From: Cyanophora paradoxa CCMP329
Lineage: Eukaryota > Plantae > Glaucophyta
NCBI GenBank assembly: GCA_004431415.1
Contig: QPMI01000115.1
Location: forward strand, 1-64,000
Length of the DNA: 64,000 nucleotides
Direction: 5' to 3'
Shown here: positions 1 to 64,000 of the stretch, in pieces
Numbering within the stretch: the stretch's first letter is position 1
How the letters are laid out: each line of letters opens with the position of its first letter
Position numbers and translations under genes: made by a program
The notes under the pieces: generated by a model
Database searches by the model: none
What the model saw: only the letters and a program-made list of their open reading frames with translations
What the model was told of the DNA's origin: nothing

Positions 1-2111
1 TTGGTCGATGGTGAACGGGCGGATTTATTTTTTTAGTTTTTTTCCACTGCTTCGCGATTCGTCGAATGTCGAGGCTCGCAACCTCCGCAATGAAGGCGAA
101 CGGTCTCCGACGTAACTTAGATAATATACACCTGACCACAGCTCCACTGATTTATTTTCGGAATCATAGCTCCCCTAGAATTCAACGAAGACGACCGCTC
201 TCCCGTGCGCGTCGCGCGAAAATCGAATTTCCCTCACGGATCAATTCCGGTATTTATACCCCGCCTCGATCGCGAAACTCCAAAAAGTGGGACCCGGTCC
301 CCCGACGAAAGCGCCCCAGGAACGCGCCAAAGCGGTCAGAATGACAGCCAAGAGCGCGCGCATTGCGGCAAGCTCGATTTCGGCCGCCATCGACGCTCCA
401 GTCCAAAGAGTCGGCCGAAATTTTGATCCAGCCAGTCCCGGCCGGTCCCACGACGCGCGCATTCCATGCGTACTGGCGCGCATAGACATAGCATGGCCTG
501 CGCACTCCAGATATCCGCTTTTCGGAGCCGGAACAGTGCAGGAAGGTGCCGGCAGCAAAACTTCGATCCTGCACAGCCCCGGGCAACTTTCCGCGCGCCC
601 AGGCTGCGGCGCATGCTCGGAGCAATAGTGTAAGCATTCGAGATGTAGAAGAAGCCTTTCGCGCGGTCTCTAAATGCGCCGGGCCGCGAGGACCCAGCCG
701 ACCCCGAAAATTCGATCCTGGACGGACCTGCGCATCTTTCCGCGCGCCATCGCATCCCCACGCATGCCCATCGCTACAGTATTCATTTGAGATCTAAACG
801 AAGCCTTCCGCAACGATTCATAAGCTCTGCGCATGCGCCTGGCCGCGAGAACCTTGCCCGTCCCCTCAACAATCTCCTGTCAATTACCTCAGGGCCTCGA
901 GCTCAACTACAGCTAGCTGATTGGCAGCACCACTCCTCCCCTCATTTTATTCTCTCTCAGCTGCACGAGTTCCCATAATTTCATAATTATATTCTCTCAG
1001 GACAACTCCTCTCAGGACAACTCCTCCCATATTATATTCCCTCTCAGCAGCCCTCCCCTAGGCCTCTCCCTAGGCCTACCCCACCGACCCAGCGCCTCCT
1101 CAAACTCCTCTTAATTTTTCCCTTATAATATAGCTGGCTGCCCTGCACGAAAACTGCTCCCCTGATTAAATTTCCTTTCACCAGCCCTCCCCTCCCCTCT
1201 CCTTGCCCCACCGACCCAGAGACAACCACAGCGGGCCGCGATGAAAAAGGGGGGCGCGAGGTGGGCCGCTGAGGCTTCGCCCGATGTTTGGGACCCGCAG
1301 GGGCCCAGGGCTTGTCCGTAAGTCGATGGTGAACGCCCGATTTTATTTTTTTTCCACTCGAGTCCGATTGGTCCGAGCATCCAGATTCGCGACCTCCGCA
1401 ATGAAGGCGACCGGTCTCCGACGTGACACAGAGTTACACGGCTCCACTGATTTATTTTCAGACTCATAGCTCCCCTAGAATTTGCCCAAGACGATCGCTC
1501 TCCCGTGGGCGTCGGGCGAAAATCGAATTTCCCTCTAAGATCAATTCCAGTACTTATACCCCGGGGTTCGATCGCGAAACTCCAAAAAGTGGGACCCGGT
1601 CCCGCGCGGTCCCCCGACGAAAGCGCGCCAGGGACGCCCCAGAGCAATCACAATGACAGACGAGAGCGCGCGCATCGCGGCAAGCTCGATCTCGGCCGCC
1701 GCCGACGCTCCAGTCCGAAGAGTCGGCCGAAATTTTGATCCAGCCGGTTCCGCCCGGTCCCCCGACGCGCGCGTTCGATGCGTACTGGCGCGCATAGACA
1801 TAGCAGGGCCTGCAGCTGCGCACTCCAGATATCCGCTTTTCGGAGCCGGAACAGCGCAGGAAGGTACCCGACAGCAGAAATTCGATCCTCCACAGCCCCG
1901 GGCAACTTTCCGCGCGCCGACGCCGCGGCGCATGCGCGGATCAATAGCATAAGCATTTGAGATGTAGAAGAAGACTTTCGCACGGTCTCTAAATGCGCCG
2001 GGCCGCGAGGACCCAGCCGACCCCGAGAACTCGATCCTTGACGAACCTGCCCATCTTTCCGCGCGCCCTCGCGTCCTCACGCATGCCCATCTCTACAGTA
2101 TTCATTTGAGA
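1..2111. repeat. Pair of diverged ~790-bp direct repeats (about 4-792 and 1322-2111)
   Basis: GTCGATGGTGAACG...CTACAGTATTCATTTGAGA is colinear in both copies with many substitutions; no credible ORF; probably host interspersed repeat/TE remnants. Confidence 0.75.
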
Positions 2112-5100
2112 GGTTTTCCAAGCTTTGCGCAAGCACTCTGGGGGCGAAAGAGCACAAGAACCCAGCCGACGCTGAAATTTCGATCCTGCACAGGCCTGCA
2201 CATATTTCCGTGCGCCCTCGCCTCCGCAGCCCTCCACAGTGATAGTATATGCATTCGAGGTACTTTGCAAGAGATTCGCAAGCTCTACGCATGTGCATGC
2301 GCCTGGCCGCCGGAACCTCGCTCCTCCCCTTAATTATAATGATGAGGAGCTCGAGCTCGAGAGGGGGAAATATATAATATATATTTCCCCCTCGTTCTCA
2401 CCTCGAGCTCGAGCTCTAGCGACCAATATATATATATATATATTCCCCCCTAGATCTCTCCTCGAGCTCGAGCTCCATCGACCAATATATGGCGGTGATG
2501 ACCTCTCGAAAAAGCCCAACCTATTGCACAGGCAAGCTAAGGGCCCACGGCTTATTAAGTGACGGGGCTGCGAGGGCCTGCGGCGGAAGCGCGGCGCGCA
2601 GCAGCCGGGCGCCCTGGCCCAGTGGCTCACCGGGAGGAGCGCAGCCTCGGAGGCGGCGGCCTGGCGACATGACTTCGTGGACGAGACGGCTCGCCGGGCG
2701 GAGCGGAGGCGCGCGGGGCAGCCGCCGGGTGTCGTGGCTCGCCGGGTGGGGCGCAGCCTCGGAGCGCGGCGGCCTGGCGGCGTGGCTCAGCGGCTTGCAA
2801 TTGGTGGCCATGCATGCATGGACAGAGCGGAGGCCCCATGGCCGGCAGCGAGGCTCTCAGGGTGACACAGAGGCATGCAGGCAGCAGGGTGGAAGCTCGC
2901 AGCAGGTATTGCCAGGCTAGATAGCTGGCAAGGTGGTGTATTAGGGGTACAGCGGGCCTGAGCTACAGGGGTACAGGGCTACAGGGACTTGGGAGGTATA
3001 TGCCTACTGCAACACAGGCCCAAGCGCTGCCCGCTAAGCCTCATCGACGCTAAGACAGACACGGAGGCTGAGCGAGCAGGCATGCATTGGCAGGGCTTAC
3101 CACACGTGAGTGTGGGCTTGTATACCGCGCTGACTTAACTACCGCGCTACCATATTACTAAAGTTACCGCGCTCAAAAGTTTTATAACGCGGTAATTTGC
3201 CGAAGTTGGTAGCGCGGACCTGCTGCGCGGTAATATATTGCCTCACGGCTTTATGCCGTCAGGAGCCGGCGCCCCGAGTCTCGCTACTCGCAGTGCTTGG
3301 CCTTAGTCTCCGCAGCGCTCGCATTGAGTGCGCCGATTGGACCCCCGCTACTTTTCATGTACCCCTCCCGGGCTCATACCCCGGGGGACACACTTGTACC
3401 CTGGACTTGTGCTTGCTCCTGGAATACCAGCTCTGCTCGCTCTCGCCGCCAGCCTGCTAGAACTGCACAGCACGCATGGCTAGGCCTAGCAGCACCATAA
3501 ACTAGGCTCTTCTGAAATACTGTCAATTATATACCTAGTCCTGAATTTGCAGCCAACGGCTCAATTTGTATATACCCTTCATGATCATATGCCGCCTCGT
3601 CAAATCCGTTTCCCTGCGGCCACGACCGGGATTGCCCGCCGGAACGAGTTGGAGACAACCGGGAACGGCTTCCTCTACGCGCTCGAGCTAGCGGCGAGCC
3701 CGTAGCTAGCCCGGTTGCCGAGAACGGGGACATACATCGTGCATATGCAAGTCCATGCATGTCGCCGGAGCGCGCCGCCGGACACCCGAAAATGAGCGCG
3801 GATGCGGTTTTCAACTCCCGAACGCGCGCGAGGCTTAAATCGCGCTGGCATTCGAATTCGGGCGGCGTTCGAACCTCGGATCTAAAAAAACCCGCGGGGG
3901 TATAGATAACAGAGCCACAGCTGCTCGTAAAGCGCTGCCCGCAGCTGCACGCTTACGCTTTGTACAGCAGCCGAGAGGCAGCAGCACAGTCCTTGCCTTT
4001 CGGGGCCGGGCGCCGGTCGGGAGAGAGCGCCTTCAGGTGAATTCCTCGAGCTCTGCACCCGCGGCTGACATCGTGCCCGCACCGCGGCTCGCAACATCGC
4101 TCACCGCTCATTCTCCCGCTCCGCTGCCGGTCTTGCGCCGCGTTCACGGACCGCGCAGAGCTTGAACACTCCCATCGCGCGCCTCTGGCTCGCTGGCCGC
4201 CTGGATAGACGATCGGCTCCTTGAAGCATCAGAGGATGTACGCTATTGCTTGGATGGCTCTGCGCTGGCCGCCCTGACCGCGCTGGCCGCAGTGGGAAGT
4301 CCGATTCAGGCGAACTGAAAAAGCTCGCCCTGCCTGGGGCTATCAATGCCCCCGGACGGCAAGTGCTCACTTGAAGACTGTCTTCTTCACATCGTGCATG
4401 GTGCGCTCGCCCGCCCGGCAGGTTCACTTGAAGTCTCACGGGTTCCTTCACAGACGGCGGACCTCGCTCTTTGGGCCAGGTGAGCCGGCGGCGCGGCCGG
4501 ACGGCTCTCGCGTCTATCTCTGAGATATTCACCCGCAGATGCCCTCCGTAGCGCGCGCCTGCAGCCCGCGGGGCGCCCAAGCGGATCGAGAGCTCGGGGC
4601 TCGTCCGGCGGGCGTCGCTCTTTGGGCCAGGTGAGCCGGCGGCGCGGCCGGCGGCTCTCGCAACGGTCTCTGAGATGTCCACACGCAGATGCCCTCCGTA
4701 GCGCGCGCCTGCAGCCCGCGGGGCGCCCAAGCGCATCGAGAGCTCGGGGCTCGTCCGGCGGACCTCGCTCTTTGGGCCGGTTGAGCCGGCGGCGCGGCCG
4801 GACGGCTCTCGCAACTATCTCTGAGATGTCCGCCCGCAGATGTCCGCGGGGCGCAGTCCGCGAGAGCTCGGGGCTTGTGCTCTCCAGGACTCAGGGACTT
4901 AGTGCAGGATCATCGGATCTGATCCCATTCCCCACCTTCTTCCCCGTGAAATTGGATTTCTTCCCATTCGTAATTTCTTGCTCATCGATTCGAAATGATA
5001 CTCATGCTTTTTTTTCCATCAACTTGTTCCTGATGCCACATCCCCCGGGTCCACACCCACCCTCACGAGCCCCACCCCTACGCCTCGGGAAAATCTGTGT

Positions 5101-8100
5101 CGAAGGCCCCACATGCTATGACAGGGCGTAGGGACTTCGAGAACCTGGATGTAATATGTTAGACCCGTCTAACATAGTATATTGACAGTATATAGTCTTT
5201 TGCTTAGATTTGCTAGCAGTCTTGTAGGCATGGGCCGTACCCCAATTTGATCAAAACGCGCTAATTCGGTACCGCGCTAAAGCGCCTATAGCTACCGGCG
5301 CAAAACTTTTAGAACGCGGTAATATACCGTGGTATATGTGGCGCGGTATTTTTTTTTATGTGGCGCGGTAGGGGTCCGGCCCGGCCGTCACGGTCATATG
5401 TGGCGCGGTAGGGGTACGTATCATAGTATACTAGTAGTATACCACGGTAGCCTCGCCGAGTCGCCGAGTCGGTAGGCCATGCATACGGGATGATACGGCC
5501 CGTGAACCGGCCGTGATTAGGGGTGGGCGTAGTGGCGGTCGGACCCCACTGAGTCGGTGGCCCCCCCCCCACTGGCACCCCTATCCTTCCGCGCGCTTTG
5601 CAGATGCGCCGGGCCGCGAGGACCCAGCCGACCCCGAGAACTCGATCCTTGACGAACCTGCCCATCTTTCCGCGCGCCCTCGCGTCCTCACGCATGCCCA
5701 TCTCTACAGTATTCATTTGAGAGGTTTTCCAAGCTTTGCGCAAGCACTCTGGGGGCGAAAGAGCACAAGAACCCAGCCGACGCTGAAATTTCGATCCTGC
5801 ACAGGCCTGCACATATTTCCGTGCGCCCTCGCCTCCGCAGCCCTCCACAGTGATAGTATATGCATTCGAGGTACTTTGCAAGAGATTCGCAAGCTCTACG
5901 CATGTGCATGCGCCTGGCCGCCGGAACCTCGCTCCTCCCCTTAATTATAATGATGAGGAGCTCGAGCTCGAGAGGGGGGAAATATATAAATATATATTTC
6001 CCCCCTCGTTCTCACCTCGAGCTCGAGCTCTAGCGACCAATATATATATATATATTCCCCCCTAGATCTCTCCTCGAGCTCGAGCTCCATCGACCAATAT
6101 ATGGCGGTGATGACCTCTCGAAAAAGCCCAACCTATTGCACAGGCAAGCTAAGGGCCCACGGCTTATTAAGTGACGGGGCTGCGAGGGCCTGCGGCGGAA
6201 GCGCGGCGCGCAGCAGCCGGGCGCCCTGGCCCAGTGGCTCACCGGGAGGAGCGCAGCCTCGGAGGCGGCGGCCTGGCGACATGACTTCGTGGACGAGACG
6301 GCTCGCCGGGCGGAGCGGAGGCGCGCGGGGCAGCCGCCGGGTGTCGTGGCTCGCCGGGTGGGGCGCAGCCTCGGAGCGCGGCGGCCTGGCGGCGTGGCTC
6401 AGCGGCTTGCAATTGGTGGCCATGCATGCATGGACAGAGCGGAGGCCCCATGGCCGGCAGCGAGGCTCTCAGGGTGACACAGAGGCATGCAGGCAGCAGG
6501 GTGGAAGCTCGCAGCAGGTATTGCCAGGCTAGATAGCTGGCAAGGTGGTGTATTAGGGGTACAGCGGGCCTGAGCTACAGGGGTACAGGGCTACAGGGAC
6601 TTGGGAGGTATATGCCTACTGCAACACAGGCCCAAGCGCTGCCCGCTAAGCCTCATCGACGCTAAGACAGACACGGAGGCTGAGCGAGCAGGCATGCATT
6701 GGCAGGGCTTACCACACGTGAGTGTGGGCTTGTATACCGCGCTGACTTAACTACCGCGCTACCATATTACTAAAGTTACCGCGCTCAAAAGTTTTATAAC
6801 GCGGTAATTTGCCGAAGTTGGTAGCGCGGACCTGCTGCGCGGTAATATATTGCCTCACGGCTTTATGCCGTCAGGAGCCGGCGCCCCGAGTCTCGCTACT
6901 CGCAGTGCTTGGCCTTAGTCTCCGCAGCGCTCGCATTGAGTGCGCCGATTGGACCCCCGCTACTTTTCATGTACCCCTCCCGGGCTCATACCCCGGGGGA
7001 CACACTTGTACCCTGGACTTGTGCTTGCTCCTGGAATACCAGCTCTGCTCGCTCTCGCCGCCAGCCTGCTAGAACTGCACAGCACGCATGGCTAGGCCTA
7101 GCAGCACCATAAACTAGGCTCTTCTGAAATACTGTCAATTATATACCTAGTCCTGAATTTGCAGCCAACGGCTCAATTTGTATATACCCTTCATGATCAT
7201 ATGCCGCCTCGTCAAATCCGTTTCCCTGCGGCCACGACCGGGATTGCCCGCCGGAACGAGTTGGAGACAACCGGGAACGGCTTCCTCTACGCGCTCGAGC
7301 TAGCGGCGAGCCCGTAGCTAGCCCGGTTGCCGAGAACGGGGACATACATCGTGCATATGCAAGTCCATGCATGTCGCCGGAGCGCGCCGCCGGACACCCG
7401 AAAATGAGCGCGGATGCGGTTTTCAACTCCCGAACGCGCGCGAGGCCTTAAATCGCGCTGGCATTCGAATTCGGGCGGCGTTCGAACCTCGGATCTAAAA
7501 AAACCCGCGGGGGGTATAGATAACAGAGCCACAGCTGCTCGTAAAGCGCTGCCCGCAGCTGCACGCTTACGCTTTGTACAGCAGCCGAGAGGCAGCAGCA
7601 CAGTCCTTGCCTTTCGGGGCCGGGCGCCGGTCGGGAGAGAGCGCCTTCAGGTGAATTCCTCGAGCTCTGCACCCGCGGCTGACATCGTGCCCGCACCGCG
7701 GCTCGCAACATCGCTCACCGCTCATTCCTCCCGCTCCGCTGCCGGTCTTGCGCCGCGTTCACGGACCGCGCAGAGCTTGAACACTCCCATCGCGCGCCTC
7801 TGGCTCGCTGGCCGGCCTGGATAGACGATCGGCTCCTTGAAGCATCAGAGGATGTACGCTATTGCTTGGATGGCTCTGCGCTGGCCGCCCTGACCGCGCT
7901 GGCCGCAGTGGGAAGTCCGATTCAGGCGAACTGAAAAAGCTCGCCCTGCCTGGGGCTATCAATGCCCCCCGGACGGCAAGTGCTCACTTGAAGACTGTCT
8001 TCTTCACATCGTGCATGGTGCGCTCGCCCCGCCCGGCAGGTTCACTTGAAGTCTCACGGGTTCCTTCACAGACGGCGGACCTCGCTCTTTGGGCCAGGTG

Positions 8101-9202
8101 AGCCGGCTGCGCGGCCGGACGGCTCTCGCGTCGATCTCTGAGATATTCACCCGCAGATGCCCTCCGTAGCGCGCGCCTGCAGCCCGCGGGGCGCCCAAGC
8201 GCATCGAGAGCTCGGGGCTCGTCCGGCGGGCCTCGCTCTTTGGGCCAGGTGAGCCGGCGGCGCGGCCGGGCGGCTCTCGCAACGGTCTCTGAGATGTCCA
8301 CACGCAGATGCCCTCCGTAGCGCGCGCCTGCAGCCCGCGGGGCGCCCAAGCGCATCGAGAGCTCGGGGCTCGTCCGGCGGACCTCGCTCTTTGGGCCGGT
8401 TGAGCCGGCGGCGCGGCCGGACGGCTCTCGCAACTATCTCTGAGATGTCCGCCCGCAGATGTCCGCGGGGCGCAGTCCGCGAGAGCTCGGGGCTTGTGCT
8501 CTCCAGGACTCAGGGACTTAGTGCAGGATCATCGGATCTGATCCCATTCCCCACCTTCTTCCCCGTGAAATTGGATTTCTTCCCATTCGTAATTTCTTGC
8601 TCATCGATTCGAAATGATACTCATGCTTTTTTTTCCATCAACTTGTTCCTGATGCCACATCCCCCCGGGTCCACACCCACCCCTCACGAGCCCCACCCCC
8701 TACGCCTCGGGAAAATCTGTGTCGAAGGCCCCACATGCTATGACAGGGCGTAGGGACTTCGAGAACCTGGATGTAATATGTTAGACCCGTCTAACATAGT
8801 ATATTGACAGTATATAGTCTTTTGCTTAGATTTGCTAGCAGTCTTGTAGGCATGGGCCGTACCCCAATTTGATCAAAACGCGCTAATTCGGTACCGCGCT
8901 AAAGCGCCTATAGCTACCGGCGCAAAACTTTTAGAACGCGGTAATATACCGTGGTATATGTGGCGCGGTATTTTTTTTTATGTGGCGCGGTAGGGGTCCG
9001 GCCCGGCCGTCACGGTCATATGTGGCGCGGTAGGGGTACGTATCATAGTATACTAGTAGTATACCACGGTAGCCTCGCCGAGTCGCCGAGTCGGTAGGCC
9101 ATGCATACGGGATGATACGGCCCGTGAATCGGCCGTGATTAGGGGTGGGCGTAGTGGCGGTCGGACCCCACTGAGTCGGTGGCCCCCCCCCACTGGCACC
9201 CC
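1993..9202. repeat. 3.6-kb tandem duplication (1993-5581 and 5604-9202) with a 22-nt junction filler
   Basis: Near-identical copies (ORF track repeats with offset 3611-3612); differences are mostly homopolymer-length indels; filler TATCCTTCCGCGCGCTTTGCAG at 5582-5603. Confidence 0.9.
4455..4842. repeat. ~151-bp GC-rich tandem repeat, about 2.5 units (second array at about 8073-8462)
   Basis: Units starting CGGCGG(A/G)C(C/G)TCGCTCTTTGGGCC at 4455, 4606 and 4756. Confidence 0.85.
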
Positions 9203-10116
9203 ACTCAGTGGCCGCCAGTGGCGGGGGGGTACGTCGTGTTTCACGCAAAAAACGGTCCAAACCCTATCTAAATCTCGCCGAGCTCAAGGCGCTACGCGCC
9301 TAAAGTAATTATGAGAGCTTTTCGACGGTCTAATGGTATGAGTACGCCCAGTTGTGTATTGGGACTGAGCACGGGATGTAATCGGCGTGCTCGCCGGTCG
9401 CGCCAGGCGTGATCGGCTGTATCACTGGATCCGGAGCGCTAGCGCCCTCCTCACCCTCGCTCGCGCTCATCGCAGGGCGCGGGGGTCGGGGTGCGCGTAC
9501 GCGTGCTTCTCAGTGCTGCGGCGCAGCTGCGCGCGCCTGCTTCCGTGCACGGCGTGCAGCCGGCGCCCAGCTAGCGCTAGCGCCGATCGCGATCACAGAA
9601 TCTTGGCGCAGATCCGATAAGATCTGCTAAGATCCGCATCAATAGGCCGGCAGATCCTGGGTCGATCGAGTCCCTGCGCACCGCTCCCCCCCCCCTAATA
9701 CGCTAATTTGTATGCCACTTAGGGTTGCCGCTTCGCACGAAGTTTCGCACAGGCCCCCCGAAAGCGAAACTGACGCGAAGTTTCGCATGTTTCGCACGAA
9801 GTTTCGCATGTCCTAGAGAACCCGAAGAGAATGACAGAAAGGAGGCGCCAACCTGCACGTAGTAGGGCTCCGAAGGGCTCAGCTACGTCCTAATCATCCT
9901 CCTCCTCGTCATTCCCATCATTCTCCTCCTCCTTCTTCTCCTCCGGATCCTCCAAGTACGCGTACCCCCCCACCCAGCCCCTTCCAAGGCCACGCCCGCG
10001 GCCACCTGTCCGTGCCGCCAGCCTTGCCGCAGTGCCTCCTCTTCAGTTGCAAGCTCCTCGGCTGCGAAGCCTTTGAAGAGCCTTCTGCGCGACTGGCGCT
10101 GCAGGGCTCGAACCGA

Positions 10117-10469
10117 AGCTCAGCTTGGCGCGGTGTCTCCAACAATTAAATCCGCGGATCCTTACGATTCACCGTAACAGCATCGAATCTAATCGAAAAT
10201 CACCGTAAGGCTCAGTGTCACGATCGATAATTTCGGTTTCACAATCGATATAATACAACTTCATCGATTAACTCGACCCAATTCATCTTTTTATGCGCGG
10301 TGACTTCGTTAAGTCGGCAGAATGCCTCTTCTCCCACGATTCCGCACGATTCCGCTCGATACACAGTAAGAATTCGTCTTTTTTCGCGCGGTGTCTCCCA
10401 CGATTCACAGTAACTTTTAACCAAAAGTTTAATAAAAATAAATCATGCACGACTTCTTAGATTATACTT
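10117..10469 (+). repeat. PLV-1 left TIR (353 bp)
   Basis: Reverse complement of 53227-53579; starts AGCTCAGCTTGGCGCGGTGTCTCC, ends ATTATACTT and includes the last codons of the integrase. Confidence 0.95.
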
Positions 10470-11495
10470 TCTTCTCACAACATTGCTACGGTTTGGTTTG
10501 ATTCCTTCTTTCTTCAACCTTTGATTAACTGTATTCGTTTTCTTTACTCTTGTTATTCGTTTTTGCGATGGAATCTTAATGACTTCATTAACTTTCACTT
10601 TCTGTAATTCTTGCTTCTTGAAGCGTCGCTTAACTTCCTTCTCGTCCCCATCCATATCTTCCAACACTTTGAATCTATTCCCATCAGACCTTCCAACTTT
10701 ATAAACCTTTTGACTAAACCTTGCACCTTCCTTTTCAAATGCACTCTTCTTACCTTCTAACACTCGAACAGTATCACCTGGTTTAACATCGACTCTCTCA
10801 TTTCCCTTCACGTTATTATTGTGAACAGTATCCCGAAGGTAAATATATAGTTGTTTATCTTCGTTAGAATACACTGTATTTGGTGAATCATTCTTCAAGG
10901 CACTATGGGGTGAATTGTTATAAATGGCGAGAACTTCGGTCACTAAATCAATCCACTTACTTGTCCCATTCGATGTCATTGCCTTCCGTAAATACTGCTT
11001 GAAAGTCCTGGTGAATCGATCGATAATTCCGAGTTTATCACCAACTGTAATGTGTTCATCCTTAGCGACATCGGTATACAATCGCACCCCATGTTCTCCA
11101 CACCAATTGCGATACATTGCGCTGGAAAACTCATTATCTCCCGATAGAGCAGCAACTTTACCTGCATCCTGTTTGAATCGATTTAGAATACTTGGGATGT
11201 TTTCGTTCGTTTTGAAAGGATACACGAATGCCTTTCTGCTCAGAATATCAACAAAACTAATCATCTTAAAAATACCATTGTTTGCAGTTTGAAATCCTTT
11301 GAAATACATAATATCTACTTGGAATGAACGTGGTTTCGCAACAATCCTTAGGAATGATTTAGGCTTTTTCGGTTTCTTGAATATCTGATGCACTTCTGAG
11401 TTTAAAAAGCGTTTTTTCAATTCTTCCTCATCAAAGTTTACTTTATCATTAATCAATTTCTGGCGATACTTCTTGTAAGATAACACATTATCCAT
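10443..11495 (-). CDS. rve-family (retroviral-like/Polinton-type) integrase of PLV-1
   Basis: FQVDIMYF, VDILSRKAFVYP, LSGDNEF, IIDRFTRTFKQYL, WIDLV...YNNSPHSALK..SP motifs followed by an SH3-like GDTVRV region. Confidence 0.9.
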   Translation of the reverse strand: MDNVLSYKKYRQKLINDKVNFDEEELKKRFLNSEVHQIFKKPKKPKSFLRIVAKPRSFQVDIMYFKGFQTANNGIFKMISFVDILSRKAFVYPFKTNENIPSILNRFKQDAGKVAALSGDNEFSSAMYRNWCGEHGVRLYTDVAKDEHITVGDKLGIIDRFTRTFKQYLRKAMTSNGTSKWIDLVTEVLAIYNNSPHSALKNDSPNTVYSNEDKQLYIYLRDTVHNNNVKGNERVDVKPGDTVRVLEGKKSAFEKEGARFSQKVYKVGRSDGNRFKVLEDMDGDEKEVKRRFKKQELQKVKVNEVIKIPSQKRITRVKKTNTVNQRLKKEGIKPNRSNVVRRKYNLRSRA

Positions 11496-14483
11496 TATTG
11501 AGCAGCGCAGTTACACCTAATATGTGACAGGAAACAATTTTTGGTAGTATGGGGCAACGCATTATTGATTCGATCAATAGAAATTACGTTCAGATCGAAG
11601 TCCATACCACCATAACAACGAAGACAGTGACCATATTGCTTGCCGTAGCGTTTCTTGCACCAATCCCAATTGACATACTCCTTCTCGTCATACGGTCTGT
11701 TTGCCTTCTTGTCTTGCTCCTTGTACTGCTCAATTCTCTCGCTGAACTTCTTCATGTTCACAACGTGTTCTGCCCACTCATACCCATCATGGTAAATCTT
11801 CACACGACTTAGCTCGGTAGTTCGGGTGATTGCTGTGTAGAACCATTCCGCAGAAACGAAGGGCGCACCCGCTTCATAGATCACCACATTACCGCTCTTG
11901 CAATCTATTGTATCACCCTGAATCACGTGACAGGTATAAGCGTAAGGAAGTGAGAAATATCTCATTGCAGGTGGGTCTAATGTGATCACTTCCTTTGTAG
12001 CGATATCTTCGATGACGAACTCTTTGTCGTCATATGCCTTGATGGTGTACGTAAATCCATTGTGAATAGTCACACCATTTTTCACGATCCTTTGCTTTGC
12101 GACAATCTCCACACCTTTCGCAAAAATTGGGACATCTTCCCCGTAGTTCAATTTATGCAATTGCAGGTTGACTTCCGCAGCCTTGCGATTGGTGTAAACG
12201 ATCGCCCTGTCATCTTTCTCCAAAGTATCGACCGTTTCAAACCTGTACTTTTTAATGACATCGGGAACACTCAAACGATTTTCGAAGAGATCCTTTTTGA
12301 TTTCCTCGACAGTGTCGCGGTCTTCTTGGGTCTTGTGACGCTTATTAACCTTCAATACTAACTCGTTCTTGAACAGGAGACGCAGAATGTATGAGTAGTA
12401 TTCTTTTTGGTCAACCGTCATATCCTGGATGGGCGGATTTTGGTGTGGGTCACCTGTAGCGATGTAGACCTTATCCGGGAACAGCACTTCCATAATGTAT
12501 GCAAGCGCCGCCAATTCTGGAACTGTGAATTGACAGATTTCATCGATTACGATGCAATCGTACTCAACCAATCCGGAAGCATTACCACCCACGATCTCGT
12601 CCATGTTCGAATCGTCCACTTTCAGATGCAGAGCATCGTAGATGGTCTTAACATTTGCAAGACCATGTTGTAGCTTCATGTCGCGAATCCTCTTATTTGT
12701 CGGAACAATGAACAGGGGATTTTGGAAACGCTTACCAAACTGAACACCAATGTAGGTCTTTCCCACTCCTGGAACGACACCCAATATAATCCATCGCTTC
12801 TGAGCAGCAAGAGTTTCGCAAATTGCCGTGGTGTTATACTCATCAACTACCGAGTAAATAATGTGATTCGACTTCTCTAATTTCACGAAGTTCTCCTCGC
12901 GCTCCAATTTCCCGTAGTGAATGCGCTTGAAATTGAACTCCTTATTGTTCCCGATATACTTCTTTGTGAAATTGGGGCAATGCTTGACGCTGAATTCACC
13001 AATGTTGTCGTATCTGTGACGGTCGAAACTCACAAGAGGGATCGGATCACAAGAGGTCGTGTAGACACAATCAGTATTAACAGAGACTGGATTAAGTCCT
13101 TTCTTACTGAGTTCGATGCACTTCTCGTATAGATTCATTCTCATAAGAGAATACATGAGATTGTGAAACGGTAGGAACCCATCAGTAAGATACTTTTCTG
13201 CTACTTGATTCACATAGTAGATGCACGGTTCTGTGATTTCTTCCTCTGCGATGACGTAACAGGTTGGGTCATACGATGCTGGATCTTTACCAAACACGTA
13301 TGGTTTTACCTCTCCGCCATATTGCTTTTGGAATTCAATCGCATCGTCGCGCTTGTTAAAGATCGTGGTCTTTACTTTGTGGTTCTTCTGTTTTCCTATT
13401 TGCCCAATATTAGCAACAAGCATCTGCTTCTTGTCTGTTGGGTCAAGGTCACTTTCCATGATTTGCTTAATCACGTCGCCTGCATAGTTTGGAACCAATT
13501 TATATGGTCGAAGAACCCCCTTAATGGTTATGTCTTCTTTCAGATCCTCGTAGTATTTTTTGAGAACCATGCCTGGGATGACATTGTACCGTGAATCGAT
13601 AAGCATGCGCTTATAACGGTCGTAGATGTTCAGTTCGTATTTCGTTCCATCCGCATTTTTCATCGATTTGAAATACTTGGATTTCAACTGAACATAGTAG
13701 AAGTTGTAGTTTTCGATTTCCTCAGCAGAAGTGATCGCGGTCTTCTGGAAATTGTCGAATTTACTAATGACTGGGACGAATTCAATCTGTTTTGCGATAA
13801 TTGCAGGATAGGCTTTGCACATGTCGTGTTCGTAGATATTCTCGCTCCACCCAATCTCATCAATGGTCTCCTTCTCCAAATCAAAGAACCCACGAAGGGC
13901 AGTCTGTGAACCAATGCGGAACGCTGTTGAAGTTTGGTCATTGTACGTACTCTTGTTAGCATTGTTAACAAGACTCAGATACATTTTCAGATTGAGCCGC
14001 TCGAATTTCTCACGATATTCAGCGTCCTTGAATTTCACCGCATAAGCAGTCTCCACATCCGTATCTGAACCGGGTGGGGTAACCGTGATGCTCTTCTCAC
14101 CGTATGTGAAATGAATGTGTGTGATCTTCCGCATCGGGGAGAATCCCGCGTGAACCTGGTAGTTAACATCAACAATGAACTCTTTCAGAAGATCGTCCAA
14201 GAACCCACTGTAACAGATTGAAATTTTACTCTGAATCTTCATCTCCTCCGAATTGATAATCTTCACGATATCCTCAGGAGTTGCCGCAAACTCACGATGT
14301 TTTCTTTGCTTGATAATCTTGAATCGCGACCCCACCGTAAGATTCGTGTCAGAGTTTGACTTGGATCCATTGAAAGAGTGAGTGAGAGATTTGAGATTCT
14401 CGTTCAGAAGGTATAAGTGACCATTTTCGATCTTCACATAGGCAACCGATGGCGTGAGGTGGGTATTCCTCGTTTTCGGTTTG
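11495..14483 (-). CDS. C-terminal part of the PLV-1 replicase: degenerate PolB-like domain + SF1 (RecD/Pif1-like) helicase + Cys/His nuclease-like tail; interrupted by PLV-2
   Basis: PolB-like motifs HDMCKAYP, KQMLVANIGQIG, VNTDC; SF1 motifs GVVPGVGKT, IVIDEICQ, GDPHQNPP, YTCHVIQGDT, FYTAITR; C-terminal CLRC...SIDRINNALPH...NC...CN. The frame continues to the PLV-2 TSD. Confidence 0.88.
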
Positions 14484-14489
14484 AAAGTG

Positions 14490-15043
14490 ACACATAAATA
14501 AAAACAAATTTAAATCCCTCGCTCTATCGCTCAATTCGCGCTTCGCGCTCATTTCGCTCTGTCGCTCAGGATTTAAATTTGTTTTTATTTATGTGTAAAT
14601 TAATCGAAAATATTTAAAAAATAAATCAAAATTTTTAATAAAATCAATTAAATTTAAATAAATTCGATTAAATTAATTGGTATAATATCAATTAAATTAT
14701 GATTTTATGAAATTTATATAAATTTTTGATTATGATTTTATGAAATTTATATAAATTTTTATATAAATCCCAACGTGTAACAGGTGAATCCCAAGGTGTA
14801 ACGGGTGTAACAGGTAAATCCCAAAGTTTTGGATTTTTCACCTCCTAGGAGCGAAGTTTGGGATTTACCTGTTACACCTGTTACACATGACGATATTCAA
14901 TAATACATGTTATATTTCTTCAAAATCTCAGTGTGATTAACTCGGAAATCGCGCTGCTATCTGCTTCTCCGCTTTCTCCAACCCTGAAAAGATCTCTGTT
15001 ATTCTCTCATCTATCAATTTAGATATTACGGAGGTCTTACTTT
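14490..15043 (+). repeat. PLV-2 left TIR (internally shortened relative to the right TIR)
   Basis: 14490-14730 is the reverse complement of 46828-47068; about 14766-15043 is the reverse complement of 45702-45979. Confidence 0.9.
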
Positions 15044-15335
15044 GCGCTTCTGTTCCGCAAGTGAATACATCAATCGCTAACATTCCTTGATCCGAATAAC
15101 AATGAGCGGTTAAATGGCTCTCATCAAGAAGTAATACCATAGCAAAACCGGGTGGCGAAACACCACCATCGAAAATCTCGCAATGCTTGTGAACTACTCG
15201 GATACCTTGCTCTTGAATAATAGATTGAAAAAATTGCATTAACCACTTCGTTGTGGTGTCTATGTTGTCCAATCCCACCATCAATGGATGATTGAACTTG
15301 TAATCTAACATAACATGGAAACCGCGATGATTCAT
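14937..15335 (-). CDS. speD: S-adenosylmethionine decarboxylase family proenzyme (prokaryotic SpeD/SpeH type)
   Basis: GFHVMLD, PPGFAMVLLLDESHLTAHCY (ES autocleavage site), AIDVFTCG; 132 aa, typical of short prokaryotic-type AdoMetDC. Confidence 0.85.
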   Translation of the reverse strand: MNHRGFHVMLDYKFNHPLMVGLDNIDTTTKWLMQFFQSIIQEQGIRVVHKHCEIFDGGVSPPGFAMVLLLDESHLTAHCYSDQGMLAIDVFTCGTEAQSKTSVISKLIDERITEIFSGLEKAEKQIAARFPS

Positions 15336-15555
15336 TTATGAATTATATAGAAAAATTAAAAACGAAATTGGTAGGATGCGAACGATCTTAGCGAAAGTAT
15401 TTCCGTATGAGTTGGTCGATATCATAATGCTCCATTATCATAAGACATGTCCGAATTGCTTTGATACTTGCATTATTACAAGAAACAAGACTGGTAAAGT
15501 CTTAATTTCTTTATCCCGTCTCCATATGTAATTTGTTTTTCTTTATCTATGGTAA

Positions 15556-16369
15556 ATGAAGACTCACTTTTACCATAAGTATGTCGGTAATAAATACAAT
15601 GAAATGGATACAATCAATCCTTTTATCGATTTAGAAGGCATAAATAAAATAATAGAACCATTTTGTGGTTCAGGTGCATTTAGTTTCTATCTTTGGGAAA
15701 AGCATAAAGAACGTTTTGATTACTTTATGAATGATAACGACGAAACACATATACTTTTTTGAATACAATGAAAGACCCTAACAGTAAAGTAAAACTTTTA
15801 GATAGTCTTCAACAGTTCGAAGCAGTAAGCAATATAGAAGAGCATAAAGAAGTTTATAAGAGTTTTCTACAACATGATCGTAAAGATGTAATGGATTACT
15901 TAGCCCATCATTTCTATCTTCTTAAAAACAGCGTTTTAAATGTTAAAACCCTCCGTGATTTCAAAAAACGGAACGTGAAGTTGAGTGCATATACAACTCT
16001 TAAAAAGAAGATACCTTACGATGATTTCCTACAAGATGTTAACTTATCTCTTGGGATTATCTGGATATTGTGTTGAAATACAAAGATGATGAGGATGCAT
16101 TCATATTTCTTGATCCTCCATACGTTAATAGCAATAATGACTTTTACGAAAATGTAGAATCCGATTTGGAAAAATTCTTTTTGGATTTAGAAGATCTATT
16201 GAAGACCGCGAAATGCAAAGTTATGATGGTTGTTAATGATGCTTTATTAATGAAATTGCTATTTAAACCCTTTATTCGACATACATATGGTAAAGTGTAT
16301 GGTATATCAAAAAAGAAAAGGAAACATCTCATTATGACTAACTACGAAATCAATCAAAATACAACATAA
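15556..16369 (+). CDS. D12-class (Dam-like) N6-adenine DNA methyltransferase, ~271 aa, split by two single-base frameshifts
   Basis: YVGNK, IEPFCGSGA, MND and FIFLDPPY motifs over three ORFs; adding one T near 15760 and one G near 16055 restores one frame. Confidence 0.85.
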
Positions 16370-16622
16370 TCGGTTTCTCTTCTATAACGATTCCCCATGT
16401 AGTCTTTTTTCTGTATGCATGTGAGTGTTTCTTGGAACACTGTCGGCAACCCGATCCCTTAATGTGATTAAATCCGTAGGTTTGGAACGTCTTATTACAT
16501 TGTAAACATCTAACGGATATCTTCTCTTGTGCTTTCTTATAGACAGTCTCACTGTAATCGAATTTAGCATCACCATGAATCATAATCGCAGATTCAATAA
16601 ATCTTTTAGTTTTTTCATCCAT
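16350..16622 (-). CDS. Small Zn-ribbon protein resembling the repeat unit of viral homing/restriction-endonuclease-associated domains
   Basis: FIESA..IHG..FDYSETVY...KISVRCLQC..F....NHIKGSGCRQC; no nuclease domain visible. Confidence 0.6.
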   Translation of the reverse strand: MDEKTKRFIESAIMIHGDAKFDYSETVYKKAQEKISVRCLQCNKTFQTYGFNHIKGSGCRQCSKKHSHAYRKKTTWGIVIEEKPIMLYFD

Positions 16623-16645
16623 TCCTCTATATATACCTTAGAAAT

Positions 16646-17474
16646 CTATGGTGCAGTATCTGACCCAAAAATGGGGAAGTAGCGATTTGTGCCGTAATAT
16701 TCTGCATATGTATTCTGTTTTGCAATAGCATCGGTTCTCTCAGCATAGAGAATGCATTTGTAGATACCAAACCTGGTGGCTCTCACCAAGAACTGGTAAT
16801 CTTCAAGACCGAAATTCACTCCATGATAAGCAATTCCGAAATTGTCATATGGCGTGATCACAACTGCAATATTTGGGGTTCCACCCTCTACTTGACAGAC
16901 AGCATAAACATCTGGTGGGATATCGACAACCACCTTGTAGTGGTCACCAATCTCAACAAGAGAATCAACTACTGATGTCTGCTCATTCACAACAATTGGG
17001 AAGATCTTGATAATATATGGTGCATTCATACTGGGACATAGGTGCGAATTCTGGTGTTGGGATCAATGGGATTGGGTTGATCATTTACGAAAAGAGGCGC
17101 ACCAACAGCTCCACCAATCCGAAGACCATCACCAATATATGCTCCCCCGTTTTGCAGTTAATAGCTCCCGACCGAGATTCAAAAGAATAAGTAGAAAGAG
17201 GATCACCATAACTGTCTGGGTCTCCATAGTGGGCAGAAAAGTTTGCATTTGTGACAAGGAGTTTCGTTGTCTTAACTATACCATTATTTTTATCACACCT
17301 GAGTTCTTGCAATCTCAGTTTGTGGGTGGAACCAAATGTATTCATTGTGGGTTGCACTTCTGTGGATTGGAGACCTTCTACATCATCAAAGGTAGCATGC
17401 TGCAAAACGTGATTCGCAGGTGCTGCTAATGAGAGTTGGGGTGTAATAATTCGTTCTGGTATTGGGGCAGCCAT
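16646..17474 (-). CDS. Hypothetical (probably virion) protein, ~276 aa, paralog of the adjacent 17498-18352 gene; two homopolymer frameshifts
   Basis: ELRCDKNNGIVKTTKLLVTNANF vs ELRADKNSGVVKTTRLLVTNANF; +1 G near 17146 and +1 C near 17034 join ORFs 17085-17474 and 16646-17029 through GAYIGDG...RIRTYVP, colinear with the paralog. Confidence 0.7.
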
Positions 17475-17497
17475 TTTACATTAAAGTGATATATAAT

Positions 17498-18352
17498 TTA
17501 TGGGGTTGGGTCATCGATTATATCTGGTTCCGAATAAAACCCTGTTGTGAAGATATCTGCAACGTTTACCCCTCGAAGTGCCGAAACAGCTGCTATATCT
17601 GTCCTCAGTCCCATAATCATAGTATTGTAAACTCCAACCTCAGTTACAAACAAATCATAGGTAAATGTCAAATTGTTATAAACACAATATCCTCGACCGA
17701 AATGGTTTGATGCTTGAACAAAGAATAGGTAATTATGACCTGTTTGATTGTTGTTTGCTCTGCACATAGATAGCATTGCTGTGGGAAGCGGAATATTTCT
17801 TCTTACTCGATCAGTTCCTGTTATAATAACCAATTCCGAATTTTCAAGAGTGACAGAGGAAGCAACATAGAAATGTAGAAAAGGTTGCTGTGCAACTGGT
17901 GTATAGAAACGTATTCGTTGGGGGTCTTCAACATTCTGTTCAAGAGTATCTGGGACATCATTATACGAAATCGATGAAGAAAGTTGACCGGATACACGAC
18001 AACCACCGCCAATAAACGCTCCACCTGAACGAATTGTAGCAGCGGCAGAATTCTTATCGAAATCGAGGGCTTTTAAATCCACACTGTATGCATCAGGACC
18101 TCCATTTGTCGGTTGAAAGAAGTTTGCATTTGTTACAAGTAGTCGTGTGGTTTTAACTACACCCGAATTCTTATCGGCTCGGAGTTCTTTTACACGAATC
18201 ATCGAATTTTTATCGAAAGAGTTACCATTAGAATTGGGTCTCTCTGTGGATTCTAAACCGCGGACTTCATCATTAACTTCATGTTGTCGAAAGTGCATAG
18301 CTGGCGATCCAAGCGAATAAATGGGCAGTTGAACTCGATTGTATTCACCCAT
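17498..18352 (-). CDS. Hypothetical (probably virion) protein, ~284 aa
   Basis: Long ORF directly after the fibre gene; likely start MGEYNRV at 18352; paralogous to 16646-17474. Confidence 0.7.
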   Translation of the reverse strand: MGEYNRVQLPIYSLGSPAMHFRQHEVNDEVRGLESTERPNSNGNSFDKNSMIRVKELRADKNSGVVKTTRLLVTNANFFQPTNGGPDAYSVDLKALDFDKNSAAATIRSGGAFIGGGCRVSGQLSSSISYNDVPDTLEQNVEDPQRIRFYTPVAQQPFLHFYVASSVTLENSELVIITGTDRVRRNIPLPTAMLSMCRANNNQTGHNYLFFVQASNHFGRGYCVYNNLTFTYDLFVTEVGVYNTMIMGLRTDIAAVSALRGVNVADIFTTGFYSEPDIIDDPTP

Positions 18353-18392
18353 TGCTTCTTTTACTAAGAAGGATAGAAAAATAAACGACATT

Positions 18393-21300
18393 CTATGCTA
18401 TCATCTTCCCTGTTGCTATATAAGTCATTTGATAGTGGAAAAGTCCAATGCTTTCATTGTATTCTCTATTTGCCGAAATTGTTGCATGAATAGTAAATGT
18501 TGTTGTTGTGGAACTTGTGACACCATATACCAATACATATGAACCACCATTATACCCATCTCTTAAATTGAGAACGACTGCTGGGGCTTCTGCAAACGCT
18601 TTTGGGAATGTGACAACTTGTGGAAATCCCCAATGACCCGGACCTGTGATTGCTAAGGATTTTGAAAAACTCCCTGTCTGTATATACTGGTCTTTATTGA
18701 CCTGTTGTTCTGAGACAAGTTTCGCAATCTTACCATTGTCTTTTTCATCCATCGCATAGTATGCTCTTGCGTAAGCATTGCCACGACATAATAGTGTTTT
18801 ATCGTATATGTTCGCGGAATTGTGGAAGAACCACTGTTCGTAGAATAAAGGAGAGTCTGGTTGGTAAATTTGACCGGATCCCACATACATGGTATTATTT
18901 GCTGTGATCGTATTTGCTACAAATGGGTCTAAGGTTGGGAAATCTGTGATTTCCGATTTCGTGTGAGTATGGGCGAAATCTGTTATATTTGCCTTTGTGT
19001 GAGTATGTGCAAAATCGGTGATATCTGATTTAGTGTGAGAGTGAGGTCCGACAGTTGTGGAAGCTGTTGGTTTCCCGTAAATGTTATCCCAATGCAAGAA
19101 GCCACTGTGTGATGATACAGCAGGATTTTTACTCCAACCAACAGTAATCGGACCTGGAAGACAAATTCTTCCTATTTGTCCATGAACACCAACTTTAACA
19201 AGTCCTTCACAATTTATTCCAACAAACTGTTTATATTGAGAAGGCTGAATAGAAGGAGCATAGGCATTTACTCTTGAATAAACATAAGTATTTGTCGATG
19301 AATCAATTCCCACTACATCAAAGTATCTACTGTTATACAGACAGGTATAATAGATATAACATGATTTCATTCCTGCTGGGACAGTCCAATACATCTTACA
19401 GCTACTACAATCAAAATCACCATCAACCCATGTGTTCGCCCAAGTGTCTGTATTTGTCAATGGTGACCCGAAGAAACCTCTCCAATCACCTGTGCGGTCT
19501 GTGGAAATACCACTTGTAGCATCGAAATTTGTGGGTGCTGTATATGTTGGTTTATTAATTAAATCATCATAATTTCCGCTTGTCGCAACTGCTGCTAAGG
19601 TGGGTCTATCCGTAATATGGCTCCATAAATGTAAATGTGGTGAAGGTGTGAATGTTACAGGCTTATCTGTTATACTATTCCATGTGTGTGTGTGGTCAAA
19701 ATCTGAAATCTCATCTTTTGTGTGAACGTGTGCAAAATCGGGTATCTCTAATCGGGAATGTGTGTGGGCAAAATCTGTTATTTGTGATTTTGTGTGAGTG
19801 TGTGTGGGTATCTCCAAATTGCTAAGTGTTAATCTGTCTTTGCCGATAATATTCAGAATTTCCCGAGTTAAGATTGGTTGAGTATTGGGGAATCCATACA
19901 TTTGTTGGATGTAATACCTTACTTGTTGTTTTTCTGCTGTGGTTAATGCTCTGTTGAATACAATAATCTCAGCAATGCTTCCCGCAAATATTGTTCCAAA
20001 TCCAAAATCGTTTATAGTGGAATCAGGTAAATAATTATTAATTCCTGTGAGAGTTCCCACATCGACACCATTTAGCCCAACTGTGTAGCTTGTAGAAGTT
20101 ATTGTTTGGTCTGAGTAATACCATTTATTTACCAAAGAGGGAACTGTGACAGCAATTGGAGGTTGTGTTACACCATTTATAGCGAAAGTAGTTGTCCCTA
20201 ATGTTGTTGAATTATTTGCTCCATAGTAGGCAAATCGCGTTGGTGATGTTGTTTTTAGCACTCTCAAATGTGTATGAGAAGCACCTGTTTGTGTTAAATG
20301 ATATCTTCCAATATAGAAGAATGTCAAACCTTGTGACCAATCAATTGTTCTTGTCATCGTTGAGTTTGCTGAGAAGTTCCCTGAATCGCTTGTTAAAGTC
20401 ATCTGATTATTTATAGCAATATTGGATGAGTAGTAGGGACTTCCTGTGGAACTGACAGTTATAGATGGAACGATTGAGGAGACCCTATTGTAAAGAATTT
20501 TTGATGCTGCATTTTGACCGTGAACCCCTGATGCCTTCCAAGCAAAAATACAATTGGGAATGTTAGAAGCTGGATCAAAATTGGAAGTGATTCGATAAAA
20601 ATTTTCACTATAAGATTCTAAATAGCTTCCGGTTCCCATTTGAATTTTCCCTCCAACTGTTAGGTTGCTTGTCACCACCAAGTTGCTGGTAATGGTTCCA
20701 CCATTGAGTGGTAGATAATTAGATAATGCTACATTAAGTTCCTGTTCAGTCACATATTCTTCAAGAATTGCTGCAAGTTCTGTATCGTCTACATAATTTT
20801 TGCTTTCAAGGTAATCATCTGTGACAACACCTGAAAGGGTCTCATTGTGTAAATTTTTTGCCGCCATTCTCTGATTGACTTCTAAGGCGCCACCTGCTAA
20901 TGTTTTGATCCACGCCATCTCACATTTCCCGAAATCATCTTTTGGTTGTCCCACAAGTGGTGCGTAATTGAATTTCGAGCGACTAAATATTATTTTCGGT
21001 CTTGATCCATCGGTTGCGCTTACATCTGTAACGTTTACTTGTAAGATGGCGTCTTTATCATCATAACTCACTGGATCTAATGGAAGTGGAGGTAAACCTG
21101 CTGTTAATGGGATATCTTCATTATAATAACTTGTCAAAAACAGACCTGGTTTAGTATCTATAACTCCCACCCCACCTGCTGAAACCATTTGAGATCTTGA
21201 AGGTTGTTTAATGTATAATTCGCCATCCATTGTGGTGCCTGCATCTATTCCTTTTCTGTGCAAATAGTATTCACTTAATTGTAATCTTTCAGGAATGGTG

Positions 21301-24300
21301 TCACTCTGATAGAAACTAACCCCATAAAATCCGTCACCATTTACTAAATCACCTGTTGATGCAAAACGTGGTTTTTCATCTATTTCACTCCATGGGTGTT
21401 TGTGGTTAGAGTTTGTGATTTCGGAATAATCATGAGTGTGTGAATCTGGTGGAAAGGTTAACGGAGGATTTGTGATATGCTCCCATAAATGAGTATGGGC
21501 AAAATCTGTAATTTGCGCTTTGGTGTGTGTGTGGTTTTGTATCCAACCTTGAACCACATTCGATGTTGGATGATGAGGAAGATTAGCATTACTTGTTACA
21601 GTGAGATAATCGATCACTGTATCGGGTGATGTGATCTTTAAACCTCTGTAAATGGTCAGAGGTTGAGTATTGGGGAATCCATACATTTGTTGGATGTAAT
21701 ACCTTACTTGTTGTTTTTCTGCTGTGGTTAATGCTCTGTTGAATACAATAATCTCAGCAATGCTTCCCGCAAATATTGATCCAAATCCAAAATCGTTTAT
21801 AGTGGAATCAGGTAAATAATTATTAATTCCTGTGAGAGTTCCCACATCGACACCATTTAGCCCAACTGTGTAGCTTGTAGAAGTTATTGTTTGGTCTGAG
21901 TAATACCATTTATTTACCAAAGAGGGAACTGTGACAGCAATTGGAGGTTGTGTTACACCATTTATAGCGAAAGTAGTTGTCCCTAATCTTGTTGAATTAT
22001 TTGCTCCATAGTAGGCAAATCGCGTTGGTGATGTTGTTTTTAGCACACTCAAATGTGTATGAGAAGCACCTGTTTGTGTTAAATGATATCTTCCAATATA
22101 GAAGAATGTCAAACCTTGTGACCAATCAATTGTTCTTGTCATCGTTGAGTTTGCTGAGAAGTTCCCTGAATCGCTTGTTAAAGTCATCTGATTATTTATA
22201 GCAATATTGGATGAGTAGTAGGGACTTCCTGTGGGACTGACAGTTATAGATGGAACGATTGAGGAGACCCTATTGTAAAGAATTTTTGATGCTGCATTTT
22301 GACCGTGAACTCCTGAGGCTTTCCATGCAAAAAGGCAATTTGGAATATTAGAAGCGGGATCGTTACTTGCTGTGATAGAATACCATTCCCTGTAAAGTTG
22401 GTTCATGGTATTAAAATTGCCTGAACCAACTGTAAGAATTCCATTCACTTTTAGGTTGCTGGTCTCAATATTGCTACTGTAAATATTACTATTAACTGTA
22501 AGGTTTCCTGTGATTGTCCCACCAACAAGCGGAAGATATTTTGATAATTCCGCGGCAAGTTCAGGTTTTGTTACATAATTTCCAAGCATCGCAAGAGTAA
22601 CAAAATTAACGAGAATTACAGCCGTTAGGTAATCTTCTGTTACCACTCTTGATATAGTTTCATTGTGAATATTTTTTGCAGCCATTCTTTGATTAGCTTC
22701 CAGAACCCCACCATAATTCGTTTTTATCCATGCAAGTTCTGCCCTTCCATAATTATCATTTGCAGTTCCCACTATGGGAATGTAGGAGTATTTATCTCGA
22801 CTGAAAACTATCATTGGTCTTGATCCATCCAGACTGCTCACATCTGCAACATGAACCTGTATAGCTGCATTGTAATTTTGGTAGGTTGCTGGGTCTGTTG
22901 GAACTCTAAAAGTATCTGTGGGTATGTCAACCTCCATGTAGCTTGACACAAAGATATTTGGTATGGTTGCTCCTGGTTCTGGTGGTGGATTATAAGAGCC
23001 TGGTAATGTCCTAATATGAAGTGGTCCTCTCATAGCTGAATTCGCAAGTGTCCCATTCACATGAACATAGTGGTGATTCAAAAAGATCCTTTCAGGGACA
23101 TTGCAAGTCTGGTAAAGAGAAACTCCCAGAGTAGCAAGAGGCTCTACTTTTGCGAATTCTGGTTGGTCATTGATCTCATCCCAGGTGTGTTCATGGTTGC
23201 TTGCTGCAAACTTATCTGGTATCCCATCCAGATCACCCCAATCATGCCTGTGATCCTCTGGTGGGAATTTCTCTGGTTTACCTAAGATCTCATCCCAGTC
23301 ATGGTTGTGATCCTCTGGTGGAAATCTTGCTGGTTTGTTATTGATCTGCTCCCAATCTGGGAAGAACTCCCAAATCTCTGGGCGAAATCCATCTGGTAAT
23401 AATTCTTCATGGGGTTCATATGGTTGCTCATAATCAACAACTGGTGGTTCGAGACCATCTGCTAAATATTCCTCATGGGTTCATAATTCTGCTCATATTC
23501 ATACTCTTGTGGATCTAAACCATCTGGTAAATACTCTTCCTCATTGGGATCATATTGATCATATTCATACTCTTGTGGGTCGAAACCATCAGGTAGGTAT
23601 TCCTCCTCATCTGGAACGAATTGGTATTCGTCAAGCTCCAAAATATCAATTTCAGGAGGTAAATATTGCTCATCAATTTGCTTTCTTGGTTCAATTATAG
23701 GTTTATTTCGAACTTGCTCCCAACTCACAATGTGTTGACCAAAAGGAACTGTCTCATCTGCTGTGTATTCTCTTCCGGGTTGTTTTTTTGGTGTAAGATC
23801 TGGTGGATCCCATGGTAACGGAAATGGAACTGGAACAGGTCCGTAATGTTCAAATATTTCTCTTATCGTTTTCTCACTAACAAGTTTCTCGCCATTTGCA
23901 TACACGTTGCTACCGTGAATATTTCGCCACTGTCGGGTTCTAATACCAAGATCTTTTGTGTTTGAAAACAAAGGTAGTAAATGTCGATCCATTTCGACAA
24001 GATCGGGATGTAGATGAATCGCTACTGGTTGAGTGGGACTACTATTAATGGTTATTGATGGTTTTTGTTGGTGAACGTCTTTCGGAGTAAAAAACCCAAA
24101 AGGTTCATTTTTCGCAAAATCATAAGTAATGTCTTTTGGGTATACATTATTTGTGATACATACTTGATTCGCATTAGGAAAACTACCTACTTGTAAGATT
24201 TGTGATGACTCGACGATTGGTGTGCTGCCTTCATTATAAATTCTGAGACCTGTATTTTGTTTACCTTTCTCATCTTGTATATTAAAAACTAATCGCCCGC

Positions 24301-24613
24301 TATCGAAACGTGTGGGAATATCGGGATGGGTTTGACTTGTTTTAAGTTTCCGTTGTCTTCTTGTCGCTTTGATTTCCGCAACCGCGTTTTTTTTAACATT
24401 ACCCAAACTGAAAGCAATGCTAACATCTTCTTTATCGGGATCCGTTTGATTCAGTGATAAAGCATGAATTCTGGAATGCGTCTTACTGGGTTTATCGGCG
24501 CTCTGATCGATAGAAGCCGATCCTTTGATGGTGATATTATCGAAATTCACATGTTTCGGGTTTGTTTTACCACCACTTATTGTTTGTAAATTTGCTGGAT
24601 AATTGAAACTCAT
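18393..24613 (-). CDS. Giant fibre/spike-like protein (~2073 aa): acidic repeats, HxH tail-fibre repeats, two LamG/ConA-like modules, C-terminal H-type-lectin/gp53-like domain
   Basis: ORFs 23462-24613 and 18393-23081 join with +1 C near 23477 (compare the neighbouring GAA CCC CAT repeat); HTHTKxxITDF repeats; GSIAEIIVFNRALT motif twice; C-terminal VTFPKAFAEAPAVV. Confidence 0.8.
19876..22310. repeat. 650-bp near-identical intragenic direct repeat (19876-20525 and 21661-22310)
   Basis: Manual alignment shows four substitutions. Confidence 0.9.
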
Positions 24614-24662
24614 CCCTGCATGCTCTACATATAGAGATTTATTAAATTTCGATAAAGTAAAG

Positions 24663-26218
24663 ATGCCTCAAAAGATCGTTTTAGCGTTGTCTGGCGGGGG
24701 TGCGCGTGGTATCATCATAACAAGGTTACTAACAGAAATTGAAAATAGAACTGGTAGACGTATAATAAATCTTGTCGATCTTGTAAGCGGAACATCCACA
24801 GGTGGTATAATTGCTATTGGGTTAAACATCAGACATCCTGAGATGCCCTATGAACCGAAACTAACCGCTAACGATTTGCATAATATATATCTAACACAAC
24901 TACCGTTAATTTTTGCGAATCCGCGAAATATCATTGAAAATGCCCTTTTCAATACAAAATACGATGCTACACCACTGGAAAGTGCGATTTATTCAGTAAC
25001 TGGTGAATCACTCATAAGAGATTCTCTAAAAGACATTGTGATTACATCTTTTGATACTCAATATATGAAACCAATATTTATAACAAACGATAACAAATAC
25101 AATTTTTTGCCGAATAAAATAGTAGCGCGTGCTACATCTGCTGCTCCAACATACTTTTCACCTGTTAGCATTGTAGATTTCAATAATGGCGTAATTGCTT
25201 CTCTGATTGATGGCGCAATTTCAGGAAACAATAACCCAAGTGTATGCGGTTATAGTCATGCAAAAAAGATTTATAATGAAGATGATGAAATTATAGTTAT
25301 AAGTATATCTTGTGGTGAGGTTGATGCAAATTTAGAATCTGAATATTTCGGATATGCTTATGAGACTGTGAATAGCTGGGGTATTCTTTCATGGATTGCT
25401 TCAACAGAAGGAAGCCCATTAATTAATATGCTAATGGCTGCAAGCGAACTATCCGCTCTTGATAAAATGGAAGAATTACTACCTCCAAATCTTGACCAAG
25501 GATATAATAGATATTTCCGTCTTTCTGTTCCGCTTCCAAATGATATAGTTCGATCACTTGATGATACATCTAAGATACCTGAAATGCTCGCATTCACTGA
25601 AACGTATATTGCTGCAAATGACGCTATGATAAATAGACTCTGTGATTTACTTGTAACAAATTATGAGATTAATAACCCTGTCAGATCGTATATATCTTCC
25701 ACTCTTAATAACATACCTCCCATTGACGCTAATTGGTATCTTCTGTCAGATAATGCGTTTTCTGCTTCGTCTGCGAAATTCGGAAAAGAGGCATTTAAAG
25801 CCCGCCCATCATTAACAGGATGGGAAGCGAACGCATCCGCCATAAACGGAGTATGGGAAACGCCAACTGAATATTTGCAAATTGCTTTTCCATATACATA
25901 TGAAATCGCTTCTATAATTGCTTATGGTTCAGGTATAACAACTGCGTTTATTAAAACTTTCAATGTTGCGACATCGCAAGATGGTTTAACATGGTCCTTC
26001 ATCAAATCTGATGGTGTAAATAGAATCTTTGTATGTGAAAATATAAATAATGCTAATAACTCTGGGATGTATCATATGCTACGGGTTTCCCGCTTATAAT
26101 TAACGATGTATTTAATATACGTTATTCTTTGAGAATTCAATATATTCGTATTTATCCATTAGTATATATAAATGCTCCAACTATGAGAGTCGATGTGACG
26201 GGCGCATTTATACGGTAG
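24663..26218 (+). CDS. Patatin-like phospholipase fused to a C-terminal discoidin (F5/8 type C) domain, ~518 aa
   Basis: LSGGGARG, GTSTG nucleophile elbow, ATSAAPTYF, LIDGA; EYLQIAF...SQDGLTW and, after +1 G near 26065, QYIRIYP...MRVDVTG ending at TAG 26218. Confidence 0.85.
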
Positions 26219-26249
26219 AAAAAGAGGGATTTTTTTCCGATTTTTTGAT

Positions 26250-26720
26250 TATATATATGTATATGTATATGTATATGTATATATGTCGGAGGTTTGTGTA
26301 TATATAGGGTATATATGTCGGAGGTTTGTGTATATATAGTGTATATATGTCATGACGTCATTGTATATATGCGGTATATATGTCGTGACGTCATAGGGGG
26401 GAAGAAGTGTGATATGATAACTGGGGATGAAGTATGATAACTGGGGGAAGAAGTATGATATGATAACTGGGGATGAATTATGATAACTGGGGATGAATTA
26501 TGATAACTGGGGGATTAATTATGATAACTGGGGGGAAGTATGATAACTGGGGGGAGAAGTATGATAACTGGGGGGAGAAGTATGATAACTGGGGGGAAAG
26601 TATGATATGATATGATATGATAACCGGGGGAGAGGTATGATATGATAACCCCACAGTAGGGATGCCCCACAGTAGGGACTTTTTAATTTTCCACCAAATT
26701 ATTTAATTTTGGGTTCCGGA
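26250..26720. repeat. Internal non-coding repeat block of PLV-2
   Basis: (TATATG)n, two copies of TATATATGTCGGAGGTTTGTG, two TGACGTCA palindromes, about 12 copies of TATGATAA(C)TGGGG, two CCCCACAGTAGGGA; lies between convergent genes. Confidence 0.85.
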
Positions 26721-26832
26721 ACCCAAGAATTCCCCCAAAATCATACACACTGCTGTAACTCTTCACCAACTCATCAACTATTAAACCCGCGACCATCACC
26801 GGAATCCTCTTTGCATTTTCTACACATCTTTG

Positions 26833-28233
26833 CTACTTTTGCGAACTGGATCTTAGATTTACCCGGGTTTGAGGTGCTGAATATGTCTCTTTTGAGGTCT
26901 GGAAGTCTGTATACCATCTCTGACTATTGACTTCTGATAGTTTCTGGGTTCCTGCTATGGTTAACTTCTTTAATTCACGCTCCGCCTTCGCTTTCTTCTT
27001 TGCTCTGGCTTGTGTTAACGGTTCTTCTGGGACGTCATCTGCTTTTCCGATGCCTTCCTTACGAATCGCCGAATCGACCCGTGCTTCTTCTTTCGCTTGT
27101 TCGAGTGCATCCACTGTGGGCGCTTCGTGATACTCTACACCTTTGATAGGTAACAGTTCATGAAAAGCAAACCTCCCTTCGACCATTTCACCGTTCGGGT
27201 TTCGCAACCGAAACTTGAAACCCTCTCTCCCTTCGACAGTATAGACGATTCGCGACCAATTGACACCCTGTTTAGCGAATGGATTCTTTTCTATTCTCAC
27301 TCTCACAAACATACCCTGTTTCACACCATCCAAGTAAGCGATCGACTTCTTGAACCGCTCATCTTCTAATCCGATAATCTCACGGTAATGATCTTCCGTC
27401 GTTTCTGCTGGTTTCCTCTTGGTTGCCGAGTGGATGGTATGGTTATAGTTATACTCAATGTCTCCCAAAACATCAAAGAATCTCGCTGTGTTGTTTGCTA
27501 TGCAATAGTTGGTGATCAATCGTTTGATCTGCTTGTTAAATGCTTCGATTCTACCTTGGCTTCGATGATCTGCGACATCACTTATCTGATGGTCTATGAA
27601 CTTCTTAGCAAGGTAATTCGTGAACATCGTATTTGTGAATTCGCTTCCGCTGTCACTCTGAACGCGAGCGATAGGTCGCGGAACTCTTCTTTGTAGCTGC
27701 TCAAACGCCGCAAGCGCCGTAAGAGCACTCTTATCTCTCATCGGAATGATGTAACCCGTGCGTAAGGTAGATTCCATCGCGGACATGAACGTATCGTAAC
27801 CGTCGTTTTGGTTCTTGTATGCAGGGAAAAAGAGCAGATCGATTACGTAAGTATCGAGAGGTTGCCGAATTGGAATCATCGGGTCTCTCTTTCTTGAAAG
27901 GGTCGGTGCGTTTATCTGAACGACTTCCTGTTTATCATACCATTCTCTCATCTTCTTGTAATCCTCCTCTGGTAGTTCCTTTCTCATTGCTCCGAAACCC
28001 TTGTAACCTGTGCGCGGATCGTAAAACTTCTTCGCGATCTTTGATTCTTTCGTTACAGTCTCAGTAGGTAATGCCTCCGGGATCAGTTCTTTAACCATCT
28101 CAGACTTCTTCAAGATTCGTGTGTTCTTCTCTTCGACCGGAATAGTGATTGGTAGCATGTTCCCTTGGTCTTCTTTCATGCTCTTCTTTACAATTTTAGG
28201 GACGGGTCGCAATCCTATCTGTGCTGAGGGCAT
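26833..28233 (-). CDS. rve-family integrase of PLV-2
   Basis: FYDPRTGY, YVIDLLF (D), VQSDSGSEF (D), RIEAFNKQIK (E), YNYNHTIHSATKRKP, GMFVRV...F.KQG.NWS..VY motifs. Confidence 0.92.
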   Translation of the reverse strand: MPSAQIGLRPVPKIVKKSMKEDQGNMLPITIPVEEKNTRILKKSEMVKELIPEALPTETVTKESKIAKKFYDPRTGYKGFGAMRKELPEEDYKKMREWYDKQEVVQINAPTLSRKRDPMIPIRQPLDTYVIDLLFFPAYKNQNDGYDTFMSAMESTLRTGYIIPMRDKSALTALAAFEQLQRRVPRPIARVQSDSGSEFTNTMFTNYLAKKFIDHQISDVADHRSQGRIEAFNKQIKRLITNYCIANNTARFFDVLGDIEYNYNHTIHSATKRKPAETTEDHYREIIGLEDERFKKSIAYLDGVKQGMFVRVRIEKNPFAKQGVNWSRIVYTVEGREGFKFRLRNPNGEMVEGRFAFHELLPIKGVEYHEAPTVDALEQAKEEARVDSAIRKEGIGKADDVPEEPLTQARAKKKAKAERELKKLTIAGTQKLSEVNSQRWYTDFQTSKETYSAPQTRVNLRSSSQK

Positions 28234-28418
28234 CTTTACTTTATTTTCAATATATTAATAATGGACGAGCCGGTTTGGACAGAACACCCAAAACCAAACT
28301 ACTTTGCGATCGATCCAAACGACCCCGGTTTAAGGTGCATATGGTTGCTGCATCTGATCCGTGGTTTACTGCTACTTGGAGATCGAAAAAATAAAAAGAG
28401 AAGTATTGAGCAAGTATA

Positions 28419-31400
28419 TTAAAGACCAAATGGAATGCTGTGAATGCCGTCGGCTGATATCTTCCGTTTGCTATCGAGTTGGTTTAGAGCGACCCTTCTG
28501 CTCTCCAAGTCATATAAGTTGTGGTCTTGCCTTCGCTTGTTTGTTACTGATACTGTTTTTATGATGCCTTCGAACAGACATCTCTTAAAATCGTCAAAAT
28601 GAACCTCTTTTGAGGAAGTCCCCGACATCTTTACTCTTTCGTTGGTCTCAGTTCTAAAAGCATAGAGTTTCGATCTCAGACCCACATACTCCATGATCTT
28701 TGCATTTGGGAACTCATTTTTATATTTACCTGGAACCATGCGGTTTTTGATACTCACGAGAGGATGGGATTTATCGTAATTGCTCCTATCGAGATACTCA
28801 CCTATCTCTTTCATATCTTCATTGAGATTATTGGTTTTCAGGAAAAGACAGAACGAATCTGTATCGTGGAACAGTAGTTTAGCGGTTTCCCACTTCTTCC
28901 TTACCACATCATAGAAGAACCGATAGTTATGTAGTTTCGCGAAATCCAAAACGAAAGCGCCAATTGCTACGGGTTTATCTAAATTTACATGCTTCGAATA
29001 CATCTCAAAGGCAACTGCGTTTTCGTTTAATACATTGGTCGCTTTGATAAGCGGACTTGCTGCGTATTTCTTACAGAGTTTCTCACTGTTAGCGATCTTG
29101 ACAGTTGAGCGACCCCTGCAAGATTCCAAGCATTTACCATAAATCGCATTGTTCATGAGTTTAAAGAAGTCGCTTTCGAAATGGTTAGTAGATTTGTGCC
29201 TGAGTAGAGTATTCAGACCAATATATGATTTCATGAATGGGGAAGTAGCGAATGAGAGAACTTTATGTATCTTTTTTAAAACGACACCCTTCTTAACGAT
29301 GTAATTAAGAAGAGGTCGAGCGATTACGTATTTATTCTTGGGCGTAAATGTCGCTGTAAGTTTGGGGTCTCTGCTGATCTTTTCGCCCGTCAGATCTAAT
29401 AGTTTCTGTTGATAATCACCAAGCATCTCATTGGTGATCACTTCTTTATTCACAATCAGTGGGAAATCATAATGTTCTTCAAGCGATGTGGGGTATTCAA
29501 GATCAACTTCAATAAATGCGCTTCGTCCCTCTACCTCTTTAAGTGCCTCTGTGATGTCTTCCCATCGATAATCTCCGATGGGTAGTGGTTGACTGAGAGC
29601 ATAACCATAAAGATTATTCGCATCCAACAATACTATATGATCGTCGGCATTCTCTACCTTTGCGTATCGTGTGGGCATGGTAGCAAATCCACCGCGAATT
29701 GCTCTCTCAACAAATTCGTATTTCTCTACATCATCAATTAGTGCAATCTCAACTTTCGTGTGTTTGAGCATAGCGTCCCAAGAGAGACCCGGTGCGCTAA
29801 CGTAATGTGCGGGATCCAATCCATATTGAGAAAACGCCAATTTGCGGAATGCTTCAAACTTTCTCATTAAATCACCCACATCCACAGATTGGAAATCCAT
29901 GAAATGGGAAGCATCAATGAACTTCCACATGCCCCATTGAAGCGACAGGTATTGATCGAAATTCTTGCTTAGAATCTCAACACGTAATTTATCATCTTGT
30001 TGGGCAATTTTGCGGAATATTCCATGTCCGCATTCATCCATGTGATCGACAACGATAGCTACTTTGGTTTGCTTTGAGATTCGCCGGTGGAGGTTACAGT
30101 TTCGGCATGCCTTCCCGATGAAATTGCCGGATTGGTGACAATGATCGCGAACGGGGAAGTTTTCGTGGGTGAATCTCTGAGAGCAAATATAACAGTTTTT
30201 TGTTATCTTGTATTCCGCCTTCTGATCGTCTGTGAGTGGATGCATCGAAATATTTCTAAACAGCGTCTCAACTATTTCGGGTCTGATATCTTGGAGAGTA
30301 GCAAAGAGAGAACCGAGAGGATCGGCTCCCTCAAAACGGTATGCTCTCACTTCTTCTCCCATTACCACTCTCAGTGAAACCGCTTTGATCTCTCGTTTAC
30401 TCCTCTGAGCATCGATTGCAACCGAATGATCTTCGACTTTAACGTAACAGATCACAGGGAGCCACACAGTTTTACGCAAGTGTTGCAGACCGAATTCAAT
30501 TACGCTTCCCGCTTTTGGGCATTTGCCTTTGCTCTCCCTCCAATCAATGCAGCGATTCGCTTCAACATGCATGTCTAATTTCTCCTGAGTTCTGAAACGC
30601 GACAAGCAGGTTTCACAGTAGTAAATGCGACCATCACATGCTTTATCAAACGTAGTTTTCAGAAGACGACTAAAAGACATGATAGTAATGTAGTGTCCCC
30701 GATCATCTTCGGTGTTTTCGATAAGTAAAAGATTAATCTTGGTCTTTCTTCTTGGTTACTTGATTGATGGAGAGGATAGAAACACTCTTTGGCGTTATCG
30801 GCTCCGTAAATGTTAATAGAAAGTTCGGGTTCAGTTCTTCGAATCGATCGATTACCTCAGCATCACAGGCAACGGGAAACTGAATACCATCGAAATTGAG
30901 TTCATTTAACCATCGGCGGTATTGGCTCGGTTCGTTACTCTTGTGTTTATTGATGTCCTTTCGATGCAGGTAAGCCAAAATCGCATACTTGAAGCAATCT
31001 TGCCCGTCGATATTCTTAACATTCACCGTCGCTTTCTTGGATGCGATCCATTCGGGAGTTGCGAAATAGCATCCTCCCACAGGTGCATAAGACATGATAA
31101 TGCCTCTAAGTATTTCGATCTTCTCTAAACGGTAACTATCCACTTGCGTCATCTCCTCTTGCATTTTCTGTAACGCTTTGCGAACTTCTGTGTCTATGTT
31201 GCGGGATCGGGTAATTACGAAATAATCGCTGTAAATGAATTTGGTGATATAGATGCGCGGATTACCTACTTTGGTGAATTTGCAAACGAAAGTAAGACGG
31301 ACTTTAACCGCTCTCAGTTGATCTAAGCGGGTTCTAATGCGTTGCGGTAGACTTGGTGCGATTCTTTCGAGGAATTCGATAGCATCCACGACAACTTCAT

Positions 31401-31698
31401 TTCGGGCGCGATAGGTCAACCACGAATACGCTTGATTCATTGCTTGACCATCTTCAATGTCCGGGTCAATTGCTCCTAATCTCTGTCCTTCATCCATGAA
31501 CTCCTCCATCCTCTGCATGCGATTGTAGAGGTCATTTGCAATCTCAGTGAGTTGTCCTAATCGCGGTCGTCTATCTAAGATGGCGGCTTCTCTATCGTAT
31601 TCCGCTTCGGTGATCTCACCTGTAACTAAGAGAGTTCCTAACAATCCAAGTATTTCATTTTTCTTTTCTTTGATCAGTCTGTTCGTTTGGCGGGGCAT
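28419..31698 (-). CDS. Protein-primed family B DNA polymerase (Polinton-type pPolB), ~1093 aa, two homopolymer frameshifts near 30755 and 30820
   Basis: N-terminal CFKYAILAYLH...LNFDGIQFPV...FEELNP, HYITIMSFSRLL, CETCLSRF..H..C, VRDHCH..G...AC..CNL; polymerase motifs DANNLYG, KLMNNAIYGK, HDTDS, GLRSKLYA. Confidence 0.92.
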
Positions 31699-31740
31699 CT
31701 TTGCTATAAAGGAACATTTTTATTTTAGAGTTTGAACGCA

Positions 31741-31941
31741 TTAAGTTCTAATGATTCTCACCGTTGTTTCCTTTGGAATATATATAGTAACATAGTTTCT
31801 CTTCCGCCTGTTATTGATACCACAATTATACTTTATGAACTTTGCAACCTCTTCCAAATCACCTTCCACAATTGATTGGTTCATTTTGACGTTATTCATT
31901 TTCAACTGAGACACACGTTCAATTTTTAAATCACCAGTCAA
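31741..31941 (-). CDS. Small hypothetical protein
   Basis: Short co-oriented ORF upstream of pPolB; start uncertain. Confidence 0.35.
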   Translation of the reverse strand: MTGDLKIERVSQLKMNNVKMNQSIVEGDLEEVAKFIKYNCGINNRRKRNYVTIYIPKETTVRIIRT

Positions 31942-31959
31942 TTTTTTATTTTTTATTCG

Positions 31960-32051
31960 GTGTAACGGGTGTAACAGGTAAATCCCAAAGTTTTCGGATT
32001 TTCACCTCCCTAGGAGCAAACTTTGGGATTTACCTGTTACACCTGTTACAC
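31960..32051. terminator. ~91-bp palindrome, third copy of the motif in both PLV-2 TIRs; candidate terminator or origin
   Basis: GTGTAACGGGTGTAACAGGTAAATCCCAAA...TTTGGGATTTACCTGTTACACCTGTTACAC; other copies at 14796-14886 and 45859-45949. Function inferred only. Confidence 0.5.
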
Positions 32052-32118
32052 TTACTGTTTTCAGTAAGGTTATAAAAAAAGTATGAATTATCAGTAAGAA
32101 TAGTATGTTTTGTTGTAA

Positions 32119-34463
32119 TTAGTTGGGAGCCTCTACGTCGTCGTCGTCGTCGTCGTCCTGAATCATAATCTTTTTTTTCAGTCCGAAGTAACCACGCTTC
32201 ACCTGACCTCTTTCTCGAACAGTTTCAGACTTCACATTAAAGACTTCGCGGACTCGCTTTCCAATACTCGTGGCATCGGTTTTATCATCAACAGAACGAT
32301 AGCCAGCAATGATAGATTCACTCGAAATGAAATCATTTCGGCTTCCGGTCTTCTCATAAGTGCTGCGGAGCCATTCCCCGATTTTATCGTTATCATTAAA
32401 GTATTCAAGTCCCTGATCGATGATAGACTGTGGCGGATTCATCAGCAGCTGTGCAAGATCCTGTTTCTTCCACATGTCCAAGAAGATCGACATTTGAGCC
32501 ATCTTGTATTCGTCGTCATTCATGATGGACATAAGCGAAGTATCCGCTTTCTTCTCACCAGGTTGAGGGTTGGGCTTGAAGACACAAGAGAAACGATAGT
32601 AAGAGAGTCGCCGGTAAATCGCAGCATCGGGTTTACTCATCCCCAGGTTCTCATTCGTCGATAAGAAGATTTGACCCATAGGAATGTAGGTAACAGGATC
32701 TTTGAACAGGGCGCGAACCTTCATCTCGTTACCACCTGTAATCTCTTTGATCTTGCTAATTTGAAGCTTGTCGCCATCTTCCGCTTCATTTGAAAAGATA
32801 ATGCGACGACCCAGAATATCGGCAAGTTCAGGTGTAGCGTCTGATGCATTCTTTTTCGGTTTCGTCCAATATGACATATTGATTGTTCCGAAATACTGTC
32901 CGAATGTTTGCTTGACCATCTCCTGAACGAGAGATTTACCATTGGCTCCAATTCCAGTCCAGAAATTGAACTTTTGAATATCTGTGCGACCACTCAGAGA
33001 GAAAGCGATCGAACCCATCACGAAATTGCGCTCAATTTCCTCTTCGATGATGTCAGAGTAGATGGAAAGGATCTTGGCGACTTTCACAGAATCCACCTCG
33101 GGCAATAATCATAACCAACAGTCTTACTGATCATGTCTTCTGGGAGTCCCCTTCGGAAAGTCATAGAATTCAGATCAAACACGCCATTTGTGAATCCAAT
33201 CACATTGGTAACAGTATCAAGTCTCTCGAAGAATGTCTTATCGTTCATCAGAACTGTGAGATCAGACAGAAGAGAAGTTCGGTAATTAGTCTGTTTGAGT
33301 TTCTTTGCGATACCAAGAAGAACCTGTGATCTCTCCTCCAAAGACGCACGATTCTCTTCATCACGAAGCGCTCTCTGAGCGAATTGCACAGCACGTTGAA
33401 GATAAGCCGGGCAAACCCTGCAACTCAAACACAGATAGATTCGTTTCCCGGTCTCATCCATCTCCCAGATTCCGTAAGCCTCGTTGAACTTGAACCACGT
33501 CTTGTTTGAATACTTGTAGCTGTCTCGCAGAACAAGAAAAGCAACCTGGGCAACATCATAATGTCCGCCATCAGATCCAATCGACCGATCAATTAGCTTT
33601 TCAATCTGAACATCGGTATCAGCTTGAACGCGAACCGTCATAACTCGCTTCTTGCAATTGGTGCTATAACTCGAAACAATATACTTGTCTTTCTCGTTCC
33701 CTTGAAGTATATACCAATTGTTGGAGTCATGGCTTCCCTTGCAGCAGGGACAAATCAGCCCTTTGTTCTCAGCAGTGAAACTGTAACCCTTCTCGGTCTC
33801 ATTAATGATTGTGGGTAAGATGAAACCGAATTCTTCAAGTTTCCGGAGAATGTGTTTCTGCAAATCCTCTTCAATGCTCCTATCAATAGAAGAGTGTCCG
33901 CCTTTCGGAAAAAGGTAGTTTTCAATCATCCACTTTTGGAGTTCAGCACTCGGTTCGATCAACTCACAGCCTTCCGCCCATGGTTCTCTGATCCAAGTTT
34001 TACCGGGGCTTGGGGAAACGTTAATCAAACCAGCCGTTCCAGTGGATGCAACTGTCTTACAGTCAATCTTAGGATAACCTTTGAAAGCACCCGCTTTATC
34101 CCAGAGCTTAACAGTATCGAAGTCAGCAGGACGAGAGAAGTAAACATGATATCCTTTTTTGGTTTTAGCAAGAGGATTGACACCACCGAAATCATCGGGA
34201 TATTCCTCCTCGAATTTGGCGAAATCCTCCTCTTGGTCGAAGTCGATAACCACGATGTTGCGAGCGAGAATGCCCCAAGCAGTATACTTACCGGATTTCA
34301 GGGCTTCATCGAATTTATCCCAAGTCCACGATCCGTCTTTATGGGCGAAGAGGGGTTTTTTGGTATCGGGATCGACGGGGATTACGATATTCTCAGACCG
34401 GACATCGTCTTCACGAAGCCAATCAACAAGGCGTTTCAGGGATTTCTTGGCGGCAGCGTTCAT
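32119..34463 (-). CDS. Primase-polymerase (AEP/Prim-Pol) + D5-like SF3 helicase, ~781 aa, one frameshift near 33100
   Basis: VVIDFD, TKKGYHVYF, CPCCKGSH Zn motif, IGFTNGVFDL (D5_N), GIGANGKS Walker A, FSNE, KEITGG, STN, RRL; +1 C restores YDYCPEVD. Confidence 0.9.
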
Positions 34464-34669
34464 CTCGATAATCGGGGGTGTCTTATCTATGATGGAGAAA
34501 AGAGTTTCTCCGGATTCCTATCATTTTTTGGCGGCTAACCTTTAAGTGGTTGATATCTCTTCAATTACCAAAAACGGCAATCGGGAGATGGTAACGGATC
34601 TATCGAAGCATATCGATAGACCGCTCGAAAAATGAGTAATTGGGTTCAGCGGTCAAATGGGGATTTCCC

Positions 34670-34906
34670 TTAATACTTTCGTGGACGTCCCCGCGACTTG
34701 TTTTCAATTCCCTCCCGCTCCTTACGACGATAATATGAAGCGAGCGATTGCGCCTTCTTATACTCCCGATAAACCGGGTCTTCGTTGTAGAGCGTTCGCT
34801 TCCTGAGAGCATCTCTCATCTTGTAATTGGCGCGGGTCTCCTCTTCTTCTTCGCCGAATTCGATAACACTAATCATGTCTTCGGTTATATGAATTACAGT
34901 CGCCAT
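34670..34906 (-). CDS. Small basic protein with a C-terminal AT-hook-like RGRPRK (frameshifted duplicate at about 39324-39559)
   Basis: 78 aa ending SRGRPRKY; preceded by the shared upstream motif. Confidence 0.65.
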   Translation of the reverse strand: MATVIHITEDMISVIEFGEEEEETRANYKMRDALRKRTLYNEDPVYREYKKAQSLASYYRRKEREGIENKSRGRPRKY

Positions 34907-35111
34907 GTTCCACTTTATATATAGTTGAGAAAATCTTTTACCACTCTGTATTATGCGTTACGTCTTTAAGTAGTTTATGGTGTCATTTTTTGGTGACCAA
35001 AGCCAGTTGGTGTCTACGTTCTTCAATTGCAGATTTAACGGCGTAAATCTGTCGTTTCGATAGTATGATGGCGTAGATCTCTTCGAGCATTCGATACCAT
35101 AACCAAAGATA

Positions 35112-35366
35112 TTATTTATGATCGTTTTGCGCAAACGATCGGCGACGGACAGTCTCTGTTTCTGTAACGGTGACTGTCTCAGTTGTTATCGAATCTTGTG
35201 ATTGCCTTCGCCCTCCATCGCTTCCACCATCTGAGAAATCCATTTCGAATTTCGTATCGCAGCAGTCATTGTGACAATCGGTTACGCAATGCATCTCAAA
35301 CATCTCAATGATCTTTTTCAGAAACTCCATTGATTCCCTCTTTAAACAATATATAATTAAAGCCAA
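35112..35366 (-). CDS. Small hypothetical Cys-rich protein (duplicate 39765-40019)
   Basis: Co-oriented ORF in the gene cluster. Confidence 0.5.
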   Translation of the reverse strand: MALIIYCLKRESMEFLKKIIEMFEMHCVTDCHNDCCDTKFEMDFSDGGSDGGRRQSQDSITTETVTVTETETVRRRSFAQNDHK

Positions 35367-36088
35367 ACTCTCCGCTTGTATGCTGTGGGAGCTACACCTT
35401 TGTCGACTTCCGCTTTGGTAGCACCAGGTTCAACAGTTCCCTTTTGGGTCTTTGTCTTCAACTCATCTACCGCTTGTTCATCAATTTGAGTCTCCTTCTT
35501 ACCAATAAACTGCTTATCGGGAAGACCGGTAATACCCATTCGGAATACCTCTTTGCGCAGCATTTCCTTGATTTTCGATCGCTCCTTCTTCTCAGTTACA
35601 TACTGTTCAAGAGCGCTTGATTTTGCTTCCAGATCCTTTAATTTAGCGGTCATCTCATCCCATTGCGCTTTCGGGATTCGGTGGATGTTTTGAGTTGGCG
35701 CAACCTTGTAAGTAACTTCACCAGCCATCGATTGAATTACCTTGTCGGATTCTTTGGAAACACCTTCACCCTTGCGAGCGAGGGAAAGATCTTTGAGACC
35801 GAGTTCACGATCATCGGCAGCACCGATAATCCGACGGGCGCCTTCACCGACCGCCTTCATCTTCGAGACTTCCGGCGAGATGTTCAATTGCTCACTTTGG
35901 GATGTTTGCGGCGCTTTATCACCGGGCGCTTCTTCATAAGCGGCATTTAAGGGGTCTTCTTCCTGTTGCGATGGTTTCACTTCGCTCATTCCGTTGAATT
36001 TCATCGGTGTAGTGTTGAGAGATCCATGACTTTCACCGCCGGAATATGACATAGCACCAGCGGGAACACCTCTACGTTTCGGCGGCAT
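35357..36088 (-). CDS. Hypothetical protein, 243 aa, possible core/virion protein (duplicate 40010-40741)
   Basis: MPPKRR start, Lys/Glu-rich, downstream of the ATPase. Confidence 0.7.
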   Translation of the reverse strand: MPPKRRGVPAGAMSYSGGESHGSLNTTPMKFNGMSEVKPSQQEEDPLNAAYEEAPGDKAPQTSQSEQLNISPEVSKMKAVGEGARRIIGAADDRELGLKDLSLARKGEGVSKESDKVIQSMAGEVTYKVAPTQNIHRIPKAQWDEMTAKLKDLEAKSSALEQYVTEKKERSKIKEMLRKEVFRMGITGLPDKQFIGKKETQIDEQAVDELKTKTQKGTVEPGATKAEVDKGVAPTAYKRRVWL

Positions 36089-36116
36089 TGTATATTTATA
36101 ACATACAGAGATAATT

Positions 36117-36899
36117 TTACAATCCCCTCTTATATCGCATCAACTTATTCGTGTGAACAGCGCTTTTAATCTCTTTCGGCGCTTCCTCCTTCTCAGGCGG
36201 TTTTAATTCATCTTCTTTCTTTTTTGGTTTGCGATGGAACCGCGGGAAATCAAAATCACCAACTAATTCCGCTTTATCAACATAATACCCTACGTTATAT
36301 TTGAATGACGTATAAACGATAAATTGGTATGAGTGGACATACTCTTCAAACATCTTATAGAAATCTTCTTTACGGGGAAACGTAGAATACTCTTCGGCGA
36401 AAGCTTCTAATTCTTTCTGATTACTTGCACAAACCATAATTACGATATCACAATTACAGCGAATCACACTTGCAACCTTGCGCAGTTTTTGCGAAATGCA
36501 GACGAGGGAACAGTTCACATGTCTTGATCTTACGAAAAGCATTCCCACTGTTTTGTCTCGTGTTAAATCCAATTGGTCATTTTCAACCATATCTTCTAAA
36601 ATAATCAGCATATGGTTTAGTTCTTCTCCTCTTTCCTTCTTTTCTTCACGATCTTTAAGAACCTTAGAAATGTATTTTGCATCCCAGGCACCCAATTGAA
36701 CAGTAGCCGCTTTATCCCAGTAATGCGTGAAACTTGTAGCGGAGATAATAAGCGTTGTATCAATCTTTTTCGCATCATGAAGCTGTTTCAAATAGTATTT
36801 TACCGCCTCAGTTTTCCCGCACGCCGACTTCCCAAGTATCAATAATCGGAACGGTGGCTCAATCATTTCAGCGGCATTAAACTCTTCTAAATCCACCAT
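36117..36899 (-). CDS. A32/FtsK-like genome packaging ATPase of PLV-2 (copy 1)
   Basis: LILGKSACGKT Walker A, LIILEDM Walker B, RSRHVNCSLVCISQ, IRCNCD. Confidence 0.92.
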   Translation of the reverse strand: MVDLEEFNAAEMIEPPFRLLILGKSACGKTEAVKYYLKQLHDAKKIDTTLIISATSFTHYWDKAATVQLGAWDAKYISKVLKDREEKKERGEELNHMLIILEDMVENDQLDLTRDKTVGMLFVRSRHVNCSLVCISQKLRKVASVIRCNCDIVIMVCASNQKELEAFAEEYSTFPRKEDFYKMFEEYVHSYQFIVYTSFKYNVGYYVDKAELVGDFDFPRFHRKPKKKEDELKPPEKEEAPKEIKSAVHTNKLMRYKRGL

Positions 36900-36959
36900 G
36901 GCGTTGTAGATCTTCTTAATAAAGATAGATAAAAATAACGAAATCTTACTGATAATGGT

Positions 36960-38026
36960 TTAGAGATTAATGCGGCGAATTCCGTCCTTATCGACAATAA
37001 TGAACGAATGCATGAGAGCGCGAACGTTAACAGTAATTGTGCGATCAGCAGGAAGATACAGAGTGAGGAACGATGAAGACAAGTTCGTAAGGTCAACATA
37101 TCCAGATTGGGCAATGTTGCGAATCGCCTTCTCACCATCAACACAGAATGGAAGACCAGTAAGGACATAACGGTTTGCTTCCTTGTCCATGTTTGAGCAT
37201 TTGAAGGCATCGGCGATGAGTTCCGCACCTTTAAGTAGCGGGATCGGCTCCGTCGAATAAAGACGCTGTCCGTTGATCTCACATGTCATCGTGATATCCT
37301 TCGCATTCGCAAGCGTTTTAAGGACGCTGTGAGAACCATTCGAGGTATCGACACCATCAGCATCACGAACAGAGACAAGAAGAGCATAAACCAGACCAGA
37401 GATTTGGCTAAGATTGATTCGGTTGGGTTGAGTGTTACCTTTCGCAGCAACACCAATAGCATCGACGAAACCGATATCGAGAGCAGGAATAGCCATCCCC
37501 GTGGTCTTAACCTTCTCAATAACAGTTGCAAACAGTTCATCTGAAACGTTGATAGCATGCATGTAGAGACGAGGAGACTTAATGGAGATGTAATGGGTCA
37601 TTGGTGGAACAGTTCCAGCAACTTCGAACCCAGTAATACCGCCAGTGGTGATGTTTTGACCGACATTAGCAAGAGTTACATCAGCAGCGCTTCCGAGACC
37701 GTCATTTGCGGTTTGATCCGCAGCGGTTGTCACAACCGGAAGAGCGCGACCACCATAAGAAGTTTCAAGGTAACCCTTGTTAGCTTCCTTAAACCACACA
37801 GTGATAACGGCTTCACCCGAGAGAGCGCCAAGTGGTAGGTAGTGGTTCAACCACGGCACCGGAATCTCAACGAAGAAAGCGCCACCTTTACGGTTGGTTC
37901 CGTGAGCGGGAATACCATGGAGCATTCCCATAGAGCGCTTCTTTTTTGCCAGTTGATCTTCTGAATAGTAGACCAGTGGGAAAATCGCCAGGAAATCAGA
38001 CGGCACGTGGTAGGTATACGAGCCAT
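36960..38026 (-). pseudogene. 5'-truncated duplicate of the PLV-2 MCP gene
   Basis: Matches 41613-42679; lacks the N-terminal ~110 codons. Confidence 0.85.
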
Positions 38027-39117
38027 CTCTGAGCGAATTGCACAGCACGTTGAAGATAAGCCGGGCAAACCCTGCAACTCAAACACAGATAGATTCGTTT
38101 CCCGGTCTCATCCATCTCCCAGATTCCGTAAGCCTCGTTGAACTTGAACCACGTCTTGTTTGAATACTTGTAGCTGTCTCGCAGAACAAGAAAAGCAACC
38201 TGGGCAACATCATAATGTCCGCCATCAGATCCAATCGACCGATCAATTAGCTTTTCAATCTGAACATCGGTATCAGCTTGAACGCGAACCGTCATAACTC
38301 GCTTCTTGCAATTGGTGCTATAACTCGAAACAATATACTTGTCTTTCTCGTTCCCTTGAAGTATATACCAATTGTTGGAGTCATGGCTTCCCTTGCAGCA
38401 GGGACAAATCAGCCCTTTGTTCTCAGCAGTGAAACTGTAACCCTTCTCGGTCTCATTAATGATTGTGGGTAAGATGAAACCGAATTCTTCAAGTTTCCGG
38501 AGAATGTGTTTCTGCAAATCCTCTTCAATGCTCCTATCAATAGAAGAGTGTCCGCCTTTCGGAAAAAGGTAGTTTTCAATCATCCACTTTTGGAGTTCAG
38601 CACTCGGTTCGATCAACTCACAGCCTTCCGCCCATGGTTCTCTGATCCAAGTTTTACCGGGGCTTGGGGAAACGTTAATCAAACCAGCCGTTCCAGTGGA
38701 TGCAACTGTCTTACAGTCAATCTTAGGATAACCTTTGAAAGCACCCGCTTTATCCCAGAGCTTAACAGTATCGAAGTCAGCAGGACGAGAGAAGTAAACA
38801 TGATATCCTTTTTTGGTTTTAGCAAGAGGATTGACACCACCGAAATCATCGGGATATTCCTCCTCGAATTTGGCGAAATCCTCCTCTTGGTCGAAGTCGA
38901 TAACCACGATGTTGCGAGCGAGAATGCCCCAAGCAGTATACTTACCGGATTTCAGGGCTTCATCGAATTTATCCCAAGTCCACGATCCGTCTTTATGGGC
39001 GAAGAGGGGTTTTTTGGTATCGGGATCGACGGGGATTACGATATTCTCAGACCGGACATCGTCTTCACGAAGCCAATCAACAAGGCGTTTCAGGGATTTC
39101 TTGGCGGCAGCGTTCAT
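38027..39117 (-). pseudogene. 3'-truncated duplicate of the primase-helicase gene (primase part only)
   Basis: Matches 33373-34463; ends out of frame in MCP sequence. Confidence 0.85.
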
Positions 39118-40769
39118 CTCGATAATCGGGGGTGTCTTATCTATGATGGAGAAAAGAGTTTCTCCGGATTCCTATCATTTTTTGGCGGCTAACCTTTAAG
39201 TGGTTGATATCTCTTCAATTACCAAAAACGGCAATCGGGAGATGGTAACGGATCTATCGAAGCATATCGATAGACCGCTCGAAAAATGAGTAATTGGGTT
39301 CAGCGGTCAAATGGGGATTTCCCTTAATACTTTCGTGGACGTCCCCGCGACTTGTTTTCAATTCCCTCCCGCTCCTTACGACGATAATATGAAGCGAGCG
39401 ATTGCGCCTTCTTATACTCCGATAAACCGGGTCTTCGTTGTAGAGCGTTCGCTTCCTGAGAGCATCTCTCATCTTGTAATTGGCGCGGGTCTCCTCTTCT
39501 TCTTCGCCGAATTCGATAACACTAATCATGTCTTCGGTTATATGAATTACAGTCGCCATGTTCCACTTTATATATAGTTGAGAAAATCTTTTACCACTCT
39601 GTATTATGCGTTACGTCTTTAAGTAGTTTATGGTGTCATTTTTTGGTGACCAAAGCCAGTTGGTGTCTACGTTCTTCAATTGCAGATTTAACGGCGTAAA
39701 TCTGTCGTTTCGATAGTATGATGGCGTAGATCTCTTCGAGCATTCGATACCATAACCAAAGATATTATTTATGATCGTTTTGCGCAAACGATCGGCGACG
39801 GACAGTCTCTGTTTCTGTAACGGTGACTGTCTCAGTTGTTATCGAATCTTGTGATTGCCTTCGCCCTCCATCGCTTCCACCATCTGAGAAATCCATTTCG
39901 AATTTCGTATCGCAGCAGTCATTGTGACAATCGGTTACGCAATGCATCTCAAACATCTCAATGATCTTTTTCAGAAACTCCATTGATTCCCTCTTTAAAC
40001 AATATATAATTAAAGCCAAACTCTCCGCTTGTATGCTGTGGGAGCTACACCTTTGTCGACTTCCGCTTTGGTAGCACCAGGTTCAACAGTTCCCTTTTGG
40101 GTCTTTGTCTTCAACTCATCTACCGCTTGTTCATCAATTTGAGTCTCCTTCTTACCAATAAACTGCTTATCGGGAAGACCGGTAATACCCATTCGGAATA
40201 CCTCTTTGCGCAGCATTTCCTTGATTTTCGATCGCTCCTTCTTCTCAGTTACATACTGTTCAAGAGCGCTTGATTTTGCTTCCAGATCCTTTAATTTAGC
40301 GGTCATCTCATCCCATTGCGCTTTCGGGATTCGGTGGATGTTTTGAGTTGGCGCAACCTTGTAAGTAACTTCACCAGCCATCGATTGAATTACCTTGTCG
40401 GATTCTTTGGAAACACCTTCACCCTTGCGAGCGAGGGAAAGATCTTTGAGACCGAGTTCACGATCATCGGCAGCACCGATAATCCGACGGGCGCCTTCAC
40501 CGACCGCCTTCATCTTCGAGACTTCCGGCGAGATGTTCAATTGCTCACTTTGGGATGTTTGCGGCGCTTTATCACCGGGCGCTTCTTCATAAGCGGCATT
40601 TAAGGGGTCTTCTTCCTGTTGCGATGGTTTCACTTCGCTCATTCCGTTGAATTTCATCGGTGTAGTGTTGAGAGATCCATGACTTTCACCGCCGGAATAT
40701 GACATAGCACCAGCGGGAACACCTCTACGTTTCGGCGGCATTGTATATTTATAACATACAGAGATAATT

Positions 40770-41552
40770 TTACAATCCCCTCTTATATCGCATCAACTTA
40801 TTCGTGTGAACAGCGCTTTTAATCTCTTTCGGCGCTTCCTCCTTCTCAGGCGGTTTTAATTCATCTTCTTTCTTTTTTGGTTTGCGATGGAACCGCGGGA
40901 AATCAAAATCACCAACTAATTCCGCTTTATCAACATAATACCCTACGTTATATTTGAATGACGTATAAACGATAAATTGGTATGAGTGGACATACTCTTC
41001 AAACATCTTATAGAAATCTTCTTTACGGGGAAACGTAGAATACTCTTCGGCGAAAGCTTCTAATTCTTTCTGATTACTTGCACAAACCATAATTACGATA
41101 TCACAATTACAGCGAATCACACTTGCAACCTTGCGCAGTTTTTGCGAAATGCAGACGAGGGAACAGTTCACATGTCTTGATCTTACGAAAAGCATTCCCA
41201 CTGTTTTGTCTCGTGTTAAATCCAATTGGTCATTTTCAACCATATCTTCTAAAATAATCAGCATATGGTTTAGTTCTTCTCCTCTTTCCTTCTTTTCTTC
41301 ACGATCTTTAAGAACCTTAGAAATGTATTTTGCATCCCAGGCACCCAATTGAACAGTAGCCGCTTTATCCCAGTAATGCGTGAAACTTGTAGCGGAGATA
41401 ATAAGCGTTGTATCAATCTTTTTCGCATCATGAAGCTGTTTCAAATAGTATTTTACCGCCTCAGTTTTCCCGCACGCCGACTTCCCAAGTATCAATAATC
41501 GGAACGGTGGCTCAATCATTTCAGCGGCATTAAACTCTTCTAAATCCACCAT
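40770..41552 (-). CDS. A32/FtsK-like packaging ATPase of PLV-2 (copy 2)
   Basis: Protein identical to 36117-36899. Confidence 0.92.
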   Translation of the reverse strand: MVDLEEFNAAEMIEPPFRLLILGKSACGKTEAVKYYLKQLHDAKKIDTTLIISATSFTHYWDKAATVQLGAWDAKYISKVLKDREEKKERGEELNHMLIILEDMVENDQLDLTRDKTVGMLFVRSRHVNCSLVCISQKLRKVASVIRCNCDIVIMVCASNQKELEAFAEEYSTFPRKEDFYKMFEEYVHSYQFIVYTSFKYNVGYYVDKAELVGDFDFPRFHRKPKKKEDELKPPEKEEAPKEIKSAVHTNKLMRYKRGL

Positions 41553-41612
41553 GGCGTTGTAGATCTTCTTAATAAAGATAGATAAAAATAACGAAATCTT
41601 ACTGATAATGGT

Positions 41613-43010
41613 TTAGAGATTAATGCGGCGAATTCCGTCCTTATCGACAATAATGAACGAATGCATGAGAGCGCGAACGTTAACAGTAATTGTGCGATCA
41701 GCAGGAAGATACAGAGTGAGGAACGATGAAGACAAGTTCGTAAGGTCAACATATCCAGATTGGGCAATGTTGCGAATCGCCTTCTCACCATCAACACAGA
41801 ATGGAAGACCAGTAAGGACATAACGGTTTGCTTCCTTGTCCATGTTTGAGCATTTGAAGGCATCGGCGATGAGTTCCGCACCTTTAAGTAGCGGGATCGG
41901 CTCCGTCGAATAAAGACGCTGTCCGTTGATCTCACATGTCATCGTGATATCCTTCGCATTCGCAAGCGTTTTAAGGACGCTGTGAGAACCATTCGAGGTA
42001 TCGACACCATCAGCATCACGAACAGAGACAAGAAGAGCATAAACCAGACCAGAGATTTGGCTAAGATTGATTCGGTTGGGTTGAGTGTTACCTTTCGCAG
42101 CAACACCAATAGCATCGACGAAACCGATATCGAGAGCAGGAATAGCCATCCCCGTGGTCTTAACCTTCTCAATAACAGTTGCAAACAGTTCATCTGAAAC
42201 GTTGATAGCATGCATGTAGAGACGAGGAGACTTAATGGAGATGTAATGGGTCATTGGTGGAACAGTTCCAGCAACTTCGAACCCAGTAATACCGCCAGTG
42301 GTGATGTTTTGACCGACATTAGCAAGAGTTACATCAGCAGCGCTTCCGAGACCGTCATTTGCGGTTTGATCCGCAGCGGTTGTCACAACCGGAAGAGCGC
42401 GACCACCATAAGAAGTTTCAAGGTAACCCTTGTTAGCTTCCTTAAACCACACAGTGATAACGGCTTCACCCGAGAGAGCGCCAAGTGGTAGGTAGTGGTT
42501 CAACCACGGCACCGGAATCTCAACGAAGAAAGCGCCACCTTTACGGTTGGTTCCGTGAGCGGGAATACCATGGAGCATTCCCATAGAGCGCTTCTTTTTT
42601 GCCAGTTGATCTTCTGAATAGTAGACCAGTGGGAAAATCGCCAGGAAATCAGACGGCACGTGGTAGGTATACGAGCCATACGAGAATTCAAGACGCTCTA
42701 CAAGCGCACCTACGGGGCGGGTGTAACCATTGCGCACCAGGTCGGTATCGCCTTCGAAAGCGGTTAGTTCGGGAAGATCGAAAGCGAGTTCGATTTTACC
42801 AACAAAGTTGTAGCGGGGAAGTTTGAAAGAAACGCGTTGACCTACGTTGTTGTCATAGGTTGTCGATGGACTAACAGTTACGAGAACGGGTTTCGTCTTC
42901 GATTCGAGACCAAGCATAAGCGAGTTATCGAGGAAGAACGCTTTGGCTTCCTCGGGCGTTGTTAGCGCCTCTTTCAGAGAAAGACGTTGAAGGGTCGAGG
43001 TAACATCCAT
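41613..43010 (-). CDS. Major capsid protein (double jelly-roll) of PLV-2
   Basis: 465 aa beta-rich protein between penton and ATPase; VSFKLPR..FVGKIELAFDLPEL, LVERLEFSYG, FVEIPVPW...YLPLGAL....ITVWF patterns typical of double jelly-roll MCPs. Confidence 0.85.
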   Translation of the reverse strand: MDVTSTLQRLSLKEALTTPEEAKAFFLDNSLMLGLESKTKPVLVTVSPSTTYDNNVGQRVSFKLPRYNFVGKIELAFDLPELTAFEGDTDLVRNGYTRPVGALVERLEFSYGSYTYHVPSDFLAIFPLVYYSEDQLAKKKRSMGMLHGIPAHGTNRKGGAFFVEIPVPWLNHYLPLGALSGEAVITVWFKEANKGYLETSYGGRALPVVTTAADQTANDGLGSAADVTLANVGQNITTGGITGFEVAGTVPPMTHYISIKSPRLYMHAINVSDELFATVIEKVKTTGMAIPALDIGFVDAIGVAAKGNTQPNRINLSQISGLVYALLVSVRDADGVDTSNGSHSVLKTLANAKDITMTCEINGQRLYSTEPIPLLKGAELIADAFKCSNMDKEANRYVLTGLPFCVDGEKAIRNIAQSGYVDLTNLSSSFLTLYLPADRTITVNVRALMHSFIIVDKDGIRRINL

Positions 43011-43064
43011 TCTGTTTTGCTTTTACTATACAAAAATATAAAAATTCTGTGAATGATCCTTAAT

Positions 43065-44069
43065 TTACGCGAATCCCGCAATATTTGGATAGAAGGGGTG
43101 GGTTTCTCTCATTCTCATTTTGAAATACTCATAAATCGGATCGCCGGCAGGTTCATCACCATAGCGGATCTCGAATGTCAGATGCACAGGTTGCCCCTCG
43201 AAATCAATTAATTCATTTTGAGCATTCACAACATCTACCGATAATTGCGATAGTGATAGTTTCTTATTATAATATTTATACAGCGGATTTGCTTCCGTCG
43301 AATTGTAAACAACGTGTTCCGCAAAGTCTTTATCTTGAACCGTGAGTTTATGGAAGTATCCAGTAAGGAGACCATCGGCACATTGGACGAGGTCACCCAG
43401 TTCTTTTACTCTCACGAAAAAGACATTATCTTTACAGGTTTCAGTTGGGAATGTCGAGATAATACCATTTACATTTGCACCTGTAAAAACGGAGCTTGTA
43501 TCTGTTCCATAGGTCTGTGATTTAATAAACTTGTTTCCCCAGCGTCCAGCATCCAAACCCAAGATTCGAGCGTGTCGTAGCGCTTTTTCGATTGCAGAAA
43601 CAGAAGGATCTTTTGCATATGAGAAGCATATATAGAACTCCACAGGAGCATAAAAGATAACTTTTTTTTGGGCTACATCCCAACCACAGCGAATTGCAGA
43701 AGGAGGCGAGAGATTCTCAAAACGGTTATTGATTCGGGCAACGAGTTGTTGATGAGTATTGATTGGGGTTTTTAGACCTGCACCAGGTCGAATAGAACGC
43801 CAACTATCATATAGAATCTCAGGAGCATTTGCACCGGTGGATGTGGATTTTTGGCTGAAATTGATAATAAAAGCATCCTCAACTGTTGCATCACCAGGTT
43901 CTGTCTCACCGCTAATGAGTGGGATGGAGTTATAGAATTCAGCGGAGACAAGGCGAACCGCTCTTACATTCTCATACGTCTTTGGGAGATCCGCAACAAA
44001 TCGTGATGTTGGAGCATCCAGATTAGGTAGCGTTTTGAAGGAAGACACTTCAACGTATTCCACAGGCAT
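43065..44069 (-). CDS. Minor capsid (penton) protein 1 of PLV-2
   Basis: FVADLPKTYENVRAVRLVSAEFYNS N-terminus and LSQLSVDVVNAQNELIDFEGQPVHLTFEI C-terminus, single jelly-roll pattern. Confidence 0.8.
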   Translation of the reverse strand: MPVEYVEVSSFKTLPNLDAPTSRFVADLPKTYENVRAVRLVSAEFYNSIPLISGETEPGDATVEDAFIINFSQKSTSTGANAPEILYDSWRSIRPGAGLKTPINTHQQLVARINNRFENLSPPSAIRCGWDVAQKKVIFYAPVEFYICFSYAKDPSVSAIEKALRHARILGLDAGRWGNKFIKSQTYGTDTSSVFTGANVNGIISTFPTETCKDNVFFVRVKELGDLVQCADGLLTGYFHKLTVQDKDFAEHVVYNSTEANPLYKYYNKKLSLSQLSVDVVNAQNELIDFEGQPVHLTFEIRYGDEPAGDPIYEYFKMRMRETHPFYPNIAGFA

Positions 44070-44097
44070 CTTCTTTTATCTATAACCATATAATAAA

Positions 44098-45000
44098 ATG
44101 ATTCGGCTTGTCAATGTCGATAGTAGAGATCGATTAGATGGACAGAAAGAAAATGCTTACAAGGTCTCACTAACCACACCAATTACCAGACCGCGACAGT
44201 GTCGTATCTTGTATGCAGAGATTCCCAACAGCATTTATAATTCGATTGGAACCGATTATATTATAGTTCGTTATAACATTGGTGGTTTCATCCTTAACCA
44301 GCAAGTATTTCCGTTACCGAGTGGTTACATCAACCAAGGACACTTTGGAGTTACTCAACCATATAATTACGGTTTAAACTACGAAGTTCTTGAAAATACA
44401 TTCTTTAAGATATACTACAACCCGACAACATACAAGTTAGAATTTTATAGCAGCGTTCCATTCGAAATAGCAGCGTCAAACAATAGAATCGCCAAACTAC
44501 TTGGTCTTGGATCAACATTATTGGTAAGCCAGCAACACAATTTAGAAGATAACAGGTCTGTATTCGCTCCTGAGAATTACTTATCTTATGCAGGAAGACC
44601 AATTACACCTGATCACCCACAATGGGGAATAACGTTTGAAGGTGTAGATCCAGTGCCGTTGCAACACAAAGCAACAAGTCCAAAGATGGCGGATATGAAC
44701 GCTGAGCAATACTTGTATATGCACATCAAAGAACTCTCTTCTTTTGCATCCAACCACAATATAGTCCCGAAATCGCAACCGCAGAATCAAGGCGCGATCT
44801 TGCGATTACAATTGAGTCAGGACATCGGGAAGTATGTTTACCATAGCGGAGAGCATGGTGAATACATAAAAATAACAGACAAAAACCTTGTTATTCGTGA
44901 ATTAACAGTTGAATTTCGTGATTATTTTGGTGATCTTGTAGATATGAATGGTATCGATAATTCGTTTCAGTTGGAGTTTGTAGCTATTGGAAACGATTAG
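44098..45000 (+). CDS. Minor capsid (penton) protein 2 of PLV-2
   Basis: VNVDSRDR...AEIPNS N-terminus; IRELTVEFRDYFGDLVDMNGIDNSFQLEF C-terminus. Confidence 0.82.
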   Translation: MIRLVNVDSRDRLDGQKENAYKVSLTTPITRPRQCRILYAEIPNSIYNSIGTDYIIVRYNIGGFILNQQVFPLPSGYINQGHFGVTQPYNYGLNYEVLENTFFKIYYNPTTYKLEFYSSVPFEIAASNNRIAKLLGLGSTLLVSQQHNLEDNRSVFAPENYLSYAGRPITPDHPQWGITFEGVDPVPLQHKATSPKMADMNAEQYLYMHIKELSSFASNHNIVPKSQPQNQGAILRLQLSQDIGKYVYHSGEHGEYIKITDKNLVIRELTVEFRDYFGDLVDMNGIDNSFQLEFVAIGND

Positions 45001-45601
45001 CTATTGGGATATATGGTTTGAAGATATCAGCGACAACACCATTCTGATCCTCTGTATACCATCTGTTGTTTTCGCGAACCCAACGAGCGCCATTTTGTTT
45101 AAGGTATTTACGTAGAGTCGCTCGGTTCACAATCTTCCATCCATGCTCTTCAAACTTAGCATGATAAGCACGAAGATCTCTTGGAATGTGGAAATAGTAA
45201 CGTTCACGATGTTCTTCTTGTCCATAGCATATCCCAATTGCATTAATTACGTCATCGTGAGTCTTTGTAGTGTTGAAAAGAAGATCATGAAAATTAACAA
45301 CAACGATGAAATCAAGTTCAGCATTACGCACTTCATTAAGATGGCTAAACTTACCATGATCATTATAATTCACATGATTATAGAAGAACCGATCATCGCG
45401 AGTTCTCGCACAAATCCGATCCGAATTTCTCCGAAAATAACCAAAACAAACCATTTGATCCATTCCAGGATAAGAGTATGTTCCAATCTTTCGATGCAAA
45501 ACCTCAATAGTTTCAGCAAGATCAAGAATATCCTTCACACCAAATCGCATTTCAGCAATCGGAACCGAGAAGATCGGCTCACCTTCGAAGAGATACGCCA
45601 T
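44984..45601 (-). CDS. Hypothetical protein, 205 aa
   Basis: ATG-started ORF preceded by the shared upstream motif at 45691. Confidence 0.65.
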   Translation of the reverse strand: MAYLFEGEPIFSVPIAEMRFGVKDILDLAETIEVLHRKIGTYSYPGMDQMVCFGYFRRNSDRICARTRDDRFFYNHVNYNDHGKFSHLNEVRNAELDFIVVVNFHDLLFNTTKTHDDVINAIGICYGQEEHRERYYFHIPRDLRAYHAKFEEHGWKIVNRATLRKYLKQNGARWVRENNRWYTEDQNGVVADIFKPYIPIANRFQ

Positions 45602-45701
45602 GACACTGAATTACGTCTGAGAAAATGTTTTACCCGGTTTACTCTATACTGTCGCTTCTTCCTTAAATCATTTTGGGTTGCCCACGAGCATCATTTTTTT
45701 G

Positions 45702-47068
45702 AAAGTAAGACCTCCGTAATATCTAAATTGATAGATGAGAGAATAACAGAGATCTTTTCAGGGTTGGAGAAAGCGGAGAAGCAGATAGCAGCGCGATTTC
45801 CGAGTTAATCACACTGAGATTTTGAAGAAATATAACATGTATTATTGAATATCGTCATGTGTAACAGGTGTAACAGGTAAATCCCAAACTTCGCTCCTAG
45901 GAGGTGAAAAATCCAAAACTTTGGGATTTACCTGTTACACCCGTTACACCTTGGGATTCACCTGTTACACGTTGGGATTCATCCGTTACACCTTGGGATT
46001 CACCTGTTACACCTTGGGATTCATCCGTTACACCTTGGGATTCATCCGTTACACCTTGGGATTCACCCGTTACACGTTGGGATTCATCCGTTACACCTTG
46101 GGATTCACCTGTTACACATTGATTATCGATTGATTAATTGGACGTGTTACACTTGAAACACAATTTTGATACAGTAAAAAACAGAATCCAATCTCATCGA
46201 TTGTTTAATTGGACATAATGCAACTCTGGGGTCATTTTTGATACAGTAAAAATCGAACCGCAATCTCATCGATTGTTTAATTGGACGTAATGCAACTATG
46301 GGGTCATTTTTGATACAGTAAAAATCGAACCGCAATCTCATCGATTGTTTAATTGGACATAATGCAGTAACCATCCCTTCCAACAAAATACGCCGCAATC
46401 TCATCGATTGTTTAATTGGACATAATGCAGTAACGAGTGAATTATTTTCATCCGATATTTCATCGATTGTTTAATTGGACATAATGCAGTAACGAGTGAA
46501 TTATTTTCATCCGATATTTCATCGATTGTTTAATTGGACATAATGCAGTAACCATCCCTTCCAACAAAATACGCCGCAATCTCAACGATTGTTTAATTGG
46601 ACGTAATGCAACTCTGTGTGAATTTTTGCGTTTTACGATAGAATGGGCGGTGGACTACTTCAATCGTGATTATATCACAAAAATTATGTTCCTTTAATCG
46701 AGATTATATCGATTTTGCATAAAATACAAATTAATCGCGTTTATATCAATCGCAAAATACGTATTTTTCATTTAAATACAAATTAATCGCGTTTGTATCA
46801 TTAAATCAATCGAGAAATACGTAATTTATCAAAAATTTATATAAATTTCATAAAATCATAATTTAATTGATATTATACCAATTAATTTAATCGAATTTAT
46901 TTAAATTTAATTGATTTTATTAAAAATTTTGATTTATTTTTTAAATATTTTCGATTAATTTACACATAAATAAAAACAAATTTAAATCCTGAGCGACAGA
47001 GCGAAATGAGCGCGAAGCGCGAATTGAGCGATAGAGCGAGGGATTTAAATTTGTTTTTATTTATGTGT
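45702..47068 (-). repeat. PLV-2 right TIR (1367 bp) with a 21-bp tandem array (about 45921-46118) and a repeat-spacer array (about 46190-46612)
   Basis: TTGGGATTCA(T/C)C(C/T)GTTACAC(C/G) about nine times; core CGATTGTTTAATTGGAC(A/G)TAATGCA seven times; both ends match the left TIR. Confidence 0.9.
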
Positions 47069-48165
47069 AAAGTGAGTTCAGGTATCTCAGTCTTGTCGTC
47101 TTTGTCAATAGTAACCATCCCAATGCGGTAAGGTGACAGAACCTTTTCCACAATTTCCTCAAATGTAAAGCCCCAATCATCACCTTCTACTGGGTCACGT
47201 CCACGAATCATTTTGAATATACCGTTGTGGCTCCAATCAACCGATTTATACTTGCCTTTGGAATTGGCTTTCTGGAACGCTTGGGCGAAGTGCATAACAA
47301 GAACATCAGGAACGCAGCGACCCACTTTGAAGTTGTCACCGCGTACAAAGAGTTCCCCCAATGTCTTTGCTTGTGGGTTGGTCTCAGTTCGCAGATACTT
47401 GGAGATGATCATTGGGGCATGTTGCGAATCCCGTAGTGCTTGCTGTTGTCTCGGTACATACGCTTGATTGTCTGTGGTAATGATTCGCTCGAATGTGACA
47501 ATATCCCCGTAAATATCATTTTGAACTTTAACGAAGAATCGGAAATCACGATTGCCCACATTCGCTTGTGCGATCGCTAACATGAACTCTTGGATATTCT
47601 CAACACCCATCAGAGCTGGGAAGGTATTGAACGTGTTTTTGATTTTGTCAAGTGACTTCAACAGATCCTCTTTCGAACACTGAATTGCGAGAGGTTGGTT
47701 AGTGCTTGTCTTCTTCATCTCGAAGTAGAACATACCGCCATCCTCGACCACATTGGAATTAGCGGGCAGGTTTGGGATCTTATCAGGTGTGATGTCCTTG
47801 TAGACTCGGACATGCAGAACTACCATATTTCCGGGTGAGTTCTGGATGTACTCGCGAAGGTTATCCATCATTTCTTGGAAGGGATCCCGACGCTTGCGCT
47901 TCTCACGCTTCTCAATGTTCTTAGCCGTCCTCTCCGCCTTTGCCTCCTTCTTCTGTTGCTTACGCTCAAACCGCTGGTAGAGCGAACGATTGATTTGTCT
48001 AATGATATCATCCAACTTATCCTCTCGTGGTCGCTGGTAAGTTACCACATCGAGAAACTCTTCGAACTTCTCACGGTTTATCTTGTCGTCTACGAACGCT
48101 TGCATAGACTTCGCCACAATCTCTTGCTTCTTCTTTCTCAGCCTCAAATTCGACGCTCGCGGCAT
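47069..48165 (-). CDS. N-terminal part of the PLV-1 replicase gene (interrupted by PLV-2)
   Basis: Reads MPRASNLRLR...KTEIPELT and, after removing 14490-47068 plus one TSD copy, continues in frame as FKPKTRNTHLTPSVAYVKIENGHLY. Confidence 0.9.
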
Positions 48166-48402
48166 GTTGCTTCTTTCTTATTCTATACAAATAAATTATT
48201 TCTTTAAGTGATTTTCATAGCAAGACGTCATTTTTTGACCAATTGGGAATATCCACCGGTCAAGCAAATTATAAAAAGAAGGAAAGGGTTCGACCATCAT
48301 TCGATGGTTCTAAAAATAACTCGAATGGGGTTGTTTATCTTTTTGAAGCGCGTTTACCGCGATTTCGTCTTTCTCAGAGCAAGCGCGCCGAGAAAAACAA
48401 GA

Positions 48403-48657
48403 TTAGAAGTAAATGGATGGGCGCCCACGATTGGAATAGGGAACGCCATACAGATACTTGATGTAGCACACAGCGTTAGCGGTGTACTGGCGTTGTGAAC
48501 TCTCCATGATTTTCATTGCCCGGTAACATTCATCGGAATTGTAAATCTCAGTCATTTGTTTGGAGAGTTTTGTACTGTACTTCTTCAAATACTCCCGTCC
48601 TTTCTCTGTCTTGCGGTAGCGGTAAATGGCGCGTTTCTGGGCTTCGCTGATCGGCAT
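48403..48657 (-). CDS. Small basic protein of PLV-1 with RGRP motif
   Basis: MPISEAQKRAIYRYRKTEKGRE...NRGRPS; preceded by the shared upstream motif at 48741. Confidence 0.7.
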   Translation of the reverse strand: MPISEAQKRAIYRYRKTEKGREYLKKYSTKLSKQMTEIYNSDECYRAMKIMESSQRQYTANAVCYIKYLYGVPYSNRGRPSIYF

Positions 48658-48982
48658 TCTCTCCTTGTTCCTCTTCTGATATATAGCAAGAAATCTTTAA
48701 ATCCTTTTTGTTATTGGTATATACCCTTTTAGGAACATCGTCATTTTTTGCGCATCGTTACTGAGAAGATGCCGGAAAAATAAGTCGAAGGTCACCCCTT
48801 CAAGTTTCTACGAATGAACCCCGCAGAACAGGTGATTTTAAAGCGTGATCATGGATATCACAACTTTTCTACAACGCCACTTATAAAAATAAGTAAACGT
48901 GAGCGCAAACTTTCGGAATGGATGTTTAGCGCTATTCTTTAAAGAGATTATTTTAGCGTGAGAATGATGCGTGAGCTGTCGC

Positions 48983-49759
48983 TTAACGACGGTAGCCTGG
49001 ACGAATGCCCAACTTAGCGAATCCTGAAACCATTGGCGCCGCATTGGGAATCGAGTTAAGCGGGTCGGATTGCGATGTAGCCACCCTCAAAATAGATTTA
49101 TTAAGCACCGGCAAATCGGTTTTGTTCGATTCTTGATAATCAATAGTCTTAGCGATTAATTCGGTTGGTGATTCCTTGACAACCTTAATGGGATCAGGTA
49201 GCACATCAAAAGTAACTTCGGGTTTCTTCTCTACCTTCTCTTTGGTTATAGGTTGCTCTTTGATCTTCTTCTCTTTTTGTGTCTCATCGGCGATTCCCTC
49301 AATGAGACTTTTAGCGTGTTGGTATGTGATCGTTTTTAGACCGCCTGTTACCGCTCTAATAAAGTAACGGTTGCGGTGGTCTTTCTCAGAATAGGTTGAG
49401 TATAGACGTTCACCGCCATCAAGGAGTTTAAGAAGGGTCGACGATGTTGCTACCTTCTCAGTGGTCGATGATTTGAACTGACCCTTTTTAATTCCGCGCT
49501 TTGCACCGGGCATACGGTTTAGCGGGACTTGATTAACAAGGGCGTTATCATCATGCACATCTTTTGTTGATGCTTGTGTATATTGGTTTCTGTCTTTGTG
49601 AACGTCACGATCAATGTCACCATTACCATACGCTGCAACACCCTTGGATTTCTTGTACCAATTCCTTCCTTTCATTTCACCATCGCCAACGTCCGCTTCC
49701 ACCGCTGGTTTGGCTAAGAAATTCTTAGGTTGAGTCTTGCGAGGCATTTGAAATAACAC
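48983..49759 (-). CDS. Hypothetical Lys-rich protein of PLV-1 (possible core protein; likely start MPRKTQ)
   Basis: ORF directly downstream of the penton gene. Confidence 0.65.
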   Translation of the reverse strand: MLFQMPRKTQPKNFLAKPAVEADVGDGEMKGRNWYKKSKGVAAYGNGDIDRDVHKDRNQYTQASTKDVHDDNALVNQVPLNRMPGAKRGIKKGQFKSSTTEKVATSSTLLKLLDGGERLYSTYSEKDHRNRYFIRAVTGGLKTITYQHAKSLIEGIADETQKEKKIKEQPITKEKVEKKPEVTFDVLPDPIKVVKESPTELIAKTIDYQESNKTDLPVLNKSILRVATSQSDPLNSIPNAAPMVSGFAKLGIRPGYRR

Positions 49760-49779
49760 AACAAAAATAATTTACAAAA

Positions 49780-50682
49780 TTACATATTACGGGAGAACGG
49801 CAAGTAAACGCCTTCTAACTCTTTTATGACGTTTTTCAATGCCTTCTTTGTCAGATCCTTGTCATCTTGTGTTATCAGTTCAAGAGTCATCGACCAATCA
49901 GTGGTAATATCGGTTTCTACACCATTCCAATACGTGAGACGCACTTTCAGTGTTTCAACTTCTACTTCCCCATTCTGCTCATGCAAGATCATAGAGTTAT
50001 TTGCTGAATCATATTTCAGAAGACTACCTACCGTTTGGTCGATCTCAATTTTAGCAAGCGCTTTATCGTCACTGGTGTTCTTGCTTACGTAATTGCCTTT
50101 GAAGGGGTCAACATGTAGAAGGATGTAAGAATTGAACAGAAGATCAAGTGGTATTACGCTATCGACGTAATGGTTGTAAGTGATTGAACCAATCTCAACT
50201 GGCGCATCAAGTGGAGCGGAAGCGTAACCATTTTCCGAACTTGCAGGTGTAAGATCAGGGAAACCAAGGAAGTTCGCTAAGATCCTACTACCAAATCGTA
50301 GGTTAAATACTGCATCCGACATGAACCTTAGAGATATGGTAACAGGATCGTATGTCACATGGAAATGGCGAGTGTAGGTAGTTCCAACTGCACCATATGA
50401 CTGTGAGGCGAGTTTTGCATTTAGTAGATTCACCAAACTATCTGTTGTGTATGTACCTTTCGTAATAATATTACTTCTGGTCTTAATCACATTTGCAGCA
50501 TCGTAAGTAGATGTAATGAGCGTTCCATTTTCGCTGAGATTGTAGATGTTGTTGAACATTTCGAAATTGGTAACGCGACACGCTTTAACCTTCTGGATTG
50601 CATGGGGAAGTTTGTAAGTAAAGTTTGTTGGGGTTCCATCATCTCGGTCTCTGGAATCAATATTAAGATAATGACGCGTCAT
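49780..50682 (-). CDS. Minor capsid (penton) protein of PLV-1
   Basis: LNIDSRDR...NFTYKLPHAIQKV; ETLKVRLTYWNG...DWSMTLEL. Confidence 0.85.
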   Translation of the reverse strand: MTRHYLNIDSRDRDDGTPTNFTYKLPHAIQKVKACRVTNFEMFNNIYNLSENGTLITSTYDAANVIKTRSNIITKGTYTTDSLVNLLNAKLASQSYGAVGTTYTRHFHVTYDPVTISLRFMSDAVFNLRFGSRILANFLGFPDLTPASSENGYASAPLDAPVEIGSITYNHYVDSVIPLDLLFNSYILLHVDPFKGNYVSKNTSDDKALAKIEIDQTVGSLLKYDSANNSMILHEQNGEVEVETLKVRLTYWNGVETDITTDWSMTLELITQDDKDLTKKALKNVIKELEGVYLPFSRNM

Positions 50683-50734
50683 TCTGTTTAATAATGTAAA
50701 TTAAAAATTTCTTTTCGTATTTTAAACATAAGAC

Positions 50735-51961
50735 ATGGCTCTTACTGGAACGACCCTTAAAGAACTCCTTGTAACTCCCGGATCGGATCAAATTTACCTA
50801 TCACCCGGTCTCCAAATCGGAACCAACCCCAAATACAAACCATTCCTCGAACAAGTCCGTCCACGCGGTAATACCTTTGGGTTTAAGACGACCGCTTACT
50901 TCGATCTCCCACGCAAGCAACTCCTCAGTGGCGTTTCGCTTTATTTCAAAGTGACCACTGGTGGTGGTGTTGCTTGCACTCTTCCCAATGGCGGCGCTTC
51001 ATTCATCAATGAGATCCGCTTCGTACATGGTGGGTTTAAGTACATCATCCCCGGTGATTGGATTACTGTTAATGCCCTGGTTGATACTGATCATTCTACC
51101 ATGGGTAGTCTGCATGCTTCTCTCGGTTTCTTCAAGGAAATTGAACGTGACAGCACCAATGAATCGATGGAGTACATTGTAAGAATTCCCGCGCAATTCT
51201 GGGATGATGCGTATTTCCCTCTTTGCGTTCTGGCGGATATGCCCACGATTGAGGTTGATTTCCGCGATGTTGGAATAGTTGAAGTCCCTGCTGGTGGATC
51301 GGTAAGCATTGCGGACTGTTCACTCATCTGTCAATTTGTTAATATTGCTTCTGCGGAGGCTGAGACTCTGTTAAAGACGGCGAATGAGCAAGGCGGTATT
51401 CGCATCCCTATTACTGAGGTGATCCACAAGAAGACTCGTGCGCTGAAAACTGCCGATGCTGGGGAAACCGTCGAGGTGACGCTTGCTAATGTTTCTGGTC
51501 TGGTTCACAGTATTCTGATGACGGTACGTGAGGTAAATAAACTCAATACTTACACTCACTCTGACTTCTGCGGTCACGTTTCGGATGTTAAAATTGATCA
51601 GTTCCAAATCTTCCACAACAACCGTTCGCTCGATATTTCCAACAAACCAATTAGCGGTTTCCTCTCCGCTATTAATCACATTCCTACTCATTATAAGGGT
51701 GTTACAGTTGGTAATGTCTCTTATGGATTTGAGGCTGGTAATGTTTACGGAATTGTTCTCAGCAAGAGCGGCAAGGATTCCCTACACAACTCCGTCATGG
51801 GATACCAAGATTTCTTCAACTCTTCGAGTTCGTACATGGATCTGACCGTTTCTGGTTGCACTGATGCGGCGCCGGTTCAGGTGGATATTTACGCGCTCCG
51901 TCACAATGTCATGGTTCTCAACGGCTATAACATTTCCACACTGAAAGTTTCCAACTTCTAA
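50735..51961 (+). CDS. Major capsid protein (double jelly-roll) of PLV-1
   Basis: 408 aa; FDLPR..LLSGVSLYF, FINEIRF..GG, VRIPAQFW...FPLCVL...IEVDFR; colinear blocks shared with the PLV-2 MCP (LANVSGLVHSILMTVR vs LSQISGLVYALLVSVR). Confidence 0.85.
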   Translation: MALTGTTLKELLVTPGSDQIYLSPGLQIGTNPKYKPFLEQVRPRGNTFGFKTTAYFDLPRKQLLSGVSLYFKVTTGGGVACTLPNGGASFINEIRFVHGGFKYIIPGDWITVNALVDTDHSTMGSLHASLGFFKEIERDSTNESMEYIVRIPAQFWDDAYFPLCVLADMPTIEVDFRDVGIVEVPAGGSVSIADCSLICQFVNIASAEAETLLKTANEQGGIRIPITEVIHKKTRALKTADAGETVEVTLANVSGLVHSILMTVREVNKLNTYTHSDFCGHVSDVKIDQFQIFHNNRSLDISNKPISGFLSAINHIPTHYKGVTVGNVSYGFEAGNVYGIVLSKSGKDSLHNSVMGYQDFFNSSSSYMDLTVSGCTDAAPVQVDIYALRHNVMVLNGYNISTLKVSNF

Positions 51962-52096
51962 GCGCGGTTTCGCCCGCGCGCAACGACCGAAGGAATTAAA
52001 GTTCTTTTCTTTCTTTAAAGTAGGAAGCCTGCGAATTGCGTATAGGTTAGCGCATGATTTTGTTTTTTATCTTATTACTGTAACGGACACACAGTA

Positions 52097-52848
52097 ATGG
52101 ATGTAGATTTAAATGATATTCCGGAATTCGACCCGGTAAAAACAGCTAAACTCCTTCGCGTTTTCTCCTTGCCGGACGCAGCAATTCTGGTAAGACAACG
52201 TATTGTAAATATCTACTTTATGAACTGCGGGATAAGATTGATCAGATTGTAGTGTTTAGTTCCACTGCGTTTACCGGTCAGTTCAGAGATATAACGCATC
52301 CTGATAATATATATGAGGAATGGGACGATAATGTAGTAGTGAAACTCATTAGTATGCAAAAGAAACGAATTGAGAACAATGAGAAGCGCAATAGTTTAGT
52401 TATAATACTTGATGATATGATAGGTTCCTCTTTGGATATGCATAATTCCGCTGTGTTATCTAAATTAATAACAACGGCAAGACATTATTCGATTACAGTA
52501 ATAATTAATACTCAACGTTTATGCTCTATTTCTACTACCATTCGTCGTAATGTGGAATTCATTGTATTTTTCAATATTCTTGGGAACGAGAAAGAGTTTA
52601 ACTGCGCTTACGATGAGTATAACGGAGGAATGGATAAGAAGACTTACAAGGAACTACATAGACTTTGGGGTTACAATTACCAAACAGTCATAACTGGACT
52701 GCAAGGGTATGATATAAAGACCTATACCGACCGAGCGATTTTAACAGATGATGATATGAAGGCTTTTCGCAAGTTTGTGAAGCGACGAGCGATAAAAAAG
52801 AGAGTTTCGATACGAATTAGTAACGAGCCAACAACGATAACAGTGTAG
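52097..52848 (+). CDS. A32/FtsK-like packaging ATPase of PLV-1, ~250 aa, one frameshift near 52154
   Basis: ATG 52097; FLLAGRSNSGKT Walker A upstream of the tracked ORF, IILDDM Walker B, ARHYSITVIINTQ, IRRN. Confidence 0.88.
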
Positions 52849-53108
52849 TTGGAAAGCGCTTTTTACGAGCATTCCGGCGCTTGTTTCAGATTTGAATGGC
52901 GATGATCTGGTGAAGAGTTACGATTATTTCCGTACTTCGGTTGTTCGTGTGTGTATGCTCGTATATATATACTTTTCCCGGAATTCAAAATCATCAAATT
53001 CGACGTCATCGCGTTACCACTGAGCCAACAGTATGATGTCATTGCGTTACATCATCGCATAAACTTTTTTTGAAAGTTTTCATCAGACATCATGTCATTA
53101 CATCATTG

Positions 53109-53149
53109 AGTTACAGGAGTTTATCGCGAACCGATAAACTCCTGTAACT
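53109..53149. terminator. Perfect 18-bp-stem hairpin downstream of the PLV-1 ATPase gene
   Basis: AGTTACAGGAGTTTATCG-CGAAC-CGATAAACTCCTGTAACT; function inferred. Confidence 0.5.
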
Positions 53150-53226
53150 TTTCACCAACTGCTCCGTTTTCAATTCTGAAAACAGATTCGGAATCGTCGC
53201 GACTCGCGACGCCCTCTATACTGTTC

Positions 53227-53579
53227 AAGTATAATCTAAGAAGTCGTGCATGATTTATTTTTATTAAACTTTTGGTTAAAAGTTACTGTGAATCGTGGGA
53301 GACACCGCGCGAAAAAAGACGAATTCTTACTGTGTATCGAGCGGAATCGTGCGGAATCGTGGGAGAAGAGGCATTCTGCCGACTTAACGAAGTCACCGCG
53401 CATAAAAAGATGAATTGGGTCGAGTTAATCGATGAAGTTGTATTATATCGATTGTGAAACCGAAATTATCGATCGTGACACTGAGCCTTACGGTGATTTT
53501 CGATTAGATTCGATGCTGTTACGGTGAATCGTAAGGATCCGCGGATTTAATTGTTGGAGACACCGCGCCAAGCTGAGCT
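53227..53579 (-). repeat. PLV-1 right TIR (353 bp)
   Basis: Reverse complement of 10117-10469. Confidence 0.95.
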
Positions 53580-55451
53580 ACCGAAGGTTTTGTATGGGAG
53601 CCTCCCGCTTCGCACGAAGTTTCGCTCCCCCACCCGAAACAGAAACCGAAACTTTGCACTTCGCACGAAGTTTCTCTGACCCGAAACTTCGGGCCGGCAA
53701 CCCTAATGCCACTGGCATGTTGATGTACTGGCGAAAAGTGCCACTGAGTGAGTCCAGTCGCGGGGTCCCACTGGCCACTGGCGCCACTGTGCCCAGCCCT
53801 AGCCGTGATACGGGGAGCTCTCGAGTGTGCCACGGTGCTGCCACGGTGCCACCGTACGTGCTGGCCGGCCGCAGCCTGGCCCGCAGGCGGCCGGCCGTCA
53901 TGCTTTGGCTTGGAGCCTTGGACCCTCATCCGATCATGGGCCTCATGATCATGCCATAAATTGGCCCATAATTATAATGCCGACTCAGGTTTTGGCAGGG
54001 CTTGACATGCTGGCCACCGCGGCCGGCGCCGGCTCTAGATCTGGGGCTCGAGCGCAAATCGGCGGCTCGAGCCGGGCTCGAGCCGGCACCCCTCGAGCCA
54101 CGGCCCACGGGCCGGGCGGCCCGGGGGGCCGGGCCGGCTCGAGCCGGCCCGAGTCCTTACAATATAATATATTCGATATATATAAACAAAACTACATAAA
54201 ATAGCAAGCCGGCTCGCCGGCTCGCGCTGGCTCGCCCGTAGCAAAACCCGAGCTGGCTCGAGCCAGCCGCGATGTGCCTCTAGAGCCGGCTTGATCCACC
54301 CGGCCCGCGTGGTCAGAGGGCCGGCTCGAGCCGTCCGGCCCCTCGGCTCGGCCCGGACCGGCCCGGCTCGGGGCCCAGCCGCGGGGCCGGCAGCACATGC
54401 ATCTGCATATATGCATGGATCTTCTGAAAAGCTCCCGCTCAGTGATCGATCCCGAAGGCTTCGCGATCGAATGCATATGAAATCTCTCCGCGCATCCAAT
54501 CCGGGATAACAGGTGGAGACGTCGACGAAAAATCGTCGAGAATCTCGAGTCGTCGACGAGAAATCTTTGAGAATCTCCGAGAGTCAATTAAGAATTGATA
54601 TCTTGGGGCCCGCCGCCCGGGGAATCCCGAACTAGGAATCTCTGCGCCACCTGTTGAGGTGTGCGGAGACATTTCTCCCCCCCTTAACCTAGAAAAACAC
54701 ACGTGACCTTGAGAAACGATATGGGTACAAAGAACTGTGTGGGAGCAGTCGAAGAGAAGACTCAATTGCCGCAGTGCCGTCATGCATGATGTGTTCATGA
54801 GGTAGCACTAGCAGCACAGCGCGGCCTACATGTACAGTACATGCAGCGCTGCACTGGCGCGCGCGCAGCCAATTTTGCGAAATGTTCTTCCGCCGGATTT
54901 CCGCCAGGTCGGGTCGACCGGTAAAAACAATTAGCTGTGGAGATCCGAATTTTGCGATATCGATAACGATCGAAATAACGGCGGTAATTCGGGGGGGTAT
55001 AGTATATGGAAAGACTCGGAGAGAATTACCGCGGTCCGCGGTACCAAATTACCGCGGTCCGCGGTACCAAATTACCGCGTGTTAACCGCCCTATATACTA
55101 TGATACAAGCCTCAAGTTTTTATCATACACGCTTTCCGATGCATGCCTTCCGTGTTCGAATCGCCCTGCGATGAGAATCACGCCTTCAAATCCCGCCCGT
55201 TCCACATAATTCCGATCGATCATGCCCCACCTTGCCTGTACACGCCCCCACAGTGCTGGAGTAGACTAGAGGCTGTGGCCGGTAATTCACCAAAAAAAAA
55301 AAAAGTTTTTAAAACGCGGTAATTTCAAGTTTGGTCCCGCGGTATTTTGGCCACCCTCGGGCCGGAGTTTCTAATTATAACGCGGTAGTTTATGCCGCGG
55401 TAACTTAGTGCCACACGGTAGCGCTCCGCCGCCCCTCTCTTCGCACAGCCC

Positions 55452-55637
55452 TAGGATGGCTTAAATTGCCGAGGATTAAAATTGGCGAATTCGCTCAAAA
55501 CCGCGGCATTGCCGTGGCGAGAAATTGCCGGATTCAGGCGTTCGTTCTATGGCGGCCTAAGAAAATCTCTACCCCCGGCAATTAAGCCTCTCGGCAATTT
55601 ACGGCAAAATAAAGCGACGGCTAAATAAGCCATCCTA
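55452..55637. mobile_element. Possible 186-bp MITE
   Basis: TAGGATGGCTTA / TAAGCCATCCTA terminal inverted repeat with AATTGCCG internal repeats; no 8-bp TSD (the outer TA could be a TA TSD). Confidence 0.45.
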
Positions 55638-56107
55638 TAGCTACAGTACGTATACTAGTATGTGTACCGATCTGCAGGCCGCTCTGCAATAGAGCCTACT
55701 AACTTAGTAAGCCTAGTGGTCGAGTATCTTAGTAAGCCTAACTTAGCAAGCCGTATCTACTACGGTAGTACTACCTACCTACCTACTAGTATCTACCTCA
55801 GCTTCAAATCTGCCGGGCGGCCCCTACCCTACTAGGCTACCTCAGTAGAGCTCAGATCACCATCACTGAGTCAATTATTGCAAGCTTCAAGGCTTAGGCG
55901 TACTACCGTAGTACGATCACGGTACGGTAAGCGGCGATCGGGGCGACTTGTGTTTAATTTGCATCCCGCAGGGCCGCAGCTCGCCAGGCTCGAGCGATCG
56001 TGAATCTACGTATATACGACCCGGCGAGTACTATAGCTATCATGGTATAGCTAGGGGCCGGCCTGCTAGAGGAAAGCGAGCCCTTCAAGGCTTCGCGCCG
56101 CGGCGCG

Positions 56108-59100
56108 ATGTCGAAGGACGCAAACCCTTCCACTTCGCCGCAGAGCCAGTACTTGAAATATAGCTCATCTCTGCAGCAGGACGTGCCTGCTGGACCCATG
56201 GCCATGCAACAGCTCGGCCCGCCAGCTCCCGCATCGGCCGCTCTTCAAATTCATAATGCTCCAAGTGCACACATGCACACGAGCATCGAGACTCGCGCAA
56301 GTGCACCTTTGCCGCAACTCGCGCAGACTTACTCAGCACAAGCCACCGACACGGGTCATCCGTGGATTGACCAGGATGCGATCCAGGTCGAAGTTGTCGA
56401 GCTAGCTACGGACCGCGAGGGGGAGCTACGCGTGCCAGTGCCCTTTAGTTCATCTACACCGAGCTCGCACCCGGCATGTGTTTACGTCGCTGCAGCCTCA
56501 GGTGATTCTTCATCATGATCATGATCATGAGCTGGCCAGTCAATGATTGCTGAATGCAATTGCCGTGGATAACCTCAATATTCAGAGCCTCACAGTGCGA
56601 GCCGTGATTTCAACACAGCTCCGCTGCCTGAGCCTTCTCGGGAGTCTGTCTTGTACTACGATGCGTGCGCTAGTTGCATATGCGTAGATGTGAGACTTCG
56701 CATTTCCCGTACATATAGATTGACAGTGTGCACTTGCGCGTGCAGGTACATCAGCTTTGCGCGCGGGAGCGACAACACTAATGCAAGGACTCTCGTCAGC
56801 GCTATTGAGCAGCAGGGCCTGAAGGTGCGAGGGGGCCAGGCCTATCAAACACATGATTTTCGGAAACTGACGCTCTCCAGTGCTGTTCTGAGAACGAGAG
56901 CGACATTGCCTTTCAGAATATTGTTCATCGCAGGCGCATCTCTGCGAGCATCGAGGGTGCTGAGTGTTTCATCGTTCTGATCTCTGTCGGTATGCAATCT
57001 CTCTGATCTCTCTATGATTTCGAAAACGTTGAGCTTACAAGATTGCACGCGCACATAGATTGGTTCAGGTCAAAGTGCGCTTTTAACCTGGTCGGTTGCG
57101 GTCCGTATATGTTTTTTATTATTTGCACACAGTATGTGCATCACGGAGCTCGAGCATGCGAGCTGGCTCGGAAAGCGCATTGCCTGTGTTAGCTCCACCA
57201 AGAGGCCATCTGCGACAGCCGCTGAGGCGGCAAAGGTCGCGGGAGCAGACGCCTCGCGCGTCGAAGCTGCCCTCGCAATTCTCCGTACGCATGTGGAAAT
57301 CTTTGTTCCGAGTTTCGAAGGTGCGCGCGCACGTATGCTTGATTATGCCTATATAATTTTATAATAGATTAAGAGTGCGCGTTTAGGGGAACGATTTATG
57401 AGTGGCGTCGCTGAACTGGCGATTATCATTCGACCTGATGGCACATCTGGTGAACTCAATTCGCACTTCTGTGCTTTTCGCACTGCTATTATTTAATTCT
57501 TTCTGCAAATGCAAAGTTGTTGAGCCCGACGCGCGGACCCCCATCAAAGCCTTAGACGTGCGCTGTCTACTATTGTAATAGTCGGGTCCCCTTTATCTGA
57601 CTGCAAGCGATTTGCACGAAAAGGTCATGATATCATATCGCCGGTTCGTTGAGAATGATATCCCTGCACCTGAAAGCAGCTGTGGTCCTATCGTGATCGT
57701 GGCTCCTCTACGTGTAATCGAGCAGCCGAAATACGGGCGGTGCGACAACTCGTTAGCACTTGAAGCTTAAGCTTTCAATTGCGCGTGCATGGCTCATGAT
57801 CCTAATTCCAAACTGCCACGGTTCAGAAATGAAAGTCCTATGCAAGATCTTGGAAAGACTGCACATTTCGCACTGGGTCGACGTGGATGGCGCAAATGGC
57901 ATCCTCAAGGGCGTTCAATGGCGCGCACTGACTCAGCTCTGGCCGCGGTGTTCTATACTTACACCTTCATTATTACGTGCCCCAGGGGCAAAGCAATCGC
58001 TGCAGGGATCAAGGGCGCCTCGGTTGTTCTTGTCCTCCTCTCCCCTGACTGGATCGAGTCGACATACTGGTGCGCTCGAGCCTGCATTGAATTTTAAGTG
58101 ACTGTATCTGTGTGATTGAAACTGTTCATGATGCGCAGTATGGATGGTGCGTGCAGTATGCACATGGATGAAGAGTAGAGAAAGAATTAAACCTGTGTCT
58201 ACGTACAGAGTTTGATTATGCATGTGCAAACAAAAAGCGTATCGTCGTGGTTGAGATCGCGCCGATTGAAGAACAACACCTCGCACTTCCAAAGAATGCG
58301 ACTGAGAAGCAGCGCAGCTTCAACAGGTCCAGCGTGTTGCATTAATTCAAGTCCAGTATTTTATTTGGTACTGATGATGTCGATGCAGGCGTCAGCGCAT
58401 GTGTCTGGCTGAAATAAATTCCTGGTCTCCAGAGATCGTCTTCATCCTCAGTTTGATTGTTTTCCTCTGTAACATGTCTGTTGTTTTCAGGCAAAAAATT
58501 CTGTTCCCTCTCTTGTCTGGTCCGCAAGTGGAGATGCTAGGCGATGTCATGGAAAATGTGGAATTCAAGCAATCTGTGATCGAACTGGAGGAAGCTATTC
58601 GGGTCCGGAAATCAATCGATACCAATAAACTCGACCCCCCAATTATTCAAAAACCTGTGCCCCAGTTCGATGCGGAGAAGGCGCGTCTGCACACGCAGCT
58701 CTCGCTACGCGCAGACAAGTACAAGGAAGGTGCGAACGCGAGATCGATAAATACTGAAGTTATGTTCCACATTCATGATCATCACCCTCGCATCGGCGCG
58801 CGCATGTGCAGCTCTTGGGTTTGATGTTGCTGTGCGCTGGCCGGACGCGAAGACCGTGAAAATTGATAAGGTACTGTGACAGGCTCCATGCATTTTCATT
58901 TTATTGTATGCACAGCATGGAAGCAAGTAATATTAGTTACAGATCGAAAAGAAGCAGCGGACAAAAGCCGATGCCTTTCTTCTGCACGGATTTGCGCTTC
59001 AAGAGGCTCGAAAGTGGCTGGAAGAGACGGGTCACATTACCCCCGCCCGCGGAGGTCCGCTTGGTTTCATAAAGAACCTCTTCGGAGTCCAATCTGTGCG

Positions 59101-62100
59101 CGATGTGGGCGAACACGATGGCGAAAGTTGGCTTTAAATTAATTGTGGTTTTTGGTAGGTTGATATTGTGGAAAAACCCAGTGGGGACGGCCGAGACGTG
59201 CAGAAGTTGGCGGCAGCGCAAAAAATGCCTCAGCCTACACCTGAGCACGTGGTATCTAAGAGCGCTTGAATTGTAGAGAAGCATAACTGAATGATCGTGA
59301 TCAGGTGCTGATCAAGCATTCGGTTGACGTGGCCATGAAGAAACGTCGCACCGCTGCCGGCATTGCCTCCATTATTGCTGCACGTGCGTGTTGCCGGCGA
59401 TGTCAAAATATAGTGCTAATCATTGTTTGTTACCCATGCAGTTCTCGTGGCACTAACTATCGTTGCGTTCGTGATGCTCGGTCCGTACATACAGTACAGC
59501 ATGAACAGTTCTGCATAGTCAAAGTGGATCATTTGCAATTGCGCAGTCATTTCGCTCCAGCGTCAGGCCCAGGCAGAGTCTGCAAGCAAGAGAGCAGAAG
59601 AAGAGGCGGCGAATGCACGCAGGCAGGAAGAGGTGCGTAAATATCTGCAAAGAACTTTCCGCGTTGTCTGAGTCTCGTGCAGCGAGCAATCGCTGCAGCA
59701 AACAATGCAACAGAGTCTGCAAAGGAAGCTGAGCGGCAACGATTGCTGGCGCTCGCTGAGAGAGACAATGCTAGGGTGCAGGAAAAGGTTCGCTAATGCT
59801 AGCGTCTGAGACTAGAGTCAGCTCTGGAGAAGTACTATTGTGTCATGTCATGCGTAATATCGTACCCACAGATCGCCGAGGCACAACGCTTTCTAGCAAC
59901 CAACGCGGCTATCGAGGCTCAGCTGCAGCGGGACATCGCCACAAACGCATCCCTGGCAGCCAGCCGCTCGGCCGTGGAGGCCATTTTGCAGAAGAACGTA
60001 CGTTCGACAAAGCGTATCCTAAAAACATATGCATGTGGCATATATATATATACGCTAACGCCGACGCGATTTTAGAACGCAGAGGTACAACGGCTTCTAG
60101 CGGAAGCTGCAAGTTTGCAAGCCAATGCAAGCGCAATCGAGGCGTATATTGAGAGAGACAACGCCAGGGTGCAGGAGAAGGTTCACTAATGATGACGTTT
60201 CATAATCAGCTCTGAAGAAGTCGTGTCTAAGTTTAAGTCTGATGTATCCGCAGATCGCCGAGGCACAGCGCATTCTAGCAACCAGCGCGGCTATCGAGGC
60301 CCAGCTGCAGCGGGACATTGCCACAAATGCATCCCTGGCAGCCAGCCGATCGGCCGTTGAGGCCATTCTCCAAAAGAATGTTCGCTCGTGTATATGTTAA
60401 ATATGTAAATATGCTTACGTGGAGCTTAGAACGCAGAGGTGCAACGGGTTCTAGCGGAAGCTGCAAGTTTGCAAGCCAACGCAAGTGCAATCGAGGCGTT
60501 GGCTCAACAAGCGATTGCGGAACGAAATGCACAAGAGGCTGCAGCAAATGAAAAGCTGGCACGATTGAATGCTTTGCAGGCGGCAGCAAACGCAGAGTCT
60601 GCAAACCTGGCGAGAAATGAGGCTATTGCAAACGAGCGAGCAGCTCTATCGGCTCAAAAAGCTGTCAAGGATGCTCTTGAAGTCGCCTTGGTTCGAACAA
60701 GGTTAATCCACAAATTCGCGCACTTCGAACCTTCCTATATGTGGCACAAATTCTGACAGCAAAGTCTGCGCAGCATTGCAGCATCATTCGCAAGCTCCAC
60801 ATCAAATCCAGAGCGAGGGATGCTATACGCTATAGAAGCCTTCAGTGGCAACTCTAGCTCATTGAGTGCTAGCGTCATCTCTGAGACCGAGCGCGCACTT
60901 CGCGCCGTCTTGGAGTCCTCCGACTCTAGCTTTATTTCGACGGGGTCCGGATCCATCAGCTCAAGATCGTCGTCGGCGCGTCAGCGGCGCGCCCGCGGCC
61001 GGCGCCGTCACACATTTGCATCAACAGGAACTCGTACAGCATCAGTTTCGATCTCAGACTTCAAGGCGGAGAACAGCTTTCAAGAATTTCAGGTTAATAA
61101 AGACCTTCGGAAATGCATTCATTTTTTCACTGAGTAAAATATGGGTTGCTTGATGCAGACTTTCTTAGCCACCTCACCAAGCGGCAATTACACAGCACTT
61201 GCCGCAATCGGCCTTGTCTTAAGTGTATACACGAGTTCTGAATACAGTTATACTCGAAGGGTGCTGTTCTCTGACCGTCACGCTGCTCGCTCTGATTGTT
61301 TCGTAGGCCTATATATCTTATTCTTTTTTTGTGTAGGTTAAACTGCTTATACACGTGATGGACCCACATCAGGACATTCAGTACTCAATCGAAGACACAC
61401 TTCTGTCTTCGTTTAGTGAACCAAAATTCTGGGCTTCGTATTTTGGCGCACTTCGCATCTTGGTCGATGATTTCGGTGATGTATTTGTGCATGTCCGGTG
61501 CGAAGTCAGCTATGCAGTTTTTAGATGAGCCAAAGACGTGATCATTTTATGCTGACAGGAGTCTCGGCCACCAACCGATGCATTGTGAGACTTTCCCCGA
61601 ATTCGAAACGTCGACGTCAAATTCAGCTAGCGCTGAACGCGGCATTGGGCACGATCGGGTTCATTTGATGGGCTGCTTGCCAATGACATCGGGAGTGCTT
61701 GTTCTCTACACTAAAGAGACGGCATCTGTCGGCACGAGGGGCTGTCTGGAAAAACAAAATGGGCCTCATCACTATCTTCTTGACGTGCATGATATTTTTC
61801 TGGGCCCCGAAATGGTGGCAATTCTTGTTGGCGAGTCGACCGCGGGATGGAGAGGTGCTTGCAACTGTTCGTTCAATGCTCTTGACCGCAGGTCGATCAT
61901 GTACTTCCACAGGTTGGGAAGATAAGGACTTCTACACAGAGCAGCAGCGGCTACGGCTCAGGGACATTTACGGCTGCTACAGCTGTTCTGAGTGGGCATC
62001 TCGGAGCGCGCTGCCACGTGTCGCACTGCGGCTTTTTAATGGGCCGCTCACACTGCGCGCCGTGGAGCCAACGATGCCATTCCCCGGTCAATAGTGCTAG

Positions 62101-63851
62101 CTTTATGATCATTATAAATAATTCAGCACCGGTCTCATTCTTGCCTATGCGTGCAGGTTACCTGCCGAGCAGCCCGGATCTGTGCGAATTCTACCCAACC
62201 AACTATGAGACTCTGGACTTGGGGCAGGATCTTTTTGCAATCTCGGTCATCAGTGCGGACTACCCCTACCCCGCCGGATTTGCATTATCGCCCAAGACGT
62301 GCACGACTGCCGGTCGCGAATACATTCTGGTTGCTGGTGAGGGCAAGTTCTGGCTTGTTCCTGTAGACGTTCTTGCTTCCAGCAGCGCCACAAACCAGCA
62401 AAAGACCGAATCAATGACTATTCTTCATGCCGACACTTCAAACTTGGAGATATTCTATGACACTCGCGGACCCCAGTTCCTTGCATTCGGAACATCAGAA
62501 GTGGCTGTAGTGCAGGACTGCTCACTGGTTGTGGGCGTTCTGCGCCAGGATGGGCGAAGGGTGATTAGCAATACTCGCGCCGGCTGGGATGATTTTCCGG
62601 ACATTTCTTGGAGTGTACTCTTTCTGGTTCATCTACCTGAGATCATTTCCCCCGGAACATACATAAACGTGCCTGTGGTGCACAAGAGGCGTGACGGCAG
62701 TAACGTATCCGACATCATGCGCTTCATCACCATTGGTGACATTGGTGGCAGTGATGGCGGTCATGCAACCCTGACGGCATGGAATAAGCAGGATGGGCAG
62801 CCCCCGACCCCCATTAAGTACTCCAAATTCACCGAGTGGACACGTGGCTTTGCGCGAGAGCCTGAACTTGTTCTCGTAGACATCACCAGATACTCACCCA
62901 CTCCTGGAATGGTGCCCTTTGAATGCCTGATTTTGTTGATTTTCTGATTTTGTCACCGCTTTATAGGGGAACAATCGATTTGAATTCAAGGGCGGGATGG
63001 GAGTTCTCGCACTGCGCAACGGTCCTGGCCCAGATCTGACTAAAGGAGTCGAATTGTGCTATCGGCAGCAGCTTGTGTTTGTTCCTCTCCTGGAGGCAGC
63101 AGAAGACCCGTCGGCTTTCTGGTCAGTGGCGGAGCTGGGCTGCAACCCTGCATCTGATACCTATATGGGGAGGCGTTTCGATCTTCTTCGGCAGCGCCGA
63201 AAGGCGAATCATGCTCAAAGCTCAATGATTTCTAGGTTTTCACTGATCTTATTTGACAGATACTATTGCTTGCTGACGGCAGAACTGTTGCGGTCGGAAG
63301 TGACACAGGGGACATAATATTGCACGCAATTCTTAGCCCGTCTGACATTCCGCATAGGTCGGATATGGTGAGTCTACCATCTGTGGGTCTCTTTTCTCGT
63401 CTCATGTGTATTGACATGGCATTCGTTTGCAACAGAGTAAAATCAAAGCTGTTGAAGGGTCCATACAGTGTCTCGCAGCGGACACGAGCGGAGCACTCAT
63501 GATGATAACCGATGATAACGGCATTTTCGCTCACATTAAGCTCTCCAGCAGCGCACGGCGATTCGCTCCTGCCCGCCGAATCAAGGTTTGTCAACTTTGG
63601 CCATATAGCAATTCAAGTATGCCCTGGTTTCCAATATGTGCATGTTTCGAAATCGCCAGGGCCTCACGGTGTATGATGGACCTCTTGGGGGCACACTAAG
63701 TACTCTGAACTACATCGACGCTGCAAAAGCCGTAGAACGCACTGCTCCGAATACATACTACGAGGACCTCGGACCCAACAGTGGTGTATTTTTGACAAAG
63801 AACAATTCATGTCATTTTGTTCTTGTTGGACAGACGAAAGAATTGATCTAG
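56108..63851 (+). CDS. Intron-rich host gene: TIR-TIR-(LLxG..L..A..WL linker)-TM-coiled coil-WD40-like propeller; boundaries approximate
   Basis: GT-AG introns 56665-56745, 56825-56880, 56990-57058 and 57075-57132 splice to YYDAYISFARG...IEGAECFIVLISVDWFRSNMCITELEHASWLGKRI; second TIR domain at about 57800-58260; phase-0 introns 59633-59682, 59788-59871, 59998-60075, 60181-60253, 60380-60429 in the coiled coil; WD-like VAVGSDTGDIIL near 63290. Confidence 0.7.
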
Positions 63852-64000
63852 GACGTTGACAGCGCTTCGAGCATTTTTAGTGTATTACAGCCAACTCAAA
63901 TTTTGTCCGGGAGTACGCTGGCGACAATGCAGCGCGTACTCAGCACGCAGCCAAGTCATCTGCTAGCCTCCGACTTGTGCCCCGATTGCAACAATCCTGA

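Follow-up and report, generated by a model that had tools for sequence, protein, structure and literature searches.

The 64-kb window (the whole stretch of DNA analysed) of the Cyanophora paradoxa genome contains four mobile elements, nested from outside to inside as A > B > PLV-1 > PLV-2. Element A (9140-53801; full length 44,662 bp, empty length 668 bp) has 11-bp inverted ends that match at 10 of 11 positions and is flanked by the 8-bp target-site duplication GCCGTGAT (9132..9139 and 53802..53809). Element B (9720-53705; full length 43,986 bp, empty length 518 bp) has perfect 11-bp ends (11/11) and the 8-bp duplication ATGCCACT (9712..9719 and 53706..53713), of which the window holds only these two copies, both flanking B. 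PLV-1 (10117-53579) is bounded by 353-nt inverted repeats with 100% complementarity and by the 5-bp duplication ACCGA (10112..10116 and 53580..53584), while PLV-2 (14490-47068) is bounded by inverted segments (241 nt at 100%, 281 nt at 99.6%) and by the 6-bp duplication AAAGTG (14484..14489 and 47069..47074). All four duplications and pairs of inverted ends proposed in a preliminary description of this DNA were found where it had placed them, and its empty lengths for A and B are correct. The non-viral DNA contains three pairs of inverted ends of 11 nt (no more than one mismatch) that are combined with an 8-bp duplication, compared to a mean of 0.02 and a maximum of 1 in Markov-resampled controls, only 2 of 100 of which contained any such pair. 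A search for a fifth, enclosing element yielded 37 inverted pairs, all weak and flanked by repeats of 2-4 bp, and none was convincing. Searches for RNA genes gave no tRNA match and no Rfam match, and a search of the longer proteins for a host gene was likewise negative.

The left arm of A (9140..9711, plus strand) combines the 11-bp end with four subterminal motifs of the CCACTGR type, and the right arm (53714..53801, plus strand) has three; likewise, the left arm of B (9720..10111, plus strand) has an 11-bp end and four motifs of the CGAAACT type, and its right arm (53585..53705, plus strand) three (the motifs were picked by eye from the sequence). On its minus strand, the left arm of B also retains the remnant of an acidic reading frame. 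No Pfam family was matched by three reading-frame fragments of B, and the 668- and 518-bp shells contain no transposase ORF. Both elements share the 8-bp duplication and Ac/Ds-like short inverted ends (TAGGG...) and, to judge from their sequence, are non-autonomous, low-copy elements of the hAT type. The left flank of A is part of a 3.6-kb tandem duplication (1975..9202, plus strand; copies 1975-5581 and 5586-9202, 99.2% identical), whose first copy stops 64 bp into A. As a consequence, the left end of A occurs once more, together with its GCCGTGAT duplication, at 5510-5581; this extra copy is absent from the preliminary description and corresponds to the third pair found in the chance control. 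This arrangement suggests that A would have inserted before the 3.6-kb duplication, which would then have copied its left end.

PLV-1 is interrupted by PLV-2 into a left part (10117..14483, with the inverted repeat 10117-10469) and a right part (47075..53579, with the inverted repeat 53227-53579), and measures 10.9 kb without PLV-2. It encodes an rve-type integrase of 350 aa (10443..11495, minus strand; Pfam rve, E-value 0.0017, below the cut-off). The neighboring gene is the one split by PLV-2: its upstream piece (47075..48165, minus strand) comprises 363 codons without a stop, and its downstream piece (11495..14483, minus strand), open for 995 codons, encodes a superfamily-1 (Dda-like) helicase. 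With the 6-nt duplication counted once, the lengths add up to 1091 + 6 + 2989 = 4086 nt, in frame, with both pieces open. Polymerase motifs considered in the helicase protein were rejected, as it has no similarity to the PLV-2 polymerase. The major capsid protein (408 aa; 50735..51961, plus strand) is predicted to form a double jelly roll (pLDDT 65.5); the best Foldseek match of the model is the PBCV-1 capsid (E-value 1.7e-19), with other capsids matching too, while a model folded from the single sequence was useless (pLDDT 30). Relatives of this capsid are only 23-30% identical, and a word-indexed protein search with it returned no matches. The A32-type packaging ATPase (52150..52848, plus strand; Pfam Pox_A32, E-value 8e-14) has a frame break near its 5' end. 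Scans of viral contigs and of metagenome contigs with the exact PLV-1 end gave no match in either.

PLV-2 measures 32.6 kb, or 27.9 kb without an internal tandem duplication of 4.65 kb (33372..42679; copies 33372-38026 and 38026-42679, which differ by one indel and no substitution). Its genes encode an AdoMet decarboxylase, a 1546-aa protein with two lectin-like domains, a patatin-discoidin protein, an rve integrase, a DNA polymerase, a primase-helicase, an A32 ATPase and capsid proteins. The integrase (466 aa; 26833..28233, minus strand; Pfam rve, E-value 0.00038, below the cut-off) is 24% identical to that of PLV-1 (E-value 2e-17); Pfam finds a chromodomain in neither of them. The DNA polymerase (match with E-value 1.4e-6) is, from its context, probably a protein-primed polymerase B, and PLV-2 combines a polymerase B, of this presumed type, with an rve integrase, as do Polintons/Mavericks in the strict sense. 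A Pfam scan of 31 ORFs, which weak homologs could escape, detected no maturation cysteine protease. The major capsid protein (465 aa; 41613..43010, minus strand) is 23% identical to that of PLV-1 (E-value 7e-16), so that its double jelly-roll fold is assigned by homology, and 57% identical to P0001 from C. paradoxa in EukProt (protein alignment A1 excludes P0004, an unrelated repeat match). Two proteins of 300 aa, similar to each other (21%, E-value 5e-10) and without a library match, are candidates for the minor capsid protein (penton). The capsid, the A32 ATPase, the inverted repeats, the rve integrase and the 5-6-bp duplications identify both PLV-1 and PLV-2 as Polinton-like viruses (PLVs).

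Contigs of the public runs X1, X6, X8 and X17 provide a second view of the locus. In X6 and X17, contigs span the left A/B junction without differences, and one contig in each of these runs also bridges the right A junction (53802..53809). For the right PLV-1/B junction, the filtered X6 and X17 records show no bridging contig, and positions 53706-53722 are uncovered in the contigs of both, from which rare variants drop out; neither gap is evidence either way. The depth at 53588-53608 stems entirely from two contigs, neither with the exact letters of the window. The viruses may be absent from the locus in the X6 and X17 cultures.

All depths given here are summed contig depths, which are not equivalent to copy numbers and have no single-copy host calibration. 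The left arm of A has a contig depth of 123, 113, 106 and 29 in X1, X6, X8 and X17, respectively, and the A/B junction falls into about the lowest depth class, corresponding to about one copy. As rough ratios, in all four runs PLV-1 contigs are 3.2-7.2 times and PLV-2 bins 12-58 times as deep as the interior of A. The contig joining the left flank to A has 2.5-2.8 times the depth of the interior, and the terminal bin of A reaches 1652 in X6. At the right A junction the depth in X6 is 56.6 vs 112.6 for the interior (the majority of the remaining low-depth contigs in X6 have depths of ~84-125), while the corresponding ratio in X17 is 0.87. Relatives of A that lack B cross a single ATGCCACT in two contigs of X6 and three of X17; they have ~4 times the depth of A's interior and show 4-5 differences in 58 nt. 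B is present in about two copies by depth, and one X6 contig represents a PLV-free B: it matches the right arm with no substitution and one 6-nt insertion, and past a single ACCGA it continues with 175 letters unlike the PLV-1 repeat. To judge from this contig, the double viral insertion might be a recent event that other cultures lack. The label "MITE" used in the preliminary description appears to overstate the copy number, above all for B. As for the empty copies it expected elsewhere in the genome, empty relatives of A do exist; full-length copies with their own 8-bp duplications are beyond the reach of the short contigs. PLV-1 ends were also found on other flanks, at least two among the matches listed, neither of which is A or B; the second of them matches nothing in the window.

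We consider it probable that the four elements inserted independently, each by its own enzyme, in DNA that tolerates insertions. A would have been placed in a repeat-rich region by a hAT-type transposase, and B in A by another, specific for different ends and subterminal motifs; the PLV-1 integrase would then have inserted PLV-1 into B, producing the 5-bp duplication, and the PLV-2 integrase PLV-2 into the PLV-1 helicase gene, with a 6-bp duplication, which likely disabled that copy of PLV-1. The duplications of 8 and 8 bp agree with two enzymes of the hAT type, and those of 5 and 6 bp with two of the rve type (PMC3260210, PMC12220804). Concerning the "complete insertion order" claimed previously, the containment A > B > PLV-1 > PLV-2 holds, but duplications indicate nesting and not strictly the order of arrival; the innermost step is independently fixed, because PLV-2 splits a single PLV-1 gene in frame. 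The pile-up would most likely reflect tolerance together with a regional bias for repeat or viral DNA rather than recognition of A or B. The suggestion that PLV-1 might prefer these elements as targets finds no support for A and B, since the other flanks seen are neither, while a looser bias toward repeats or viral DNA fits the data. Integration without sequence specificity has been described for Mavirus-like elements, with 18 of 29 sites near repeats (PMC8547959). On the other hand, the half depth of the right A junction in X6 might speak against independent insertion, as it could indicate two composites, although the ratio of 0.87 in X17 does not repeat it.

The chief competitor of independent insertion is active homing of the two PLV families to PLV DNA, whether by way of low-GC viral DNA, its chromatin or co-replicating viral genomes, by which they would form virus-in-virus nests either way round and disable competitors; we regard it as a tentative alternative, considerably less probable. 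Besides the PLV-2 copy inside PLV-1 at this locus, it is supported by X6, where the outer end of a PLV-1-type element adjoins a polymerase gene of the PLV-2 type (28/30 identity with 29549..29578, plus strand, of the PLV-2 polymerase gene), with one side of the junction seen. A 20-nt pattern of this flank was matched by none of 100 shuffles. A mixed row of two X17 contigs agrees with the flank at 16 of 28 positions (by eye), and at all 12 remaining positions it shows the alphabetically earlier letter, as expected if X17 has the same junction. Since the PLV-1-type end abuts the PLV-2-type polymerase gene, the two families likely insert into each other, and to judge from these letters a member of the PLV-1 family likely sits inside one of the PLV-2 family elsewhere in the genome. 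Random placement would not easily produce such a reciprocal junction (joint chance 0.00003-0.005, a rough figure based on guesses for the genome size and the copy numbers), and this favors homing over independent insertion. In Halocafeteria, moreover, 5 PLVs and 9 virophages lie within other viral elements (bioRxiv 10.64898/2026.07.28.741278). We speculate, with considerable doubt, that the integrases of the two families direct them into each other's DNA in a virus-on-virus insertional warfare, and it is conceivable, though not probable, that a replication gene is thereby knocked out each way, the PLV-1 helicase gene here and a PLV-2-type polymerase gene elsewhere. However, these are only two events, the reciprocal one without a visible duplication; PLV-1 at this locus entered a site of 61% GC in B and not viral DNA, its third flank lies in neither virus of the window, neither integrase has a chromodomain recognized by Pfam, and the same pattern would be expected if insertions simply survive better at harmless sites. 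The literature searched, which underrepresents subscription papers, contained no case of two PLV families nesting reciprocally, and neither ACCGA nor AAAGTG begins a word in two text supplements of PMC12220804.

The preliminary description had proposed that a hAT transposase acting in trans could in principle move both proviruses as cargo; the whole 44-kb unit would then have been, or still be, mobile in a manner similar to Teratorn. Such transport is physically possible, given that about 70 kb can be delivered with Tol2 (PMC2768751) and that an Ac/Ds macrotransposon carried along nested retrotransposons of about 100 kb (PMC3260210). In its favor, both hAT-type elements retain intact ends together with the subterminal motifs, and the twofold ratio between the interior and the right junction of A in X6 is compatible with it. 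Nonetheless, it has no support here and we find it very unlikely, because the composite has the depth of about one copy whereas the viruses are multi-copy, with PLV-1 3-7 times deeper and on other flanks, and both possess their own integrases, unlike the herpesvirus of Teratorn (PMC6431247). Both B-free A and PLV-free B exist, the tandem duplication copied the left flank and end of A in place, and the three reading-frame fragments of B do not resemble any Pfam family. The 44-kb unit likely did not move as a whole. It is equally improbable that PLV-2 entered PLV-1 elsewhere and the loaded PLV-1 then inserted into B with help in trans from intact PLV-1 copies, which would leave three local steps: duplications indeed reveal nesting and not the place of each event, several PLV-1 copies exist and the integrase frame and inverted repeats of this one are intact, but its helicase gene is split and a molecule of 43.5 kb, four times the 10.9 kb of PLV-1, would be unlikely to fit the capsid. 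Another PLV-1 with PLV-2 at this position did not appear in the contig tables, in which that junction is not displayed. Finally, a misassembly of repeated viral DNA, reminiscent as the near-perfect 4.65-kb duplication, the homopolymer indels and several frameshifts are of long-read or polishing errors (PMC10120064), is hardly credible, as a misjoin produces neither four exact duplications nor a gene split in frame, and contigs of two runs bridge the left A/B and right A junctions.

As observed, the locus documents at base resolution the pile-up of endogenous viruses in a protist genome, for which the empty forms can serve as controls. Should homing be true, PLV integrases would choose viral targets, which would offer a route for the shuffling of replicases and capsids reported in PLVs and make competition among resident PLVs testable; should cargo transport be true, against the evidence, the locus would represent an equivalent of Teratorn built on hAT elements.

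Among known systems, A and B resemble maize Ac/Ds in their 11-bp ends starting with TAGGG, 8-bp duplications and subterminal repeats, and, like nested Ds elements and macrotransposons, they are short non-autonomous copies lengthened by later insertions; in contrast to Ac/Ds, an autonomous partner and mobility would be hypothetical for A and B, and the inserted DNA is viral (PMC3260210). With Teratorn the locus shares DNA-transposon ends enclosing more than 40 kb of viral genome, but Teratorn encodes an active transposase that serves as the integration enzyme of the virus, whereas the present locus has no transposase, exists as about one composite and provides each virus with a separate integrase (PMC6431247); a Teratorn-like fusion, in which an integrase-less virus uses the transposase of the element, is not what we found. 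PLV-2 resembles glaucophyte PLVs in its capsid, noted above for its similarity to P0001, and in its patatin-discoidin protein, a fusion reported from glaucophyte and rhizarian PLVs (PMC12220804), while PLV-1 is shorter than the 14-40 kb usually quoted for PLVs. A C. paradoxa contig with multiple elements, which may or may not be related to this locus, is mentioned in bioRxiv 10.64898/2026.10.13.758929. The EMALE virophages of Cafeteria similarly combine an rve integrase and short duplications with a lack of sequence specificity and frequent proximity to repeats; a preference for viral DNA is documented there for one element (91% of type 1 Ngaros). The virus-homing element in Cafeteria is a retrotransposon, whereas here it would be another virus (PMC8547959). 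The closest parallel is Halocafeteria seosinensis, with viruses in viruses, including one three-level case, and viruses in host transposons, again with inverted repeats and duplications (bioRxiv 10.64898/2026.07.28.741278). The host elements there are MULEs and LINEs, while the outer shell here consists of two hAT-type elements, and the present locus has four levels resolved to the base and a likely two-way nesting, which the Halocafeteria section does not state. Since nests of PLVs in PLVs and in transposons are known from Halocafeteria, the locus is not a new kind of structure but an unusually clean, base-resolved new example of nested PLVs.

The four-level nest proposed in the preliminary description was confirmed in the window sequence at all of its boundaries and target-site duplications. 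The outermost element A (9140-53801) carries an 8-bp duplication and 11-bp ends that match at 10/11 positions, while element B inside it (9720-53705) has a separate 8-bp duplication and ends matching at 11/11. B contains the Polinton-like virus PLV-1 (10117-53579; 5-bp duplication ACCGA, perfect inverted repeats of 353 nt), which in turn contains the Polinton-like virus PLV-2 (14490-47068; 6-bp duplication AAAGTG, inverted segments 241 and 281 nt long). In-silico removal of the inner elements reproduced the empty lengths previously reported for A (668 bp) and B (518 bp) and, on paper, leaves a PLV-1 of 10,878 bp. Pairs of ends with adjoining duplications were observed three times in the non-viral DNA (mean in 100 Markov controls: 0.02), and the GC content, ~60% in the flanks as well as in A and B, falls to 41-43% within both viruses. 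One PLV-1 gene is split by PLV-2 into parts of 1091 nt (open upstream) and 2989 nt (open downstream) that are in frame when one copy of the duplication is counted, which fixes the innermost step without reliance on the duplications. The nest is real and unusually clean, and represents an already described kind of nesting.

The inner two elements are viruses. For the PLV-1 capsid protein, the model (folded on a 7-sequence alignment, pLDDT 65.5) matches capsids of the double jelly-roll type, with PBCV-1 as the best hit (E 1.7e-19); the capsid protein of PLV-2 is homologous to that of PLV-1. Each virus encodes an A32 ATPase together with an rve-type integrase; the integrases score under the Pfam cut-off for rve, but align with each other at E 2e-17. 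No DNA similarity between PLV-1 and PLV-2 was found by blastn. Among named proteins, the nearest capsid relative is one from Cyanophora paradoxa (57% to PLV-2), and glaucophyte and rhizarian PLVs are reported in PMC12220804 to carry a patatin-discoidin fusion like that of PLV-2. These affinities make a unicellular alga the likely host.

PLV-2 also encodes an S-adenosylmethionine decarboxylase (14937-15335, minus strand; Pfam E 1.3e-12); the literature search found no paper combining this enzyme with "polinton". The gene overlaps the inverted repeat with its last 107 nt, which are found again at 45702-45808. The inverted repeats are unequal: the right one includes ~845 nt of 21-, 59- and 72-nt arrays (45983-46827), and the left one a 33-nt duplication (14731-14762). 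An internal copy (93.5%) of their hairpin motif, located between the polymerase and primase-helicase genes (31959-32051), flanks the integrase-polymerase module together with a repeat array (26413-26647); PLV-2, which has two replicases, may be a composite in its own right. Through a near-perfect 4.65-kb tandem duplication (33372-42679), either real or an assembly error, the capsid gene is present once in full and once truncated. Frame breaks, due either to decay or to sequencing error, occur in the PLV-2 polymerase (30680-30733) and primase-helicase (33018-33084), in the PLV-1 ATPase (~52150) and probably in the patatin gene of PLV-2 (~26099). A 55-nt motif, possibly a shared terminator, lies directly 3' of the PLV-2 integrase (26755-26809, minus strand) and the PLV-1 ATPase (52867-52921, plus strand), in the same sense as each gene and 73% alike. 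Between the window copy of PLV-1 and the majority contigs, the difference is ~1.6% at 12485-13826 and 0.2-0.5% in most of the other segments shown.

Judged by their sequences, A and B resemble non-autonomous hAT elements from two distinct families, differing in their ends and subterminal motifs. The 8-bp duplication length and the TAGGG start common to both recall Ac/Ds, as described in PMC3260210. A remnant reading frame in B (9890-10110, minus strand), ending in an acidic tail and giving no Pfam match, may correspond to a transposase terminus. Duplication of the left end of A creates a second, 48.3-kb unit (5510-53809) that has matching ends and the same duplication, and that includes just two of the four subterminal motifs on the left. 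The surroundings comprise a repeat family of ~150 bp with very high depth (549-870, 1868-2333, 5586-5944), stretches rich in TACCGCG to either side of the nest, an inverted-repeat element (~54040-54390) and an intron-rich host gene (57800-64000; internal repeat at 59757-60499), one piece of which had no homologue in the host-gene search.

The flank or part of it was present in 20 of the 23 public sequencing runs listed; contigs were compared for four runs at the left side and two at the right, with contig depth taken as a rough guide only. Depths of the A interior and A/B junction (123, 113, 106 and 29) are similar to those of most other low-depth contigs in the same runs. Five contigs (two from run X6, three from X17) match the right arm of A and, after one copy of ATGCCACT, read on into sequence similar to the left arm of A, hence there are relatives of A that lack B; a further A end carries a different flank, and a diverged second B copy has its own. 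One X6 contig matches the right arm of B (no substitution, one 6-nt insertion) and extends, beyond one copy of ACCGA, for 175 letters of sequence other than the PLV-1 repeat. It is likely an empty B, and may represent a second copy or the window locus without viruses. The right A junction has half the depth of the A interior in X6, which counts against a one-copy composite reading, tempered by the value of 0.87 in X17.

The simplest reading is that the four elements inserted independently, each with an enzyme of its own, into an already repeat-filled region, where depth in the left flank reaches ~80,000 (5450-5801). The end of a 3.6-kb tandem duplication (5 substitutions, 16 gap columns) lies 64 bp into A, and depth at the flank/A junction is 2.5-2.8 times that of the A interior, which together indicate that A was already present when this duplication arose. 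The viral inverted repeats show no substitution (95% upper bounds ~0.9% and ~0.6%), so the viral insertions are recent. The complete insertion order read from the duplications stands as nesting but not as the place of each event: PLV-1 may have arrived in B with PLV-2 already inside, since duplications do not record where an insertion happened. Transport of the 44-kb unit with both viruses as hAT cargo, also suggested previously, is physically possible given size precedents in PMC2768751 and PMC3260210, but no result of this analysis demonstrates it, and it predicts the opposite of the copy pattern observed, PLV-1 contigs being 3.2-7.2 times and PLV-2 bins 12-58 times as deep as the A interior.

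In X6, the outer end of a PLV-1-type repeat leads into a flank matching the PLV-2 polymerase gene (29549-29578) at 28/30 bases (0/100 shuffles matched); because the end adjoining the gene is the outer one, insertion is indicated rather than a repeat swap. At the same place a two-contig row in X17, compared by eye, agrees with the X6 flank at 16/28 positions and at the remaining 12 has whichever letter comes first alphabetically, as expected from a tie-broken mix of the X6 flank and a third flank, which is absent from the window. Thus, a PLV-1-type element likely lies inside a PLV-2-type element elsewhere, the reverse of the arrangement here, as seen from one side and without a duplication. The joint chance of such a reciprocal junction is 0.00003-0.005, a rough figure based on guessed genome size and copy numbers that excludes the survival of harmless insertions and regional bias. 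True homing of these PLV families to PLV DNA seems unlikely.

This lead to reciprocal nesting is the main interest of the nest. The Halocafeteria preprint describes viruses nested within other viruses and within host transposons, among them a case with three levels; retrotransposons in PLVs and virophages are described for cryptophytes and Cafeteria in PMC12220804 and PMC8547959, and tandem virus integrations in a further preprint. Teratorn differs from the present nest in having its own transposase, according to PMC6431247.

Follow-up and report, generated by a model that had tools for sequence, protein, structure and literature searches.

The window analysed here, a stretch of 64,000 nucleotides from Cyanophora paradoxa, carries one endogenous viral element inside another. 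The outer element, PLV-1, occupies positions 10117-53579 and measures 10,878 bp once the insert and one copy of its target are subtracted, with a GC content of 42%, where the flanks have 60% and 52%. Its left terminal inverted repeat (10117-10469, 353 nt) is a 100% match to the partner repeat at 53227-53579, and a 5-bp target duplication encloses the element (left copy 10112-10116, plus strand; right copy 53580-53584). The genes include an rve-type integrase of 350 aa (10443-11495, minus strand; Pfam rve E 0.0017, a match below the cut-off), a likely penton that we infer as such (49780-50682, minus strand), a major capsid protein of 408 aa (50735-51961, plus strand) and an A32-type ATPase that lies in two frames (52097-52848, plus strand; Pfam Pox_A32 E 2e-6). 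The capsid protein had zero matches in a word-index homologue search, and its probable identity follows from homology to the capsid protein of the inner element, which itself matches Capsid_N clusters. No protease was found in the outer element. The replicase gene makes up 38% of the element, and the six main genes together 81%.

Split replicase gene of the outer element

The replicase gene lies on the minus strand in two parts. The N-terminal part (47069-48165; 365 codons plus 2 nt) carries the invariant Cys of a likely vOTU domain, while the His side of this domain, the polymerase palm, an SF1B helicase and a likely HNH-type C-terminus are found in the C-terminal part (11495-14483; 1 nt plus 996 codons). 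Translated separately, both parts are open, and their codon counts make the two phases complementary. An earlier note on this DNA had claimed that excision of the insert would fuse the halves into one ORF of 4086 nt and 1361 aa, and this arithmetic is correct. A single family profile, built from 59 homologues, is matched colinearly by the N part at positions 1-333 and by the C part at 338-1286; the N part scores 107 bits against this profile, compared with 7.3 for the best shuffle. A full-library homologue search gave 980 matches, the nearest homologues being only about 30% identical; the word-index search was weaker, with one match for the C part and none for the N part among longer proteins, and the replicase had no match in phage records or PDB sequences. 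The reading of the replicase as a split or two-gene system was rejected on the basis of the run contigs, the full-library search and the family profile.

The Asp of polymerase motif A, the Lys/Gly of motif B and the Asp of motif C, the last in the xTD form, are invariant in all 60 sequences compared. Foldseek with a model of the replicase (pLDDT 83) retrieved Pif1/RecD (E 5e-15) and phi29 polymerase (E 7e-9); a fold predicted from the single replicase sequence was useless (pLDDT 31). The split gene is of a known PLV replicase type that combines a pPolB palm with an SF1 helicase ("Tlr1-like"). The available text on this architecture places a vOTU domain, whose catalytic residues are a Cys and a His, ahead of the palm (10.1101/2024.03.18.585575). 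A Cys and a His, each present in 59 of 59 homologues, stand at the expected vOTU place, one on each side of the insert. We consider it likely that the outer replicase has a vOTU protease domain, a label taken from the published architecture, and that this domain is cut between the invariant Cys and His.

The inner element

PLV-2 spans positions 14490-47068 and is 32,579 bp long, or 27,925 bp without an internal duplication, with a GC content of 41%. The earlier note had given it its own TIRs and a 6-bp TSD, and this was borne out by perfect inverted repeats of 241 nt (14490-14730 and 46828-47068) and by identical hexamers at 14484-14489 (left, plus strand) and 47069-47074 (right); the chance of identical hexamers at these two fixed positions is about 3e-4. 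Further in lies a second repeat block of 281 nt (14763-15043 and 45702-45982). The left terminal repeat as a whole (14490-15043) consists of a terminal hairpin with a 28-bp stem, an AT-rich part and a second hairpin (14795-14886), whereas the right one (45702-47068) includes a stretch of tandem repeats, about 850 bp long, with no counterpart on the left. The terminal motif had no match in metagenome contigs.

From left to right, the element encodes an S-adenosylmethionine decarboxylase (14937-15335, minus strand; Pfam AdoMet_dc E 1e-12), a D12-class adenine DNA methyltransferase whose pieces are spread over different frames (15556-16366, plus strand), a fibre-like protein of 1546 aa that carries LamG domains as well as phage tail-like repeats and includes a 701-bp internal duplication (18393-23033, minus strand), a patatin-like lipase with an F5/8 type C domain (24663-26099, plus strand) and an rve-type integrase of 466 aa (26833-28233, minus strand; Pfam rve E 4e-4, below the cut-off, and PHROG transposase E 7e-12). 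Replication genes follow on the minus strand. The family B DNA polymerase, likely protein-primed and joined to an endonuclease VII-like domain, occupies two frames (28419-31698; phrog_1907 E 1e-6), and its motifs A-C were recognised by eye. A primase with a D5-type helicase (32119-34463; Pfam Prim-Pol, D5_N, DUF5906) is likewise in two frames. Beyond it, a putative tandem duplication of 4654 bp (33372-42679) comprises copies at 33372-38026 and 38026-42679 that differ by one indel, with breakpoints in the inner primase and capsid genes.

The A32-type packaging ATPase (40770-41552, minus strand; Pfam Pox_A32 E 3.5e-12) has a second copy at 36117-36899. The capsid gene (41613-43010, minus strand) has an Atlas feature score of 0.98 to Capsid_N / Capsid_NCLDV clusters, with a recognition value under the tool's bar. 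Two likely minor capsid (penton) genes occupy 43065-45000, namely 43065-44069 (minus strand) and 44098-45000 (plus strand). Neither had a family match in Pfam and PHROG scans, and the penton label is suggested by their size, their position and their likeness to the outer penton gene (E 7e-11 for 44098-45000, weak for 43065-44069). The same scans gave no match to a capsid maturation protease among the scanned ORFs, where a remote homologue could still be present.

As the earlier note stated, integrases, major capsid proteins, pentons and ATPases are separate, each element having its own set, with pentons that are likely ones. Core proteins of the two elements share 23-28% identity (capsids 23%, E 1e-14; integrases 24%, E 2e-18), and to judge from these proteins the two are only distantly related. 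The viral contigs searched contained no relative of either capsid. The self-comparison of the window revealed no DNA similarity between the elements, on which ground an origin by homologous recombination between them was rejected.

Read evidence and order of events

The elements occur in at least 20 public sequencing runs from 19 studies. Gene content, together with about 68 Mb of contigs in the two smaller runs, suggests a unicellular eukaryote as the host. RNA runs are not among the listed runs with these elements, which says nothing about expression. Uninterrupted PLV-1 copies, for which the earlier note had proposed a search, do exist: an unsplit replicase gene occurs in contigs of all four runs compared, and by depth there are at least 5 uninterrupted outer copies (about 5-12). 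Both families are multi-copy. The left junction, to which the read check applies, is represented by a 59-nt short-read contig with 0 mismatches in two of the four runs, which come from different studies; it reaches 29 letters into one side and 30 into the other, slightly below the tool's 31-letter bar for "bridging", and has a depth of about single copy. Run X1 may be the source sample of the window. The junction contig did not turn up in X18 and X20, where the listed contigs explain the depth sums, and contigs of this kind prove presence, not absence. In X18, one of the four runs, we also saw the empty site of the outer element. The nesting is real, and the inner element integrated after the outer one, since the outer target duplication lies in host DNA and the inner one inside an outer gene.

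Frame breaks affect three genes of the inner element (pPolB, primase-helicase and methyltransferase) and one of the outer element, its ATPase gene. Elsewhere in the same DNA, two host copies of 3.6 kb differ by 15 indels, all within short runs of one or two letters, and the run contigs depart from the window by single-base indels, one of them at the break in the methyltransferase gene. These observations point to long-read consensus error as the source of the frame breaks and make decay the less likely reading. Two near-identical tandem duplications and many homopolymer indels were also observed in the window. Among the matches listed (the best 40 of 748 in one comparison, all 5 in another), 25 of 27 differences between outer copies in the C half of the replicase and 7 of 7 in the integrase fall at third codon positions. 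As the differences are nearly all of this kind, the outer copy was probably functional until recently. Both elements look young, with perfect terminal repeats.

Comparison with known systems

In the available descriptions of Tlr1-like PLVs (PMC5499653; 10.1101/2024.03.18.585575), the features shared with the outer element are the rve integrase, capsid, likely penton and A32 ATPase with no protease found, and a single replicase of 1.36k aa with the invariant Cys/His pair, motifs A/B/C, SF1B helicase and a Cys/His-rich nuclease-like end. This end is likely of HNH type in the outer element, as in PLVs, whereas that of Tlr1 is GIY-YIG. At only 10.9 kb the outer element also falls short of the usual PLV range of 14-40 kb (PMC12220804). 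The inner element shares with Polintons and with PLVs that combine pPolB and rve, as described in PMC5499653 and PMC12220804, a family B polymerase, rve integrase, long TIRs, 6-bp duplication, capsid genes and ATPase. It differs from Polintons, most of which have a maturation protease, in that none was detected by Pfam and PHROG scans, and in its extra primase-D5 helicase, fibre, lipase, methyltransferase, SAM decarboxylase and terminal hairpins.

Viral nests have been described in Halocafeteria seosinensis, where 5 PLVs and 9 virophages are embedded complete in other viral elements (14 cases), some subtypes having palindromes at the ends of their terminal repeats, as in the inner element (preprint 10.64898/2026.07.28.741278). 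The available text of this preprint gives gene-level detail for a MULE transposon and none for a PLV-split replicase; here, unlike in that account, the interrupted gene, uninterrupted copies and the empty outer site are all visible. Ngaro elements in the EMALE virophages of Cafeteria (PMC8547959) are likewise mobile elements in an endogenous virus, sometimes in the polymerase or primase-helicase gene. They are, however, retrotransposons of the tyrosine-recombinase kind, and their preference for EMALEs has been measured, whereas the inner element is a capsid-encoding virus with two sites seen. In the literature that we searched, which left subscription journals and bioRxiv supplements outside, the general pattern of nesting was found and no paper on a PLV within the replicase gene of another. 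The locus adds a clear case to an arrangement already known, a virus within a virus.

Targeting or chance

Two insertion sites were seen for the inner type, one viral and one host-like. The latter, the only other site seen, is an inner-type end that adjoins GC-rich host-like DNA in all four runs. Under uniform insertion, the chance of any inner-family copy landing in the outer family is 0.4-4%, and in either family 1-22%, estimates that use rough depth-based copy numbers and an assumed genome of 68 Mb. Such a low chance makes some enrichment possible, yet the window was chosen for being nested. Virophages with rve integrases are described as having no sequence preference in the available text of two papers (PMC8547959; 10.1101/068312). 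The earlier note held that PLV-2 had disabled a resident relative by hitting its replicase. The nesting, the split replicase and the likely inability of this outer copy to make its own replicase all stand; an aim at the replicase, or antagonism between the elements, finds no such backing, considering that the gene is 38% of the element, that core proteins are only 23-28% identical, that at least 5 uninterrupted outer copies exist and that at least one other inner-type end lies in host-like DNA. The landing was likely an ordinary one, not aimed at a rival's gene.

The reading that we prefer, with a probability of about 0.7, is that a multi-copy Polinton-type element of 32.6 kb lies inside the replicase gene of a smaller Tlr1-like PLV, where the retrovirus-type integrase that it encodes likely inserted it with no aim at that gene. 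A mild bias of this enzyme toward AT-rich provirus DNA would perhaps have helped persistence. The outer copy would then probably no longer yield a replicase: the cut falls between the Cys and the His of the likely vOTU protease, and the polymerase-helicase portion is left without a start. The insertion would be likely to persist, an AT-rich provirus being a landing place of low cost to the host, and the outer family as a whole would lose nothing, since several uninterrupted copies are left. At 4.0 times the outer genome length, the nested unit would presumably not be packaged in the outer capsid. The earlier note's further ideas, that precise excision would restore PLV-1 and that an excised PLV-1 would carry PLV-2 along, gain no support from these data.

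We regard as unlikely a targeted process in which other proviruses attract the inner integrase by their AT-rich DNA, their chromatin or a tethering protein, the element thereby hiding in them and disabling competitors. The low uniform-model probability, the frequency of nests in Halocafeteria and the cut through a likely catalytic domain all fit such targeting, as does the finding that 91% of type 1 Ngaro retrotransposons lie within EMALEs (PMC8547959), but the Ngaro precedent works through a different enzyme, and what we have is a single event, selected for being nested. Moreover, the other inner-type end is flanked by GC-rich, host-like DNA, one junction stands against about 5-12 outer copies, most of them uninterrupted at the site, and in an element that is 81% coding most insertions would break some gene.

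Two further explanations concern how the composite came about. The inner virus could have entered a free outer genome during co-infection, the 43.5-kb composite then integrating via the outer ends. The youthful look of both elements agrees with this, and none of the runs showed the outer element here minus the insert, in contigs that again speak for presence only. The composite would, however, have lacked a whole outer replicase gene at 4.0 times the outer length, whereas two successive chromosomal insertions require no added assumption, and we hold this route to be quite improbable. An assembly chimera, in which an outer copy was joined to an inner one, or a single inner element was flanked by halves taken from different outer copies, is the least probable of all. 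Against it stand the 6-bp duplication, which is exact and has complementary codon phases on its two sides, the 5-bp duplication that matches at both ends of the outer element, whose empty site is seen in X18, and the left-junction contig, an exact match in two runs from separate studies. These outweigh the homopolymer indels and near-identical tandem duplications, the repetition of both families, the known misassembly of such loci (PMC8547959; PMC10120064) and the confinement of the read evidence to the left junction, each of which would suit a chimera.

The interest of the locus lies in an endogenous DNA virus broken by another whose before state, in the form of unsplit gene copies and an empty outer site, is visible in public data. 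Two divergent PLV families are added, one of them unusually small at 10.9 kb. The bolder claim that the inner family preferentially enters resident proviruses of other PLV families as landing pads and knocks them out, a kind of insertional warfare in one host genome, seems to us unlikely; as the host's public runs already number 20 or more, from 19 studies, the question of targeting can be answered with existing data. If the inner family were enriched inside other PLVs, the rve integrases of Polinton-type viruses could choose their targets, unlike what the mavirus and EMALE papers report, and competition among proviruses would shape the host's stock of possibly protective viruses.

Nested architecture of the locus and identity of the split gene

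The window contains an AT-rich island of 41–42% GC, compared with 52–60% GC in the surrounding DNA. Within the island, one pair of perfect terminal inverted repeats encloses another. The outer Polinton-like virus (PLV) carries repeats at 10117–10469 and 53227–53579, and the inner element has its pair at 14490–14730 and 46828–47068. Target duplications of 5 and 6 bp surround the outer and the inner pair, respectively (computed chance of a 6-bp match at fixed places, ~3e-4). The outer element measures 10,878 bp once the insert is removed, and the inner one 32,579 bp, including 4654 bp from a tandem duplication. The two halves of the interrupted outer gene were also translated alone: the N half (47069–48165, minus strand) stays open over 365 codons and ends with 2 further nt, and the C half (11495–14483, minus strand) consists of 1 nt followed by 996 open codons, so the ORF lengths and phase given in the earlier note were correct. 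Both repeat pairs and both duplications confirm that a nested element splits an outer ORF. The left host flank (1975–9202) consists of a tandem duplication of 3.6 kb (99.2%), accompanied by 150-nt satellites; the outer element is thus itself located in repetitive DNA.

A search with the C half gave 980 relatives at E ≤ 0.001 (clusters at 50% identity), which makes the replicase family a large one. Among the best 150 of these, most are 1200–1450 aa long and align only from about residue 320–400, which leaves space upstream for the 365-aa N half. On a profile of 59 homologues, hand-picked from those 150 as near full length and excluding the window's own row, the N half matches positions 1–333 and the C half positions 338–1286, the N half scoring 107 bits on the N-terminal profile versus 7.3 for the best of 100 shuffles. 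In a structure search, the model of the C half (pLDDT 83) resembles Pif1/RecD/Dda helicases (E 5e-15) and phi29 polymerase (E 7e-9). The colinear matches and this fold support the designation of the gene as a replicase; it is of the pPolB-S1H (polymerase palm plus SF1 helicase) or ‘Tlr1-like helicase’ type, described from PLVs and transpovirons (PMC5499653). ‘Replicase’ is a fair name, since the polymerase is predicted to be active in an account that gives the domain order as TP-vOTU-PALM-S1H (10.1101/2024.03.18.585575). The motif A and C aspartates of the family (11498–14485, minus strand) are invariant in 60 of 60 aligned sequences, in agreement with the newer view of active palms in that account. 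A Cys and a His, each invariant in 59/59 homologues, fall in the N half and the C half, respectively; the insert thus likely cuts a putative vOTU protease, labeled from the same architecture, between its catalytic residues.

Comparison of the two elements

Each element has its own integrase, capsid and ATPase, and likely its own penton. The outer element carries a Tlr1-type gene set, whereas the inner one encodes a family B polymerase and a primase-D5 helicase, and has fibre, lipase, methyltransferase and SAM decarboxylase as accessory genes. The separate gene sets described earlier are thereby borne out, with the pentons as likely members. Gene-family scans of the ORFs found no protease in either element. 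Between outer and inner proteins, identity is 23% for capsid, 24% for integrase and 28% for ATPase, and self-comparison of the window revealed no DNA similarity between the elements; integration fits these observations and recombination between the elements does not, so the latter was rejected.

Four genes are split over two or more frames. These breaks are likely consensus errors, because indels in the window fall in short runs and contigs from sequencing runs differ from the window by single-base indels; such errors are reported for EMALEs (PMC8547959). The outer element is small for a PLV (10.9 kb, six main genes and a 97-aa ORF at 48406–48696), and the stop codon of its integrase gene falls within the terminal repeat. 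Residues 1–70 of its replicase (47955–48165) and of the inner polymerase (31500–31698) are weakly similar (27% identity, E 0.001 in a 17-protein set), which hints at a common N-terminal origin.

Both ends of the inner element (14490–14596 and 46959–47068) fold as hairpins with a perfect 28-bp stem. They resemble the terminal palindromes of Halocafeteria elements, although the inner element has a family B polymerase as well. Between its polymerase and helicase genes, at 31959–32051, the 92-nt terminal-repeat hairpin recurs as a third, internal copy (93.5% identical) that may serve as an origin or promoter. Repeat arrays with units of 21, 59 and 72 nt (45938–46610) make the right terminal repeat ~850 bp longer than the left one. 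The 4654-bp tandem duplication (33372–42679; one indel between copies, one base of microhomology) doubles the ATPase, leaves incomplete primase and capsid genes where the copies meet, and is either real or misassembled. At 16461–18506, summed contig depth is ~70–370 times that of the flank in 4/4 runs and greatly exceeds the depth elsewhere in the inner element; a repeat common to many other elements, or the summing of overlapping contigs, may explain this.

Junctions and uninterrupted copies in sequencing runs

Twenty listed runs from 19 studies of one organism contain 67–72% of the words of 10600–16000, and contigs of four (X1, X2, X18, X20) were examined. For the left junction, a 59-nt contig identical to 14461–14519 was found in X1, which may be the source sample, and X2, at depths of 29.7 (flank 22.4) and 68.8 (flank 75). 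With 29 and 30 letters on its two sides it falls below the tool's 31-letter bar, and its shape would be that of a junction private to a single copy in a 31-letter word graph. X18 and X20 had no such contig, the listed contigs explaining all depth there, though contigs do not prove absence.

In 4/4 runs, contigs diverge from the window at 14490 and continue with letters resembling the N half (27/30), and a more diverged contig type does so at 14482 (23/30). Uninterrupted copies of the outer replicase gene thus exist, as the earlier note had suggested searching for. The outer element's empty site is present in X18 at flank depth (compared by eye). Rough estimates are ~5–12 copies for the outer family (lower bound of 5 assumed) and ~16–22, by end-motif depth, for the inner family, although depth is no copy number according to the tool. 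Among listed window-versus-contig differences (40/748), 25 of the 27 C-half differences and all 7 in the integrase affect third codon positions, suggesting that the outer copy was likely under selection until recently and that the insertion is young.

Chance versus targeting

The locus is best explained by two integrations in succession, without aim at the gene: the outer element would have integrated first, by a retrovirus-type (rve) integrase, and the inner one would then have entered it with its own rve-type integrase. The replicase gene makes up 38% of the outer element and the six main genes 81%, so the hit says little about aim. Neither aim at the replicase nor the antagonism proposed earlier is supported, several outer copies being intact at the site; antagonism would bring little gain while these remain. 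Of the earlier interpretation, nested integration, the replicase split and uninterrupted copies are supported, and targeting and antagonism are not.

Targeting of other proviruses by the inner family seems unlikely. Under uniform insertion into an assumed 68-Mb genome, the chance of landing in the outer family is 0.4–4%, low enough to allow some bias, but the window was selected for nesting among ~250,000, the estimate covers these two PLV families alone, and insertions into dispensable DNA may persist more readily; for landing in either family it is 1–22%. Only one further inner-type end was seen, and in 4/4 runs the DNA beside it is GC-rich and host-like. Integration of mavirus and of EMALEs is reported to lack a sequence preference (10.1101/068312, PMC8547959). 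That end aligns 10 letters past the repeat end (4 mismatches in ~40 nt, compared with 14480–14519), a very weak hint of target-site preference.

No sign of excision was seen in these data; in the mavirus study, ‘excise or replicate’ stands as an open model (10.1101/068312). At 4.0 times the length of the outer genome, the nested unit is unlikely to be packaged in the outer capsid.

In the literature searched, no report of a PLV inserted into the replicase gene of another PLV came to light. Five PLVs and nine virophages nested in viral elements are described from Halocafeteria (10.64898/2026.07.28.741278), and retrotransposons within PLV and virophage genes from cryptophytes, Tyrannomonas and Cafeteria. 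Virus-in-virus nesting is therefore an arrangement already known, to which the window adds a new example, and whether the inner family targets other proviruses can be addressed with existing reads.
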